From: a virus
Lineage: Duplodnaviria; Caudoviricetes
Reading direction: 5' to 3' (one strand)
IMG/VR virus record: IMGVR_UViG_3300027782_000116
Coordinates: 1 to 52,208 of that record
Length of the DNA stretch: 52,208 nt
The stretch's first letter is position 1. Each line of letters begins with the position of its first letter. Below the pieces are notes generated by a model. The model searched no databases and was not told where the DNA came from. It saw only the letters and a program-made list of their open reading frames with translations. Both the position numbers and the translations under genes were made by a program. Positions 1-52,208 of the stretch are shown here, piece after piece.

Positions 1-1289
1 GATTTAAACATTTTATAAAGTATTGCCAGAGGTAAAAACATTTTAGCTGAAAATATAGAAGATAATAATGCCTTAGGTAAATTTTGCATTGATTGAAAAT
101 CTAAATTTGCATTAAATTGTGGAAATGGAATTGAAAATCCACTTTGGTCATACGCATCTTTTGCTAATTTTTGTAACGCATTATTGTAATCACTAGTAAT
201 GTTATTTTTGGTACCTGTAAGAAACGCAAAATCTTCTATAATTCTTTGATTTACTGGTACTTTAAAGTTATTACAATCTTGAAATTGCATAACTTTTTGA
301 TATCTTAATGTTTCCTGATCAATATCAATGCCTTCAACACTATCAAAATCAAATATTAACCCCAGATCAACTTCATTATCACTAAACTGATTAATTGCGT
401 TTTGTTTTAATGAAGATCCGTTATTGTTTTGTGGATTTTGACACAATGAACAAATGCTATTAATGATTCTATTTAATTCATTAGTCTTAACATCCATACT
501 GCTATTGGTACTATTAATACCGCCAACCGGTGCTATAGATGCTAAGCTGTTTTTTAATATATCTGATATCTTAGGGAATTCTATTGATTCGTAATATTTT
601 TTAAGAAACCCATCAACTGTTAACGCATTAGCTTGTAATCCTGAAATTGTATAGTGTTGGTTTGCGCTATCCCAAGTCATTTGAAATAATGCGGTTTCAT
701 CATTTGCGTAAAAAGTATAAGGCGTTGAGGCATTAAATGTTGAATATAAATCTTTGTTTAACTTAACCTTACCACCATCTACTGAATTTTCATAAACAAT
801 TTTACCCAATCCTGTTTGTGGATCGGTTTGTAACATATCTAAAAAATCAAATTCTTTTGGTGATATAGTAAGCGAATCAACTTTCATTGGTGTGGAAGTT
901 CCACAACCCATATCGCTGTCATTAGCAAAAAATAATTTTTGCACACTACCAAGCATTATTGGTTTAATAGAATCAACAGTTTCATTTACAGATTCTCTAG
1001 TATATCTTCTAAGTAAACTTTCTCCGTCTTTTTCTTTAACTGGTAAGATACCTTTTAAGTCTCTGGTAATTTTTTCAAAAATATTATCTACATTAGGGAT
1101 CTTAGATTTAAGATTGTTTGCCTTGTCGCTAAAAGCATCTAAAGTAGTACCAATCTGTTTGTTCATATTGGCTAAGTCGTCATCATATTTATGCAATAAA
1201 TCTTCTACGCCCTTCTTTACTTCGCTGGCTTTTCGTATTGCATTGAATTTCGACTTTACTTCATTCTTTTTATCCTTTAAATCTGCCAT
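1..1289 (-). CDS. Large hypothetical (probably virion) protein, 3'-truncated by window edge; missing from ORF track
   Basis: ATG at 1289-1287 overlaps the TAA of the upstream gene (TAATG); reads MADLKDKKNEVKSKFNAIRKASEVKKG... with no stop to the window edge. Confidence 0.8.
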   Translation of the reverse strand, partial: MADLKDKKNEVKSKFNAIRKASEVKKGVEDLLHKYDDDLANMNKQIGTTLDAFSDKANNLKSKIPNVDNIFEKITRDLKGILPVKEKDGESLLRRYTRESVNETVDSIKPIMLGSVQKLFFANDSDMGCGTSTPMKVDSLTISPKEFDFLDMLQTDPQTGLGKIVYENSVDGGKVKLNKDLYSTFNASTPYTFYANDETALFQMTWDSANQHYTISGLQANALTVDGFLKKYYESIEFPKISDILKNSLASIAPVGGINSTNSSMDVKTNELNRIINSICSLCQNPQNNNGSSLKQNAINQFSDNEVDLGLIFDFDSVEGIDIDQETLRYQKVMQFQDCNNFKVPVNQRIIEDFAFLTGTKNNITSDYNNALQKLAKDAYDQSGFSIPFPQFNANLDFQSMQNLPKALLSSIFSAKMFLPLAILYKMFK

Positions 1290-1666
1290 TATAAGCTATA
1301 TTTTTCACCTTTGTTTTTGTCATCACCACCATCGACTAATTTTTCTAATAATTCTCTATCTTCTTCAGTTAGAGTCATTTTACCAGGGCTAAATTTACCG
1401 CCATCTGAAGATCCTTTTTGAATAAGGGTGTTTTGAATTTTTACTAATGAGATTTTCTTTTCAGTACACTCGTTTAGTATTTTTTGTTGTTCCTTGATAA
1501 CTGGACCAATTACTGACATATCTTCAGATTCCTTCATGAATGAAAGCATCTTTTTCATGATTAAAGTCGCAGTATTTTTCTGTTCTACAATATCATTGTA
1601 GATTTCCTGCATTAATGCTAGTGCGGATTCCGTATCTAGGCTAATATTTTTTCTTGGAGTTCTCAT
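1289..1666 (-). CDS. Hypothetical coiled-coil protein
   Basis: 125 aa ORF, preceded by the TATTTATT motif, translationally coupled to the next gene. Confidence 0.75.
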   Translation of the reverse strand: MRTPRKNISLDTESALALMQEIYNDIVEQKNTATLIMKKMLSFMKESEDMSVIGPVIKEQQKILNECTEKKISLVKIQNTLIQKGSSDGGKFSPGKMTLTEEDRELLEKLVDGGDDKNKGEKYSL

Positions 1667-1680
1667 ACTAATAAATAGAT

Positions 1681-2379
1681 TTAATCTAAAAAACCTCCCA
1701 AAATACCATCATATAACATTTTGTACTTTTTAAGGGCTATTCTTATTTCTTTAGTAGATAATGACGTCATCTCTCTCAAAGATAATAAAATCAAATTCTT
1801 GTTAAATTTGTTTCCATCACCAATTTGAAATATTTTATCAAAATTACTAAATATTTCAAGTAAAGCATATCCAAGTTTTGTTTCGTTATCTGTCAGGTTT
1901 TCAGTCTCTATAAACTCTTCTAATCTAGTAGATAGTGACGTAATCACGTCTCCATAGTCTACATGGTAATCGTCTATAACATAGGAAAGATCCGCTCTAG
2001 ATTCAATATCTTCCGATATATCTTCGTAGGAAACACTTCTGTTGTTTTCTTTATTGTCCTTTTGGATTGCACCCATAAGGTAATTCTTACATATTGTTCC
2101 AAAGTAAGAATACGCTTTATAGTTTTTAGTGTGATCAAATTTATTGATCTTAGTAATAAGGAAAGACATTGTATCAGTGTGTAAATCCTGAAATTCAAAA
2201 TCTTTTCTATATAGTTTATATCTTCGTATGATACTTTCAACCATTATAATTAATGGTTCTCGTAGAAACTCGTTGAATATTTTGTTTCTTTCTGTTTCGT
2301 CAACACTTTCTAGGTACTTGACTACCGCCTTTTCTTGATCCTCACCAAAGTAAACCTTTTGGGTTCTTTTTCTAGGCAT
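1681..2379 (-). CDS. Late-transcription sigma factor, T4 gp55-like
   Basis: Sigma region-2-like segment KINKFDHTKNYKAYSYFGTICKNYL resembles the gp55 FD..K....AY.T..C.N motif. Confidence 0.7.
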   Translation of the reverse strand: MPRKRTQKVYFGEDQEKAVVKYLESVDETERNKIFNEFLREPLIIMVESIIRRYKLYRKDFEFQDLHTDTMSFLITKINKFDHTKNYKAYSYFGTICKNYLMGAIQKDNKENNRSVSYEDISEDIESRADLSYVIDDYHVDYGDVITSLSTRLEEFIETENLTDNETKLGYALLEIFSNFDKIFQIGDGNKFNKNLILLSLREMTSLSTKEIRIALKKYKMLYDGILGGFLD

Positions 2380-3164
2380 TAATTTTCTATCTCATTTATT
2401 TCGCGTTTATTGGTGTAAAAAAATTCTTTCTTTGCTGTATCCAACCAAAATTTAACTTCTTTTTCTGTAAGTTTTTGACCTTCATCGTTTTTATATAACC
2501 AAAAAAGAGAATCATCTCTGAAGTTTACATGTTTATAACCAATTCTTGGTACACCCATAATAATAACACCATTATGGCTTAATCTTAATAAGAATTCATA
2601 TCCAAATGTCAGTTTAATATTATCTTTTAACCCACCATTCTTTTTAACAACATCAGTTTTATATAAACCGCCAGTGATTTGATAGTTTTGATATTCTAAT
2701 AAAACTTCATTGTCTAAATAACCTTGTCTATCTGTGAACCCATATGCCCAAATAGAATCATTTGTAAAACTAGTAAAATTACCTTCTTTATCAATATCTT
2801 TAACTATTGGTAAAAACACATCAGCATCTGGGTGTTGCTTCATATATTGTGTCATATGTTTTAACCATGTTTTTTGATATTCATCATCAATTTCTAAAAT
2901 TGAAAACCAAGGTGTCTCTACTTTTTCTAAAGCCAAGTTTACTTGGTTACAAAAATTAGAGTCTGAATTATGGAACTCATAAACTATTTCTAATTTTTGA
3001 CCTAAATCAACTTCTTCTAAATCTTTTTTTAGTTTTTTAGGTGCAACAATAAGTAAAACAACATCATTGTGGAATTCTTTAACGGATGATACCGCGTTTT
3101 CCAACATTAATTTATAATCGTCGTCTAATTTATGTACCGGTAAAACTATTGTTATATTTTTCAT
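2379..3164 (-). CDS. Glycosyltransferase family 2 (GT-A fold)
   Basis: N-terminal ITIVLPVH, AVSSV, VNLALEKVETPWFSILEIDDE (DxD-type region), YEFLLRL. Confidence 0.85.
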   Translation of the reverse strand: MKNITIVLPVHKLDDDYKLMLENAVSSVKEFHNDVVLLIVAPKKLKKDLEEVDLGQKLEIVYEFHNSDSNFCNQVNLALEKVETPWFSILEIDDEYQKTWLKHMTQYMKQHPDADVFLPIVKDIDKEGNFTSFTNDSIWAYGFTDRQGYLDNEVLLEYQNYQITGGLYKTDVVKKNGGLKDNIKLTFGYEFLLRLSHNGVIIMGVPRIGYKHVNFRDDSLFWLYKNDEGQKLTEKEVKFWLDTAKKEFFYTNKREINEIEN

Positions 3165-3166
3165 TT

Positions 3167-4228
3167 TTATTCTACTGTTTTAAATTTTTCAATTGCTGTT
3201 AATATTGAATCTCTTCTTTTAGAATTAAATGAAGAAAAAATATTAATAACATTATTTTTAGTGATATCTTTTTGATATGGTAAAATTGTGTTTTTCATCG
3301 TTTCCAATACCTCGGCATCGATCTCTGCACCTTCTAACCAAGCTAAACAAAAAGTCCCTAGTAATTCAACCACTTTATTTTCATCATATGTCCACATACC
3401 ATTTTCTGCCAACCAATCTGGTTCTGTTGTTGGTATTTTACCAATAACCGGCACACCGCATTTCATTGATTCTAATGGGAAAGTACCAAAAGTACTATCG
3501 TCATCTAACCACACAGAAACAAAACATTCTTTTAATGATGTTGCAAATTCTGTGTGAGACATTTGAACCATGTCTCTAAATGTAATCCATCTCAATTGTG
3601 GATATTTTAAATAAAACTCTGAAATAATTTTTCTGTGTTTTACTCTATCTCTTGAACTAATAGCAATAATGGGCTTTTGAGCTAAATCTATTTTAGTAAA
3701 ATAATCTTCAATAACCGGAGGGATAATGTATGATAATGCTTCTGGAAAATATTCGGAAATATATTTCTTAGCTTTTTCAGTGGTGGTGATACATTTGTCA
3801 AAACCATAATCACTCCATCTGCTACCAATTGATAATGTTTCAAACATATATTCTAATTGTTGAACTAACATAATTTTAACACATTTAACGTTAGCTAATT
3901 GTGGTAAAACATTAGAGTAGTTTTCTGGAACAACTAAAATATCATCTATTTTCATTTCGATCTTATCATCCTTAATAGAAACCACAGGAATCGTTTTGTA
4001 CTTCTCATCAAGCCACGCATCAACACCACCATACTTGTTGTCTTCAACAAGAATTTTTGAATTCATTCCATTTTCTCTTAAAAAAAGAGCCATGTCATAA
4101 ATGTGTTTAACCGCCGCCCTAGCATTGCCTTTTGTGTCATAGCACAAGAAATAGATTCCATTTTCATTTGAATCAATTCTTAATAAGGCTTGCTCTAATT
4201 TTTCAATGTTTGCTAAATTTTCGCTCAT
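3167..4228 (-). CDS. Glycosyltransferase, GT-B fold (GT4-like)
   Basis: DILVVPE and STFGTFPLESMKCGVPVIG (E/T-x-FG-x-x-x-x-EAMxxGxPV donor-binding motif). Confidence 0.8.
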   Translation of the reverse strand: MSENLANIEKLEQALLRIDSNENGIYFLCYDTKGNARAAVKHIYDMALFLRENGMNSKILVEDNKYGGVDAWLDEKYKTIPVVSIKDDKIEMKIDDILVVPENYSNVLPQLANVKCVKIMLVQQLEYMFETLSIGSRWSDYGFDKCITTTEKAKKYISEYFPEALSYIIPPVIEDYFTKIDLAQKPIIAISSRDRVKHRKIISEFYLKYPQLRWITFRDMVQMSHTEFATSLKECFVSVWLDDDSTFGTFPLESMKCGVPVIGKIPTTEPDWLAENGMWTYDENKVVELLGTFCLAWLEGAEIDAEVLETMKNTILPYQKDITKNNVINIFSSFNSKRRDSILTAIEKFKTVE

Positions 4229-4229
4229 T

Positions 4230-4517
4230 TTATTCGTTTTCTTCTATTATTATATCGTTCTTTATTAGTGTATTAAATGCTAATCTAAATGATGGTGTAC
4301 CAGCTTTATCTTTTCTGAATATGTCTAACTCTTCTTCTTCATAATCATCAATTTCATTTATCACCCTATCTATTAACATTTTTATCATTTCATATTTAAA
4401 AATATTAATTTCAATTATTTCTTGTCCGTCCTCATCTTTTGATGAACTATCTGTTTTACATTTTTCAACAATTGCGTCGATATCAATGTAGTATTCTCCA
4501 TTTAATAAATTACTCAT
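4230..4517 (-). CDS. Hypothetical acidic protein
   Basis: 95 aa ORF tightly packed in the operon. Confidence 0.7.
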   Translation of the reverse strand: MSNLLNGEYYIDIDAIVEKCKTDSSSKDEDGQEIIEINIFKYEMIKMLIDRVINEIDDYEEEELDIFRKDKAGTPSFRLAFNTLIKNDIIIEENE

Positions 4518-5085
4518 TAATTTGTATTTCGTTTAGCTTAGTTATTTTATTTTCAGATTCAATATAGGAATTATATGGTGTTTCAAATAAAACTATTCTT
4601 TTGCCTTCTGGTTTAGTATCTAAAATCTTTTGACTATCTGTGATCCACATATCTACATTTTCCCACTCTTTTTCTAATTCACTACTTAAAATAAATTTAA
4701 CATTATTAACCATCATGCCATTTCTGGAAAGGAAGAAAAATGTGGCTGGTCTTGCCTTACCTAATTCGTCTAAACCAACTAATGTAATAGTATGTTCTTT
4801 GTTATCATAAACTAATTTATTTAGTTCATTATTTACTCCATTGTAACTTACTGGTGAATGACCATAAAGTTCCATCGGGTATTCAATATATTCGAAATAC
4901 TCTTCCTGCTCTTTAGATTGAAAGATAAAATGATCAGACAATGTTTTATTAGTAATTGGTTCAATAACCTTATACTCAAAATTATCTTCAGTTTCTTCAA
5001 CATCAATATAAGCTTGCTCATAGTGATAATGAAATCGATTTACGAAATTACGTAAAACCCCATCGATTGAAATATAGATATTCAT
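4510..5085 (-). CDS. HAD-family 5'(3')-deoxyribonucleotidase-like protein, catalytic Asp apparently lost
   Basis: IYISIDGVLRNF (DxDGVL motif with the first Asp as Ser), DMWITDS (motif IV degenerate), LFETPYN. Confidence 0.7.
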   Translation of the reverse strand: MNIYISIDGVLRNFVNRFHYHYEQAYIDVEETEDNFEYKVIEPITNKTLSDHFIFQSKEQEEYFEYIEYPMELYGHSPVSYNGVNNELNKLVYDNKEHTITLVGLDELGKARPATFFFLSRNGMMVNNVKFILSSELEKEWENVDMWITDSQKILDTKPEGKRIVLFETPYNSYIESENKITKLNEIQINE

Positions 5086-5127
5086 ATTTCAAAAGATAGG
5101 GCTTATTTAATATAAAGTAAAGGTAAT

Positions 5128-5856
5128 TTACTCGTATCTACGCAATATTTGAGATATAATTGGGTTTCTAACAATGTCTTCCATACCAAATTCAAAAACA
5201 CCAATACCTTTCAAGTCGCCAAGTCTTTGTTTTGCGTCATATAGACCTGATTTTGTCTTGTCTTTAAATTTATCTGATTGTTCTAAATCACCAGATAAAA
5301 AGAATTTAGAGTTGAAACCTATACGAGTTAATAATAATTTTATTTGTGCTGGGCTAGCATTTTGCGCTTCTTCAAAAACTAAGATAGTGTTATCTACGTT
5401 CCATCCTCTCATATATGCTAAGGCGGCCACTTCTATATAACCTAAGTCTTTTAAAGCTTCTCTAGATTCCTTACCAATTATCTTGTTTAAAAGATAATAT
5501 GATGGATAAATGTATGGATCTAATTTTTCTTCTAAACCACCTGGTAAAGAACCAAGTTTTTCTTCGGCCTCTACCGCCGGTCTAACAATAATGATTTTCT
5601 CATATTTGTTATCCTCATCATAAAGCAAATCAATTGCTCTTTTCATAGCAATATAGGATTTACCTACACCCGCTGGGCCAAAGCAAAGGGTGATTTGGTT
5701 GTCACCCAACATATTCCAATATTTTTCTTGATTTTCTGTTAAGAATTTTTCTTTTGGTCTTTTGATTATTTGTCTAATCTTTTCCTTATGTGATGTCTTT
5801 TTCTCCTCTATTGCTACTATTGGGTAGTTTCTACCGATCTTAGGTTTTAATGCCAA
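5128..5856 (-). CDS. phoH: PhoH-like ATPase
   Basis: GPAGVGKS Walker A, RPAVEAEEKLGSLPG, YMRG, EEAQN, SGDLEQSD, DIVRNP; TTG start. Confidence 0.95.
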   Translation of the reverse strand: MALKPKIGRNYPIVAIEEKKTSHKEKIRQIIKRPKEKFLTENQEKYWNMLGDNQITLCFGPAGVGKSYIAMKRAIDLLYDEDNKYEKIIIVRPAVEAEEKLGSLPGGLEEKLDPYIYPSYYLLNKIIGKESREALKDLGYIEVAALAYMRGWNVDNTILVFEEAQNASPAQIKLLLTRIGFNSKFFLSGDLEQSDKFKDKTKSGLYDAKQRLGDLKGIGVFEFGMEDIVRNPIISQILRRYE

Positions 5857-5896
5857 AATGTGTCGTTTTAATTAATCTATTTATTGTTTATAAATA

Positions 5897-6514
5897 TCAC
5901 TGAATCCCACTTGAGCCAAACCCATCACTACCTCTTGAGGTCTCATTTAGTGTATCTGTATTAATAAGATTTACCTTATTTTCCCCGAATACAGGCATAA
6001 CTACACCTTGAGCTATTCTATCTCCGTGGTTGATTGTGAATGGGTCTTTGCTTAGATTAATTAATATAATCTTAACCTCTCCTCTATAATGACTATCCAC
6101 CGTTCCTGGTGTATTAACAACACTTATACCGTTTTTAGCCGCTAACCCACTTCTTGGTCTAACTTGCAATTCGGTACCCTTTTGTAGTTCAAAAAATAAA
6201 CCAGTTGGTACTATTGTTCTCTCTAACATGCCAATTGTAATTGGTTCATCTATGTTAGCTCTTAAATCAAAACCACTATCTCCCTCATTTGCGTATGTTG
6301 GGTCGGGGTTATTTGACTTATTAATAAATTTAACTTTGATTTTTGAAAACTCTAATTTTTGTGCGTTTAGAATTTCATCATTAAGGTGATCTAATGTGCT
6401 GTTAATTTGTGATGCAAAATCTTCGTTTATTTCATCACTTTCGTCTTCATTAAGTAACTTCTCGTATTCCTTTAATTTACTTAAAATATCTTCTAAATTA
6501 TTCAGGTTCTCCAT
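5897..6514 (-). CDS. dut: Trimeric dUTPase with ~55-aa acidic N-terminal extension
   Basis: All five motifs: GFDL, RSG, GTVDSHYRGE, RIAQ, RGSDGFGSSG. Confidence 0.95.
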   Translation of the reverse strand: MENLNNLEDILSKLKEYEKLLNEDESDEINEDFASQINSTLDHLNDEILNAQKLEFSKIKVKFINKSNNPDPTYANEGDSGFDLRANIDEPITIGMLERTIVPTGLFFELQKGTELQVRPRSGLAAKNGISVVNTPGTVDSHYRGEVKIILINLSKDPFTINHGDRIAQGVVMPVFGENKVNLINTDTLNETSRGSDGFGSSGIQ

Positions 6515-6731
6515 TTTTTTGTGTTTGTTTTTCTGATAACCACTTATCTAGATTTTTTATTCTTTCTTTTAAATCTTTGTCTTGTGGTCTTATACAACAT
6601 TCAACAAATATATCTGTCATTCGTTGTAATTCTTCTACTGTTAATTTAACACCAACTGAATTAGTGTATTCTAATACCATTTTACTTTGGGACTGTCTAA
6701 CAATCTGTATGTCTCTACCGTAAAATTCCAT
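6498..6731 (-). CDS. Hypothetical protein
   Basis: 77 aa ORF overlapping the dut start. Confidence 0.65.
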   Translation of the reverse strand: MEFYGRDIQIVRQSQSKMVLEYTNSVGVKLTVEELQRMTDIFVECCIRPQDKDLKERIKNLDKWLSEKQTQKNGEPE

Positions 6732-6750
6732 TCAGTTGGTGTCTATTAAA

Positions 6751-6987
6751 CTACTTTGACTTATAATACTCTGGAGTATTTTTAGAGTCAATTATGCATT
6801 CAATCGCCATTTTTGCGACTGAAATACTTTCACTAGAACGGACGTCTCCCGCTCTATACTTAGATGCAACTAATGTAGCTTCCTCAACTGATTCGGCTTC
6901 AATAACGTACTTAAATTTTTTAACGCGAGGATTTCCTTCTCTGTCCATTTGTTCGGTTTCATAACCGATCGTAACTAAATAATGCAT
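6751..6987 (-). CDS. DUF4494-like protein
   Basis: Pattern I.YE....G..RVKK.KYVIEAESVEEA resembles Bacteroidota DUF4494 (recalled, not searched). Confidence 0.55.
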   Translation of the reverse strand: MHYLVTIGYETEQMDREGNPRVKKFKYVIEAESVEEATLVASKYRAGDVRSSESISVAKMAIECIIDSKNTPEYYKSK

Positions 6988-7000
6988 AGTTGTTTTTTTT

Positions 7001-8230
7001 TTAATTGTTTATAATTGATTTTAAAAATTGTACTCTATCTCTACATACATTTTTTAATGAATATGTAACTTTAACTGTTTCATATAAACGATTACCCAAA
7101 TCTTCAATCATGTTAGGATTTTCAATTAAACGTTTCATATGTTTTGCCCAGTCTTTGTGGTTTTTTTGCGTAGAAACTAATAACGCATTTCCTTTGTCAT
7201 TAAATGCCCCATTATCTACTGCAGATATCAAATCTAATGTATAAGGATTTACGTTACTAGCAATAATTGCTTTTTTATGGAATCCAGCTTCAATGACTTT
7301 TAATTGTGATTTATAACCATTGAACATTGATTCCACTAACGGAGCCAAAGATACATCAAAATAATTATAATTGTTAGCATATTTGTTGATTTCTTGCGTC
7401 CATCTTCTTACATAAGGTAGTTCAAGATCACCTGGGTATGGTACCTGTGAAAATGTTAACAAATGCTTTTTATATTCCGGATCAACAGATTTGTAGTTAT
7501 CAGTAAAGATTGCTTCATATTTACTCCAAACAGTTTCATGTGGCAAAATATCTCGTTTTCTAACTTCACCATTTTCTTTATTAAGTTCAGTAACTGTGCC
7601 TCTTAAATCAAAGCCACATAAAACAAATTGAGTTTTATCATTATATGAGTTCTGTATATTTCCAATACCCGATCTTAATAGGTCAATATCATGGAAGTGA
7701 GATGAGCCACCTAACCAACCAAATCTAATTCTATCTGATTTTAATGGCGCGACATTGAATTGTTGTTCAGTTTCATCTACCGCGTTAGGGAAAACGTGGA
7801 CGCTTTTATTTTTAATTCTTTCCTTTATTATATTCGCAAATATTGGTGTGGTGCAATGAATATGATCTACTTCTTTAAGTAATTCGACCTTTTTTTCTCC
7901 AATTTTAAGATTTTTAATTTGCTCATACATAGGATGCCTTTGATCAACCATCCAAAAGTCATCAATATCCATAATAACCTTAATGCCTTGATTCTTAAGC
8001 CATTTGATTCTTTTTAAATTATCTTCATGACTTGTTTTGTGAATAAAACTGTGGAATATAACTACATCATAATTTTTAAAAAAATCATCGTTATCTTCAA
8101 CATCAAAAAGGATGTCAGTATGAATTTCATCAGAATAATTATTTCCAATGAATTTATAGGGATCAATCACCCTGAATTTACCTACGCCGTGATTATCGGA
8201 CGGAATTGCTAATACTCTTATTTTAGACAT
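7001..8230 (-). CDS. Glycosyltransferase, GT-B fold
   Basis: GVGKFRVIDP, IMDIDDFW, FPNAVD, RFGWLGGSSH..D, DVSLAPL...FN.YKSQLKVIEAG...AIIASNV.PY. Confidence 0.85.
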   Translation of the reverse strand: MSKIRVLAIPSDNHGVGKFRVIDPYKFIGNNYSDEIHTDILFDVEDNDDFFKNYDVVIFHSFIHKTSHEDNLKRIKWLKNQGIKVIMDIDDFWMVDQRHPMYEQIKNLKIGEKKVELLKEVDHIHCTTPIFANIIKERIKNKSVHVFPNAVDETEQQFNVAPLKSDRIRFGWLGGSSHFHDIDLLRSGIGNIQNSYNDKTQFVLCGFDLRGTVTELNKENGEVRKRDILPHETVWSKYEAIFTDNYKSVDPEYKKHLLTFSQVPYPGDLELPYVRRWTQEINKYANNYNYFDVSLAPLVESMFNGYKSQLKVIEAGFHKKAIIASNVNPYTLDLISAVDNGAFNDKGNALLVSTQKNHKDWAKHMKRLIENPNMIEDLGNRLYETVKVTYSLKNVCRDRVQFLKSIINN

Positions 8231-8279
8231 TATAATTTGTTATAAATCTAATATAAGAAAAAAAAACTAAAAAGGGAAC

Positions 8280-8876
8280 CTATTTTGATTTGTTTACACC
8301 TGTAATTTTACCTCTAAAGATAGAATCACCAACCTTTAAAACAAGGTTTTCATTGATTGTAGATGTTGTTTGCGCTGTTAATATTTGATTAAGTTTTTCG
8401 TCCATAACTTTACGAACGGTATTTTCAATAAGAACAGCAATTGCGTTCATATCAATATTTGATGATTGACTATAGCTTTGTTGTGATTGTTGTTTTTTCT
8501 GTGGTTGTTGTTTACCAACACCCTCTTGCTCCATTAACCTTTTTGCGCCTTTTACAAAATCCATATCAATTGTTTCACTAAGAGATATTTGTGGTATTGG
8601 TGTTTCTCTCATTGCTTTTTTAATGTTATCAGGTAATTTTGATTGGTTTATGCGATCTGTTGTGGGCACACCTTTTGGCATTACCTTAGCAGCATCAAAC
8701 GGAGTTTCTTCATATTCGTTTATTTGAGGATACTCTTCTTCGTCATTACCACGCATAAGCGCCGCTTCATCGATATTACCTCTTTCGTAATTTCCGCTGT
8801 CAACCTTATTCATTACTTTTTTTGCATTAACTAATTTTTGCATTAAGTCGTTTGATGTAATTGCTCCGTTTCCCAT
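8280..8876 (-). CDS. Hypothetical late protein
   Basis: 198 aa ORF with TATTTATA motif directly upstream (8882-8889). Confidence 0.75.
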   Translation of the reverse strand: MGNGAITSNDLMQKLVNAKKVMNKVDSGNYERGNIDEAALMRGNDEEEYPQINEYEETPFDAAKVMPKGVPTTDRINQSKLPDNIKKAMRETPIPQISLSETIDMDFVKGAKRLMEQEGVGKQQPQKKQQSQQSYSQSSNIDMNAIAVLIENTVRKVMDEKLNQILTAQTTSTINENLVLKVGDSIFRGKITGVNKSK

Positions 8877-8915
8877 AATAATATAAATATATTTTAATTA
8901 ATTGATAAAATAAAG

Positions 8916-9983
8916 CTATAGATACTCCATTTTATTAATTAATTTCTTAATTCTGTTTATTACCGATTCATTTACAAACATTTCTTCATCTTCTTCGCCC
9001 GGATTTTCTGATGGTGTTTGTTTTTTTGGTATCTCTTTTAATCCAGCATTTGGTTTAGCTGAATTAGCGCTTTGAAATTTTTGAACGTCTACGTTCTTTT
9101 GGTTAACAGCTGCTTGAGCTAATTGATCTACAAGCCCATCAACTTTTTTTGTTAAATCAGTTTTCTGTGTTGTTAATTCTCTAGCAATATCAACATACTT
9201 TTGATAATCAGGAGTTCCTTTGGCTTTTAACAAATTTTCTTTATTACTATCTATTTGTTTTTGAACATCACTAAGATCATTTTGTGCTGTACTAATTTCC
9301 TGGTCAAATGCTCTAGTTTTACTGGTTATTTTTTGTGTTGCCGCTTTATTAAGATCAACAGTCTTAGCTGGTTTAGCTTTTACTGTTGGTGCTGCTGCTG
9401 TTGGCGCTGCTGCTGTTGGTTCCGTACTAACTTCTGGCTCTTGCGGTTCAGGTGTTGGCTTGGCTTGTGGTTTTGGTATTGGTGTTGTTTCTGGCTTTGG
9501 TGATTCTGGTTTAGTAATTTCTGGTTCCTCTGGACCTATGTTTGTTTTTATTTTAACATAGGTTCTCGTCATCGATTTATCTGTTTTTTCATTACTGAAT
9601 TTAGCTCTAACAGTCGGATCAAATGGCTCATTTTTTAATAATGTTACTGCCGACATTCTGCTTACACGAAATGTTCTCCAACCATAATTTGATTTTTTTA
9701 ACCCAACATCAGAAGGCGTTCCTCTTTTAGATTGTGATGGACTATCAATATATGCTCGTACAATCAAATAACCGTTTTTATTTAAACCAATAGCAACTGG
9801 TTCAGCTTTAATTCTATAACCAGGTTTAACACTTTTATTTTTTGGTCTTTTGGGCCCAGTATAATAAAATGTTATTCTATTTTTCTTTCTAATCGCATCA
9901 ACAATTGGCGCGGCTTGTGTTGTTCTTAGCGCGGGTATGTTTGCTTCTTCAATTACCTCATTAAATAAATTATCTAAATTCAT
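8916..9983 (-). CDS. WYL-domain protein with Pro/Glu/Thr/Ala linker and coiled-coil C-terminus
   Basis: AIRKKNRITFYY...R.KAEPVAIG....YLIVRAY...WRTFRVSRM = WYL signature; likely start is the ATG at 9983 (MNLDNLFNEVIEE), just after the upstream stop. Confidence 0.8.
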   Translation of the reverse strand: MNLDNLFNEVIEEANIPALRTTQAAPIVDAIRKKNRITFYYTGPKRPKNKSVKPGYRIKAEPVAIGLNKNGYLIVRAYIDSPSQSKRGTPSDVGLKKSNYGWRTFRVSRMSAVTLLKNEPFDPTVRAKFSNEKTDKSMTRTYVKIKTNIGPEEPEITKPESPKPETTPIPKPQAKPTPEPQEPEVSTEPTAAAPTAAAPTVKAKPAKTVDLNKAATQKITSKTRAFDQEISTAQNDLSDVQKQIDSNKENLLKAKGTPDYQKYVDIARELTTQKTDLTKKVDGLVDQLAQAAVNQKNVDVQKFQSANSAKPNAGLKEIPKKQTPSENPGEEDEEMFVNESVINRIKKLINKMEYL

Positions 9984-9984
9984 A

Positions 9985-10644
9985 TTAAAAATCTGGGTAA
10001 CCTTTGGAACTATTATACTTATTTGATGCCACAACAGCAGTCCTTGTGTTAATATCAGTTAATGAACCAATCTGTCCATTATTTTCTCCTTTACCGAATT
10101 CATCACCATCAGATAACGCGTCTTTGTTTGTTGAAGAATAACCATTAGTGTTACCATAACGATTTCTAGAAATACTATCTGTTCTAACATTAATATCAGT
10201 CAATGAACCAATTTTACCATTATTCTCGCCTTTACCAAATTCATCACCATCAGATAAAGCATCTTTGTTTGTTGAAGAATATTTGTTATTATCTGTGTAT
10301 CTATTTCTAGACATTGTTTCAGTGCGGATTTTTATGTCAGTCGATGATCCAACATTACCATTGTTATCACCCTTACCTTTTTCATCTCCGTCAGATATTG
10401 CATTTTTATTTGTTATACCATATCCATTTTGATCGTTATATTCGTTTCTTCCTAAATTAGCAATTCTATTTTGTATATCAATAGAAGAGCCGATACTACC
10501 CGCTAATTCACCTTTACCTTTTTCGTCTCCGTCAGATAATGCGTTTCTATTTGTTGAATCATATCCGTTGTTTGTTGCATATGAATTTCTAGCCAAGGCT
10601 TCTTGTCTTTGTTTATCAGCAATAATTTCTAATTGTGTTGCCAT
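9985..10644 (-). CDS. Tandem 47-aa repeat protein (4+ units)
   Basis: Unit RNxYxxxNxYxxTNKxALSDGDExGKGxxNGxIGSxTDIxxRxxxxx repeated four times, plus a partial unit. Confidence 0.85.
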   Translation of the reverse strand: MATQLEIIADKQRQEALARNSYATNNGYDSTNRNALSDGDEKGKGELAGSIGSSIDIQNRIANLGRNEYNDQNGYGITNKNAISDGDEKGKGDNNGNVGSSTDIKIRTETMSRNRYTDNNKYSSTNKDALSDGDEFGKGENNGKIGSLTDINVRTDSISRNRYGNTNGYSSTNKDALSDGDEFGKGENNGQIGSLTDINTRTAVVASNKYNSSKGYPDF

Positions 10645-10645
10645 A

Positions 10646-11143
10646 TTAATAATTTATAATTTGTTTCATTCTTTTAATTTCTTCAGATAAACTTACTGGA
10701 GAAATTCCAGAAACTGAAGTTCTTTCTGAGTTATGTTTCATTAAATTTGTTGGTGTTCTGTTAGTTTCTTTTTTACTATGTGTTTTTTTAAACGCATTAT
10801 TTCTAACACCACTTAAGCCAGTATTATTATTAATGTTCATGCTAGCTTCTTTTTTACTTTTAACTTGTGACCTTTCACTATTTAAAAAAGTATTTGCCCA
10901 TTTTTCCATCAAATGTCCGCCATACAAATTATAGGTAACTTTATCTGTGACTTTATCCATTGTTTTTAAATCATGAATAATTCTTTTTAATTGACCGTAT
11001 GTTACTTTTTTTTGATTAATTAATGTTTGTGCTCTTTTAACTCCATGAGTATTCTTATCCTGTAAACCAGAAATAGTGTGATTAATTAAATTAATCACAT
11101 CTTGTGGAACATCATATACTCTATCTTTTAATTCTTGGTTCAC
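10646..11143 (-). CDS. Hypothetical basic protein, probable internal head protein
   Basis: 165 aa; ends LSEEIKRMKQIINY, a motif shared with other late proteins. Confidence 0.7.
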   Translation of the reverse strand: MNQELKDRVYDVPQDVINLINHTISGLQDKNTHGVKRAQTLINQKKVTYGQLKRIIHDLKTMDKVTDKVTYNLYGGHLMEKWANTFLNSERSQVKSKKEASMNINNNTGLSGVRNNAFKKTHSKKETNRTPTNLMKHNSERTSVSGISPVSLSEEIKRMKQIINY

Positions 11144-11880
11144 TTTTTAAGTTTATTTATCACTTTAGCCAACGGTATGTTATTTTTTTCTATTGTCTTT
11201 AATAATGAATCAATTTGTTTTTGAACTATTGGATTAAGTGGTTCCTCGTCAGTATTGTCAATAAGATCTGAATCATATGTTTTTTTACTCAAAACAGTTT
11301 CAATATAGTCTTCCATATATTTCTTTGGGTTCTCTACCAATCTAACTAATTCATTTTGTCCTGGGATATATCCCATATCTTCTAGTCTTTTAACCGCCTC
11401 TTCGTGTGATAGACCTAAAGTCTTTGTGAAGTGATGTAATGCTTGCTTATAAGATTCGTCGTCACCTAGTGTGTCATCATAACCTAGCGCTTTACTCATA
11501 TCTGATTCACCCCAATATCTCAAGTTTGTCCTAGCGGTACCAAATAACCCATTTCTACCTTGTGCACCATATGATGTTTGAACCACTTGATCCGTTGTAC
11601 TTTTAGATGTTTCAAATTCTTTATTAACATCTAGAGGTATATTACTTCTTTGTATGTTACCATGATCATCAACGATCTCCTCCATATCTTGCACATCTTT
11701 ATCAACTGCATCAGGTAATTTCTTAAAATTAGTTTTATCTGAAAACTCTCCAGCCATCTTACTCCACTTCTCACGTTCTTTTTTACTTAAAGTCTTGTCA
11801 TTAGCTTTCGCGTAAAAGTATCTTTGTTGCTTTTTAGACGCGAATTTCTCCTCAATGACCTGTTTTAAAAAATCGTTCAT
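11140..11880 (-). CDS. Hypothetical protein, probable internal head protein
   Basis: Start moved to ATG 11880 (MNDFLKQVIEEKFASKKQQRYFYA), downstream of TATTTATA at 11896-11903. Confidence 0.7.
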   Translation of the reverse strand: MNDFLKQVIEEKFASKKQQRYFYAKANDKTLSKKEREKWSKMAGEFSDKTNFKKLPDAVDKDVQDMEEIVDDHGNIQRSNIPLDVNKEFETSKSTTDQVVQTSYGAQGRNGLFGTARTNLRYWGESDMSKALGYDDTLGDDESYKQALHHFTKTLGLSHEEAVKRLEDMGYIPGQNELVRLVENPKKYMEDYIETVLSKKTYDSDLIDNTDEEPLNPIVQKQIDSLLKTIEKNNIPLAKVINKLKK

Positions 11881-11933
11881 TATATTTTCTTTTATTATAA
11901 ATATCAAACCCTATGAAAGATATTTATGTAAAT

Positions 11934-14900
11934 ATGAATAATCAGAACATTTTAAAGTATTACGGAACCAAGTTGGATCTAAAATTGGACAGTTCCGAGT
12001 ATTATGACCATGAAATCGTTAAAAATGCTGGCGACTACAATGAAGATGTCCTAGATTTAACCAAAGAAATATCCTATACCGGCTTAACTATCAATACAAG
12101 TTTAAATAGTTTTATCTGTATTAAGACCACAGTTAAACTTATTGAGATCGATAATACCGCTAATGATCCAGATTACATCTACTCTGGATTAACGTTTACA
12201 TTAAACTATTCTAATTTTGTAGCTAATTTTGATACTACTGGTGTGACATATAATAATATTATATTAAACAATCATATATACACATATACAGGAATTACTG
12301 ACGAAGTGCATTATTTTAAAAAATTAACTTACAATTTATCACCTTCAATTGATAATAGAATAACTGGAAAAACAGAAACGGATATTATTGGTGAGTTCTC
12401 AAAAGTCATAATAGATTGTGTTGATAAGCTGGAAGATTCCGAATTATGTTGCCCGAAACAAGTTAAATTGGGTGCAAAACCTTGGGCATATGATTTTAAT
12501 ACAGGATCTGGACTAGACAATTGTGACGCACAAATTAAAAGAAGAACAAGCGCGGGGTGGACATTGGATTTTGTTTTAAATAGACAAGATCTTGATTGGG
12601 TTGATGGCGGGATATTTTATTATATTGGTGTTAGAGGCGATAACGATATAAAAAATTATGCGGATAATAATCTTTCTTTTGGTTTTACTCCTGATGGTAG
12701 GGTTAAATGGACGGCGATACATTATTCTGGAGTCTGCCAATCTGGGTATACTGAAACATATTATACTGCCAGTGGTGAAACGCCTACGATTTGTATGGAT
12801 GATCCAACAAAAGATTTTAATTTAACAATAGTTTTTGAAAGAAACAACTACTATGATGGTTGTGATATTGAAAATAGTGGTGGATGGAATGATTTAATAA
12901 GAGGTCCGCACGCTGTTGATGGGGAGCCGAATTTTGTGTCAAGTGTTACAGGGAGCTCGGTTGCTGATCAAGTAACCGTAGGTTATACCGTAACAAATGG
13001 AATGAAGGTGGTATTATCTGGTGAGACACCCACATATGAATACATTGAAGAATTAAATAAAAACTGGGCAGATGAGAGAAATAGAAGATTAGGCACATTA
13101 AAAATATACTTGAATGGTAGACCTATATATAAGTTAAAGAATTGGGAAGAGGTTATTCCATCTACTAGAGGTGTTCAACCATTTATTCAATCTTGGGGCG
13201 GTGGAACTGGGTTAATGGGTAATGTACATAATGGTGTTTGTTGTTTTAATGTTAAAAAAATTCAATATTATGAAGAACCATTGGATTTTGTGCATGTAAG
13301 ACATCACTACTTAACATCAATAAAACCAAATTTTAATATTAAAGAGTGTGGTGTTTTATGTGATAACGTTCCAAGTGGATTTGTTAAACCAACACCAACA
13401 CCTACAAATACACCGATTACAACAGCGACTGCTGTGCCAACTCCTACACCAACCAATACCGTAACACCTACACCAACTCAAACTGAGACACCAACACCTA
13501 CAAATACACCGATTACAACAGCGACTGCTGTGCCAACTCCTACACCAACCAATACCGTAACACCTACACCAACTCAAACTGAGACACCAACACCCACATC
13601 CACAGTAACCTATTACTATTATTATTTAAGGGATTGTAACCATACACATAATAAAATAGGCAGAAGTTTAACAAGTGGATTAGGTGGAATAACTTATAGT
13701 GTTGGTAATGGTGTATGTTATGAAATTGTGGGTATTGATCCAGGTCCAACATTTGATTATGATTTAGATACAATAACAATAGTTTCTGATTGTAATAATG
13801 CTGTGTGTTTAACCCCAACACCGACACCAACTAGTACTCCTATTGCTACGAGCACACCAACACCTACACCAACTATTACTTTATCACCATACAATTATAC
13901 TATCCAATGTAGGTCGATAGATGGTTCCAATAATAAATATGGTTGGTCAATTCAACAAGATGCGTGTCAAGGAAGTGAAAATAATATTATAGTTTATTCT
14001 AATTCATCAACATTTGTTGATGGTATGAATTTTTATTCAGACACCAACGGAGGTAATATTAATAATATTGTTGCTTGGACTGAATACTATTATTATTATC
14101 CTTTAGAAAATAAATCATTTAGATGGTTAGATGGTGGTACTATTGGTGAAATATTAATTTGTGTGTCTCCTACGGAAACACCGACACCAACTCCTACATC
14201 AACGGAGACAAGTACTCCATTATCAACTGAAACACCTACCCCGACACCAACTCCATTTATACCAGATAATGACTTTACATACGTAATCATACCAGGTAAT
14301 GACTTGGTTTATATGATTATTCCTAATAATGATTTTACATATAGATTAATACCAAGTAATGATTTAAATGGCACAATAATACCTAGCAGTGATTTAGAGT
14401 ATTTGGTTCTACCGTTAAACGATGTTAATTACACATTAATACCAAATACTGATTTAACATACACATTAATACCAAATAATGATTTAAATTATTCATTATT
14501 ACAACCAACACCTAACCCTACTTCAACACCATCACCTACATCAACAGAAACTCCTACACCCACACCTACATCAGATTTCGGTAGTTCAGGATTTCAATGG
14601 ATGACTATTAACTCAGTTACCGATACAACTGCATCGGGTATAGGCCAAAACAACATTACTCTTTCAGTTACGCAAAGTGGAGGTGGTATGGCAATAACTC
14701 AAGGAGTTTTCAACCCAACTGCATTCCCTGAACAGTACGGTGTACCATTTACAGGTAATCAAATTGCAAATTATAATAGTGGTACATTTACTGCAATATT
14801 TAGTCAACCGGTTACCGATGCGTTAGTTGCATTTGCAAGTATTGGACATGGAGGTTTATATGTACCAATTGAAGTGTCTGCACCGTTTACACCAATTTTT

Positions 14901-15578
14901 GGGGCCTCTGTATCTTATCAAAATCCGGTAAATGGTACTCAATATATGCAACTTACGGGAAATGAAGGATATTCAATTATTCGTATAGATGGTACAGTAA
15001 CTGGTGTAACTTTTAACTATACCGTACCTGAGGGTTACTGCAATGTTTGTTTTGGATTTGTAGATCAAAACAATCTAACAACCCCAACTCCCACACCAAC
15101 GGCAACAAGTACACAAACACCGACTCCAACTCCTACACCAACTGAAACACCAACCCCAACACCTACGGAGACACCTCAATTATACTTAAATTGTTATACA
15201 ATAAGACAATATTTGTCTGGTTATGATGGTGGTGGAAATACCGGTTTATATGTTTTGGAATCAGACTATCCTAATGTGAGCACAATTCCTAGTGGTGCAA
15301 TTGCCACAATTAACGGCACACCCGTTAGTGTGGTATATGTTTTCCAACAAAATTCCGCATATTTCCAAGGAGGTATTGGTTATATGATTGATTTCGGACA
15401 TAATGTGGGAATAATAAACGCAGGTACTTATATTGAGTTTTGTTGGTATAGTAATATTTCACCAACTCCTACGGTTACACCAACACCAAGTCCAACGCCG
15501 GATGCGTTTGGAATAATAACAGAAGATGGTATTTATATAATATCAGATGAAAATGGAAATACACTAATACCTGAATAA
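11934..15578 (+). CDS. Modular fibre/adhesin-like structural protein with Pro-Thr linkers
   Basis: Beta-rich N-terminal domain (LamG/lectin-like GTLKIYLNGRP), several (TP)n linkers separating small modules; likely start 11934 after TATTTATG. Confidence 0.7.
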   Translation: MNNQNILKYYGTKLDLKLDSSEYYDHEIVKNAGDYNEDVLDLTKEISYTGLTINTSLNSFICIKTTVKLIEIDNTANDPDYIYSGLTFTLNYSNFVANFDTTGVTYNNIILNNHIYTYTGITDEVHYFKKLTYNLSPSIDNRITGKTETDIIGEFSKVIIDCVDKLEDSELCCPKQVKLGAKPWAYDFNTGSGLDNCDAQIKRRTSAGWTLDFVLNRQDLDWVDGGIFYYIGVRGDNDIKNYADNNLSFGFTPDGRVKWTAIHYSGVCQSGYTETYYTASGETPTICMDDPTKDFNLTIVFERNNYYDGCDIENSGGWNDLIRGPHAVDGEPNFVSSVTGSSVADQVTVGYTVTNGMKVVLSGETPTYEYIEELNKNWADERNRRLGTLKIYLNGRPIYKLKNWEEVIPSTRGVQPFIQSWGGGTGLMGNVHNGVCCFNVKKIQYYEEPLDFVHVRHHYLTSIKPNFNIKECGVLCDNVPSGFVKPTPTPTNTPITTATAVPTPTPTNTVTPTPTQTETPTPTNTPITTATAVPTPTPTNTVTPTPTQTETPTPTSTVTYYYYYLRDCNHTHNKIGRSLTSGLGGITYSVGNGVCYEIVGIDPGPTFDYDLDTITIVSDCNNAVCLTPTPTPTSTPIATSTPTPTPTITLSPYNYTIQCRSIDGSNNKYGWSIQQDACQGSENNIIVYSNSSTFVDGMNFYSDTNGGNINNIVAWTEYYYYYPLENKSFRWLDGGTIGEILICVSPTETPTPTPTSTETSTPLSTETPTPTPTPFIPDNDFTYVIIPGNDLVYMIIPNNDFTYRLIPSNDLNGTIIPSSDLEYLVLPLNDVNYTLIPNTDLTYTLIPNNDLNYSLLQPTPNPTSTPSPTSTETPTPTPTSDFGSSGFQWMTINSVTDTTASGIGQNNITLSVTQSGGGMAITQGVFNPTAFPEQYGVPFTGNQIANYNSGTFTAIFSQPVTDALVAFASIGHGGLYVPIEVSAPFTPIFGASVSYQNPVNGTQYMQLTGNEGYSIIRIDGTVTGVTFNYTVPEGYCNVCFGFVDQNNLTTPTPTPTATSTQTPTPTPTPTETPTPTPTETPQLYLNCYTIRQYLSGYDGGGNTGLYVLESDYPNVSTIPSGAIATINGTPVSVVYVFQQNSAYFQGGIGYMIDFGHNVGIINAGTYIEFCWYSNISPTPTVTPTPSPTPDAFGIITEDGIYIISDENGNTLIPE
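13392..13583 (+). repeat. Perfect 96-bp tandem duplication (32 aa PT linker)
   Basis: 13392-13487 is identical to 13488-13583 (TPTPTNTPITTATAVPTPTPTNTVTPTPTQTE x2). Confidence 0.9.
14259..14501 (+). repeat. 30-bp/10-aa tandem repeat (IPxNDLxYxL) x8
   Basis: IPDNDFTYVI IPGNDLVYMI IPNNDFTYRL IPSNDLNGTI IPSSDLEYLV LPLNDVNYTL IPNTDLTYTL IPNNDLNYSL. Confidence 0.9.
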
Positions 15579-15604
15579 AAAAATTATAAAAAAAAGAAGT
15601 TAAA

Positions 15605-16300
15605 ATGGCACTAATAAAAGTTTCAGAATTAAGTAGTACGGGTTCCGTAAAAATTGATGATATATTAATGATATCCTCAACCAGTGGTAGTGGGTACACA
15701 TCAAATCGCATATCAATTGAAGATTTGGTATCAAGTCAACCATTTCTTGATTTAGGTTCTTCAGGAACTGCCGGTTCATCGGGAACATCGGGGTCTAATG
15801 GTTCTTCGGGTTCGTCAGGTTCAAGTGGATCTAATGGTTCTTCGGGTTCGTCAGGTAGTAATGGATTAAGTGGAACATCAGGTTCTAGTGGTACATCAGG
15901 AAGTTCAGGAACAAGCCCTACAAATGTCACATTAAAAACAACGGGGTCTTGGACAGTACCGGCAGGTGCATCAACACAAAGTTTTACAGTTGAGTCCAGT
16001 GCTTCATATACAATGTGGGTAAATGGTAATATTCCAAATGGTATTTTAACTTGGAACGCAACTGTAACAACATCAAATACAAATGTTCCGGCAGTTGGTT
16101 CTCAATATGGTTGGTATTACACACCGGGTAATGCATTAGTTTTAACTGCAATGCCTGACCAAATTATAGGAACAAATGGTAGTATTGCAAATACACCAAC
16201 ATCATACGCACCAAATACTTCAAATGTATTTTCGTTTGGTATAACAAATAATAGTGGGGCTTCACAAACAATTAATTACGGTTATATAAAATTATCATAA
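15605..16300 (+). CDS. Short collagen-like (Gly-Ser-Ser/Gly-Thr-Ser) fibre protein
   Basis: N-terminal KVSEL fibre-type motif, about 18 Gly-X-Y triplets of GSS/GTS/GSN, C-terminal beta-sandwich head. Confidence 0.75.
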   Translation: MALIKVSELSSTGSVKIDDILMISSTSGSGYTSNRISIEDLVSSQPFLDLGSSGTAGSSGTSGSNGSSGSSGSSGSNGSSGSSGSNGLSGTSGSSGTSGSSGTSPTNVTLKTTGSWTVPAGASTQSFTVESSASYTMWVNGNIPNGILTWNATVTTSNTNVPAVGSQYGWYYTPGNALVLTAMPDQIIGTNGSIANTPTSYAPNTSNVFSFGITNNSGASQTINYGYIKLS

Positions 16301-16358
16301 TAATAAAACAAAATAGACAGAAAATAAAGTATTTATAATAGACAAAAATTAACAAACC

Positions 16359-18458
16359 ATGGCAGTAGGAGCAAGAATAACAAGTAACAATCTAAGTGGT
16401 AAAACGGCAACAGTAACGTTTACCCCATATACAGGACTAACATCTGGAACCACGGAAAACCTTGGAACCAAAACAATCCCTTTCAATAACATCAACACAC
16501 ACCCGTATGGTGACTATAACATTTACTTTGCTGAGTATGATTACACATACACATTAAATGTACCTGAACCAGATGACTCTGTTCAATCGTTTGTTTATCA
16601 AAATAGAATAATTAATTCTGACAACTATGGTGCTGCGTTTTTGAATTTTAACGACTTTACCGCAGAAATTATTGACTTAGGTGTTGATACTAATGTATGG
16701 AATAATAGAGATATATACGTATTAAATAATTCAGGTTATATGCACTATTTCACAGGTGTTGACGATAGTGATGATAGATTAGTAATATTCACAGACGCAC
16801 AGCACGAAGAAATAGGAAGATATAGTGGTACAACTGGTAGTGCAAGTAGAGACGATTTAGACGGTAAATGGCTTACATTTGATGATGAAGATAATGGTGT
16901 GTTTACTTACTCAAATGGTGTGGAAGTATTCACATACACTTGGGACCCAGCGTTATATTATGTTGATATTGAGTGGGATTATGATGCAACCACGGCTGAT
17001 GGTACAATGATTCTTGAAAAATGGGAAATAGGTGATTGGACATACAATGGACCGGGTACATCACATCTAGTTAACCCAACTGACGGTACAACAACTTTAT
17101 TTAAAACTTGGACAGATGGAACATACGTTAGACATAAAATGACACCTTCATCTGATTTTATTGTTGTTTTAACTGAAGCTCAAGGTGTCTCAAACGCATA
17201 CTCAAATTTTGAAATATATGACACAAGTGGAACCATTTTAGAGACAGTTTCATTAACTGGTACCACATATAGTGATTATAGTGACCGATTTCACGGAACA
17301 AACAAATATACCATATTACTATGGGATGATGATAATGTAGATACCCCATATAAAATAATAAGTTATAATGGTAACACATCAAACTTAATTGAAACATCAC
17401 ACGCTAGAGGTACTGGATATACAGAAAACAATATAGATGGAGATTCTGGTTTATGGCCGGATAGTGAGGGAAATGATGGTGGTGTTGTAATAACTTTATA
17501 TGATTCGTATAATTGGAATAATTTTGGTAATGAGGTTACATACTGTGACATTATCTATATGTTCAATAATCAAACATCTTTTAGTACATATACATTTGCA
17601 AATAACGAACCAAAAACAATTAATACCTATGGTCAATTAAGTGACATTTACAGAACACCGTGTGTAAATGGTGATAATATTGTATCTATGTTAACCATTA
17701 TGTCGGGTAGTACTCGTATAGAAAGTATGAATGTTAGTGTATCTGGTGTTACTAATTTGAACTGGCATTCATTGGGTAATAGAACGGCTGTACAGATTTT
17801 TACAAATAGTAATAACAATGTAACTTACAAATTAATTAACGAATTAGGTGTTGTAATTGATTCATTAGATAACTATGAATTAATCTCAGCTTATAGTACA
17901 AGTATGTATTCTTTTGGTGAAACCGCCTATCTTACAATTATTGGGGTTTCTGCGGGCATTCTTGGTTATTATGTATATAGTGGTAGTACTGGATTTACTC
18001 AAACAGATTATTATAATAACTCATCTGATACAGGCTTTTATTCGTCACCTACGAGTAACTATGATGGTGCAATCGTTTTATATAATAATGATGAATTAGG
18101 TTTTAGAATATTAACACCAACCGGTATAACTAATGAATTTAATTTCCCTGAGTATAATCAATTTGACATTCGAGTTGGTGAGAGCAAATTTATGTTTGTT
18201 TACAATGAAACTTCAGGTGGTGTAACTAAAATAAGATTGTATGATTTTTCTGGAACATTGTTAAATAATGAAACAACAAGTTGGACTAATGGTTGGAGTG
18301 ATACGTATGGTGTTAAAGACAGATTTGTTGTAATTAACTATAATGGGGATGATACGGTTGAAGTTTATTTAGTTAGTGAAAACACTATAACATCAGTAAC
18401 AACTCAAGATTATAGTAGTGAAGAATCCACGAACGATTGGTTTTATGAAAATGACTAA
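16359..18458 (+). CDS. Beta-rich structural/receptor-binding-like protein (possible beta-propeller)
   Basis: 699 aa rich in Thr/Asn/Asp/Tyr, own TATTTATA motif, recurring YD.SG.LL.T-type blades. Confidence 0.6.
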   Translation: MAVGARITSNNLSGKTATVTFTPYTGLTSGTTENLGTKTIPFNNINTHPYGDYNIYFAEYDYTYTLNVPEPDDSVQSFVYQNRIINSDNYGAAFLNFNDFTAEIIDLGVDTNVWNNRDIYVLNNSGYMHYFTGVDDSDDRLVIFTDAQHEEIGRYSGTTGSASRDDLDGKWLTFDDEDNGVFTYSNGVEVFTYTWDPALYYVDIEWDYDATTADGTMILEKWEIGDWTYNGPGTSHLVNPTDGTTTLFKTWTDGTYVRHKMTPSSDFIVVLTEAQGVSNAYSNFEIYDTSGTILETVSLTGTTYSDYSDRFHGTNKYTILLWDDDNVDTPYKIISYNGNTSNLIETSHARGTGYTENNIDGDSGLWPDSEGNDGGVVITLYDSYNWNNFGNEVTYCDIIYMFNNQTSFSTYTFANNEPKTINTYGQLSDIYRTPCVNGDNIVSMLTIMSGSTRIESMNVSVSGVTNLNWHSLGNRTAVQIFTNSNNNVTYKLINELGVVIDSLDNYELISAYSTSMYSFGETAYLTIIGVSAGILGYYVYSGSTGFTQTDYYNNSSDTGFYSSPTSNYDGAIVLYNNDELGFRILTPTGITNEFNFPEYNQFDIRVGESKFMFVYNETSGGVTKIRLYDFSGTLLNNETTSWTNGWSDTYGVKDRFVVINYNGDDTVEVYLVSENTITSVTTQDYSSEESTNDWFYEND

Positions 18459-18478
18459 AAATTAAAAAAAAATAGATT

Positions 18479-18721
18479 ATGAAAATATTAGATATTGATG
18501 TTAAAATCATCAAAAACAAACAAAAAATTAAAAGTTTTCAAAAAACTTTTAACACTAATGAACCATTAACGGTTGAACACATTAAAGGTGTTATTAAAAA
18601 TGAAATGGGATTTCCATTTGAAATAGTAAAAGAAGAATTTTACTGTAAGTCAAATGAATTAAAAAATGAAGATAACGCACCATTTAAATCAGGTAACGAA
18701 TTTATTTTAACAATTAAGTAA
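18479..18721 (+). CDS. Small protein with predicted ubiquitin-like beta-grasp fold
   Basis: TVEHIKGVIKNEMGFP aligns with ubiquitin TIENVKAKIQDKEGIP; overall beta-beta-alpha-beta-beta-beta pattern; no C-terminal GG. Confidence 0.55.
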   Translation: MKILDIDVKIIKNKQKIKSFQKTFNTNEPLTVEHIKGVIKNEMGFPFEIVKEEFYCKSNELKNEDNAPFKSGNEFILTIK

Positions 18722-19089
18722 TGGAATTTTTTATAAGACAAGGCGCATCTGACCCAATATTAAAGATGAGATTAGTGGACGACGGCAAAAATGATAAGTC
18801 GTCGTTCAATGATTTATTGGAAAATGCCAACATAATATTCGAAATGTTTGAAATAAAAACCGGAGATCCTATTATTTTAAACGCGCAATGTAATATAACC
18901 ACTAGAAATAAGAGATATAATCAAACTACAGATGAATATTATATAACTTACAGATTTACAGAGGATAAAACCGCTATTCCCGGAAAATACGAAGGTATCA
19001 TCACGGTACATTTTTTAGACACCAATCTATTACCAACAACAAAGTTAATATTACCTATTAGAGAAAAACTATATATTAACATTATTTAA
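18721..19089 (+). CDS. BppU N-terminal-like (Ig-fold) baseplate/fibre adaptor
   Basis: F.IRQG...PIL...L and ITYRFTEDKTAIPGKYEGIITVHF...LILP pattern. Confidence 0.55.
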   Translation: MEFFIRQGASDPILKMRLVDDGKNDKSSFNDLLENANIIFEMFEIKTGDPIILNAQCNITTRNKRYNQTTDEYYITYRFTEDKTAIPGKYEGIITVHFLDTNLLPTTKLILPIREKLYINII

Positions 19090-19185
19090 GATTTTTTCTT
19101 TTTTTAGAATTTTTTATGTATTTTTACAAAGTTAAGGCAAATTACGATTTTCGTAAGCTAATGTGTCACTTTTAAAATACATAAA

Positions 19186-22083
19186 ATGAAAGAGGTTATC
19201 TCTCAGGAAGTTATTGAAAACTTTCTAAATGGCTCTGATCCAGAAGAGTTCATAGTTGGCATTGAGTATGATTACAGATCCAACAAAATTTACAAAATTA
19301 TTCAAGACCCAGTTAAAGGTAAGTATATTGTTGAAGATACCTTTGTTCCGTTTTTATGGGTTGGCGATTTAAGTGAGTTCAATTTTTACGGCGGGAGCAA
19401 GGCAACCCAAAAGAAAAAAATGGGCGAATTCGGTATTTTAAGTACCAAATTAGAAACACATGGTAATGAGCGACTAGAAGGTGGCTTAAGTTATTTAGTT
19501 AAAAGCATAAAGGGTTATCATGAATTAATTAATTTTTTCAAAATGGGTGGTGTTAATCCATGGGATGAAAAATTTAAATCACAATTTCAAATATTAACAC
19601 CTGTTGAACAATATCTTATACAAAAGAAAAAAAGATTATTTAAAGGTATTGAAGAATATTCAGAAGTTCATCGTTTTGTATTTGACATTGAGACCACGGG
19701 GCTTACTCCAGAAGATTGTAATATAATCTTGATTGGAATTAAGGACAATCGTGGTTTAAATAAAACAATTAGTGCATTTGGTGAAGATGGTGAAAAAAAA
19801 TGTATTGAGGCATTTTTTGCGGCTATAAAAGAATTAAAACCAACAATCATAAGTGGGTATAACTCAGCAGCGTTTGACTTACCATTTATTATGCGTAGAG
19901 CTGAGATACTAGGTATTAATATTAAAGAAATGACTCAAATATTCACTAACGATGGTATTAGAACAAAAGAGGGTTCGCTTAAATTAGCTAGTGAGGTTGA
20001 ACCATATACACAATATGTTTTATGGGGTTTTAGTATTATAGACATTGCACATGCAGTTAGAAGAGCACAAGCAATTAATTCCGAAATTAAAAGTTGGGGT
20101 TTGAAATACATAACAACATATTTGGAGAAAGAAAAAACAAATCGTGTTTACGTTGATGGTGCATTTATTTCAAAAATATATTTAGAAAATGAAAGTTATT
20201 ATGTTAACCCTAAGACTGGTAAGTATAAAAAAATTGGTGAGCCTGGGACAGAGGGTTTAACTGAAAAATATCCGGGGAAATTTGAAATATGGCCGGGTAG
20301 AAAAATTGTTGAGCAATATCTTGATGATGACTTGTACGAAACTATGGTTGTTGATGATAGTTTTAGCCAATCTACTTTTTTACTTTCAAAAGTAATTCCA
20401 ACAACATACGAAAGAGTGGCAACCATGGGCACAGCAACATTATGGAAAATTATAATGTTAGCGTGGTCTTATGAAAATAATTTAGCAATACCGGCAAAAG
20501 ATGAAAAGAGAGCGATTACTGGAGGGTTATCTCGTTTATTGAATGTTGGGTATTCAAAGAACATTGTTAAGTTTGACTATTCGTCGCTTTATCCATCAAT
20601 TCAATTGGTGTACGATGTATTCCCTGAATGTGATGTTATGGGTGTACAAAAATCTATGTTAAAATATTTCCGTAACATTCGTATTAAGTATAAACATCTT
20701 GCTGGTGAATTAAAAGATAAAGACCCAGTAATGGCCGAGATGTATGATCGTAAACAATTACCAATTAAGATTTTTATCAATGCTTATTTTGGTTCATTAT
20801 CTGCACCACAAGTATTTCCGTGGGGTGATATGAATATGGGTGAAACTATTACATGTGTTGGACGTCAATGTTTACGTATGATGATTATGTTCTTTCAAAA
20901 CAAAAATTATAAACCGCTCGTAATGGATACGGATGGTGTGAACTTTGAGACTCCTGAAAATATTAACGACACTGTTTATATTGGTAAAGGATTAAATGAA
21001 TTAGTGATTGAAGGTAAAGAGTATCGTGGTATTGAAGCTGATACTGCGGAATTTAATGATATTTTTATGAGAGGTGAAATGGGATTAGATATTGATTATA
21101 TTGCACCTGCGTGTATTAATGTTTCTCGTAAAAATTATATAATTAAATTAATTAAGAAAGGTAAAGAAAAAATTAAACTTACAGGTAACACCATCAAATC
21201 TAAAAAATTACAACAATATGTTGTTGATTTCTTAGATGAGGGCCTTAAACTTTTATTAAATGGTGATGGGCATGATTTTTTAAATCTTTATTATGATACT
21301 GTTGAAAAAATATACAATAAAGAAATACCATTAGCAAAAATAGCAAACAAAGCGCGTGTTAAACAAAGTGTTTCTGATTATAAAAAATACATTTTAAGAA
21401 CTACTAAAGCAGGCGCATTAATGTCAAGACAAGCGCATATGGAACTTGTTGTTCAAAATGATTATCACGCTAGTTTAGGTGAAACAATTTATTACATTAA
21501 CAACGGTACTAAAAAAGGTGATGGGGATGTTACTAAAATAACCAAACCAACTAAAAAGTTTCAGGAAGAATTTATTGCTAAACACGGTTACCCTATACCT
21601 AATGATTACGTACAAATAAATTGTTACATGATTGATGAGAAAGAATTAAATAATAATCCAAATATGGTTGGGGATTATAATGTGGCTCGTTATTTAACAA
21701 ATTTTAATAAAAGGTTAGAACCATTACTTGTTGTTTTTAATCCAGAAATTAGAGAAGACATTTTAATTGAAGATCCGGCAGATAGAGTTTATTTTACAAA
21801 GAAACAATGTGAACTAACATCTGGATACCCATTAAAAGACGGCGGTCAAGATAAAATTGAAGAGGTTATGACGCTTGCGGATAGTGAGGTATTGTTTTGG
21901 AATCGTGTACAAAGAGATCCTTTCTTCATGTATGTTGAAGATAGTTTAAATAAAGTAGATCAATTTTGGATTGAGCATAATAGAAAAGTTGTGTCTATGC
22001 AAATTAATGGCACGGTTAGCAACGAAGATGAAATAATTGAGACTAATGGTAATGACTATGCGATGCACGCTGTAGAGAGTTAA
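19186..22083 (+). CDS. Family B DNA polymerase (gp43-like)
   Basis: ExoI FDIETTG, ExoII GYNSAAFD, motif A DYSSLYPSI, motif B KIFINAYFG, motif C DTDG. Confidence 0.95.
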   Translation: MKEVISQEVIENFLNGSDPEEFIVGIEYDYRSNKIYKIIQDPVKGKYIVEDTFVPFLWVGDLSEFNFYGGSKATQKKKMGEFGILSTKLETHGNERLEGGLSYLVKSIKGYHELINFFKMGGVNPWDEKFKSQFQILTPVEQYLIQKKKRLFKGIEEYSEVHRFVFDIETTGLTPEDCNIILIGIKDNRGLNKTISAFGEDGEKKCIEAFFAAIKELKPTIISGYNSAAFDLPFIMRRAEILGINIKEMTQIFTNDGIRTKEGSLKLASEVEPYTQYVLWGFSIIDIAHAVRRAQAINSEIKSWGLKYITTYLEKEKTNRVYVDGAFISKIYLENESYYVNPKTGKYKKIGEPGTEGLTEKYPGKFEIWPGRKIVEQYLDDDLYETMVVDDSFSQSTFLLSKVIPTTYERVATMGTATLWKIIMLAWSYENNLAIPAKDEKRAITGGLSRLLNVGYSKNIVKFDYSSLYPSIQLVYDVFPECDVMGVQKSMLKYFRNIRIKYKHLAGELKDKDPVMAEMYDRKQLPIKIFINAYFGSLSAPQVFPWGDMNMGETITCVGRQCLRMMIMFFQNKNYKPLVMDTDGVNFETPENINDTVYIGKGLNELVIEGKEYRGIEADTAEFNDIFMRGEMGLDIDYIAPACINVSRKNYIIKLIKKGKEKIKLTGNTIKSKKLQQYVVDFLDEGLKLLLNGDGHDFLNLYYDTVEKIYNKEIPLAKIANKARVKQSVSDYKKYILRTTKAGALMSRQAHMELVVQNDYHASLGETIYYINNGTKKGDGDVTKITKPTKKFQEEFIAKHGYPIPNDYVQINCYMIDEKELNNNPNMVGDYNVARYLTNFNKRLEPLLVVFNPEIREDILIEDPADRVYFTKKQCELTSGYPLKDGGQDKIEEVMTLADSEVLFWNRVQRDPFFMYVEDSLNKVDQFWIEHNRKVVSMQINGTVSNEDEIIETNGNDYAMHAVES

Positions 22084-22712
22084 TATACAATTGGGAAAAG
22101 AATGGAACTCATAAATTCTTTAGCTCTCTCTTCACCGAGTTTGGCTTTTAAGACATTATATGTTCTTTCATTCTTTTGCTGTTGTAAACAATATCTATTT
22201 TGCCCTTCAGCTATTTCATTTACTCTTTGTGGAATTGATTCGCATTGACCTAACATTTCAATATAGTCTTCAAAACTTCTTATTGCAATATTTGCAATAA
22301 TTTCAAATTCTTCATCACTAGGTACAATTGCAATTGCATCTTTTGAAAAAATCACCTTAGCCCAATCTGGTAAATTATACGGTGTCTTAAATTCGTAAGG
22401 CGAAACATATGTCTCCTCGTTAGCCACTGGGCTCCAATCCATAAACGCCGCCAAACATTTCTTGCTAGTAGTGATAATGTCAAAACCAAATATTGGGTCT
22501 GGACATGTAGCATTTGGGAAACACGTAAAATGAAGTACTTCCAAGTTAGCATCGCTGTATCTCTCGATATGGGCAATTCTAAAATGTTCAGCGATAAATC
22601 TACGATTATCCCAACCAAAATCTTCAGTTGGTATTTTAACTCCTTCACACTCTTTGTATATTATTTGTTCTAATTTATTAGCGACTAAATTCAGCGTTTC
22701 CTTGTAATTCAT
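22080..22712 (-). CDS. Ferredoxin-dependent bilin reductase, PcyA/PcyX-like
   Basis: FRIAHIE, LEVLHFTCFP, PIFGFD, DWSP, LPDWAKVIFS, QNRYCLQQQKNERT..VL, FM..ILFP; H48/E50/H61/D78 match PcyA H74/E76/H88/D105 spacing. Confidence 0.9.
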   Translation of the reverse strand: MNYKETLNLVANKLEQIIYKECEGVKIPTEDFGWDNRRFIAEHFRIAHIERYSDANLEVLHFTCFPNATCPDPIFGFDIITTSKKCLAAFMDWSPVANEETYVSPYEFKTPYNLPDWAKVIFSKDAIAIVPSDEEFEIIANIAIRSFEDYIEMLGQCESIPQRVNEIAEGQNRYCLQQQKNERTYNVLKAKLGEERAKEFMSSILFPIVY

Positions 22713-23202
22713 CTAATATATTGATTATAAATTGAAACCCTTTATTTACTTCATCTGACCATTCGTCTTTTTGTACTGCACGAATAGACCCAACACATTC
22801 CATCATATTTTCAAAATCATACATTTTACCAGATCCTGGTACTTTTGTCTTCATCATTTGACCACCATATGCTAGTGCTAAATAATTTAAATAAATGTGT
22901 GGTAAAATATCTTCATTACTTAATGATTGAAGATAGACACCATATTCTTTAGTAGATTCTAAACTTACTGTCTTAGTAATAAGTCCGGTTTCTAGTTCTC
23001 TAATATCTTCAAAAATTAATTTTTCCCTAGGTAAGTTTGGGTGAGGTAATTTATGCTGCTCAATGATAGTAAAAATAACAGATTGTTGTCTAAGGTAATT
23101 TAAGTATTCTTCATTACTTAATAATCCTCTAAACATTTTTTGATTGAACTCCATCTTCTCAGCTTTGCTGTGAAGTTCTGATGTTGATTCTTTTAAATTC
23201 AT
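22678..23202 (-). CDS. Heme oxygenase (HemO/Ho1-like)
   Basis: LKESTSELHSKAE (proximal His11), YLNYL, R...IFEDI, HIYLNYLALAYGGQ, EVNKGF. Confidence 0.9.
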   Translation of the reverse strand: MNLKESTSELHSKAEKMEFNQKMFRGLLSNEEYLNYLRQQSVIFTIIEQHKLPHPNLPREKLIFEDIRELETGLITKTVSLESTKEYGVYLQSLSNEDILPHIYLNYLALAYGGQMMKTKVPGSGKMYDFENMMECVGSIRAVQKDEWSDEVNKGFQFIINILDELQGNAEFSR

Positions 23203-23206
23203 AAAA

Positions 23207-23214
23207 CAAATATA
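23207..23214 (-). promoter_or_regulatory. Bacteroidota-type -7 promoter element TAnnTTTG (TATATTTG) for the bilin cassette
   Basis: Exact consensus 4 nt upstream of the heme oxygenase ATG; no clear -33 TTTG. Confidence 0.45.
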
Positions 23215-23215
23215 C

Positions 23216-24331
23216 TTAAATTACTGTAATAGGTGAAGGCATTGCCCTAAATTTAAGCGCTTTGTTCAAGTTTTCCGCTTCTCCACCTTTTCTCTCTAAC
23301 ATCTTATCAGGGCGTAAACGTTCCAATCTTGCCATTAATTCTTCAACTAATTTAATTCTTTCGTCTTTTGCTTCTGTTAATAATGTGACGTAATCTAACT
23401 TAATATCACTATCCGGTACTTTAAGATCACCAGAGAATTTACCATATATTCTACCTAACGCTTCTTTACAATAGGTCATTAAGAACTTTCTAACCCAGTT
23501 TTGTGCAGGTCTATTTAATTCGTCCCAAACCATTCCTTGTGTCATTACGTCTGAAGGTAATTTGATAACGTCTTTGTTTTCTTTTAAACAAGTGTCTCTA
23601 TCGAATGTATCATAATACCAATACCAAACTCTATTGTTGCTTTTCACAACTTGACCAAAATCAAACTTACCTCCCGGTACATTATATAAATGAACGTATT
23701 TTTTGCCTTCTGGGCCGGCAGTTATTCTATAAGTTAAATCACCACCAATAAGGCGGTTCTTCATGCTTCTATCTTGCATTCTCATTAAAAGGTCAAAAGC
23801 TGGCATCATAAAATATGAACCGGCGTTACCCATTTGAGCCATACCACCTAAAGCACCAAATCCCATACCACCAAGACCACCAAAACCACCAATGAATGGG
23901 TCCATAATTGAATCGCTAAGTTCAGCGCGGCTAAACCATAATAATTCATTTATTTCACGACCAGCGGGAATTTCGTAAACTTGTTGATTAGGTACAATTT
24001 CAATTGAATCCTTTTTTAGTATCCAAGGGCCATTAGCTTGTAAACCAACAATTTTAGAATAAGAATATGTAAACTGATCTTCATAGTTTAAGCTTCTATT
24101 CATAAACGCATTGGCTAATGATTGGTTATCCACGTCTAAACCGTTCAAAGAAGACCATTGTGACTCGATTAACCAGTCGTTGACTAGTTGATCATATTCA
24201 TTCATGGAAAGCTCTAAAAACGTATCCATTTGCTCTTCTGTTAATTCTACACCACGAACTGGCATACCTAACAGATGTAAAATCTGGCTGTATAATTTTT
24301 CTCTTTCTGTACTACTAATAGGTGTACTCAT
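23216..24331 (-). CDS. Neck protein (T4 gp13-like head-tail adaptor)
   Basis: LGMPVRGVELTEEQMD N-terminus, WVRKFLMTYCKEALGRIYGKFSG..VP...I.L, typical of gp13-like proteins. Confidence 0.75.
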   Translation of the reverse strand: MSTPISSTEREKLYSQILHLLGMPVRGVELTEEQMDTFLELSMNEYDQLVNDWLIESQWSSLNGLDVDNQSLANAFMNRSLNYEDQFTYSYSKIVGLQANGPWILKKDSIEIVPNQQVYEIPAGREINELLWFSRAELSDSIMDPFIGGFGGLGGMGFGALGGMAQMGNAGSYFMMPAFDLLMRMQDRSMKNRLIGGDLTYRITAGPEGKKYVHLYNVPGGKFDFGQVVKSNNRVWYWYYDTFDRDTCLKENKDVIKLPSDVMTQGMVWDELNRPAQNWVRKFLMTYCKEALGRIYGKFSGDLKVPDSDIKLDYVTLLTEAKDERIKLVEELMARLERLRPDKMLERKGGEAENLNKALKFRAMPSPITVI

Positions 24332-24360
24332 TTGGTCCTTGTTTTATAATAAATATAAAA

Positions 24361-26112
24361 CTATATCAATTTGGTAAGAAGTTCTGATGCAAAAGTGTTA
24401 CTATATTCCCCATCACCCATAACTTGGTCAATAATATCTTTCTTTTTCTGTAAAATGTTGAATATTTGCATCTCAACTGTGTTTTCAAAAACTGGGTAGT
24501 AAACTAACACACTATTTTTTTGACCATATCTATATGCTCTGTCTTCTGCCTGGGAATGATCTGCCGGCACAAAAGATAAGTCATTCATTATCACAGCTTC
24601 GGCCGCGGTTAAAGTTATTCCAACACCACCAGCTTTGATGTTTGATATAAACACCTTTATCTTATCGTTAGTTTGAAATTTATCAACACTTTCTTGTCTT
24701 TTTTCTTTACTCATTCTACCATCTAATGTCACCGAGTTTTTTTTGTACTTTTCGTGGATTAGATCTAAACTCATAGTAAAGTTGGTGAACACAATGACCT
24801 TTTTATCTTGTTCAATAAACTTATCTATTAATTCACAAGTATAGTTAACTTTCTCAACAGCAATAAGTTGTCTAATTCTCATTAAACGATTTAATGTTAC
24901 AGAAATGCTTTCTTTCTTCTGATTTTCTTTACTTATTCTCATGAACTCTTCTAGCTCATCATCATAGTAAGTGTTTTTTAATTCTAGATATATTGGTGCA
25001 ATAATTTTTTCAGGTAGATCTAAAATATCTGATTTTAATCTTCTTAATACAATATTCTTAGTTCTTTCACGAAGTTCATCTAAATTAGATGCCCCACTTG
25101 TATTCCATACTTTTCTTTGTCCAACTCTAAATTGATACCCAGCACAATATCTACGAACATAAACCTGCCAATTTAATGCTAATGGTGAGTTAACAATACT
25201 AAGTAAGTTAAAAAAGTTAATAGGTCTTGAAGTCATTGGTGTACCAGTTAATAACCAGACTCTTGGGATATTATCTAGTATATCATTTAATAACCTAGTT
25301 CTTTGTGATGTTGTATTAGAAATATAATGTGCTTCATCAACAATAGCCAAATCAAATTTTTCTTTTGCTATTAATTGATATGCCTCACTGTCTTCACTCT
25401 TATCAGTTGTGTGGAAGTTTTTTAATATATCATAATTGATGATATAATAATCAAATGTAGAACCCCATTTTCTACCTTCGATAACTAAAATTTTTCTATC
25501 TGTATAGTTTTTTATTTCACGTTCCCAGTTAATCTTCAAAGATGCTGGACAAACAATTAATATTTTTTTAGCCTTACTTTCTAAAGACGCAATAACAGCC
25601 GCAGTAGTTTTACCTAGCCCCATATCATCAGCTAATATAAATCTTTCATTAGCTAATAATTTTTCAATAGCTTCCTTCTGATGCTCTAGTGGTGGCCTTT
25701 TATCATAAGGCGTATAATCTATTTCTCTATTTAATTTTTTTTCTTCTTGAATGATTGCGGCCTTTGGTACCCAAAAAGCATGTAATTTTTCTGCCTCAAG
25801 AATTTTGCCCCAAATGTGAAATGCTTTATCACTACCACATAACAATTTTTCTACCCATATCTCTTCTGGCATTTTTGGTAATAATCTATCTTCTCTTAAC
25901 TTCTCAGCAAAGTTAGATACGACCTTAACCCACTTCCTAGCAACCTTGGGAGTTTCATTCTCGTATTTTATAACATAATCGGCTTGTGTTCTAGAAAGAC
26001 CAAATGCCTTAACTTCAGACATTTTTTTCTTTAAATCTAGAATATGATTGTTTGACCCTTCATAGGTCTCCAAGATTTCCCTGGCAATCACTTCCGGTAT
26101 TTTTGTTTCCAT
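24361..26112 (-). CDS. SNF2-family helicase (HARP/SMARCAL1-like)
   Basis: ADDMGLGKT, CPASL..NW.RE, DEAH, LTGTP, LRRLK, GGVGITLT, QAEDRAYRYGQ. Confidence 0.95.
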   Translation of the reverse strand: METKIPEVIAREILETYEGSNNHILDLKKKMSEVKAFGLSRTQADYVIKYENETPKVARKWVKVVSNFAEKLREDRLLPKMPEEIWVEKLLCGSDKAFHIWGKILEAEKLHAFWVPKAAIIQEEKKLNREIDYTPYDKRPPLEHQKEAIEKLLANERFILADDMGLGKTTAAVIASLESKAKKILIVCPASLKINWEREIKNYTDRKILVIEGRKWGSTFDYYIINYDILKNFHTTDKSEDSEAYQLIAKEKFDLAIVDEAHYISNTTSQRTRLLNDILDNIPRVWLLTGTPMTSRPINFFNLLSIVNSPLALNWQVYVRRYCAGYQFRVGQRKVWNTSGASNLDELRERTKNIVLRRLKSDILDLPEKIIAPIYLELKNTYYDDELEEFMRISKENQKKESISVTLNRLMRIRQLIAVEKVNYTCELIDKFIEQDKKVIVFTNFTMSLDLIHEKYKKNSVTLDGRMSKEKRQESVDKFQTNDKIKVFISNIKAGGVGITLTAAEAVIMNDLSFVPADHSQAEDRAYRYGQKNSVLVYYPVFENTVEMQIFNILQKKKDIIDQVMGDGEYSNTFASELLTKLI

Positions 26113-26160
26113 AGTAAAATATAAATAAAAACAAACACTTTATAAACTATTTATTATCAT

Positions 26161-26673
26161 ATGGACAATAAATTACCTATCACTAGACTCAGCAAATTCT
26201 TCTCACAAGAAGACTTTGATTTACAAGTAGACATCGGTCAGGAGTATCTTCACGGCGATTTAAACATGAAACTTGTACTTTATCGAGTAGATAAACAAAA
26301 AACCGATAAAGACGATGTTTATGGTGAGGTTGGATTAGATGAGATCAAGTTTTTCCCTCCGGTAGAATTTAATGCGTTGGTTAAAATTGAAGGGCCAAAA
26401 AACAGTACATATAAGGGCGGAATGCTTAGGTATAACGAGCCGGGAAATTTAGTTTTATCTGTTTATATTAAACATTTGAACGATTTGAAGATAGATATAA
26501 AATATGGTGATTATATTGGATATGTAGAATCTGAAGATAAAATTAGATATTACACAGTAACAAATGACGGTAAGGTTACATCAGATAATAAACACAACTT
26601 ATTTGGCTATAAACCTTATTATAGATCAATAACTTGTGCAATTGCTCAAGAGCAAGAATTTAGAGGAGTATAA
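26161..26673 (+). CDS. Head-closure/neck protein (gp14-like)
   Basis: DDVYGE..., L..L.IDIKYGDYI pattern; position before the tail terminator; TATTTATT upstream. Confidence 0.6.
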   Translation: MDNKLPITRLSKFFSQEDFDLQVDIGQEYLHGDLNMKLVLYRVDKQKTDKDDVYGEVGLDEIKFFPPVEFNALVKIEGPKNSTYKGGMLRYNEPGNLVLSVYIKHLNDLKIDIKYGDYIGYVESEDKIRYYTVTNDGKVTSDNKHNLFGYKPYYRSITCAIAQEQEFRGV

Positions 26674-26674
26674 C

Positions 26675-27910
26675 ATGGGAATGCCAAAAAGAAAGACCGA
26701 CATACAGGTCTACAGAGGTAAAGAACTTACTGAAAGAAGACAGGAGTTGTTAGATAGAATAACAAAATCTGATACTTTTTTACCAGACACTATTTTACAT
26801 GACGATTTAGACTCTGGGATGTTAGACTATGTAAAAAAAGAATTTAAGGTAGTTAGTGACGGGGCTAAAATACCAGTTATACCCAAAATTTTAACAATTC
26901 AAAGATGGGCACAACTTACTAATACTTGGGAGTTTTCAGATAATGACGGTAATATGAAGGTTCCTTTTGTTGCAGTTATTAGAAAACCTGACGTTCAACC
27001 AGGAACTAACCCTTCGGTAATTAGAACCGTTCCAGATAGACATCAGTTCCATTACGCCACCGTTCCTACTTGGAATGGCACTCAAATGGGTGCAGATGTT
27101 TATAAAATACCACAACCAATCCCTGTTGATATTACATATGACGTCACTATTGTCTGCACAAAAATTAGAGAATTGAATAAATTCAATAAGATTGTGATGG
27201 AAAGGTTTGCATCTAGACAGGACTATACAACCGTAAAAGGGCATTATATACCGATAGTATTGGACAGAATTGAGGATAATTCACCAATCGATCAAATAGA
27301 TGGCCGTAGATTTTACCTTCAAACATACACGTTTACTATGCTTGGGTTCTTAATTGATCAAGATGAGTTTGAGGTTAAACCAGCAATAAGTCGTTTTTTC
27401 CTTTTGAATGAGTTTGCTAAAAATACTAATTACCAAAAGAAATATATAAATAAAACTATATTATTAACTGTTGTTAATTTTAAGGCCGATGGGTTACAAA
27501 CAGCATTTAGTGTTGGTGAGAGTATTGGCATTTTATTTAGTGTTGCTATTAATGGTCTTTTACAAGAAAGAGATATTGACTATTTCCATATAGGTGGAAC
27601 ATCAAAGATAACTTTTGCGGTTGCACCAGTTGAGGGTAGTACTATAACGATAACTTACTATAAGGGTAGAAATAGTGTTTTCATAGACAACTATGGTAAA
27701 CCAATTCAAGTTAACACAGAATATTTTGTATATGATGGTTCAACATTGATTTTTCAAGTAGCTGGTTCGATTAGTAGCGTTGTTACTTTAGACATAAATG
27801 GTCTTGTTGAAGAAGAAGGTTTTGGTTTTGATATTGTTGCGTATAATCAAATAGGTTTGAATTACACCCCAGTAGTTGGTTCCAAGATTGGTGTAACATA
27901 TTTATTCTAA
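26675..27910 (+). CDS. Tail terminator/sheath stabiliser (gp15-like) with two C-terminal beta-sandwich repeats
   Basis: PQPIPVDITYDVTI...ELNK and R.YLQTYTFTMLGFL; start moved to ATG 26675 after the upstream stop. Confidence 0.65.
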   Translation: MGMPKRKTDIQVYRGKELTERRQELLDRITKSDTFLPDTILHDDLDSGMLDYVKKEFKVVSDGAKIPVIPKILTIQRWAQLTNTWEFSDNDGNMKVPFVAVIRKPDVQPGTNPSVIRTVPDRHQFHYATVPTWNGTQMGADVYKIPQPIPVDITYDVTIVCTKIRELNKFNKIVMERFASRQDYTTVKGHYIPIVLDRIEDNSPIDQIDGRRFYLQTYTFTMLGFLIDQDEFEVKPAISRFFLLNEFAKNTNYQKKYINKTILLTVVNFKADGLQTAFSVGESIGILFSVAINGLLQERDIDYFHIGGTSKITFAVAPVEGSTITITYYKGRNSVFIDNYGKPIQVNTEYFVYDGSTLIFQVAGSISSVVTLDINGLVEEEGFGFDIVAYNQIGLNYTPVVGSKIGVTYLF

Positions 27911-28065
27911 TCTTCGTCATATAGATCTGTTTTTTTGGGTTTACAAACCTCTTCTATAAATTTTTCTAAAATTTTGTAAATTTTTAAACCATTCTTTTCA
28001 CAGTGCTTTTTTAACATCTCGTGATGTTTTTCGCTGATTTTTACGTTTTTGCTTTTGTTTTCCAT
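27907..28065 (-). CDS. Small ribbon-helix-helix-like regulator (52 aa, not in ORF track)
   Basis: MENKSKNVKISEKHHEMLKKHCEKNGLKIYKILEKFIEEVCKPKKTDLYDED; alternating beta strand KNVKIS followed by helix-G-helix. Confidence 0.65.
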   Translation of the reverse strand: MENKSKNVKISEKHHEMLKKHCEKNGLKIYKILEKFIEEVCKPKKTDLYDED

Positions 28066-28192
28066 ATTAAAAGATAAATAAAGATAAAAAAAGATAAAAT
28101 ACTATCTTTTAAGAGAAAAGTACGGAAATCTTTGCTAAAAACAAAGATATTTATTAGTTAAGAATAAAAATATTATAACCAAAAATTAATCA

Positions 28193-31090
28193 ATGGCAAA
28201 TTCAAACAGAGTATTCGTCTCACCAGGTGTGTATACATCAGAGAAGGATCTAACATTCGTGGCGCAAAGCGTCGGAGTTACAACATTGGGATTAGTTGGA
28301 GAAACCTTAAAAGGACCAGCTTTTGAACCAATCTTGATTTCAAATTTCGACGAATATAAAACATATTTTGGCGGCACGTTAGCTGCAAAAGATCCTTCTG
28401 GGAATCCAAAATATGAGCTACCTTACGTAGCAAAATCTTATTTACAAGAATCAAATCAATTATTTGTAACTCGTATCTTAGGATTAACTGGTTACTTACC
28501 AGGAAAATCTTACGGTATTAAAACATTAGGTGGTTTCGCACCAACAGGTACTGGCGCAACAATGTCAGATAAATGGGATAATTCAGTAATAACTGGATCA
28601 ACATCTGCTGACCTTGCTGTTACTTCATATTCTACTTTTACAGGAAGCACGCTTTATGCTGAGTTATCTGATAAGACAGCATTTGATGGGTCTACTGTAA
28701 CTGATTATATCTATTCAAATTTTAGTGGAGTTACAGGTGGTACAGATGGTTTATGGTTCGTAATTGGACAAATACCGGATTCAGAACTACCTATTGACGC
28801 AGCTAAAGAGGTTGTATCTGCAATGACGGGCGCATTATATGCCGACTCATCATATAACAAAAATTGGTATAATGTTTATAACAACGGAACTAATAAAGTT
28901 AACTCGTATGTTTTCACTTGGAATTTGGGTGACCGTAAATTTTCTGTAAAGAAAATAGAACACAATGCTACATTGGTTAATGACGGAACTGTGGTTGCTA
29001 CTTTAAGATCTCGTGGTGAATATGCTGCAAATGTATTAAATTATAGAGTAACTGGTTCTACACACGTACAAGTAACTGGCGCAAATATTGCAACAAACCC
29101 TCTTAGTGATTTCACATTAACTGTTACTGGTTATACTGGTAATGTTACTGACACAAAAACGTTTGCATGTTCTTTAGATATGTCATCAACAAAATACATC
29201 ACTAAAGTAATTGGTGTTGAAGTTTTTGATAAAGAAAAAGCAGAATATCCAATATATGTTCACGAAGCATATCCAAACCTAGTTAAAAATTTATTTGAAC
29301 AAGGTTTGATTAGAGGTTTGAGTACTGTTGAATATGTTAAAACTGAAGGAAATAACTTTAAAGGTGAATGGGAAACCCCAGGAACTTCAACTGTTGTTTC
29401 AGAGGTTAGAGGTGGTAAGGTTTCTGATCTTTTCCAAATATTAACGGTTTCTGACGGTAACGCAGCAAACTACAATGTAAAAGTAACAATTCAAAATTTA
29501 GATTTAGACACTGGTGAATTTGATATATTGGTACGTGATTATTTCGATAGTGATGATAATCAAGTAGTACTTGAAAAGTTCACAAGATGTACAATGAACC
29601 CAGATTTACCTGGATATGTTGCAAGAAAAGTTGGTACTTCTGATGGTGAATATGAATTAAGATCTAAACATATTATGTTAGTTCTTTCTGATGAAGCGCC
29701 TACAGACGCTATCCCAGCTGGTTTTAAAGGAATTACAACATACGGCCCATCTGGATCTACTGTTGGAGATATTACATATAAAACTAAATATTTTGATGCT
29801 GGGGAGACATTGTATTATGACGCATCAGGTATAGCACAAACAACAAATGGTGATAAAGTTAAGAAAGTAAGTTTAGGTTTCTCAACACAAGATCATTTCA
29901 CTTATGATGATGATTTATTAAAATACAAAGGTAAAGACGCGTCTAAGGCAACTAAAGGTTTCCACTTATCAGTTAATGCGGCAACAATTACTGGAACTTC
30001 TGGTGAAGCGTTGTTTACAACAACCGCATATGATTTAGAAGGTGTTGACAAAGATAAATTAGCAAAGGCGACATACCGTAAATTTACAATGCCAGTATTT
30101 GGTGGATTTGATGGTTGGGATATCTACAGAAGAACTAGAACATATGGTGATGGTTTCATCTTTGGTAAAACAACATATTCTGCTGGAAGTGATACTAATG
30201 GTGGTGTATTCAGTCACACAGGTGGTAACTCAGATTATTATGCTTACTTACAAGGAATTAACACATATGCTAACCCTGAAGCAATTGATATAAATCTATT
30301 TGCAACTCCAGGTATTAACTGGAACGATCATAGCTCATTAGTAAATCAAGCAATTGATATTATTGAGAATGATAGAGCAGATTCATTATATATCATTAAC
30401 TCACCAAACTTTACTGGCACAACCGGTACTGCTGAAGTGGTTTCTGCTATTCAAGATTTAGCATTGGATTCTAACTACTCAGCAACATATTGGCCTTGGA
30501 TTCAAGTAAGAGACACAGATAACGCAACACAACTTTATATCCCACCAACAGGTGAAGTATTAAAGAACATTGCCTTAACTGACAATGTAGCTTATCCTTG
30601 GTTCGCAGTCGCTGGTTACTCTAGAGGTATTGTTACTTCAATCAAAGCATCTAAAAAATTAACTTTAGATGATAGAGATGAATTATACAAGAATAGAATT
30701 AATCCAATTGCAACATTCTCTGATACAGGCACTATTATCTGGGGTAACAAAACGTTACAAGTTAGAGAATCAGCACTCGATAGAATCAACGTAAGAAGAT
30801 TATTATTGAGAGCAAGAAAGTTAATCTCTGCAGTAGCGGTAAGATTATTGTTTGAACAAAATGATGATCAGGTTAGACAAGAGTTCTTAAGATTGGTAAA
30901 TCCTATCTTAGAATCAATCAAGAAAGAAAGAGGTCTTTATGACTTCCGTGTAACAGTATCAAACGATCCTGAGGATATTGATGCTAACACATTAAGAGGT
31001 AAAATCTACGTTAAACCAACTAGAGCGTTGGAATTCATTGATGTAGAGTTTGTTATCACTCCAACTGGAGCTTCTTTTGAGAATGTTTAA
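28193..31090 (+). CDS. Contractile tail sheath protein (gp18-like)
   Basis: SPGVYTSEKDLT N-terminus; YPWFAVAGYSRG, RDELYKNRINPI, WGNKTLQ, DRINVRRLL, FEQND. Confidence 0.95.
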   Translation: MANSNRVFVSPGVYTSEKDLTFVAQSVGVTTLGLVGETLKGPAFEPILISNFDEYKTYFGGTLAAKDPSGNPKYELPYVAKSYLQESNQLFVTRILGLTGYLPGKSYGIKTLGGFAPTGTGATMSDKWDNSVITGSTSADLAVTSYSTFTGSTLYAELSDKTAFDGSTVTDYIYSNFSGVTGGTDGLWFVIGQIPDSELPIDAAKEVVSAMTGALYADSSYNKNWYNVYNNGTNKVNSYVFTWNLGDRKFSVKKIEHNATLVNDGTVVATLRSRGEYAANVLNYRVTGSTHVQVTGANIATNPLSDFTLTVTGYTGNVTDTKTFACSLDMSSTKYITKVIGVEVFDKEKAEYPIYVHEAYPNLVKNLFEQGLIRGLSTVEYVKTEGNNFKGEWETPGTSTVVSEVRGGKVSDLFQILTVSDGNAANYNVKVTIQNLDLDTGEFDILVRDYFDSDDNQVVLEKFTRCTMNPDLPGYVARKVGTSDGEYELRSKHIMLVLSDEAPTDAIPAGFKGITTYGPSGSTVGDITYKTKYFDAGETLYYDASGIAQTTNGDKVKKVSLGFSTQDHFTYDDDLLKYKGKDASKATKGFHLSVNAATITGTSGEALFTTTAYDLEGVDKDKLAKATYRKFTMPVFGGFDGWDIYRRTRTYGDGFIFGKTTYSAGSDTNGGVFSHTGGNSDYYAYLQGINTYANPEAIDINLFATPGINWNDHSSLVNQAIDIIENDRADSLYIINSPNFTGTTGTAEVVSAIQDLALDSNYSATYWPWIQVRDTDNATQLYIPPTGEVLKNIALTDNVAYPWFAVAGYSRGIVTSIKASKKLTLDDRDELYKNRINPIATFSDTGTIIWGNKTLQVRESALDRINVRRLLLRARKLISAVAVRLLFEQNDDQVRQEFLRLVNPILESIKKERGLYDFRVTVSNDPEDIDANTLRGKIYVKPTRALEFIDVEFVITPTGASFENV

Positions 31091-31113
31091 TTTGAGAAGA
31101 AATAGAAATAAAA

Positions 31114-31148
31114 AATGGGGTAGAGCGAAAGTTCTCCCCATTATTTTT
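31114..31148. terminator. Probably bidirectional intrinsic terminator after the sheath gene
   Basis: AATGGGG(T)AGAGC-GAAA-GTTCTCCCCATT hairpin with GNRA loop, A-tract before and T-rich tract after. Confidence 0.8.
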
Positions 31149-31369
31149 ATATGTAGTATTTATATATTATCAATAGTAGGTTATCTTTTAGTAGTTAGTA
31201 TTTATTCATTATTCTTAGTAATTAGTATGTTAGTATTAGTAATTAGAAATATAGTATGCAAAAAGCTAACGAAAAAAAATGACAAAGTCAAATAATATGG
31301 AAAAATAATTTATTTTAACTATTGATATATTTATAATAAGAATAAAACAAAAACTAATAACTATACAAA

Positions 31370-31858
31370 ATGGCAGATTTATTAATGAAAATGCCGGTTC
31401 CATATGAACCGAAACGTAAAAACCGATTTATCTTAAGATTCCCATCTTCATTGGGTATTAATGAGTGGTACATAACTTCGACTTCTCGTCCAAGTGCTAA
31501 GATTAAATCTGTAGAAATTCCTTTCTTAAACACATCAACTTACGTTGCTGGTCGTTTTGACTGGGAAGAGATTAAAGTACAATTTAAAGACCCAATTGGT
31601 CCTTCAGCTTCTCAAGCTCTTATGGAATGGTTCCGCTTACACGCAGAATCAGTTACAGGTAGAATGGGCTACGCGGCAGGATACAAGAAAGATGTGGAGC
31701 TTGAAATGCTAGATCCAACAGGAGTTGTAGTTGAAAAATGGATACTTCAAGGTTGTTTCTTAACAAGTTTGAACTTTGGTGATTTGAACTACTCTCAAGA
31801 TGAATTAGCAACAATTGATGCTTCATTGAGAATGGATAGATGTATTCAAGTTTACTAA
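31370..31858 (+). CDS. Tail tube protein (gp19-like)
   Basis: EPKRKNRF, YVAGRFDWEEI, YKKDVELEMLDPTG, W.LQGCF...NFGDLNY. Confidence 0.92.
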   Translation: MADLLMKMPVPYEPKRKNRFILRFPSSLGINEWYITSTSRPSAKIKSVEIPFLNTSTYVAGRFDWEEIKVQFKDPIGPSASQALMEWFRLHAESVTGRMGYAAGYKKDVELEMLDPTGVVVEKWILQGCFLTSLNFGDLNYSQDELATIDASLRMDRCIQVY

Positions 31859-31884
31859 TATTAAATTTCAAATAAAACTATATG

Positions 31885-31922
31885 AAATCCGTATACCTTT
31901 AGATAGGGTACGGATTTTTTAT
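31885..31922 (+). terminator. Intrinsic terminator after the tube gene
   Basis: AAATCCGTA...TACGGATTT stem followed by a T-run. Confidence 0.75.
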
Positions 31923-31929
31923 TTAAAAG

Positions 31930-31943
31930 GTTCCATGTGGAAC
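31930..31943. promoter_or_regulatory. parS-like palindrome GTTCCATGTGGAAC
   Basis: One mismatch from the GTTCCACGTGGAAC parS core; intergenic and GC-rich in AT-rich surroundings. Confidence 0.5.
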
Positions 31944-32006
31944 TATGACTTGATTTAATTTAAAAATTAGTGTATATTACTTAAAATAGAATAAAACTAA
32001 ATATAT

Positions 32007-32750
32007 ATGGAAAATTTTGACCCAAACATTGCATATGACGTAGTCCAACTACCTTCTCAAGGTATTCATTACGCAAATAACAAAAAATCAATAAAGGTGG
32101 CTTATTTAACTGCCGCAGATGAAAATATCTTAAATTCTCCAAATCTGGTTCAAAATGACATGGTTGTGGAGGAGTTATTAAGAAGAAAAATATTAGATAG
32201 GGATATTGATATTGATGACTTATCTAATGAGGATAGACAAGCGGTTTTAATATTTCTAAGAAATACGGCATTTGGTACTGAGTATACTGTTACATTAACA
32301 GACCCAAAAACAAAGCAAGAGTTTTCTATGGATATTGATTTATCAACTATTCCCGTTAAAGACTTTAATTTGAAAGCTAATGCAGCTGGAGAGTTTGAGT
32401 ATCATTTAAAATCAATAAATAAAAATATCACATTTAAGTTTTTAAATCAAAAACAAGAAACTGAGTTGGAAAAATTAAAAGTTTCCGGTTCAGGTAATCA
32501 AGTAGTTCCAGTTAATACAAAAAGACTGGAAATGATGATTAAGTCAATTGACGGTAATACCGATCAAATGTATATCTATCAATTCATTCAAAATTTACCA
32601 ATTAAAGACTCACAAGACTTTAAAAAGTTTGTTTCAGAAAATAAACCAGGGTTAAACCTGTTTGTCAATGTTATCGCCCCGTCAGGAGAAAAAGTCCCAG
32701 TTTTGGTTGACTTTGGGGTGGAGTTTTTTCGTCCCTTCTTCGGCCTATAA
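32007..32750 (+). CDS. Tail assembly chaperone / baseplate hub assembly protein (gp26-like)
   Basis: LPSQG..Y, YLTAADENIL, DRQAVLIFLRNTAFG.EY, C-terminal FGVEFFRP; lies between tube and tape measure genes. Confidence 0.75.
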   Translation: MENFDPNIAYDVVQLPSQGIHYANNKKSIKVAYLTAADENILNSPNLVQNDMVVEELLRRKILDRDIDIDDLSNEDRQAVLIFLRNTAFGTEYTVTLTDPKTKQEFSMDIDLSTIPVKDFNLKANAAGEFEYHLKSINKNITFKFLNQKQETELEKLKVSGSGNQVVPVNTKRLEMMIKSIDGNTDQMYIYQFIQNLPIKDSQDFKKFVSENKPGLNLFVNVIAPSGEKVPVLVDFGVEFFRPFFGL

Positions 32751-32874
32751 AAAAAGGCAAATGAACGAGATAGCGTTTCTATTAACTAAGGGCTTCACTT
32801 ACTTAGATGTCCTAATTATGCCCATACACGAAAGAGTTAATTATATTCATTTTTATAATGAACTAAATTCTTAA
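32728..32874 (+). CDS. +1-frame extension of the chaperone (GT/gpE'-like), or small ORF from ATG 32761
   Basis: EIAFLLTKGFTYLDVLIMPIHERVNY resembles chaperone C-terminal extensions; open frame overlaps TTTTTTCGT. Confidence 0.6.
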   Translation, partial: FVPSSAYKKRQMNEIAFLLTKGFTYLDVLIMPIHERVNYIHFYNELNS

Positions 32875-32891
32875 TTTTATATTTATAAGTT

Positions 32892-34880
32892 ATGGCTATA
32901 GACGTAAATAAACTTGTTAAAATAACTGAAAACCTAAGTCAGGGAAAATATTATCAAAATGCTGGTCAATATAGAACAGACTTAATTGATGCTGGATATA
33001 GTAGCTCAGAAGCAGCTAAGACAGCAAGTCAAGGAGCTGAATTAGGTAAAGCGGTAGCAAATAACTCAACTAGCTCTTCTAATAGCGCAGTTAAAAATTT
33101 ATCAGGTAAATTAGGTGGGGCGATTAAGGGTATTGGAGATATGGCATTTGCAACAGCATATGACACACAAAATTATAATAGAGCAATTGTTAGGGTAAGT
33201 GATATACAAGGAGCATTTAATACTGTTGTGGACAATGGTATTAATTTTCTTGCACAATTAAGTTCCGCGTTTGGCGGTATTACCGCATTATTAACAAAAG
33301 CAATAGGTGATGCGTTTGAAAGAGAAGGTAAATTATTAGAAGATATAACCACGAAAGGTGGAATGTCTGGTGATATGGCTAAAGGATTCTTAGAATCTGT
33401 AATGGCTATTGGGCCTGAAGCACAACGTCTTGGTATTAAATTTGATGATATAAGAGATGCAACAGCATCTATGTTGCAGAATAGTCAAAAATTCACAACA
33501 TATCAGGGAGAAACATTATTAACCGCATTAAAAGTTTCTGCGGCATACGGTCAAACAGCTAAATCTATACTTGAGAGTGCTGAAGGATATAGAAATATTG
33601 GTATTAGTTTAAGTGACGCATCTGAAATTATTGATGCGGTAGGTAAACGTTCTTTAGCACAAGGGTTAAGTGCAAGAGCAACAACAAAAACATTACAAGA
33701 AAATTTAGGTAAATTAAATGAATTTGGTTTTCAAAATGGTGTTCAAGGTTTAAGTAGAATGGTTCAACAAGCGCAAGCACTAAACTTTAAAATGGAAGAA
33801 ACATTTAAGGTGGCTGCTAAAGTGTTTGATCCAGAAGGTGCGATTTCGTTATCTGCTAATTTACAAGTAGTTGGTGGCGCTGTTGGTGATTTGGCAGATC
33901 CATTAAAATTAATGTATGATGCAACAAACAATGTTGAAGGATTACAATCAAGCATTTTAAAAGCGGCACAAAGTTTAGCAACATATAATGCCGAACAAGG
34001 TAGATTTGAAGTTACTGGCGCAAATTTAAGAAGAGCTAAAGCAATGGCAGATGCTCTTGGTATTTCAATGGACCAATTAACTAGTTCCGCTATTAAGGGC
34101 CAAGTCCAAATGCAAGCAATGAGTCAAATAGATTTATTTGATTTAAATGACGACCAAAAACAATTTGTTGCTAATTTAGCTTCAATGAAAGGTGGTGTTG
34201 TTGGGTTTGAATTACCAAAAGATTTACAAAAAGAATTAGATATAAATCAAAGTTTTATTGATGCTTCTTCATTGACCGGTACGCAAATGGCTAAAATAGC
34301 TGCAGCACAAGAAAGATTATCAAAACAAACAACAGAACAAACAATTAAAGATCAATACAATGTTGCAACACAATCACTTAACGCATTGAATTCAATTGCA
34401 ATGAATATTGGAAATATGGCTAGAAATACTGCAAAAGACAGTGGAGTATATAATGCGGTTATCAAAAAATTAGGTGGGTTAGACGAGATAGCAAAGAAAA
34501 CACCAGAAGAAATCGAGCAAGTGTATAATGAAGAGATTAATAAATTTGTGAACCCAACATTGGCCGCATTAAAAGATAAAGCAGATAAATTCATTGATGG
34601 GGCAGTTGAAGTTGGTGGTAAGGTAATTAATAAAACAAAAGAAGGTATTGATTATATTGGTGGGGAGGGAACATCAGAAAAAATAAAACAAAATGCAGAA
34701 GAATTATATGATAACACTAAGAAATTTATAATTGAACACTTATTCACGGTTAATATGAATAGTGGCACACCAGAAATGGCTGAAATGTTAGTAGGAGAAT
34801 TTAGAAGAAACCCTAAGGCATTATCTGATTTTGCTTCAATGGTAACAAAAGACAATAAAAAGTTCTTACAAAATAGTTAA
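32892..34880 (+). CDS. Tape measure protein
   Basis: Ala/Gly/Leu/Gln-rich helical protein directly after tube and chaperone. Confidence 0.75.
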   Translation: MAIDVNKLVKITENLSQGKYYQNAGQYRTDLIDAGYSSSEAAKTASQGAELGKAVANNSTSSSNSAVKNLSGKLGGAIKGIGDMAFATAYDTQNYNRAIVRVSDIQGAFNTVVDNGINFLAQLSSAFGGITALLTKAIGDAFEREGKLLEDITTKGGMSGDMAKGFLESVMAIGPEAQRLGIKFDDIRDATASMLQNSQKFTTYQGETLLTALKVSAAYGQTAKSILESAEGYRNIGISLSDASEIIDAVGKRSLAQGLSARATTKTLQENLGKLNEFGFQNGVQGLSRMVQQAQALNFKMEETFKVAAKVFDPEGAISLSANLQVVGGAVGDLADPLKLMYDATNNVEGLQSSILKAAQSLATYNAEQGRFEVTGANLRRAKAMADALGISMDQLTSSAIKGQVQMQAMSQIDLFDLNDDQKQFVANLASMKGGVVGFELPKDLQKELDINQSFIDASSLTGTQMAKIAAAQERLSKQTTEQTIKDQYNVATQSLNALNSIAMNIGNMARNTAKDSGVYNAVIKKLGGLDEIAKKTPEEIEQVYNEEINKFVNPTLAALKDKADKFIDGAVEVGGKVINKTKEGIDYIGGEGTSEKIKQNAEELYDNTKKFIIEHLFTVNMNSGTPEMAEMLVGEFRRNPKALSDFASMVTKDNKKFLQNS

Positions 34881-34906
34881 ATAACCTATTTATTATATAA
34901 ACATAG

Positions 34907-37900
34907 ATGCCAAGTTACTTAGATTTTAATTCGACCAAGAATTTTAGGGATTATCTCTTATCAAAGACGTTAAATTCACCTAATGGTCCGCAAACACAGA
35001 CTTCGCAAAGTTATAGTGTTAGTGCGTTATCTGATGTGGCAAATGTTGATCCAGGAACTGTTATAGATAACAGAATCGCTCAATTAACTAATTCATCTAA
35101 TTCAAACACATTTAAACCATTAGATTATCTTGTTAGAGAAACTTTTAGTGAAATACCTAGAAGAGCTAATTTAAATTTATATTTTGATGGTACACCATAT
35201 TTCAGTTTTGCTAATCATAATTTGATTGGTATTATGGCAACAGACAACTTTGATAGAGAATCAGAGTTAATGAAGTTCGCAGCACAAACAATTAAAACAG
35301 ACCCTAATGGGCCTGTTTTATCTAGAATACAACAAAACTTATTAACTGCAACAGTTGGTAAAGCAAGAATACTTGATGCACTTAATGGTAATACATCAAC
35401 AGCAATTAACATATTGACTGGTAGAGAACCATTAATTGAAAAGAATTATAAGATCACAGTAGCAAAAACATTGTTAGGTAAGGGTGTTGATTTTTTACAA
35501 ACAGTTGCTGGAGTTACTACACCATTTTCTGAAATTCCTGGGGATTATTTAAGTAACCCGGCTAACCCAATTAATGTTAGACCAGAAGCAAGTGGTGTTG
35601 GTAAATTATGGCAAGACGTTACTGGTGTTATTGGTTCATTAGTTGGAATACAAAGAAGGCCAAGAGTAAGTAGAAAACCATCAGACTTAATGATTGAATA
35701 TTTAAGTGATGGTCAGAAAAGTGCATTATATCATAATTTATCTTTTTCTAAATTTGCACCAAATTACACAACATCAGCTAGATCGCAACAATCAACTAAA
35801 TTATTTCAATTTGGTGATAAGTTTGCAGAAGGTGTTAAAACGTTATTAGGTATAGAAGCGCCTAGAGGTAAAGCATATATAGGTGACGATAGAGGAAATG
35901 ATGTTAAGTTTGCAATGAATGACTTTAATGATAGACCAATAAGAAGTCCTTATTATCTTTCATTAATGTTTGATCCGGTTGCTACGCAATTATTTCACAC
36001 AAGTAAAAATGTAACTCAAGGTGGACAAATATCTGGAAAACTTACTTGGATAAGTAGAAGTTCTGGAAATAAATTAGGTTTATATAATGAAGAGTATGGT
36101 TCAGAACAATCTAATTTATTAGATAGCTTTTCAACAGGTCGTACTTTTGCAGATGGTTCTTTATTAAGTAAAACACAACAATTATTAGATACGTTACCAA
36201 GAAACATTGGTGAAGCTAGATCACACGTTGCAAACGTAATTGATCAAACTAGTAGAGTATTTAAAGATGGTGATACAATGATATCAAGAGGTTCTGCTGT
36301 AAAATATATAAATAAGGGAACAGGTAAAGAAGATGGTTCGGAATTTTGTAGAGTATGGACTAAAGATAGAGCATACTTCAATTATTCTGATACAATGAAA
36401 AGAACTGGCACAATAAGAAAGATTGGTGATAGCGTAATGTCTACACCATGGAATCTTAATATTGCACCAAATTCAAACGGTAATCGTGGTTTTGACGGGT
36501 CAACAAATATTATTGATGGTCAAGCAAAAAAATATATGTTCTCAATTGAAAACCTAGCATGGAAAAGTTCAAATAAACCTGGGTTTACGTATAATGATTT
36601 ACCATATTGTGAAAGAGGACCTAATGGTGGTAGAGTTATGTGGTTTCCACCATATGATTTAAAGGTAAATGAAAACAATAATGCAAACTGGGAAGAGAAT
36701 AAATTTGTTGGCAGACCAGAACCAGTTTATACATACCAAAATACAACAAGAAGTGGAACGGTTAATTTTAAAGTTGTTGTAGATCACCCAAGCATTTTAA
36801 ATTTATTAATTAAAGATATTAGTGATGACCAAGCAGAAGACTTTTTAAATTCTTTTTTTGCTGGATGTGAAGATGTAGATTTTTATTCATTAGTTAGAAA
36901 GTATATTACATTAGATAGAACTGATTTAGAATTAATTATTGCATATCTAGAATATTATAAAGAGGGTAAAACATTTGACGAACATGATGCGTTAAAATTC
37001 ACGGATATTGCTGGTGAACAAACAACAACTCCGGGCCGTATAGTTGGCGGTCAAGATGGACAGGCAGGAACAACTGGTATTGGAAATCAATTTAATGATT
37101 TTCTTTATTTTCCAAATGATGTTCCATCACCTAATACTGATATTTATGCGTCAACAGATTATGGTAAAGTTTATGCTGATTATGCATCAACAACCAGTAA
37201 AGCTAAATTTATATCTGGATTATCTAGTGCATTAACTACTGTTTTAAATAATGATACAAAAAAGAATAAGGAAGATAGAAAAGTTCTTTTTGGTTCTGAA
37301 ACACCAACAGGGACTACAGTAGATTTAATTGCTAAAAAAGTTAGTGATATAAATAAAGGATTTACCAAACTAGACGCTAACTTTACTTCGTTAACCGGAG
37401 TAACTGAAAATATAAAAAAAGATCTAGAATCTAATAAAGTAAAGACAATCAATCTAACAATAGAATCATCAACATCTTTTGTTGCAGATGATAAGTATAA
37501 TATTAAATTAGCATACAGAAGATCTGACAGTGTTGCTAAACATGTTTTAAAAAGTATAACAAAAACGGGTTCTATACCTTCATATAAATGGAAAAAAAGT
37601 GTTGCGGATTTAAATTCTAATCCTGGTCAAGAAAGTGATGAGGTAATTATTAAAATGAAAGATCTAGGATATGGTGATGATAGAGAAGGTGATATGGTTA
37701 TTAAATTTACAAACTTAGGTGAAAAGGCAACAAGAAAATTAGATGACACATATGACTGTAATAAAGTTGAATTAAATAATACAACTGGTTTAAAATTATA
37801 CGCACCAATTACTTTTTTTTGTAGAGCGGCATCAGTTGATTTAAATTATACACTTAAGGCAGTTGATACTCCAGCTAAACCAGGTACAAAAGAACCAGAT

Positions 37901-39643
37901 GTAACAACTAGAACAAATGATAAAACAAATATAACTGTAGATAAAGTTAAAAAAGATAGAAAACCACCAATGGATGTTATTAAAATGTTGATCATGAAAA
38001 CATTATCTGAGTGTTTCTATTTTAAAAAACTAGAAGAAAAAGACCCAGTTGTTTTCACATCATTAAAAGAAAAATTAAAATATTTTCATCCAGCATTCCA
38101 CTCTATGACACCAGAAGGGTTGAATTCCAGATTAACATTTTTACACCAATGTCTAAGACCTGGAGACACAATACCAATTAAAGGTGTTGCGTCAGAAAAT
38201 AATGTAGATGCAAGAAACACTACTTTTGGTCCTCCGCCTGTTTGTGTTTTAAGAATTGGTGATTTTTATCATTCAAAAGTTGTTATAAAAGATTTAAATA
38301 TAACTTATGATGATTCAACTTGGGATTTAAATCCAGAAGGTATTGGTGTTCAACCAATGATTGCTAATGTAACCTTACAGGTTAATTTTATCGGTGGTCA
38401 AGGAATTAAAGAGCCAGTTGCTCGTTTACAAAATGCATTAAGTTCTAATTTCTATGCAAATACAGAGGTATATGATTACAGAGCAACATCTACAGTAGAT
38501 CAAAAAGAATTACAAAAAACAAATATAGATTTCTTAGAAAAGTTATTAGGTACTATTAAGACACCAACATCACCAGAGGCGGCATTATCACCATCAACTA
38601 AAATTGAAGGAAAATATATTGGGTTATTGAATAAAGATGAATCTGTTTATAGTTTAGATATGATTTCGGTGACCAATCTAACCAATCAATATTTTAATAT
38701 GTTTAAGGATGCGTATAATAAAATATACACAACATATGGTGAAGATATTTTACCATTGTTTGTCTCACCAACATATAGAACAATAAATAAATTTACAGTA
38801 CAAACTGGTTTATCAGCAAATAAACAAGTTGAAATATTAGGAAACTATCCAAAAGGTAAAGAATATAGTGTTTTACTTGATAAATTTGAAAAGGGAATAA
38901 AAGATTATGCAGCTAGTGCAAACCACAATGAAATATTAGATTTTGATTTTGCTAATGGTTCATCTAAAGCAGATAGATCTAGAAAAATAATTGATCCGTA
39001 TATTATTGATCAAGTGTCTAAGTACATGGATATTCTAAGAGCAGACAAATCTATGGATACAGTACAAGAATCTAGAAATAAAATTATAACTGCGATAGAT
39101 AATCTTAATTTTATATTGGCAACAAATGGCACAGATGGTAAATTAGATGGTGAATCTATTTCTACAATTCAATTAAACGATTTTCAAGCTACTGATTTTT
39201 ACAAATACTATTCAAATGGAATTGATTTAATTGAAAAATCCAATTCTATATTCACAAATGAATTAAGTGGCACATTTAATTTTAGTAACCCATCAGTTAC
39301 ATTAGATAACTATAAGAAGATATTAGCGGTTATTCTATCACAATCTGGTAAAGTTACTGAAATAACTAAAACATATAATGCATCAAATGATGATAAGTTT
39401 TTTGATGAAAGCACAATACATAAAATTGAAAAGAAAATTAATAAATTTATAAAACACGCACTACCTAGTGCTAAGAAACTTAAATTTAAAGAAGCCTCAA
39501 CTACCAAAACAGAATATTCAAAATATGGTCGTTATAAGGTTACGGTTGCTGGAAGTTTAACTTCTGAGCAACAGGCGACTTTGAAAAAAATACATGACAA
39601 TAAAGATGGTTCATCATCTACTTCATTAAACTTTATAAAATAA
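34907..39643 (+). CDS. Giant baseplate/tube-initiator protein with inserted OmpA-like domain
   Basis: GRPEPVYTYQNTTRSG and PPPVCVLRIGDFY..K.VI..L.ITYD tube-initiator-like motifs; YNIKLAYRRSDSV OmpA-like motif. Confidence 0.6.
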   Translation: MPSYLDFNSTKNFRDYLLSKTLNSPNGPQTQTSQSYSVSALSDVANVDPGTVIDNRIAQLTNSSNSNTFKPLDYLVRETFSEIPRRANLNLYFDGTPYFSFANHNLIGIMATDNFDRESELMKFAAQTIKTDPNGPVLSRIQQNLLTATVGKARILDALNGNTSTAINILTGREPLIEKNYKITVAKTLLGKGVDFLQTVAGVTTPFSEIPGDYLSNPANPINVRPEASGVGKLWQDVTGVIGSLVGIQRRPRVSRKPSDLMIEYLSDGQKSALYHNLSFSKFAPNYTTSARSQQSTKLFQFGDKFAEGVKTLLGIEAPRGKAYIGDDRGNDVKFAMNDFNDRPIRSPYYLSLMFDPVATQLFHTSKNVTQGGQISGKLTWISRSSGNKLGLYNEEYGSEQSNLLDSFSTGRTFADGSLLSKTQQLLDTLPRNIGEARSHVANVIDQTSRVFKDGDTMISRGSAVKYINKGTGKEDGSEFCRVWTKDRAYFNYSDTMKRTGTIRKIGDSVMSTPWNLNIAPNSNGNRGFDGSTNIIDGQAKKYMFSIENLAWKSSNKPGFTYNDLPYCERGPNGGRVMWFPPYDLKVNENNNANWEENKFVGRPEPVYTYQNTTRSGTVNFKVVVDHPSILNLLIKDISDDQAEDFLNSFFAGCEDVDFYSLVRKYITLDRTDLELIIAYLEYYKEGKTFDEHDALKFTDIAGEQTTTPGRIVGGQDGQAGTTGIGNQFNDFLYFPNDVPSPNTDIYASTDYGKVYADYASTTSKAKFISGLSSALTTVLNNDTKKNKEDRKVLFGSETPTGTTVDLIAKKVSDINKGFTKLDANFTSLTGVTENIKKDLESNKVKTINLTIESSTSFVADDKYNIKLAYRRSDSVAKHVLKSITKTGSIPSYKWKKSVADLNSNPGQESDEVIIKMKDLGYGDDREGDMVIKFTNLGEKATRKLDDTYDCNKVELNNTTGLKLYAPITFFCRAASVDLNYTLKAVDTPAKPGTKEPDVTTRTNDKTNITVDKVKKDRKPPMDVIKMLIMKTLSECFYFKKLEEKDPVVFTSLKEKLKYFHPAFHSMTPEGLNSRLTFLHQCLRPGDTIPIKGVASENNVDARNTTFGPPPVCVLRIGDFYHSKVVIKDLNITYDDSTWDLNPEGIGVQPMIANVTLQVNFIGGQGIKEPVARLQNALSSNFYANTEVYDYRATSTVDQKELQKTNIDFLEKLLGTIKTPTSPEAALSPSTKIEGKYIGLLNKDESVYSLDMISVTNLTNQYFNMFKDAYNKIYTTYGEDILPLFVSPTYRTINKFTVQTGLSANKQVEILGNYPKGKEYSVLLDKFEKGIKDYAASANHNEILDFDFANGSSKADRSRKIIDPYIIDQVSKYMDILRADKSMDTVQESRNKIITAIDNLNFILATNGTDGKLDGESISTIQLNDFQATDFYKYYSNGIDLIEKSNSIFTNELSGTFNFSNPSVTLDNYKKILAVILSQSGKVTEITKTYNASNDDKFFDESTIHKIEKKINKFIKHALPSAKKLKFKEASTTKTEYSKYGRYKVTVAGSLTSEQQATLKKIHDNKDGSSSTSLNFIK

Positions 39644-39644
39644 T

Positions 39645-39965
39645 ATGAATCAATATTTTAATAGATATGAATTTTTTATAGAGGATGGTGCGTTTAAAAT
39701 AGTCCCAGGAGTTACAATACCGGCAAAATCAACAGATAAATTCTTAAATTATAAAAAAGCTAAAGATAGATTAGATAAGGTATCTCAAGATCATTATGGT
39801 ACACCATTATTTGGGTGGTTAATTATGTTAGCAAACCCATCTGTTGGGTCAATAGAATTTGAAATTCCTGATAATGCTATTTTAAGGATACCCTTTCCTT
39901 TGATTAATTCTTTACAAGATTATAAAAAGGGTGTAGAATTGTATAAACTATATTATGGGGAATAA
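39645..39965 (+). CDS. LysM-like baseplate wedge protein (gp53-like)
   Basis: DRLDKVSQDHYGTPLFGWLIMLANP...IPDNAILRIP. Confidence 0.75.
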   Translation: MNQYFNRYEFFIEDGAFKIVPGVTIPAKSTDKFLNYKKAKDRLDKVSQDHYGTPLFGWLIMLANPSVGSIEFEIPDNAILRIPFPLINSLQDYKKGVELYKLYYGE

Positions 39966-42900
39966 TTCAATAAGTGAGAATGAAAGAATACTAGTAGTCG
40001 TTGATCAACAGAACATTATACATATTGATCCGAATTCTGTTATTACAAACGACGGTCAAATCACGTCCAGACTTGTTGATCATGAAAGCCTAGTAACATA
40101 TGTTAACTTAGAGGCCGATTTAGTCCCTAGATCATTTTTATATTCAGAAAACGGTACAAATACATTAGTTTCAATTGCTGAGGGTAAATTTAACATGATG
40201 AGAAATCAAAATGCTAAAGAAGGTACTCCAGGTGATTTTGATACAAGTTGGACTGATACATTTGTTACAAGTAATGATAGCACAAATGTTGACCCAAGTG
40301 CACAAACATTTGGTATGACAGGTTTAAACATGGTAATTAAAGGCGCAAATGCGATACCTCAAGTTACTATGAATTTTATTGATGTTAGAGGTAAAACATT
40401 ATTTGAAGCCGCAGAGAACAAAACAGATTCTCCATACGCAGCATTTTTTCATCAACCATGGCCAATATTTTATTTAACCATTAAAGGTTACTATGGTAAG
40501 GCAATTCGTTATAGATTACAAATGGTTGATTTTAAAACTAAGTTTAATGGTAACACGGGTAACTTTGAAATCACAAGTAAATTTGTTGGTTCAACATATG
40601 CTTATTTAAATGATATTTTATTTCAGAATGCGGTAAATGCGCCATACATGTATATGGTCGAAACTAATGATGATTTCAAGACTAATCCAAAAACAGGGTT
40701 GATTGAGAAAAAAGTTTCTAGTTCAACCAAGGGTTATCAAATATTAAAAGCCGTGTATGATGAGTATAAGGCTAAAGGCTATATACCTAAGGATTTTCCA
40801 GTTAAGACATTAAGAGATTTATTAATGACCGCAAACACCTTAGATAAAATATTAGAAACAACGTTGTTTTCTGAAACCGTTGATCCATCTGTTTTAAGTG
40901 GTGTTGCAGAATTTGATTCATTACTAGATAACTTTGAAAAGAAAGTAATTGCTTGGGCGGGTAGATATTTGAGTGGTACTATTTTAATAACAAAAAATGA
41001 TAATTCATATTATGGTTTAAATAAAACTATTACAGATCAAAATAAAACAAGTAATGGCGCAAATACTGGTGATATTATTACTGGTACAACAATTCAAACA
41101 TCGCTACAATCAATAATGAATAAGTTTGTTGCAGATGCTGCTAAAAATTTAGCATTTGGTAATAAAGTAAATAATAGTAAAGAAATAAAAACTTTTACTA
41201 TAGGTGTTAACAATGTATCGAATGCAAGTTCTTTTATGACATTTGAAAATGGTAATTATGGTGTTGCTATAAACTATTTAGTTGCTGAGATTAAGAAGAT
41301 ACAAATGGCATTTATTAAAAGCAGACAAGAAGTTGAGGACAAGGTAGAAGCCAAAATGAACAATATTATTAAGAACCCAAAAACAATTGGTGGATTTGGT
41401 TTTTCTCCAACTATTCGAAATGTCTTTGCGGTTATATTAGCAAATGCTGACACGTACATCAGATTAATGAGAGATGTGCATGTTAAAGCCGTTCGTAATT
41501 CTGATAAAAGAAAGACAATAACAGTATCAAAAGAACAAAAAAACGAGGGAATATATCCTTGGCCATTAGTCACTAAGAATAGTGATAAAAATACTCCAAC
41601 ATCATTTTATCCAGGTGACCCATCAATATCAAAAGAAATTAAAGGAAACGATTTCACCATTTGGCCAGAAGTTGAATTTGTTGAAACATACAATAGCGTA
41701 GCAACAAAAAGAATTGATCCGCTTAGTGGTAAAGAATTAAATTCATCACAGATTAATTTTGTGTTTCCAGATGATGCAGATAGTAGAGTAGTTAAGAATG
41801 TTAGTAGTGTTTTTAAAATAGGTGGTATTGTTCCATATACTAATAAATCATATACTAATTTTATATATGAATTTTATGAAAGAGCATTCTATTTAACATC
41901 ATTTGATAGTTTTAATTTTGACAACGGATTAAAAACGATATATCAAAAAGAATTTGAAACAATAGATAGTTGTACAAAAGACGATATTGATTTAAGAGAA
42001 ATGTTAAGTACTCAAATAAAAAGTATTAATAATTTACAAGACCAATTAAAATTAGCGTCACCTAATGAAAGGTACGTATTTTTTAGAGATAGACTACCAA
42101 CTGTAGATTATATAAAAGAATTGGTTGATAGTGATTTTGAGCTTTCTGAATATAAAAAAGCAGACACAAGTCAAATAAGTGATAATACGTATGTTGACTT
42201 ACAGACAAATCTAGATTCATATAAAATTGAGGAATATAGATTGAATATATATCCATTTAATTCTGATCTTTATACGACTTATCTTGGTAAACATATAGAC
42301 AATACGCATTTCAACTTTACAAACATATTAAAAGTTAATCAGTATAATAATTTTATTAATTCACCTGTAGAATCAAAAGCATGGATTAAGGACGGTTATT
42401 CAAAAAATTTATTTGTTAACGCAATGAGTTTTGGTGATTTAAGTAGAAACATGTTAAATACACCATATTTTCACAAACAGTTATTTTCAGATTTTATGAA
42501 AGGCGGTGTGGAAGAAAGATATGTTGGTTCTGCCTACCTTTTATTAAATTCATTACCGTTTAAGGATTTAGATGATACTATTATTTTTAATGATGGTAAA
42601 GATAAAGTTTTAATGTCTTCTTTATTTAGAGAAGTTGGTTCATCAAATTATGTACCGTATCATTTATTATTAAAGTGGGGTTCAATGTACCACAGATATA
42701 AAAAGTATCTTTTAGAAGGTGTTGATATTATATCTGGTGTGACAACACCAATAGACGCTTCTAAATTTTTTGATAATTCATCAAATACAATATATGATTT
42801 TACAAATATTGATCCATATCTAAGTGGTGTAACACATTCTCAACATAAGATTGTTGGTATATACCCTTATTATCACGGTATATTTCATCAGATAGTTAAT

Positions 42901-45714
42901 GGATATAGTTTCTTTAATCCATCTGGATTTACTATGACTAACACAAGTTTTAGTTTATTACCGGCATCATTTATTTCTGGTTTGATTTATACCAACACTA
43001 TTACAAATAACATTAATAAGATTGTTAAGTCTCCATTAAAAGGAGAACGCGGATTAGGTTTAACATCATTAATTGATAATTCTAAATTTTCAGCAACTGA
43101 TGAAAGATATACAATATTACCATCAAACGGTTGTGCGGAATTACTTAATCTAACCGACGATTTCACTAGCGTAGAACAAGATTCGTTTAAATTTGTTATT
43201 GATAATAGACATTCTATGGTCAATCCAAATTACGGGTCTAAACAGTTTCCAACATACAAAGAAAAATTAATATCAGAATCCGGTGAGTTGACTTTAGATG
43301 GTAATAAGAAAAAGGCGGTAGATTTAATTGCCACTTTTAGTCCTAAATTACTTGATGAGATGGAAAAAATGTTTATTCATTTCTCTTCACTTGATTTAAC
43401 TTTAGATAAACCATTATTAGATACTACGCACAATTATACGACCTTTCAAGAATTACTTAAAGAAATTGCGAGCATTCCAAAGACGGGTATTGATTTTACA
43501 GATAACAATAATGTAAAGAATGCTATATCAATAGCACAAACCAAGAAACTAATTCAAATCACCTCAAACATGTTAGGTGATAACAATCTTAAAAAATTAA
43601 CAATTGGTAATCCAAAACAAATTGATAATTATTTGTTATATGGATTAGCAGGTAAAAATAAATATTTTTCGGTTAATGGTTATCATTCATATCAATTAAC
43701 ATCGGATATGACTAAGTTAATGGAATTATATATTGGCGAATCTATTGGTTCACCAACATATCTTAGTTTCTTTCAGGTAAATGACATTGAATTAAATGCC
43801 GATAACATTTATGCTTATAGAGAATTTGTAAGAATTTATGCTGGTTGGATTAAAGAGGAAATCGTTAAAAATCCTAGCACCTTTATACCGACAAAAGCAT
43901 TATTTTCACAATATATAACAACAAATATATTAGATCCGCATAACAAAAGATTTGTGGATTTCTTAGATAATATTTTAAAAAAATTCCCAACATTAACTAA
44001 GGCAAACGAAAACAATAAGATTACGATTTATAGCGGACATAATGAAAATAAAACACTAAAATTAGATTTATATCAATTTTTTAAATCATTCAATGATAAG
44101 TGGATTGCAGGAAACGCAATAGGTCAGAGAAATCTAATGGAGGAATTCTTATTCTTAGATAGGGCTAATAGAGATATTGGTAATGATGCGTTTATTAGCT
44201 TGGAAAGACTTATTTCATTAGGTGATGAGAAAAATATTAAAGTAGATTTATATAGTGCAATCACAATATTAATTCAAGGCACCAACTTTGATTTAAGAAC
44301 ATTACCCGCGTATGTTAATTTCTATGGTACGAATACAACAGATAAGAAAAAAATAATGCCATCCAAAAACTTGGCAAGAAATCTATTTGGTACATTCTTA
44401 GAAGTAGATTACCAAGAATCTAGCCCTAAAATTATATTACAATACGTTGGCGGCAGCTCCAAATATTTGGATATGGAAAAGGTTAGTAAACAATATAAGT
44501 TTAAAAATGATAGTTTCAATATTAGTGATGTTAATAATAACCCATTATTAGTTGAACCAAAGTTGTTCATGGATGCTGACTTATCTAAATCAAATAGAGT
44601 AGTGTCATTTGAGGTTAATTTTGGGGACCAGGGTAATGGTATTTTTAAAAGTATTTCATTAGATCAAAGCACGTATAAGAATACAACGGAAAGTGCAATA
44701 GCACAAGAACGTTTAGCTAGGTCACAAAGCGGCGGTGGTACATACCAAGTAGATACTGGATTATTTGACATATACAAAACCGCATCATATGAATGTGATA
44801 TTACTATGATGGGTAATGTTATGCTACAACCAACCATGTATTTTTATTTAGCCAATGTACCAATGTTTCACGGAACATATTTGATTATGGATGTTAGTCA
44901 CTCATTAAGAGGGAATAACATTGAAACTAATGTGAAGGGCGTTAGAATTTCTAATAATACTTTACCAAAAGTTCAGGATTCGTTTATTGCTAGTTATCGA
45001 CCTTTATTTAGTAGAATATTGTCTAAAGCAATTAAGAAAAGTCAAGCAATACAAAAATCAACAACAACAGAAGTTAGCTATACACTTAAAAATTCAACAA
45101 AGATTAATATTGACCCGGGGCAAACTGTTGGAAATGAGGACATTAACAAGTTATTAGTTAGGGATAGTGGATTTCATCAAGGAATCATACCATATAATGG
45201 TGTAAAATACGGTCCAAGCAAAACAAACGAGGAAAAGTATATTCAATTAATTCAAACTGCCAAGGATACCCAGTGGTTAAGAGCCAGGGTAGTTTTAATG
45301 GGTGGGAACAATTATACGATTGATGATAAAACACCAATGCAACTATTAACAGGTCTTAAGGCGTCTCCAACGGTTAAGAGGACATATGCTGATATTAAAG
45401 AATCGGTATATGAATACTATTCAACAAGGTTTGATTTTTCAGATAAAACTAAAGAAAATTTATTTGCATTAGATACTGAATTTTTAAATCCTAAAAGCGG
45501 CTCAAATTATATATTAAAAACTAATATAAACGCAGCAACAGGAAAATATGATGGGCCGGTACATATTGGGCCACCACAATTTGATCCAAAAGCGGCTGGT
45601 ACACAAACGGTGACAGAGAATTATGGTATAGGTATGAACCCTCGTTTAATGATGAGACTTAAATTAAATGATGGTGATGTGGTATATTTCAGATTAATTA
45701 CACCTAAACCATAA
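39955..45714 (+). CDS. Giant baseplate hub-like protein (gp27/VgrG-like termini)
   Basis: N-terminal PQVTMNFIDVRG...FYLTIKGYYG; C-terminal MMGNVMLQPTMYFYL.NVPMFHGTYLIMDVSHSL hub-type motif. Confidence 0.6.
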   Translation: MGNNSISENERILVVVDQQNIIHIDPNSVITNDGQITSRLVDHESLVTYVNLEADLVPRSFLYSENGTNTLVSIAEGKFNMMRNQNAKEGTPGDFDTSWTDTFVTSNDSTNVDPSAQTFGMTGLNMVIKGANAIPQVTMNFIDVRGKTLFEAAENKTDSPYAAFFHQPWPIFYLTIKGYYGKAIRYRLQMVDFKTKFNGNTGNFEITSKFVGSTYAYLNDILFQNAVNAPYMYMVETNDDFKTNPKTGLIEKKVSSSTKGYQILKAVYDEYKAKGYIPKDFPVKTLRDLLMTANTLDKILETTLFSETVDPSVLSGVAEFDSLLDNFEKKVIAWAGRYLSGTILITKNDNSYYGLNKTITDQNKTSNGANTGDIITGTTIQTSLQSIMNKFVADAAKNLAFGNKVNNSKEIKTFTIGVNNVSNASSFMTFENGNYGVAINYLVAEIKKIQMAFIKSRQEVEDKVEAKMNNIIKNPKTIGGFGFSPTIRNVFAVILANADTYIRLMRDVHVKAVRNSDKRKTITVSKEQKNEGIYPWPLVTKNSDKNTPTSFYPGDPSISKEIKGNDFTIWPEVEFVETYNSVATKRIDPLSGKELNSSQINFVFPDDADSRVVKNVSSVFKIGGIVPYTNKSYTNFIYEFYERAFYLTSFDSFNFDNGLKTIYQKEFETIDSCTKDDIDLREMLSTQIKSINNLQDQLKLASPNERYVFFRDRLPTVDYIKELVDSDFELSEYKKADTSQISDNTYVDLQTNLDSYKIEEYRLNIYPFNSDLYTTYLGKHIDNTHFNFTNILKVNQYNNFINSPVESKAWIKDGYSKNLFVNAMSFGDLSRNMLNTPYFHKQLFSDFMKGGVEERYVGSAYLLLNSLPFKDLDDTIIFNDGKDKVLMSSLFREVGSSNYVPYHLLLKWGSMYHRYKKYLLEGVDIISGVTTPIDASKFFDNSSNTIYDFTNIDPYLSGVTHSQHKIVGIYPYYHGIFHQIVNGYSFFNPSGFTMTNTSFSLLPASFISGLIYTNTITNNINKIVKSPLKGERGLGLTSLIDNSKFSATDERYTILPSNGCAELLNLTDDFTSVEQDSFKFVIDNRHSMVNPNYGSKQFPTYKEKLISESGELTLDGNKKKAVDLIATFSPKLLDEMEKMFIHFSSLDLTLDKPLLDTTHNYTTFQELLKEIASIPKTGIDFTDNNNVKNAISIAQTKKLIQITSNMLGDNNLKKLTIGNPKQIDNYLLYGLAGKNKYFSVNGYHSYQLTSDMTKLMELYIGESIGSPTYLSFFQVNDIELNADNIYAYREFVRIYAGWIKEEIVKNPSTFIPTKALFSQYITTNILDPHNKRFVDFLDNILKKFPTLTKANENNKITIYSGHNENKTLKLDLYQFFKSFNDKWIAGNAIGQRNLMEEFLFLDRANRDIGNDAFISLERLISLGDEKNIKVDLYSAITILIQGTNFDLRTLPAYVNFYGTNTTDKKKIMPSKNLARNLFGTFLEVDYQESSPKIILQYVGGSSKYLDMEKVSKQYKFKNDSFNISDVNNNPLLVEPKLFMDADLSKSNRVVSFEVNFGDQGNGIFKSISLDQSTYKNTTESAIAQERLARSQSGGGTYQVDTGLFDIYKTASYECDITMMGNVMLQPTMYFYLANVPMFHGTYLIMDVSHSLRGNNIETNVKGVRISNNTLPKVQDSFIASYRPLFSRILSKAIKKSQAIQKSTTTEVSYTLKNSTKINIDPGQTVGNEDINKLLVRDSGFHQGIIPYNGVKYGPSKTNEEKYIQLIQTAKDTQWLRARVVLMGGNNYTIDDKTPMQLLTGLKASPTVKRTYADIKESVYEYYSTRFDFSDKTKENLFALDTEFLNPKSGSNYILKTNINAATGKYDGPVHIGPPQFDPKAAGTQTVTENYGIGMNPRLMMRLKLNDGDVVYFRLITPKP

Positions 45715-45757
45715 AATTAACAATGTTTGCGATATTTATATGAATAATACTAAAATT

Positions 45758-45961
45758 ATGGAAAATAATAGATTAAATGACTCATTGGAGCACTTCTTAA
45801 ATCCAAATATTACGAAGAGCAAGTCTGATGATGGTAAAATTGAAGAGGTTTGCGATATGCAGACTGGAGAATGCTATACAATCAAGACTAAAGATGGTAT
45901 TGTGGAAAGAATAAATAAAAGATATATTACCGAAGACGGTAGACAATTATTACAAGACTAA
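45758..45961 (+). CDS. Hypothetical late protein
   Basis: Follows TATTTATA (45733-45740); ends YITEDGRQLLQD. Confidence 0.65.
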   Translation: MENNRLNDSLEHFLNPNITKSKSDDGKIEEVCDMQTGECYTIKTKDGIVERINKRYITEDGRQLLQD

Positions 45962-45965
45962 AACT

Positions 45966-46613
45966 ATGTTAGAACAAAAGCTATTAGAAGAAATTAATAG
46001 ATACAAAACTATTAACAAAAACGCTAACTCACTTTATTTAAATGAGCAAGCAGAACCAACAGATTTACCTCCAGCACCAGATGCTGCAGCACCTGCTTTA
46101 GGTGACGCAGAAGCATTACCTCCAGCACCAATGGATGCGGCGGCACCAGTTACTGACGCACCAGCGCCAGACGCTATGCCAGAAGGTGGTGAAAATACCG
46201 AAGAGGTAGACGTAACTGATTTGGTTAATATGACTAAGAACATCAAAAATGACTTAGAAAATCATAAATCAGATCAGGGTGCGGTAAACCAAAAAATGGA
46301 TGACGTATTTTCTAAATTGGGTGAATTAGAGCAAAAATTATCTGCAATGGATAGTATCATTACTAAAATTGATGAGCTAGGAAACAAGGTAGAGCAAATG
46401 AAACCAGAAACACCACAAGAAAAATTAGAAATGCGTTCATTGGATTCGTATCCGTTTAACCAAAAGCCACAAGATTTCTTCTCTCAAAAGCAAGCAGAAA
46501 TGAGAGCTAGTGGTAAAAACGAATACATATTAACTAAAAACGACGTTCAAGATTATTCAAAAGACGAAATAGAAAAAACATTTAATCCATTTAAAGATGA
46601 ATCTCAGTTCTAA
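45966..46613 (+). CDS. Probable prohead core/scaffold-like or internal head protein
   Basis: LLEEINRYK..N...LNEQ N-terminus, Pro/Ala/Asp linker, coiled coil. Confidence 0.55.
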   Translation: MLEQKLLEEINRYKTINKNANSLYLNEQAEPTDLPPAPDAAAPALGDAEALPPAPMDAAAPVTDAPAPDAMPEGGENTEEVDVTDLVNMTKNIKNDLENHKSDQGAVNQKMDDVFSKLGELEQKLSAMDSIITKIDELGNKVEQMKPETPQEKLEMRSLDSYPFNQKPQDFFSQKQAEMRASGKNEYILTKNDVQDYSKDEIEKTFNPFKDESQF

Positions 46614-46971
46614 TGTAAATTTTTTACTAAAAACACAGGTGCAATTTAGAATAATGCATTGGCAAACCAAAGGGTTTGCAAGACATAATGCATATGGAGG
46701 AATCTACGACGCTTTAGACGATCTAATTGATAGATATGTTGAAGTGGCTATGGGTAAATCAGGCCGTTTTGTTTTAGATGAAACAACTGGTACTTTAACA
46801 TTAATTAACCTTAAAGACATTAAAATAATTGATCATGTTCAGTCTATAAAGGCTGAATTAATGAATTTATCAAACGAATTAGATAGTACGAAAGATACCG
46901 ATCTATTAAACATTAGAGACGAAATGTTAGCGGAAGTTAACAAATTGGCTTATTTATTAACTTTAGAATAA
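46597..46971 (+). CDS. Dps/ferritin-like protein (DUF5856-like)
   Basis: HWQTKGFARHNAYGGIYDALDDLIDRYVE parallels the Dps H-W...H...D..D...E ferroxidase motif; DLLNIRDEML. Confidence 0.75.
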   Translation: MNLSSNVNFLLKTQVQFRIMHWQTKGFARHNAYGGIYDALDDLIDRYVEVAMGKSGRFVLDETTGTLTLINLKDIKIIDHVQSIKAELMNLSNELDSTKDTDLLNIRDEMLAEVNKLAYLLTLE

Positions 46972-46983
46972 AACTATTTAAAA

Positions 46984-47289
46984 ATGATATCAGGATCAGC
47001 GGCATTGACCGGAACAACATCAACTAGAAACACATTATCATATATTAATGATTTAATAACTGGTGCAACAGCAGAAGGTAAATATCAAATATTTGTTGGG
47101 CAAGAGCATATAGATGAATCTATGATTAACATCTTAAGAACAACATATGGCTACCGCGTCACAAGTAAAAATAATTTAATGGGGACATATAATGACTACT
47201 TAATTAGCTGGTTACCGGCACCAACACCAACACCAACGGCTACACCAACACCAACTGCCACACCGACGCCTACTCCAACACCTGCTTAA
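46984..47289 (+). CDS. Small protein with C-terminal Pro-Thr tail
   Basis: 101 aa, ends PAPTPTPTATPTPTATPTPTPTPA. Confidence 0.7.
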   Translation: MISGSAALTGTTSTRNTLSYINDLITGATAEGKYQIFVGQEHIDESMINILRTTYGYRVTSKNNLMGTYNDYLISWLPAPTPTPTATPTPTATPTPTPTPA

Positions 47290-47316
47290 TATTATAAAAG
47301 AATTTTAAAATAATTT

Positions 47317-47356
47317 AACCTAGATTTTGCAATCTGGGTTTTTTTATTTATATTAG
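47317..47356 (+). terminator. Intrinsic terminator overlapping a host-type promoter for the replication operon
   Basis: AACCTAGATT-TTGC-AATCTGGGTT + T-run; TTTG (47326-47329)-N19-TATATTAG (47349-47356). Confidence 0.65.
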
Positions 47357-47391
47357 TTAAAGAAACAATTTTTCATTTAAAACTTAAGATT

Positions 47392-48243
47392 ATGTCAACA
47401 TTTGATGCAGTACTGGCGCAGTACGAAAAAAACAGTCAATCTAACAACTCTACCCAAAGAGTAAGCAGCGAAGAGCGCTTAAAAAAGTATTTTGCCCCAA
47501 TTTTACAGAAGGGTGAAGCTTCAGGAAACAAAACAATCAGAATTATCCCAACTAAAGATGGTACTACACCATTTGTTGAGGTTTACTTCCACGAAGTACA
47601 AGTTGATGGTAAATGGGTTAAATTATATGACCCAAGCCAAAACGGTACAATCTCAGGTGTTAAATCACCATTAAACGATGTTTACAGGGCGTTACAAATG
47701 ACAGGTAGCGAAGCTGATAAGACTTTGTCTTATGGTTACAAACCAAGAAAATTTTATATCGTTAAAGTTATTGATCGTGAGAACGAGCAAGACGGGCCTA
47801 AATTTTGGAGATTCAAACACAGTGCTAAAAAAGACGGTGTGTTGGATAAAATCGTTTCATTGTGGAAAATTAAAGGAGACATCACAGATCCAACAACAGG
47901 ACGTGATTTAACAATCTCTTTGAATTTATCTAGAAAGCCAAATGGTGGTGAGTACACGACTATTACTGCTATCTTCCCTGATGATGCGGCTCCTTTAAGC
48001 ACAAATGAAGATAAGCAAGCGGAATGGTTAAACGAACCTACAACTTGGGAAGATGTTTATGCTAAGAAGCCTGTAGAATACTTAGAAGGCGTTGCTCAAG
48101 GATTTGTTCCAACATGGAGTACAGCGGCTAAAAAATACGTATGGGGTGAAGAAGCAGAATTGGTAATCGGTGCACCACAATCAGCGGCAGCACCAGTAGA
48201 TCCACAAGCAGAAGAAATTGCTGATGAAGACTTACCGTTCTAA
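47392..48243 (+). CDS. Single-stranded DNA-binding protein (gp32-like)
   Basis: IRIIP....TPFVEVYFH, PRKFYIVKVIDR, GPKFWRF, DITDPTTGRDL, acidic tail EDLPF. Confidence 0.85.
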   Translation: MSTFDAVLAQYEKNSQSNNSTQRVSSEERLKKYFAPILQKGEASGNKTIRIIPTKDGTTPFVEVYFHEVQVDGKWVKLYDPSQNGTISGVKSPLNDVYRALQMTGSEADKTLSYGYKPRKFYIVKVIDRENEQDGPKFWRFKHSAKKDGVLDKIVSLWKIKGDITDPTTGRDLTISLNLSRKPNGGEYTTITAIFPDDAAPLSTNEDKQAEWLNEPTTWEDVYAKKPVEYLEGVAQGFVPTWSTAAKKYVWGEEAELVIGAPQSAAAPVDPQAEEIADEDLPF

Positions 48244-48254
48244 TTAAGATGTTT

Positions 48255-48306
48255 GAGGGCCCTTGTCTAAATTTTGGGTAAAGGGAGACAGGGTGCCCTC
48301 TTTTTT
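48255..48306 (+). terminator. Hairpin/terminator between ssb and uvsX
   Basis: GAGGGC-CCTTGTCT...AGACAGGG(T)GCCCTC followed by TTTTTT. Confidence 0.65.
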
Positions 48307-48319
48307 AAAAAAAAATATT

Positions 48320-49306
48320 ATGGCTATAAAAAAAACAGACTTTTCGGCAATAAAGAATAAATTTTCTAAAGAAGCAGAATATAAGGCAGACCGATTCTTT
48401 GATTTAGGTGATGCTTTTTTAGATGCAACAGGTATTCCCGGCCCAGCAATGGGTCATATTAATATGTTATTAGGTCATAGTGATACTGGTAAAACAACTG
48501 CCTTAGTTAAGGCGGCTGTAGATGCTCAGAAAAAAAATATCGTTCCTGTTTTTATTATTACAGAACAAAAATGGAATTGGGAGCATGCTGAGTTAATGGG
48601 ATTCGACAAAAATGGTGATTACCTTTTTAATAGTGATTTTGAATATATTGAACAAATCACAGATTATATCAATGAATTAATTGCTGCGCAAGACAAAGGT
48701 GATATTCCGCATGATTTATTATTCCTTTGGGATTCAGTTGGTTCTGTTCCTTGTAAGATGACTTTTGATGGTAAAGGTGGTAAACAACACAATGCATCAG
48801 TTTTATCTGACAAAATTGGTATGGGGATTAACCAACGTATATCTGGATCAAGAAGAACAGATAAACCTTATACAAACACATTGATTATCGTTAACCAACC
48901 ATGGGTTGAATTACCGGACAATCCATTTGGACAACCAAAAATTAAAGCTAAAGGTGGTGAGGCTATTTGGTTAAACTCAACATTAGTATTTTTATTTGGT
49001 AATCAAAAAGGTGCCGGTACTACTAAGATTAAAATCACTCGTAATAAGAGAGATGTGAACTTTGCTAGTAGAACTAAAATCTCTATCATGAAAAACCACG
49101 TAAATGGTTTAGGTTTTGCGGATGGTAAGATTATGGTTACACCTCATGGTTTTATGAAAGCAAAAGAAGCAGCCGAAGAAAAAATATCTATTCAGGAGTA
49201 TGCAAAAGAAAATTTAGACTATATCAGTAAATTGTTCGGAGAGAAAGTTGCTGATATTAGTGAACTTGGATTCAAAGTGGAAACCTCGTCAGAAGATGAC
49301 GAATAA
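48320..49306 (+). CDS. RecA/UvsX-like recombinase
   Basis: GHSDTGKTT Walker A, WDSVGS Walker B, IIVNQ, KGGEA; start moved to ATG 48320 after the hairpin. Confidence 0.9.
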   Translation: MAIKKTDFSAIKNKFSKEAEYKADRFFDLGDAFLDATGIPGPAMGHINMLLGHSDTGKTTALVKAAVDAQKKNIVPVFIITEQKWNWEHAELMGFDKNGDYLFNSDFEYIEQITDYINELIAAQDKGDIPHDLLFLWDSVGSVPCKMTFDGKGGKQHNASVLSDKIGMGINQRISGSRRTDKPYTNTLIIVNQPWVELPDNPFGQPKIKAKGGEAIWLNSTLVFLFGNQKGAGTTKIKITRNKRDVNFASRTKISIMKNHVNGLGFADGKIMVTPHGFMKAKEAAEEKISIQEYAKENLDYISKLFGEKVADISELGFKVETSSEDDE

Positions 49307-49316
49307 AAAGAAGTAA

Positions 49317-50333
49317 ATGTCTGTATTACTTGTCGATGGTGACAATTTATTAACTATCGGTTTTACTGCCCTAAAGAATTACTTCTATAAAGGCGAACAT
49401 ATTGGTGGAATTTATCACTTCTTGAATACTTTAAGTAGATCATTTGAAACCTATCAGCTTGACAAAATTTGTGTTTTTTGGGATGGGGAAAACTCATCTC
49501 AAGAACGCAAAAAGATCTATCATCTTTACAAGGATAATAGAAGGTCAGATAGAATGTCTGAAGAGGAAAAAAACTCCTACACTTACCAAAGAAATAGAAT
49601 CAAGCAATACCTTGAGGAACTATACGTTCGTCAGGGAGAATTTGCTAACTGTGAATCTGACGATTGCATAGCATTTTATACGCAAAACTCTAAAGAAGAT
49701 AAAAAAATAATTTATTCTTCAGACAGAGATTTAGCGCAATTGGTTAAAAAAGATGTTTCTATATATAACCCATCACACAGAAGGTTATATGAAAAAAATG
49801 ACACAATTGAATATGATCACGAACCAATATTGATTGAAAACGTAAAAATAGTTAAGATTCTTTGTGGTGACCCATCAGACAATATATATGGAATTAAAAA
49901 TCTCGGAATTAAAAGGTTGATCAGTATTGTTCCTGAAATTAGAACTACCCCATTAACTGTACAAGATGTTAGAAATAAAAGTAATTTATTGTTTGAAGAA
50001 GACAAGCATAACAAGCTTATTCAAAACTTCATTACCGGCGTGACTAAATTGGGTGTATTTGGAGAAGAATTTTTTGAAATAAATAATAAGATAGTTTGCC
50101 TAGACGAGCCGATATTAACCGAAGAGGCAAGAGATATAATAAAGTCATTAATAAGCGAAAATATGGACTCTGAAGGCCGTTCATATAAGAACTGTATGAA
50201 GATGATGATGGAAGACGGAATATTCACCGTTTTACCAAAAGGTGATAACGCTTTGAATAAGTTTTTAAACCCGTTTTTAAGGCTAACGCAGATAGAAAAA
50301 AATAAAAAAAAAATAATAAAATTTAAAATTTAA
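49317..50333 (+). CDS. 5'-3' exonuclease / T4 RNase H-like flap nuclease
   Basis: LLVDGDN, WDG, YKDNR, ESDDCI, SSDRDLAQL, GDPSDNIYGIKNLG. Confidence 0.92.
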   Translation: MSVLLVDGDNLLTIGFTALKNYFYKGEHIGGIYHFLNTLSRSFETYQLDKICVFWDGENSSQERKKIYHLYKDNRRSDRMSEEEKNSYTYQRNRIKQYLEELYVRQGEFANCESDDCIAFYTQNSKEDKKIIYSSDRDLAQLVKKDVSIYNPSHRRLYEKNDTIEYDHEPILIENVKIVKILCGDPSDNIYGIKNLGIKRLISIVPEIRTTPLTVQDVRNKSNLLFEEDKHNKLIQNFITGVTKLGVFGEEFFEINNKIVCLDEPILTEEARDIIKSLISENMDSEGRSYKNCMKMMMEDGIFTVLPKGDNALNKFLNPFLRLTQIEKNKKKIIKFKI

Positions 50334-50338
50334 AAATT

Positions 50339-50782
50339 ATGAACATTCAAGAACAAAATAAATTCGAATTTTTGTTAACTTTGGACGGCAACATTATTTG
50401 CCAACGATTTTTTAATGTAAGAGATTACAACCCGAGAGCAAGGCGATCTATGGATTTACACGAAGAAGTAAAAATTATTTGTTACGAAATTTCCGAAGAT
50501 TTGAAAAATAAAAGTTCCGATTATCTAGTCGAAAATCAAAATTTTTTCATGAATACCGAGTTTGTGGAAGATCCAAAAGAAGCTGAAGAACAATATTTTT
50601 TATTGCAAATCAAGCAAGGTGACGACGTATTTATTGAAAGGATCTTTCCAGCGCATTACTACCACCCAAAGGTTAGATATGCGGTTGACATTCGACCAAA
50701 GCTTAGAAAGATTCTTAACAATTTAACTGAGATATTGTCTATGGATGAGCCAGAAACAATGTATCTTCACTATGAATTGTAA
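50339..50782 (+). CDS. Hypothetical protein in the replication operon
   Basis: 147 aa ORF between the nuclease and helicase genes. Confidence 0.75.
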   Translation: MNIQEQNKFEFLLTLDGNIICQRFFNVRDYNPRARRSMDLHEEVKIICYEISEDLKNKSSDYLVENQNFFMNTEFVEDPKEAEEQYFLLQIKQGDDVFIERIFPAHYYHPKVRYAVDIRPKLRKILNNLTEILSMDEPETMYLHYEL

Positions 50783-50815
50783 AAAAACAACTATCACAAT
50801 TAAAATAAAATAAAA

Positions 50816-52201
50816 ATGGACGAAAAGAATTTTGGATATCTAGGAACAGGGTTCCAGCAAGAATTAATAAAAACTATAGTAGAAGATAGAAAATACGCAG
50901 AAACAATTATAGATGTAATCGATAGCCGTTACTTTGAAAATAATGGTTTTAGATTTATTATGGAGAACTTAAAAGAGTTCTACACAGCATATAACACTAT
51001 TCCATCATACGAAGCGCTAAAACAAAAAATCGTATCTGAAAACGCTAAAGAAACGGCGGTAAGGATGCATTTGGATACTTTAGATACTATTAGAGATTTA
51101 GTTCCTAAAAGCTCACAAGCGTTCATTAAAGACAAAACATTAAACTTCTGTAAGCAACAATTACTGAAGAAAGCATTAAAAGAAGTTGAAACTATCAATA
51201 ACGAAGGTCAATTTGAAGATTATCACAAAATTGAAAAGATCATTCAGACAGCTATGCAAGTCGGGGAAAACTCGCATGACGCTCAGGATGTATTTGAAAA
51301 TATTGAAGAGGCTTTACAAAAAGACAATAGACACCCAGTACCGACAGGTATAAACGGAATCGACGAGTTATTGAAAGGTGGATTAGGTAGAGGTGAATTA
51401 GGTGTTGTATTGGCACCAACTGGTACAGGTAAAACCACATTACTGACTAAATTTTCAAATAGCGCATATAATGACGGTTATAATGTTGTTCAGATCTTCT
51501 TTGAAGATAATGTTAATAACATTAAGCGCAAGCACTTTACAATTTGGTCAGGTATTTCTCCTGATAATCAACCAGACAACCACGAACAAGTTACAGAGAT
51601 GGTGACAGATGCACAAAACAGATCTAAAGGCCAACTTAAATTATTAAAGTTACCAAGTGATTCTGTGACTATGTCAGAAATAAAATCTAAATTAAGAAAG
51701 ATTATTGCTGATGGTTTTAAAATAGATTTACTAACTTTAGACTATGTTGATTGTATCAGCCCTGAAAAAACGAATTATAATGAGGAGTGGAAAGGTGATG
51801 GTGCTATCATGAGACAATTAGAATCTATGACATCAGAATTTGATATTGCTATTTGGACAGCTACTCAAGGTAATCGTGAATCGATTAAAAGTGAGGTTGT
51901 GACTACAGATCAAATGGGTGGTTCTATTAAGAAGGCACAAATTGGTCATGTAGTTATATCTATTGGTAAAACGTTAGAACAAAAAGAACATAATTTAGGT
52001 ACGATATCGTTACTTAAATCACGTATAGGTAAAGATGGTGTTATCTTCCAAAACTGTAAATTCAATAACGAATTCCTCGAAATTGATACAGAAACTCAAA
52101 GCACTCTTTTAGGTTATAAGAATGACCAAGAAGAAGATAAGAAAAATAGAGCGGTAGAAGCATATCGTGCAGCTCAAGCAAAAAATTTACTACTTAAATA
52201 A
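50816..52201 (+). CDS. Replicative DnaB-like helicase (gp41-like)
   Basis: PTGI..IDELLKGGL.RGEL, APTGTGKTT, LDYVD, WTATQGNR, LKSRIG. Confidence 0.93.
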   Translation: MDEKNFGYLGTGFQQELIKTIVEDRKYAETIIDVIDSRYFENNGFRFIMENLKEFYTAYNTIPSYEALKQKIVSENAKETAVRMHLDTLDTIRDLVPKSSQAFIKDKTLNFCKQQLLKKALKEVETINNEGQFEDYHKIEKIIQTAMQVGENSHDAQDVFENIEEALQKDNRHPVPTGINGIDELLKGGLGRGELGVVLAPTGTGKTTLLTKFSNSAYNDGYNVVQIFFEDNVNNIKRKHFTIWSGISPDNQPDNHEQVTEMVTDAQNRSKGQLKLLKLPSDSVTMSEIKSKLRKIIADGFKIDLLTLDYVDCISPEKTNYNEEWKGDGAIMRQLESMTSEFDIAIWTATQGNRESIKSEVVTTDQMGGSIKKAQIGHVVISIGKTLEQKEHNLGTISLLKSRIGKDGVIFQNCKFNNEFLEIDTETQSTLLGYKNDQEEDKKNRAVEAYRAAQAKNLLLK

Positions 52202-52208
52202 AAAACAA

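Follow-up and report, generated by a model that had tools for sequence, protein, structure and literature searches.

Over-use of [S/T]-G-x-T in fibre, sheath and other outer tail proteins of very large aquatic phages, and candidate enzymes that may read the motif

Whether the short motif [S/T]-G-x-T, which recurs in the tail proteins of a tailed phage, is an acceptor site for a phage-encoded glycosyltransferase or a structural turn of the polypeptide chain is the question raised by this locus. The DNA analysed here (the window) is a stretch of 52,208 nucleotides, positions 1 to 52,208 of IMG/VR record IMGVR_UViG_3300027782_000116 (Duplodnaviria; Caudoviricetes), and to our knowledge no member of this phage lineage has been cultured. 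A first-pass annotation had counted the motif by eye and had proposed a dedicated O-glycosylation sequon together with three glycosyltransferases (GTs) encoded in the same window. The proteins concerned are listed in Table 1.

Table 1. Motif-bearing proteins, a collagen-like protein and glycosyltransferases of the window
Feature	Coordinates	Strand	[S/T]GxT	Matches and remarks
GT2-family glycosyltransferase, 261 aa	2379..3164	-		Pfam Glycos_transf_2 (PF00535), 29.2 bits (cut-off 23.3)
Probable GT-B-like glycosyltransferase, 353 aa	3167..4228	-		ESM Atlas features
GT-B-like glycosyltransferase, 409 aa	7001..8230	-		PHROG glycosyltransferase 7162, 2e-41
Fibre-like protein, 1221 aa	11913..15578	+	9	PHROG match of unknown function only
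Collagen-like protein, 231 aa	15605..16300	+		Pfam Collagen, 8e-9; GSS/GTS triplets
All-beta protein, 699 aa, predicted tandem double beta-propeller	16359..18458	+	11	
Tail sheath, 965 aa	28193..31090	+	9	Pfam Phage_sheath_1/1C; PHROG 23, 1e-63
Giant tail/baseplate protein, 1919 aa	39955..45714	+	4	Without family match
101-aa protein	46984..47289	+	2	C-terminal PT tail; phrog_15824, 6e-6

Enrichment of the motif in structural proteins of the window

Exact counting reproduced all the earlier per-protein numbers, and window proteins were compared with 5000 composition-preserving shuffles. When the 12 structural ORFs were pooled, 39 motifs were observed against 11.6 expected (Poisson p = 2e-10), and 31 further ORFs held 5 against 3.2. 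An unbiased scan of 8000 patterns of the form a-b-x-c, run after masking PT stretches, collagen-like segments and regions of low complexity, placed TGxT first and SGxT second. The gp32-like SSB and a 662-aa protein (32892-34880) had no motif, the sole motif of the RecA-like and DnaB-like proteins was TGKT, and PolB carried two, a marginal number (p = 0.044, shuffles). These results confirm that tail, sheath and fibre proteins use [S/T]-G-x-T far beyond chance. The enrichment reported for surface structural proteins is real: the shuffles reject its absence, and it is pattern-specific and lineage-wide.

The ORF of the fibre-like protein begins with the ATG at 11913, the start given earlier (11934) being Met8. 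Its nine motifs exceeded the 3.0 expected (p = 0.002, and p = 0.0002 with shuffling inside 50-aa blocks), and eight of them lie at residues 56-369, in an N-terminal domain (residues 56-372); after this domain come PT linkers and tandem repeats of the IPxNDL type, 10 residues in length. The N-terminal 480 aa are 54% identical to the product of 143370-144929 in the relative G003, where 8 motifs were counted against 0.84 expected. The PT linkers and GSS/GTS collagen-like repeats described in the first-pass annotation were found in the window; the 231-aa collagen-like protein was not enriched (1 motif, 1.45 expected). The excess was marginal in the 1919-aa protein (p = 0.044), and its G003 orthologue (41% identity) had 10 motifs against 1.5 (p = 4e-6). 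The earlier label of hub for this protein had to be given up, as it has no family match and the PHROG baseplate-hub match falls on 32007-32750, which contains no motif. The 101-aa protein, weakly resembling a tail-fibre proximal subunit, was also marginal (p = 0.05).

In the 699-aa protein, 11 motifs were found against 1.6 expected, a number reached in 0 of 5000 shuffles. Its AlphaFold2 model (pLDDT 88.2, pTM 0.81) has 52 strands in four-stranded blades and a single 5-residue helix, and all the Foldseek matches listed were to chains that contain propellers, in most cases tandem ones of the WD40 or YWTD type (probability 1.00, E down to 2e-11), so that a tandem beta-propeller fold is predicted. 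The TM scores of these matches were only 0.15-0.25, indicating that the two propellers are arranged differently from those of the matched double propellers. Across 112 full-length homologues with 6-12 motifs each, five sites were nearly invariant. In this one model, eight of the 11 sites were located in the loop directly after a strand (DSSP string read by eye), and three sites of the first propeller fell between the third and fourth blade strands (manual strand grouping). Near-invariant sites and equivalent siting in the blades fit a structural role; the loop-after-strand siting in the model is by itself ambiguous, being where a structural turn would sit and also where TibC/Aah-type glycosylation takes place. 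No match to SBBP, to other propeller-repeat families or to any Pfam family was obtained for the motif carriers at E ≤ 1.

The tail sheath held nine motifs against 1.5 expected, and 0 of 5000 shuffles reached nine. Seven were within a lineage-specific insertion (residues 120-315; nt 28550-29137), most of which is missing from the Mel-JY01 sheath, and the first 119 and last 220 residues were free of the motif. Likewise, 74% of the 416 motifs in 45 distinct sheath homologues were within residues 100-340. In the alignment of these 45 the motifs occupied 44 columns, only one of them filled to at least 80%, and the Jaccard overlap of motif columns was 0.16-0.23 at 60-70% identity. The position of sheath motifs thus turns over while their density is kept. 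At some columns the G was replaced by D or N, as in a turn, and the G001 sheath had only 3 motifs against 1.3 expected. AlphaFold2 modelled the sheath poorly (mean pLDDT 42.7); values of about 66-80 were reached only in residues 100-340. A search for a sheath relative that lacks the motif and has genome context gave none: for P0140, IMG/VR contained no relative, and the scan with P0141 returned only moderately enriched lineages.

Definition of the motif and its spread across genomes

The motif was sharply defined when counted position by position (122 sites). At position 0, S (57 vs 5.9 expected) and T (65 vs 7.6) were in excess, and D (6 vs 5.1) and N (5 vs 6.1) were not. At position 1, G stood at 122 vs 13.5, with N at 10 vs 14.1 and D at 12 vs 11.8; at position 3, T stood at 122 vs 13.5, with S at 16 vs 10.6 and V at 9 vs 8.0. 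An ordinary turn is expected to accept D, N or G at the turn and V or I in the strand. The usual setting was a loop start after a beta-strand with a hydrophobic residue ahead, and hydrophobic residues occupied position -1 at 78 of the 128 sites examined, compared with 33% in the background. The commonest residues in the 128 sites were T, N, S, G, V and I at -2 and G, S, F, L, T and I at +4. Ser was encoded by both TCT and AGT, and the Gly and Thr codons were mixed, which rules out an origin at the DNA level and indicates that the signal lies in the peptide.

Two relatives with complete genomes, of 335 kb and 321 kb, were strongly enriched as well, and so was an unrelated phage of 735 kb. The ranks of SGxT and TGxT among the 8000 patterns were 1 and 2 in G003, 3 and 1 in G007, and 1 and 2 in LR756501, compared with chance-level ranks of 2663 and 2337 in Mel-JY01 and 1010 and 1084 in LR756504; T2 and ZCKP1 were at chance as well. 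In the T4-like cyanophages P-TIM68 and S-RIM12, SGxT ranked second (50 vs 23.6 and 47 vs 21.8 expected), and TGxT ranked 64th and 20th, respectively. The excess in G007 (2.6-fold) was not far above the 2.1-fold of these cyanophages, and the range over all genomes, from 1.0-fold to 5-fold, looks graded. ORFs at p < 1e-5 numbered 6 in G003, 4 in G007 and 10 in LR756501, with none in P-TIM68, S-RIM12, T2, Mel-JY01, LR756504 or ZCKP1.

Within a genome the signal was confined to a few proteins. Ten of the 402 G003 ORFs at p < 0.01 held 98 motifs, and 6 of the 380 G007 ORFs were enriched. The G003 major capsid protein was hardly enriched (3 vs 0.6), and the collagen-like giants of G003 were at or below expectation. 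BLAST among the enriched G003 proteins returned only two matches of ~25-32 residues to one segment of a 1895-aa protein, hhalign of the sheath and propeller families against each other gave a probability of 0.1, and the LR756501 carriers matched G003 and the window by BLAST only in collagen-like repeats. A homologous domain shared among the carriers was therefore not found by either BLAST or hhalign. A 627-aa G003 carrier matched only unnamed clusters in the ESM Atlas (scores ≤ 0.86).

It is extremely improbable that composition, low-complexity repeats or post hoc protein choice produced the enrichment artificially. Some high counts are indeed repeat-borne, such as the 58 motifs of an LR756501 protein, a collagen-like TGPT array in which 56 tetrapeptides are identical, and three window proteins had been picked by eye. 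Against this, shuffles, both global and within 50-aa blocks, reject the artefact, the masked blind scans still place the motif first and second, and the remaining 392 of the 402 G003 ORFs hold 105 motifs against 104.2 expected. The sites also comprise 6-21 distinct tetrapeptides per protein, with no obvious periodic spacing.

Glycosyltransferases of the window and its relatives

The earlier claim of three glycosyltransferases is borne out in part: the GT2-family enzyme exceeds its Pfam cut-off and the 409-aa protein is backed by its PHROG match, but both GT-B-like proteins fall below the Pfam cut-offs: the 409-aa protein scored 21.6 bits for Glyco_trans_1_4 (cut-off 27), and the 353-aa protein 13.7 bits for Glycos_transf_1 (cut-off 26.4, E = 0.045). 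By ESM Atlas features, the latter matched clusters with 42-78% PF00534 members at 0.98-0.99. Sequence and profile searches of the PDB with the window glycosyltransferases returned no relatives, and the minus-strand cluster had only weak matches in NCBIfam.

Homologues of the 409-aa glycosyltransferase were present in G001 (72% identity), G003 (68%), G007 (53%), G008 (52%), G009 (51%) and LR756501 (35%), and absent from Mel-JY01, LR756504, T2 and, as judged at E ≤ 1e-3, P-TIM68 and S-RIM12. ZCKP1, in which the motif is not enriched, had only a 27-31% homologue beside replication genes. Strong ORFs (p < 1e-5) were found in 3 of 3 complete genomes with a homologue of at least 33% identity; the five genomes that lack a homologue had none, and neither had the single genome with the 27-31% homologue. 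The independent lineages in this sample are few, two positive ones and five without a homologue. LR756501 and LR756504 were scanned for the motif after their glycosyltransferase status was known, and so served as predictions. The other two window glycosyltransferases shared one distribution (G001, G003, G007, G008 and G009) with no homologue in the motif-rich 735-kb phage, and a search of 50,697 phage records with the GT2 enzyme gave no match. In this small sample, motif and glycosyltransferase presence appear correlated for the 409-aa enzyme, but the other two do not track the motif. G002, G004, G005, G006, G010 and G011 gave no match to these enzymes or to bacterial autotransporter heptosyltransferases (BAHT), their records being 36-65% complete and hence uninformative.

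Several observations loosen this association. G001 encodes all three glycosyltransferases at 72-75% identity despite its poorly enriched sheath. Ten of the 402 G003 genes match the phyletic pattern of enzyme and motif, and the orthologue of the 409-aa protein is the only glycosyltransferase among them; the other nine include genes for collagen-like and two LamG (lectin-fold) proteins, two sugar epimerases, a 2OG-Fe(II) oxygenase and a calcineurin-like phosphoesterase. The enzyme might instead serve a collagen/LamG fibre module. Its gene is located outside the tail module, on the opposite strand, with PhoH, dUTPase and nucleotidase genes as neighbours. The ~2-fold SGxT excess in cyanophages without this enzyme indicates that part of the signal is independent of it. 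Still, the 409-aa protein is, from these sequence comparisons, the best candidate among the window glycosyltransferases for a modifying enzyme. The lineage as a whole is heavily invested in glycobiology: in G003, about 20 proteins with glycosyltransferase domains, along with sugar-nucleotide enzymes, were found with Pfam.

G003 also encodes two homologues of the O-heptosyltransferase TibC (E = 9.5e-51 over residues 27-384 of 406, and E = 2.8e-52). The alignment was inspected for one of them, a 376-aa protein, with the features listed in PMC4358343. It keeps the catalytic base Asp110, the sugar-binding Lys230 and Trp305, and all four iron-finger cysteines (339, 342, 358 and 370); Pro300 is changed to Ser, as in AAH, and the sugar-binding Thr226 and Arg286 are replaced by Gly and Ile, so that the donor sugar may differ from that of known BAHT. 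TibC and Aah are cytoplasmic O-glycosylation enzymes that modify Ser/Thr at the loop start of a strand-loop-strand, and according to its description the family recognises structure and has no sequence consensus (both from PMC3835316). That such enzymes of the relatives modify the loop-start Ser/Thr of the present motif is, in our estimate, very unlikely. The strength of the two homologues, the conserved residues and the loop-start siting of known substrates speak for it. The homologues also occur, however, in two genomes where the motif is at chance, Mel-JY01 (40% identity) and LR756504 (32%), and thus do not co-vary with it; no such gene is found within the window, a 52-kb fragment, the positions in G003 (286-294 kb) being beyond the segment syntenic with the window; and neither the preference for structure over consensus nor the loss of Thr226 and Arg286 fits the idea. 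Compared with TibC/Aah acting on TibA/AIDA-I, then, the present case shares the loop-start Ser/Thr and differs in having a consensus.

Readings of the motif and known systems

The reading we prefer is plausible, though we rate it somewhat short of an even chance. [S/T]-G-x-T would be a short linear motif under selection on outward-facing tail parts (the sheath insertion domain, the N-terminal domain of the fibre, the double propeller, and peripheral baseplate and fibre proteins), and a phage-encoded enzyme, acting in trans in the infected cytoplasm, would recognise it as an acceptor site. The enzyme would most probably be an O-glycosyltransferase, with the 409-aa protein as the best candidate, and would add a sugar to the Ser/Thr at position 0 or to the Thr at +3, before or during assembly. 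We infer such a modification, with its sugar, its target residue and its enzyme, from the enrichment, the non-homologous carriers, the sharp definition, the turnover at kept density, the loop-start context, the co-occurrence with one glycosyltransferase, the investment of the lineage in glycobiology and the TibC/Aah precedent. The SGxT excess in cyanophages lacking this enzyme, ZCKP1, the G001 sheath, the nine other co-varying genes, the position of the enzyme gene and the hardly enriched capsid protein weaken it. In the wording of the first-pass annotation the motif was a dedicated sequon; enrichment and the tracking of one glycosyltransferase support this in part, but a structural hairpin is nearly as likely. 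In that case the motif would be a beta-hairpin word, similar to the Asp-box and preferred where a strand passes into a loop in the beta-rich tail, fibre and propeller modules that have expanded in these phages; it would have spread through shared folds or ancient module exchange and be read by no enzyme. The siting in loops just behind a strand, preceded by a hydrophobic residue at -1, the five near-invariant propeller sites and their equivalent blade loops, the G to D/N swaps in the sheath, the cyanophage signal and the graded enrichment all suit such a word. It is harder to reconcile with the missing excess of D/N at position 0, N/D at 1 and V/I/S at 3, with the fast positional turnover at kept density, with carriers lacking detectable mutual homology, and with a trait that is present or absent per whole genome; in Mel-JY01, homologous sheath positions lack the motif and the whole genome is at chance.

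The motif might also be read in trans by something other than the 409-aa enzyme, perhaps for another modification or for binding, by the product of a co-varying gene or by a host enzyme. The co-varying oxygenase, phosphoesterase, LamG proteins and epimerases suggest candidates, and the weak cyanophage signal would fit a wider or host-side factor. We regard this as improbable: a kinase or another enzyme that modifies Ser/Thr was not seen among the co-varying genes, which, apart from the glycosyltransferase and the sugar enzymes, resemble a collagen-fibre module. An extension of the preferred sequon reading holds that several unrelated huge aquatic phage groups share sequon-directed O-glycosylation, with the previously uncharacterised GT-B family of the 409-aa protein recognising hydrophobic-[S/T]-G-x-T where hairpin loops begin and coating the outer tail (sheath, fibres and periphery of the baseplate), and that sequons drift while their density is kept, by analogy with viral glycan shields. 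This broader claim is tentative, and we consider it rather unlikely as a whole.

If the sequon is true, sequence would suffice to predict which tail surfaces of uncultured huge phages are glycosylated, and a simple co-expression experiment could draw on a candidate enzyme family and on defined acceptor peptides. The possible roles of a glycan coat, such as a shield against proteases or grazers, an aid in crossing host mucilage or a mimic of receptors, could then be tested. If the system is in addition shared among phage groups, it would be the first defined bacteriophage O-glycosylation sequon, found in this case from genome data. If the motif is structural, it would provide a new hairpin signature, comparable to the Asp-box, for tail modules without functional annotation in Pfam or PHROG. 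As far as the searched literature shows, the all-or-little enrichment at the genome level, the large set of glycosylation genes and the TibC-like glycosyltransferases in phages are seemingly new; a review of O-glycosylation in viruses (PMC11139210) does not mention phages.

Three further known systems are close enough for comparison, beginning with that of the mycobacteriophages, whose own glycosyltransferases are likewise proposed to O-glycosylate their structural proteins during infection. There, capsid and tail-tube subunits are reportedly glycosylated on C-terminal S/T-rich extensions, with glycans said to have been demonstrated experimentally by Freeman and colleagues in 2023. The present case differs in that the candidate sites are given by a motif of four residues, placed in hairpin loops of proteins from the sheath, fibres and baseplate, that the capsid is hardly involved, and that the glycosyltransferase families are unrelated.

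The Asp-box, S-x-D-x-G-x-T-W, is a sharp hairpin motif of sialidases and other folds that is read by no enzyme, and Copley and colleagues are said to have described its recurrence in unrelated folds in 2001. The present motif resembles it as a short beta-hairpin motif with G-x-T in unrelated beta folds. However, neither D at -2 nor W at +4 stood out in the 128 sites, so that the present motif is not an Asp-box, and the S/T before G is specific to it.

In collagen-like glycoproteins of the BclA type, the Thr of GPT triplets is O-glycosylated. The present motif lies outside collagen triplets, and neither the collagen-like protein of the window nor the collagen-like giants of G003 were enriched. 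The likeness consists in a Thr two residues past a Gly as the acceptor on a surface filament, and the TGPT array of LR756501 and the abundance of collagens in these phages are in line with it.

Motif enrichment in tail proteins

The first-pass annotation had counted [ST]GxT by eye and claimed an enrichment in structural proteins. Exact counting reproduced every one of its counts, and the enrichment survived composition-preserving shuffles. The fibre had 9 motifs against 3.0 expected (p=0.002, 5000 shuffles), whereas the 699-aa protein and the sheath had 11 and 9 motifs against 1.6 and 1.5, respectively, counts reached in 0 of 5000 shuffles. Shuffling in 50-residue blocks left this answer unchanged. 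Pooled over the window, 39 motifs were found in the 12 structural ORFs against 11.6 expected, and 5 in the other 31 ORFs against 3.2. All 8000 a-b-x-c patterns were also scanned blindly. Once PT linkers were masked in the three proteins, TGxT (17 vs 2.6) and SGxT (12 vs 1.8) were the top two by orders of magnitude, and they were again the top two in window proteins of at least 300 aa with low complexity masked.

The fragment, which is the entire 52,208-base record, has a G+C content of ~31%. Its nearest named phage was Microcystis phage Mel-JY01 (sheath identity 31%), and IMG/VR held many uncultured relatives with sheath identities of 59-87%. The window was syntenic with 131-179 kb of G003, an uncultured relative of 335,630 bp rated 100% complete. 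Also complete, G007 is more distantly related (321,283 bp with terminal repeats; sheath identity 42-44%). This synteny and the sizes of the complete relatives indicate that the window is from a jumbo myovirus. The haem oxygenase and bilin reductase genes suggest a cyanobacterial host; neither had a homologue in the syntenic region or the rest of G003.

Features of the window, its relatives G003 and G007, and other phages (L101 and the other L numbers are segments of G003)
Feature	Genome	Coordinates (strand)	Details
Minus-strand cluster	window	3-11907 (-)	PhoH, dUTPase, nucleotidase-like protein, sigma-like factor, two or three glycosyltransferases
Sigma-70-like protein	window	1681-2379 (-)	divergent, region 2 under Pfam cut-off; adjoins GT pair
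Candidate GT	window	2379-3164 (-)	261 aa
Candidate GT	window	3167-4228 (-)	353 aa
Candidate GT	window	7001-8230 (-)	409 aa
Fibre	window	11913-15578 (+)	1221 aa
Fibre tandem array	window	14256-14501	residues ~782-863
699-aa protein	window	16359-18458 (+)	residues 1-69 at 16359-16565
Haem oxygenase, ferredoxin-dependent bilin reductase	window	22080-23202 (-)	between PolB and adaptor-like gene
Sheath (T4-type tail module)	window	28193-31090 (+)	965 aa
Tube (T4-type tail module)	window	31370-31858
Other tail module proteins	window		baseplate proteins, giant unannotated proteins
Orthologue of a G003 carrier	window	39955-45714
Replication genes	window		PolB, gp32-like SSB, RecA/UvsX-like protein, DnaB-like helicase, 5'-3' exonuclease
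1106-aa protein	G003	238248-241568
TibC/Aah homologues	G003	L101:6337-7464, L101:11982-14102	within 286-294 kb
TibC/Aah homologue	G007	317982-319043
TibC/Aah homologue	Mel-JY01	7366-8427
TibC/Aah homologue	LR756501	580168-581199
TibC/Aah homologue	LR756504	457178-458227
Glycosylation islands	G003	~226-305 kb, 52-96 kb	L098-L102, L089-L091
Collagen-like array	LR756501.1	391944-395495 (-)	1183 aa

In G003, 10 of 402 ORFs were enriched at p<0.01 and together held 98 motifs; the remaining 392 held 105 against 104.2 expected. The carriers were the fibre N-terminal homologue, the sheath, the orthologue of one large window gene and, just past the window's end in synteny, a cluster of baseplate-distal and fibre-like proteins, including proteins of 627, 692 and 1895 aa with 17, 18 and 18 motifs, respectively. 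The inner baseplate proteins, tube, portal and all enzymes were at chance, the capsid protein was barely over chance (3 vs 0.6), and the collagen-like giants were at or under expectation. BLAST among the carriers found no similarity beyond two matches of ~25-32 residues to one segment of the 1895-aa protein, and the sheath and propeller family profiles did not match. G007 gave the same picture (6 of 380 ORFs enriched), with differing loads in orthologues, for example 17 vs 3 motifs.

The minus-strand cluster and the fibre gene (ATG at 11913) diverge with 5 bases between them; unless the fibre starts at Met8 (11934), both promoters must lie inside coding regions. The sigma-70-like protein was 82% identical in G003 and was the best-conserved gene of the cluster after PhoH.

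Anatomy, turnover and structural context of the motif

For 122 sites pooled over eleven enriched proteins, taken from the window and from G003, position 0 was S (57 vs 5.9 expected) or T (65 vs 7.6), with D, N, A and V at expectation. Position 1 was G (122 vs 13.5), with N and D at expectation, and position 3 was T (122 vs 13.5), compared with 16 vs 10.6 for S and 9 vs 8.0 for V. Position 2 accepted any residue but never P. Reversed or shifted versions were near expectation, except for the overlapping [ST]GT pattern. The residue at -1 was hydrophobic at 78 of 128 sites (background 33%). The motif codons were mixed and used both serine codon families, indicating that the signal lies in the protein and ruling out a DNA-level origin.

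All 112 full-length homologues of the 699-aa protein (46-100% identity) carried 6-12 motifs against 1.5 expected; sites 13, 25, 29, 156 and 300 were nearly invariant, and the x position varied freely. The 73 sheath homologues of at least 600 aa (from 80 loci) had 1-13 motifs each against ~1.35. In 45 distinct sheaths, 416 motifs fell in 44 columns, only one of which had at least 80% occupancy, and 74% of the motifs lay within residues 100-340, which make up a quarter of the sheath. Sheath pairs at 60-70% identity had 16-23% of motif columns in common, a turnover somewhat inflated by misalignment in the gappy region. At some columns G alternated with D or N. The wider sheath family was sampled by 150 representatives (33-78% identity), of which 19 were enriched at p<1e-3 and 27 had no motif.

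The 699-aa protein was modelled as an all-beta tandem propeller (pLDDT 88.2, pTM 0.81), with 8 of 11 motifs in the loop directly after a strand when the DSSP string was read by eye; a coarser, automated rule placed 5 of 11 there (background 30%). The sheath was predicted poorly (mean pLDDT 42.7). Its motif-rich segment is an insertion mostly absent from Mel-JY01, where the three alignable sites have other residues, and would face outward by analogy with T4 gp18.

Residues 1-69 of the 699-aa protein contain three invariant motifs, were modelled with low confidence, and share 46% identity with the N-terminus of the otherwise unrelated 1106-aa G003 protein; they look like a shared attachment module. 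In the fibre, IPxNDLxYxL-type units of 10 residues are repeated in tandem between TPTPTP linkers and probably form a regular beta-structured shaft segment.

Glycosyltransferases and the motif across phages

One pipeline was applied to nine whole genomes, and the 8000 patterns were ranked blindly on the same nine. Six ORFs reached p<1e-5 in G003, four in G007 and ten in the unrelated 735-kb LR756501, but none did in Mel-JY01, LR756504 (636 kb), T2, ZCKP1, P-TIM68 or S-RIM12. The SGxT/TGxT ranks were 1/2 in G003, 3/1 in G007, 1/2 in LR756501, 2663/2337 in Mel-JY01, 1010/1084 in LR756504, 1275/437 in T2 and 3524/847 in ZCKP1. The LR756501 carriers were different proteins again: two of nine scanned matched tail families, and the others had no functional annotation. 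One extreme count in this genome reflects a GPT collagen-like array (56 TGPT units in a protein of 1183 aa) and is to be discounted. In such arrays of Bacillus BclA, Thr is O-glycosylated.

For proteins of at least 300 aa, SGxT ranked 2nd of 8000 in both P-TIM68 (NC_028955.1; 50 vs 23.6) and S-RIM12 (KX349317.1; 47 vs 21.8), with TGxT 64th and 20th, respectively. This ~2-fold excess in T4-like cyanophages indicates that part of the signal is weaker and more widespread. The top pattern of P-TIM68 was GIxT (86 vs 19.5), presumably from a repeat domain.

Three glycosyltransferases had been claimed for the window. The 261-aa protein is a GT2 and the 409-aa protein matches a PHROG glycosyltransferase family, besides being weakly GT-B-like, but the 353-aa protein is GT-B-like by Atlas features only. 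All three were conserved in five relatives (G001, G003, G007, G008 and G009), and none was found in Mel-JY01. Only the 409-aa GT had homologues among 50,697 phage records: those of LR756501/LR756503 shared 35% identity with it, and those of phi92/phAPEC8-like phages and a small number of others 22-28%. LR756501, with a homologue, was predicted beforehand to be motif-rich and proved strongly so; LR756504, without one, was predicted to be motif-poor and proved so. ZCKP1 has a distant homologue adjoining replication genes and is motif-poor.

Ten of the 402 G003 genes were present in G007 and LR756501 and absent from Mel-JY01 and LR756504: the 409-aa GT orthologue (the only GT of ~20), two sugar epimerases, a phosphoesterase, a Dam-like methylase, two collagen-like proteins, two LamG proteins and a 2OG oxygenase. 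Of the three GTs, only the 409-aa family correlated with the motif, including in the two prospective checks; the cyanophages show ~2-fold SGxT without that GT. Judged from these genomes, the association appears real but is limited to about two independent positive lineages, and it could not be separated from a set of collagen-fibre genes that co-vary with it. Within the lineage, G001 runs counter to it: all three GTs are present, yet its sheath has only 3 motifs. The window GTs may also modify the host surface or DNA, as cyanophage GTs are interpreted in PMC12801897.

Possible readers of the motif and the glycosylation repertoire of G003

G003 encodes two strong homologues of TibC (E=9.5e-51 and 2.8e-52), a bacterial autotransporter O-heptosyltransferase; LPS heptosyltransferases matched at E=0.06 only. 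The domain lies within ORFs of >1200 aa in G007 and Mel-JY01, the latter annotated 'methyltransferase FkbM'. When the 376-aa G003 homologue was aligned with the residue features given in PMC4358343, Asp110 (catalytic), Lys230, Trp305 and the four iron-finger cysteines were conserved, and Thr226 and Arg286 were not. The TibC/Aah family glycosylates Ser/Thr at the loop start of a strand-loop-strand motif, according to PMC3835316, a setting that matches the [ST]GxT context here.

We tentatively read [ST]GxT as the glycosylation sequon that had been proposed. A site read in trans is favoured by the sharp residue requirements, with no D/N/V/I alternatives that a plain turn would allow, by recurrence in proteins without detectable homology, by confinement to outer tail parts, by positions that turn over fast at constant density, and by genome-level presence or absence that tracked a single GT family when two genomes were checked prospectively. 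A purely structural hairpin word, which we rank as nearly as likely, would fit the strand-loop context and hydrophobic -1 residue, the invariant propeller sites, the G/D/N swaps in the sheath, the graded enrichment across genomes and the 2-fold signal in cyanophages without the GT.

Some other trans-acting reader appears unlikely. That TibC-like enzymes read the motif is very improbable, since homologues also occur in Mel-JY01 and LR756504, whose motif counts do not exceed chance, and the family does not account for the enrichment; these proteins are a useful precedent and a separate lead. An artefact, given an excess unchanged by block shuffling, is scarcely credible. A literature search, mostly of titles and abstracts, showed no SGxT/TGxT sequon and no report of glycosylated jumbo-phage tails among the matches listed. 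Freeman et al. are said to have provided a mycobacteriophage precedent for virion glycosylation in 2023.

The glycosylation repertoire of G003 is large. Its islands encode four giant collagen-like proteins, LamG proteins and two GT7-LamG fusions, together with GT2, GT4-FkbM, GT11, GT25, GT92-like and Anp1-like enzymes and a PF11397 GlcNAc-transferase. They also carry genes for sugar and tailoring enzymes, among them UDP-galactopyranose mutase, RmlC, epimerases, UDP-glucose dehydrogenase, carbamoyltransferase and APS kinase, accompanied by an Asp/Asn hydroxylase, 2OG oxygenases and radical SAM enzymes. This gene set recalls giant-virus fibril glycosylation.
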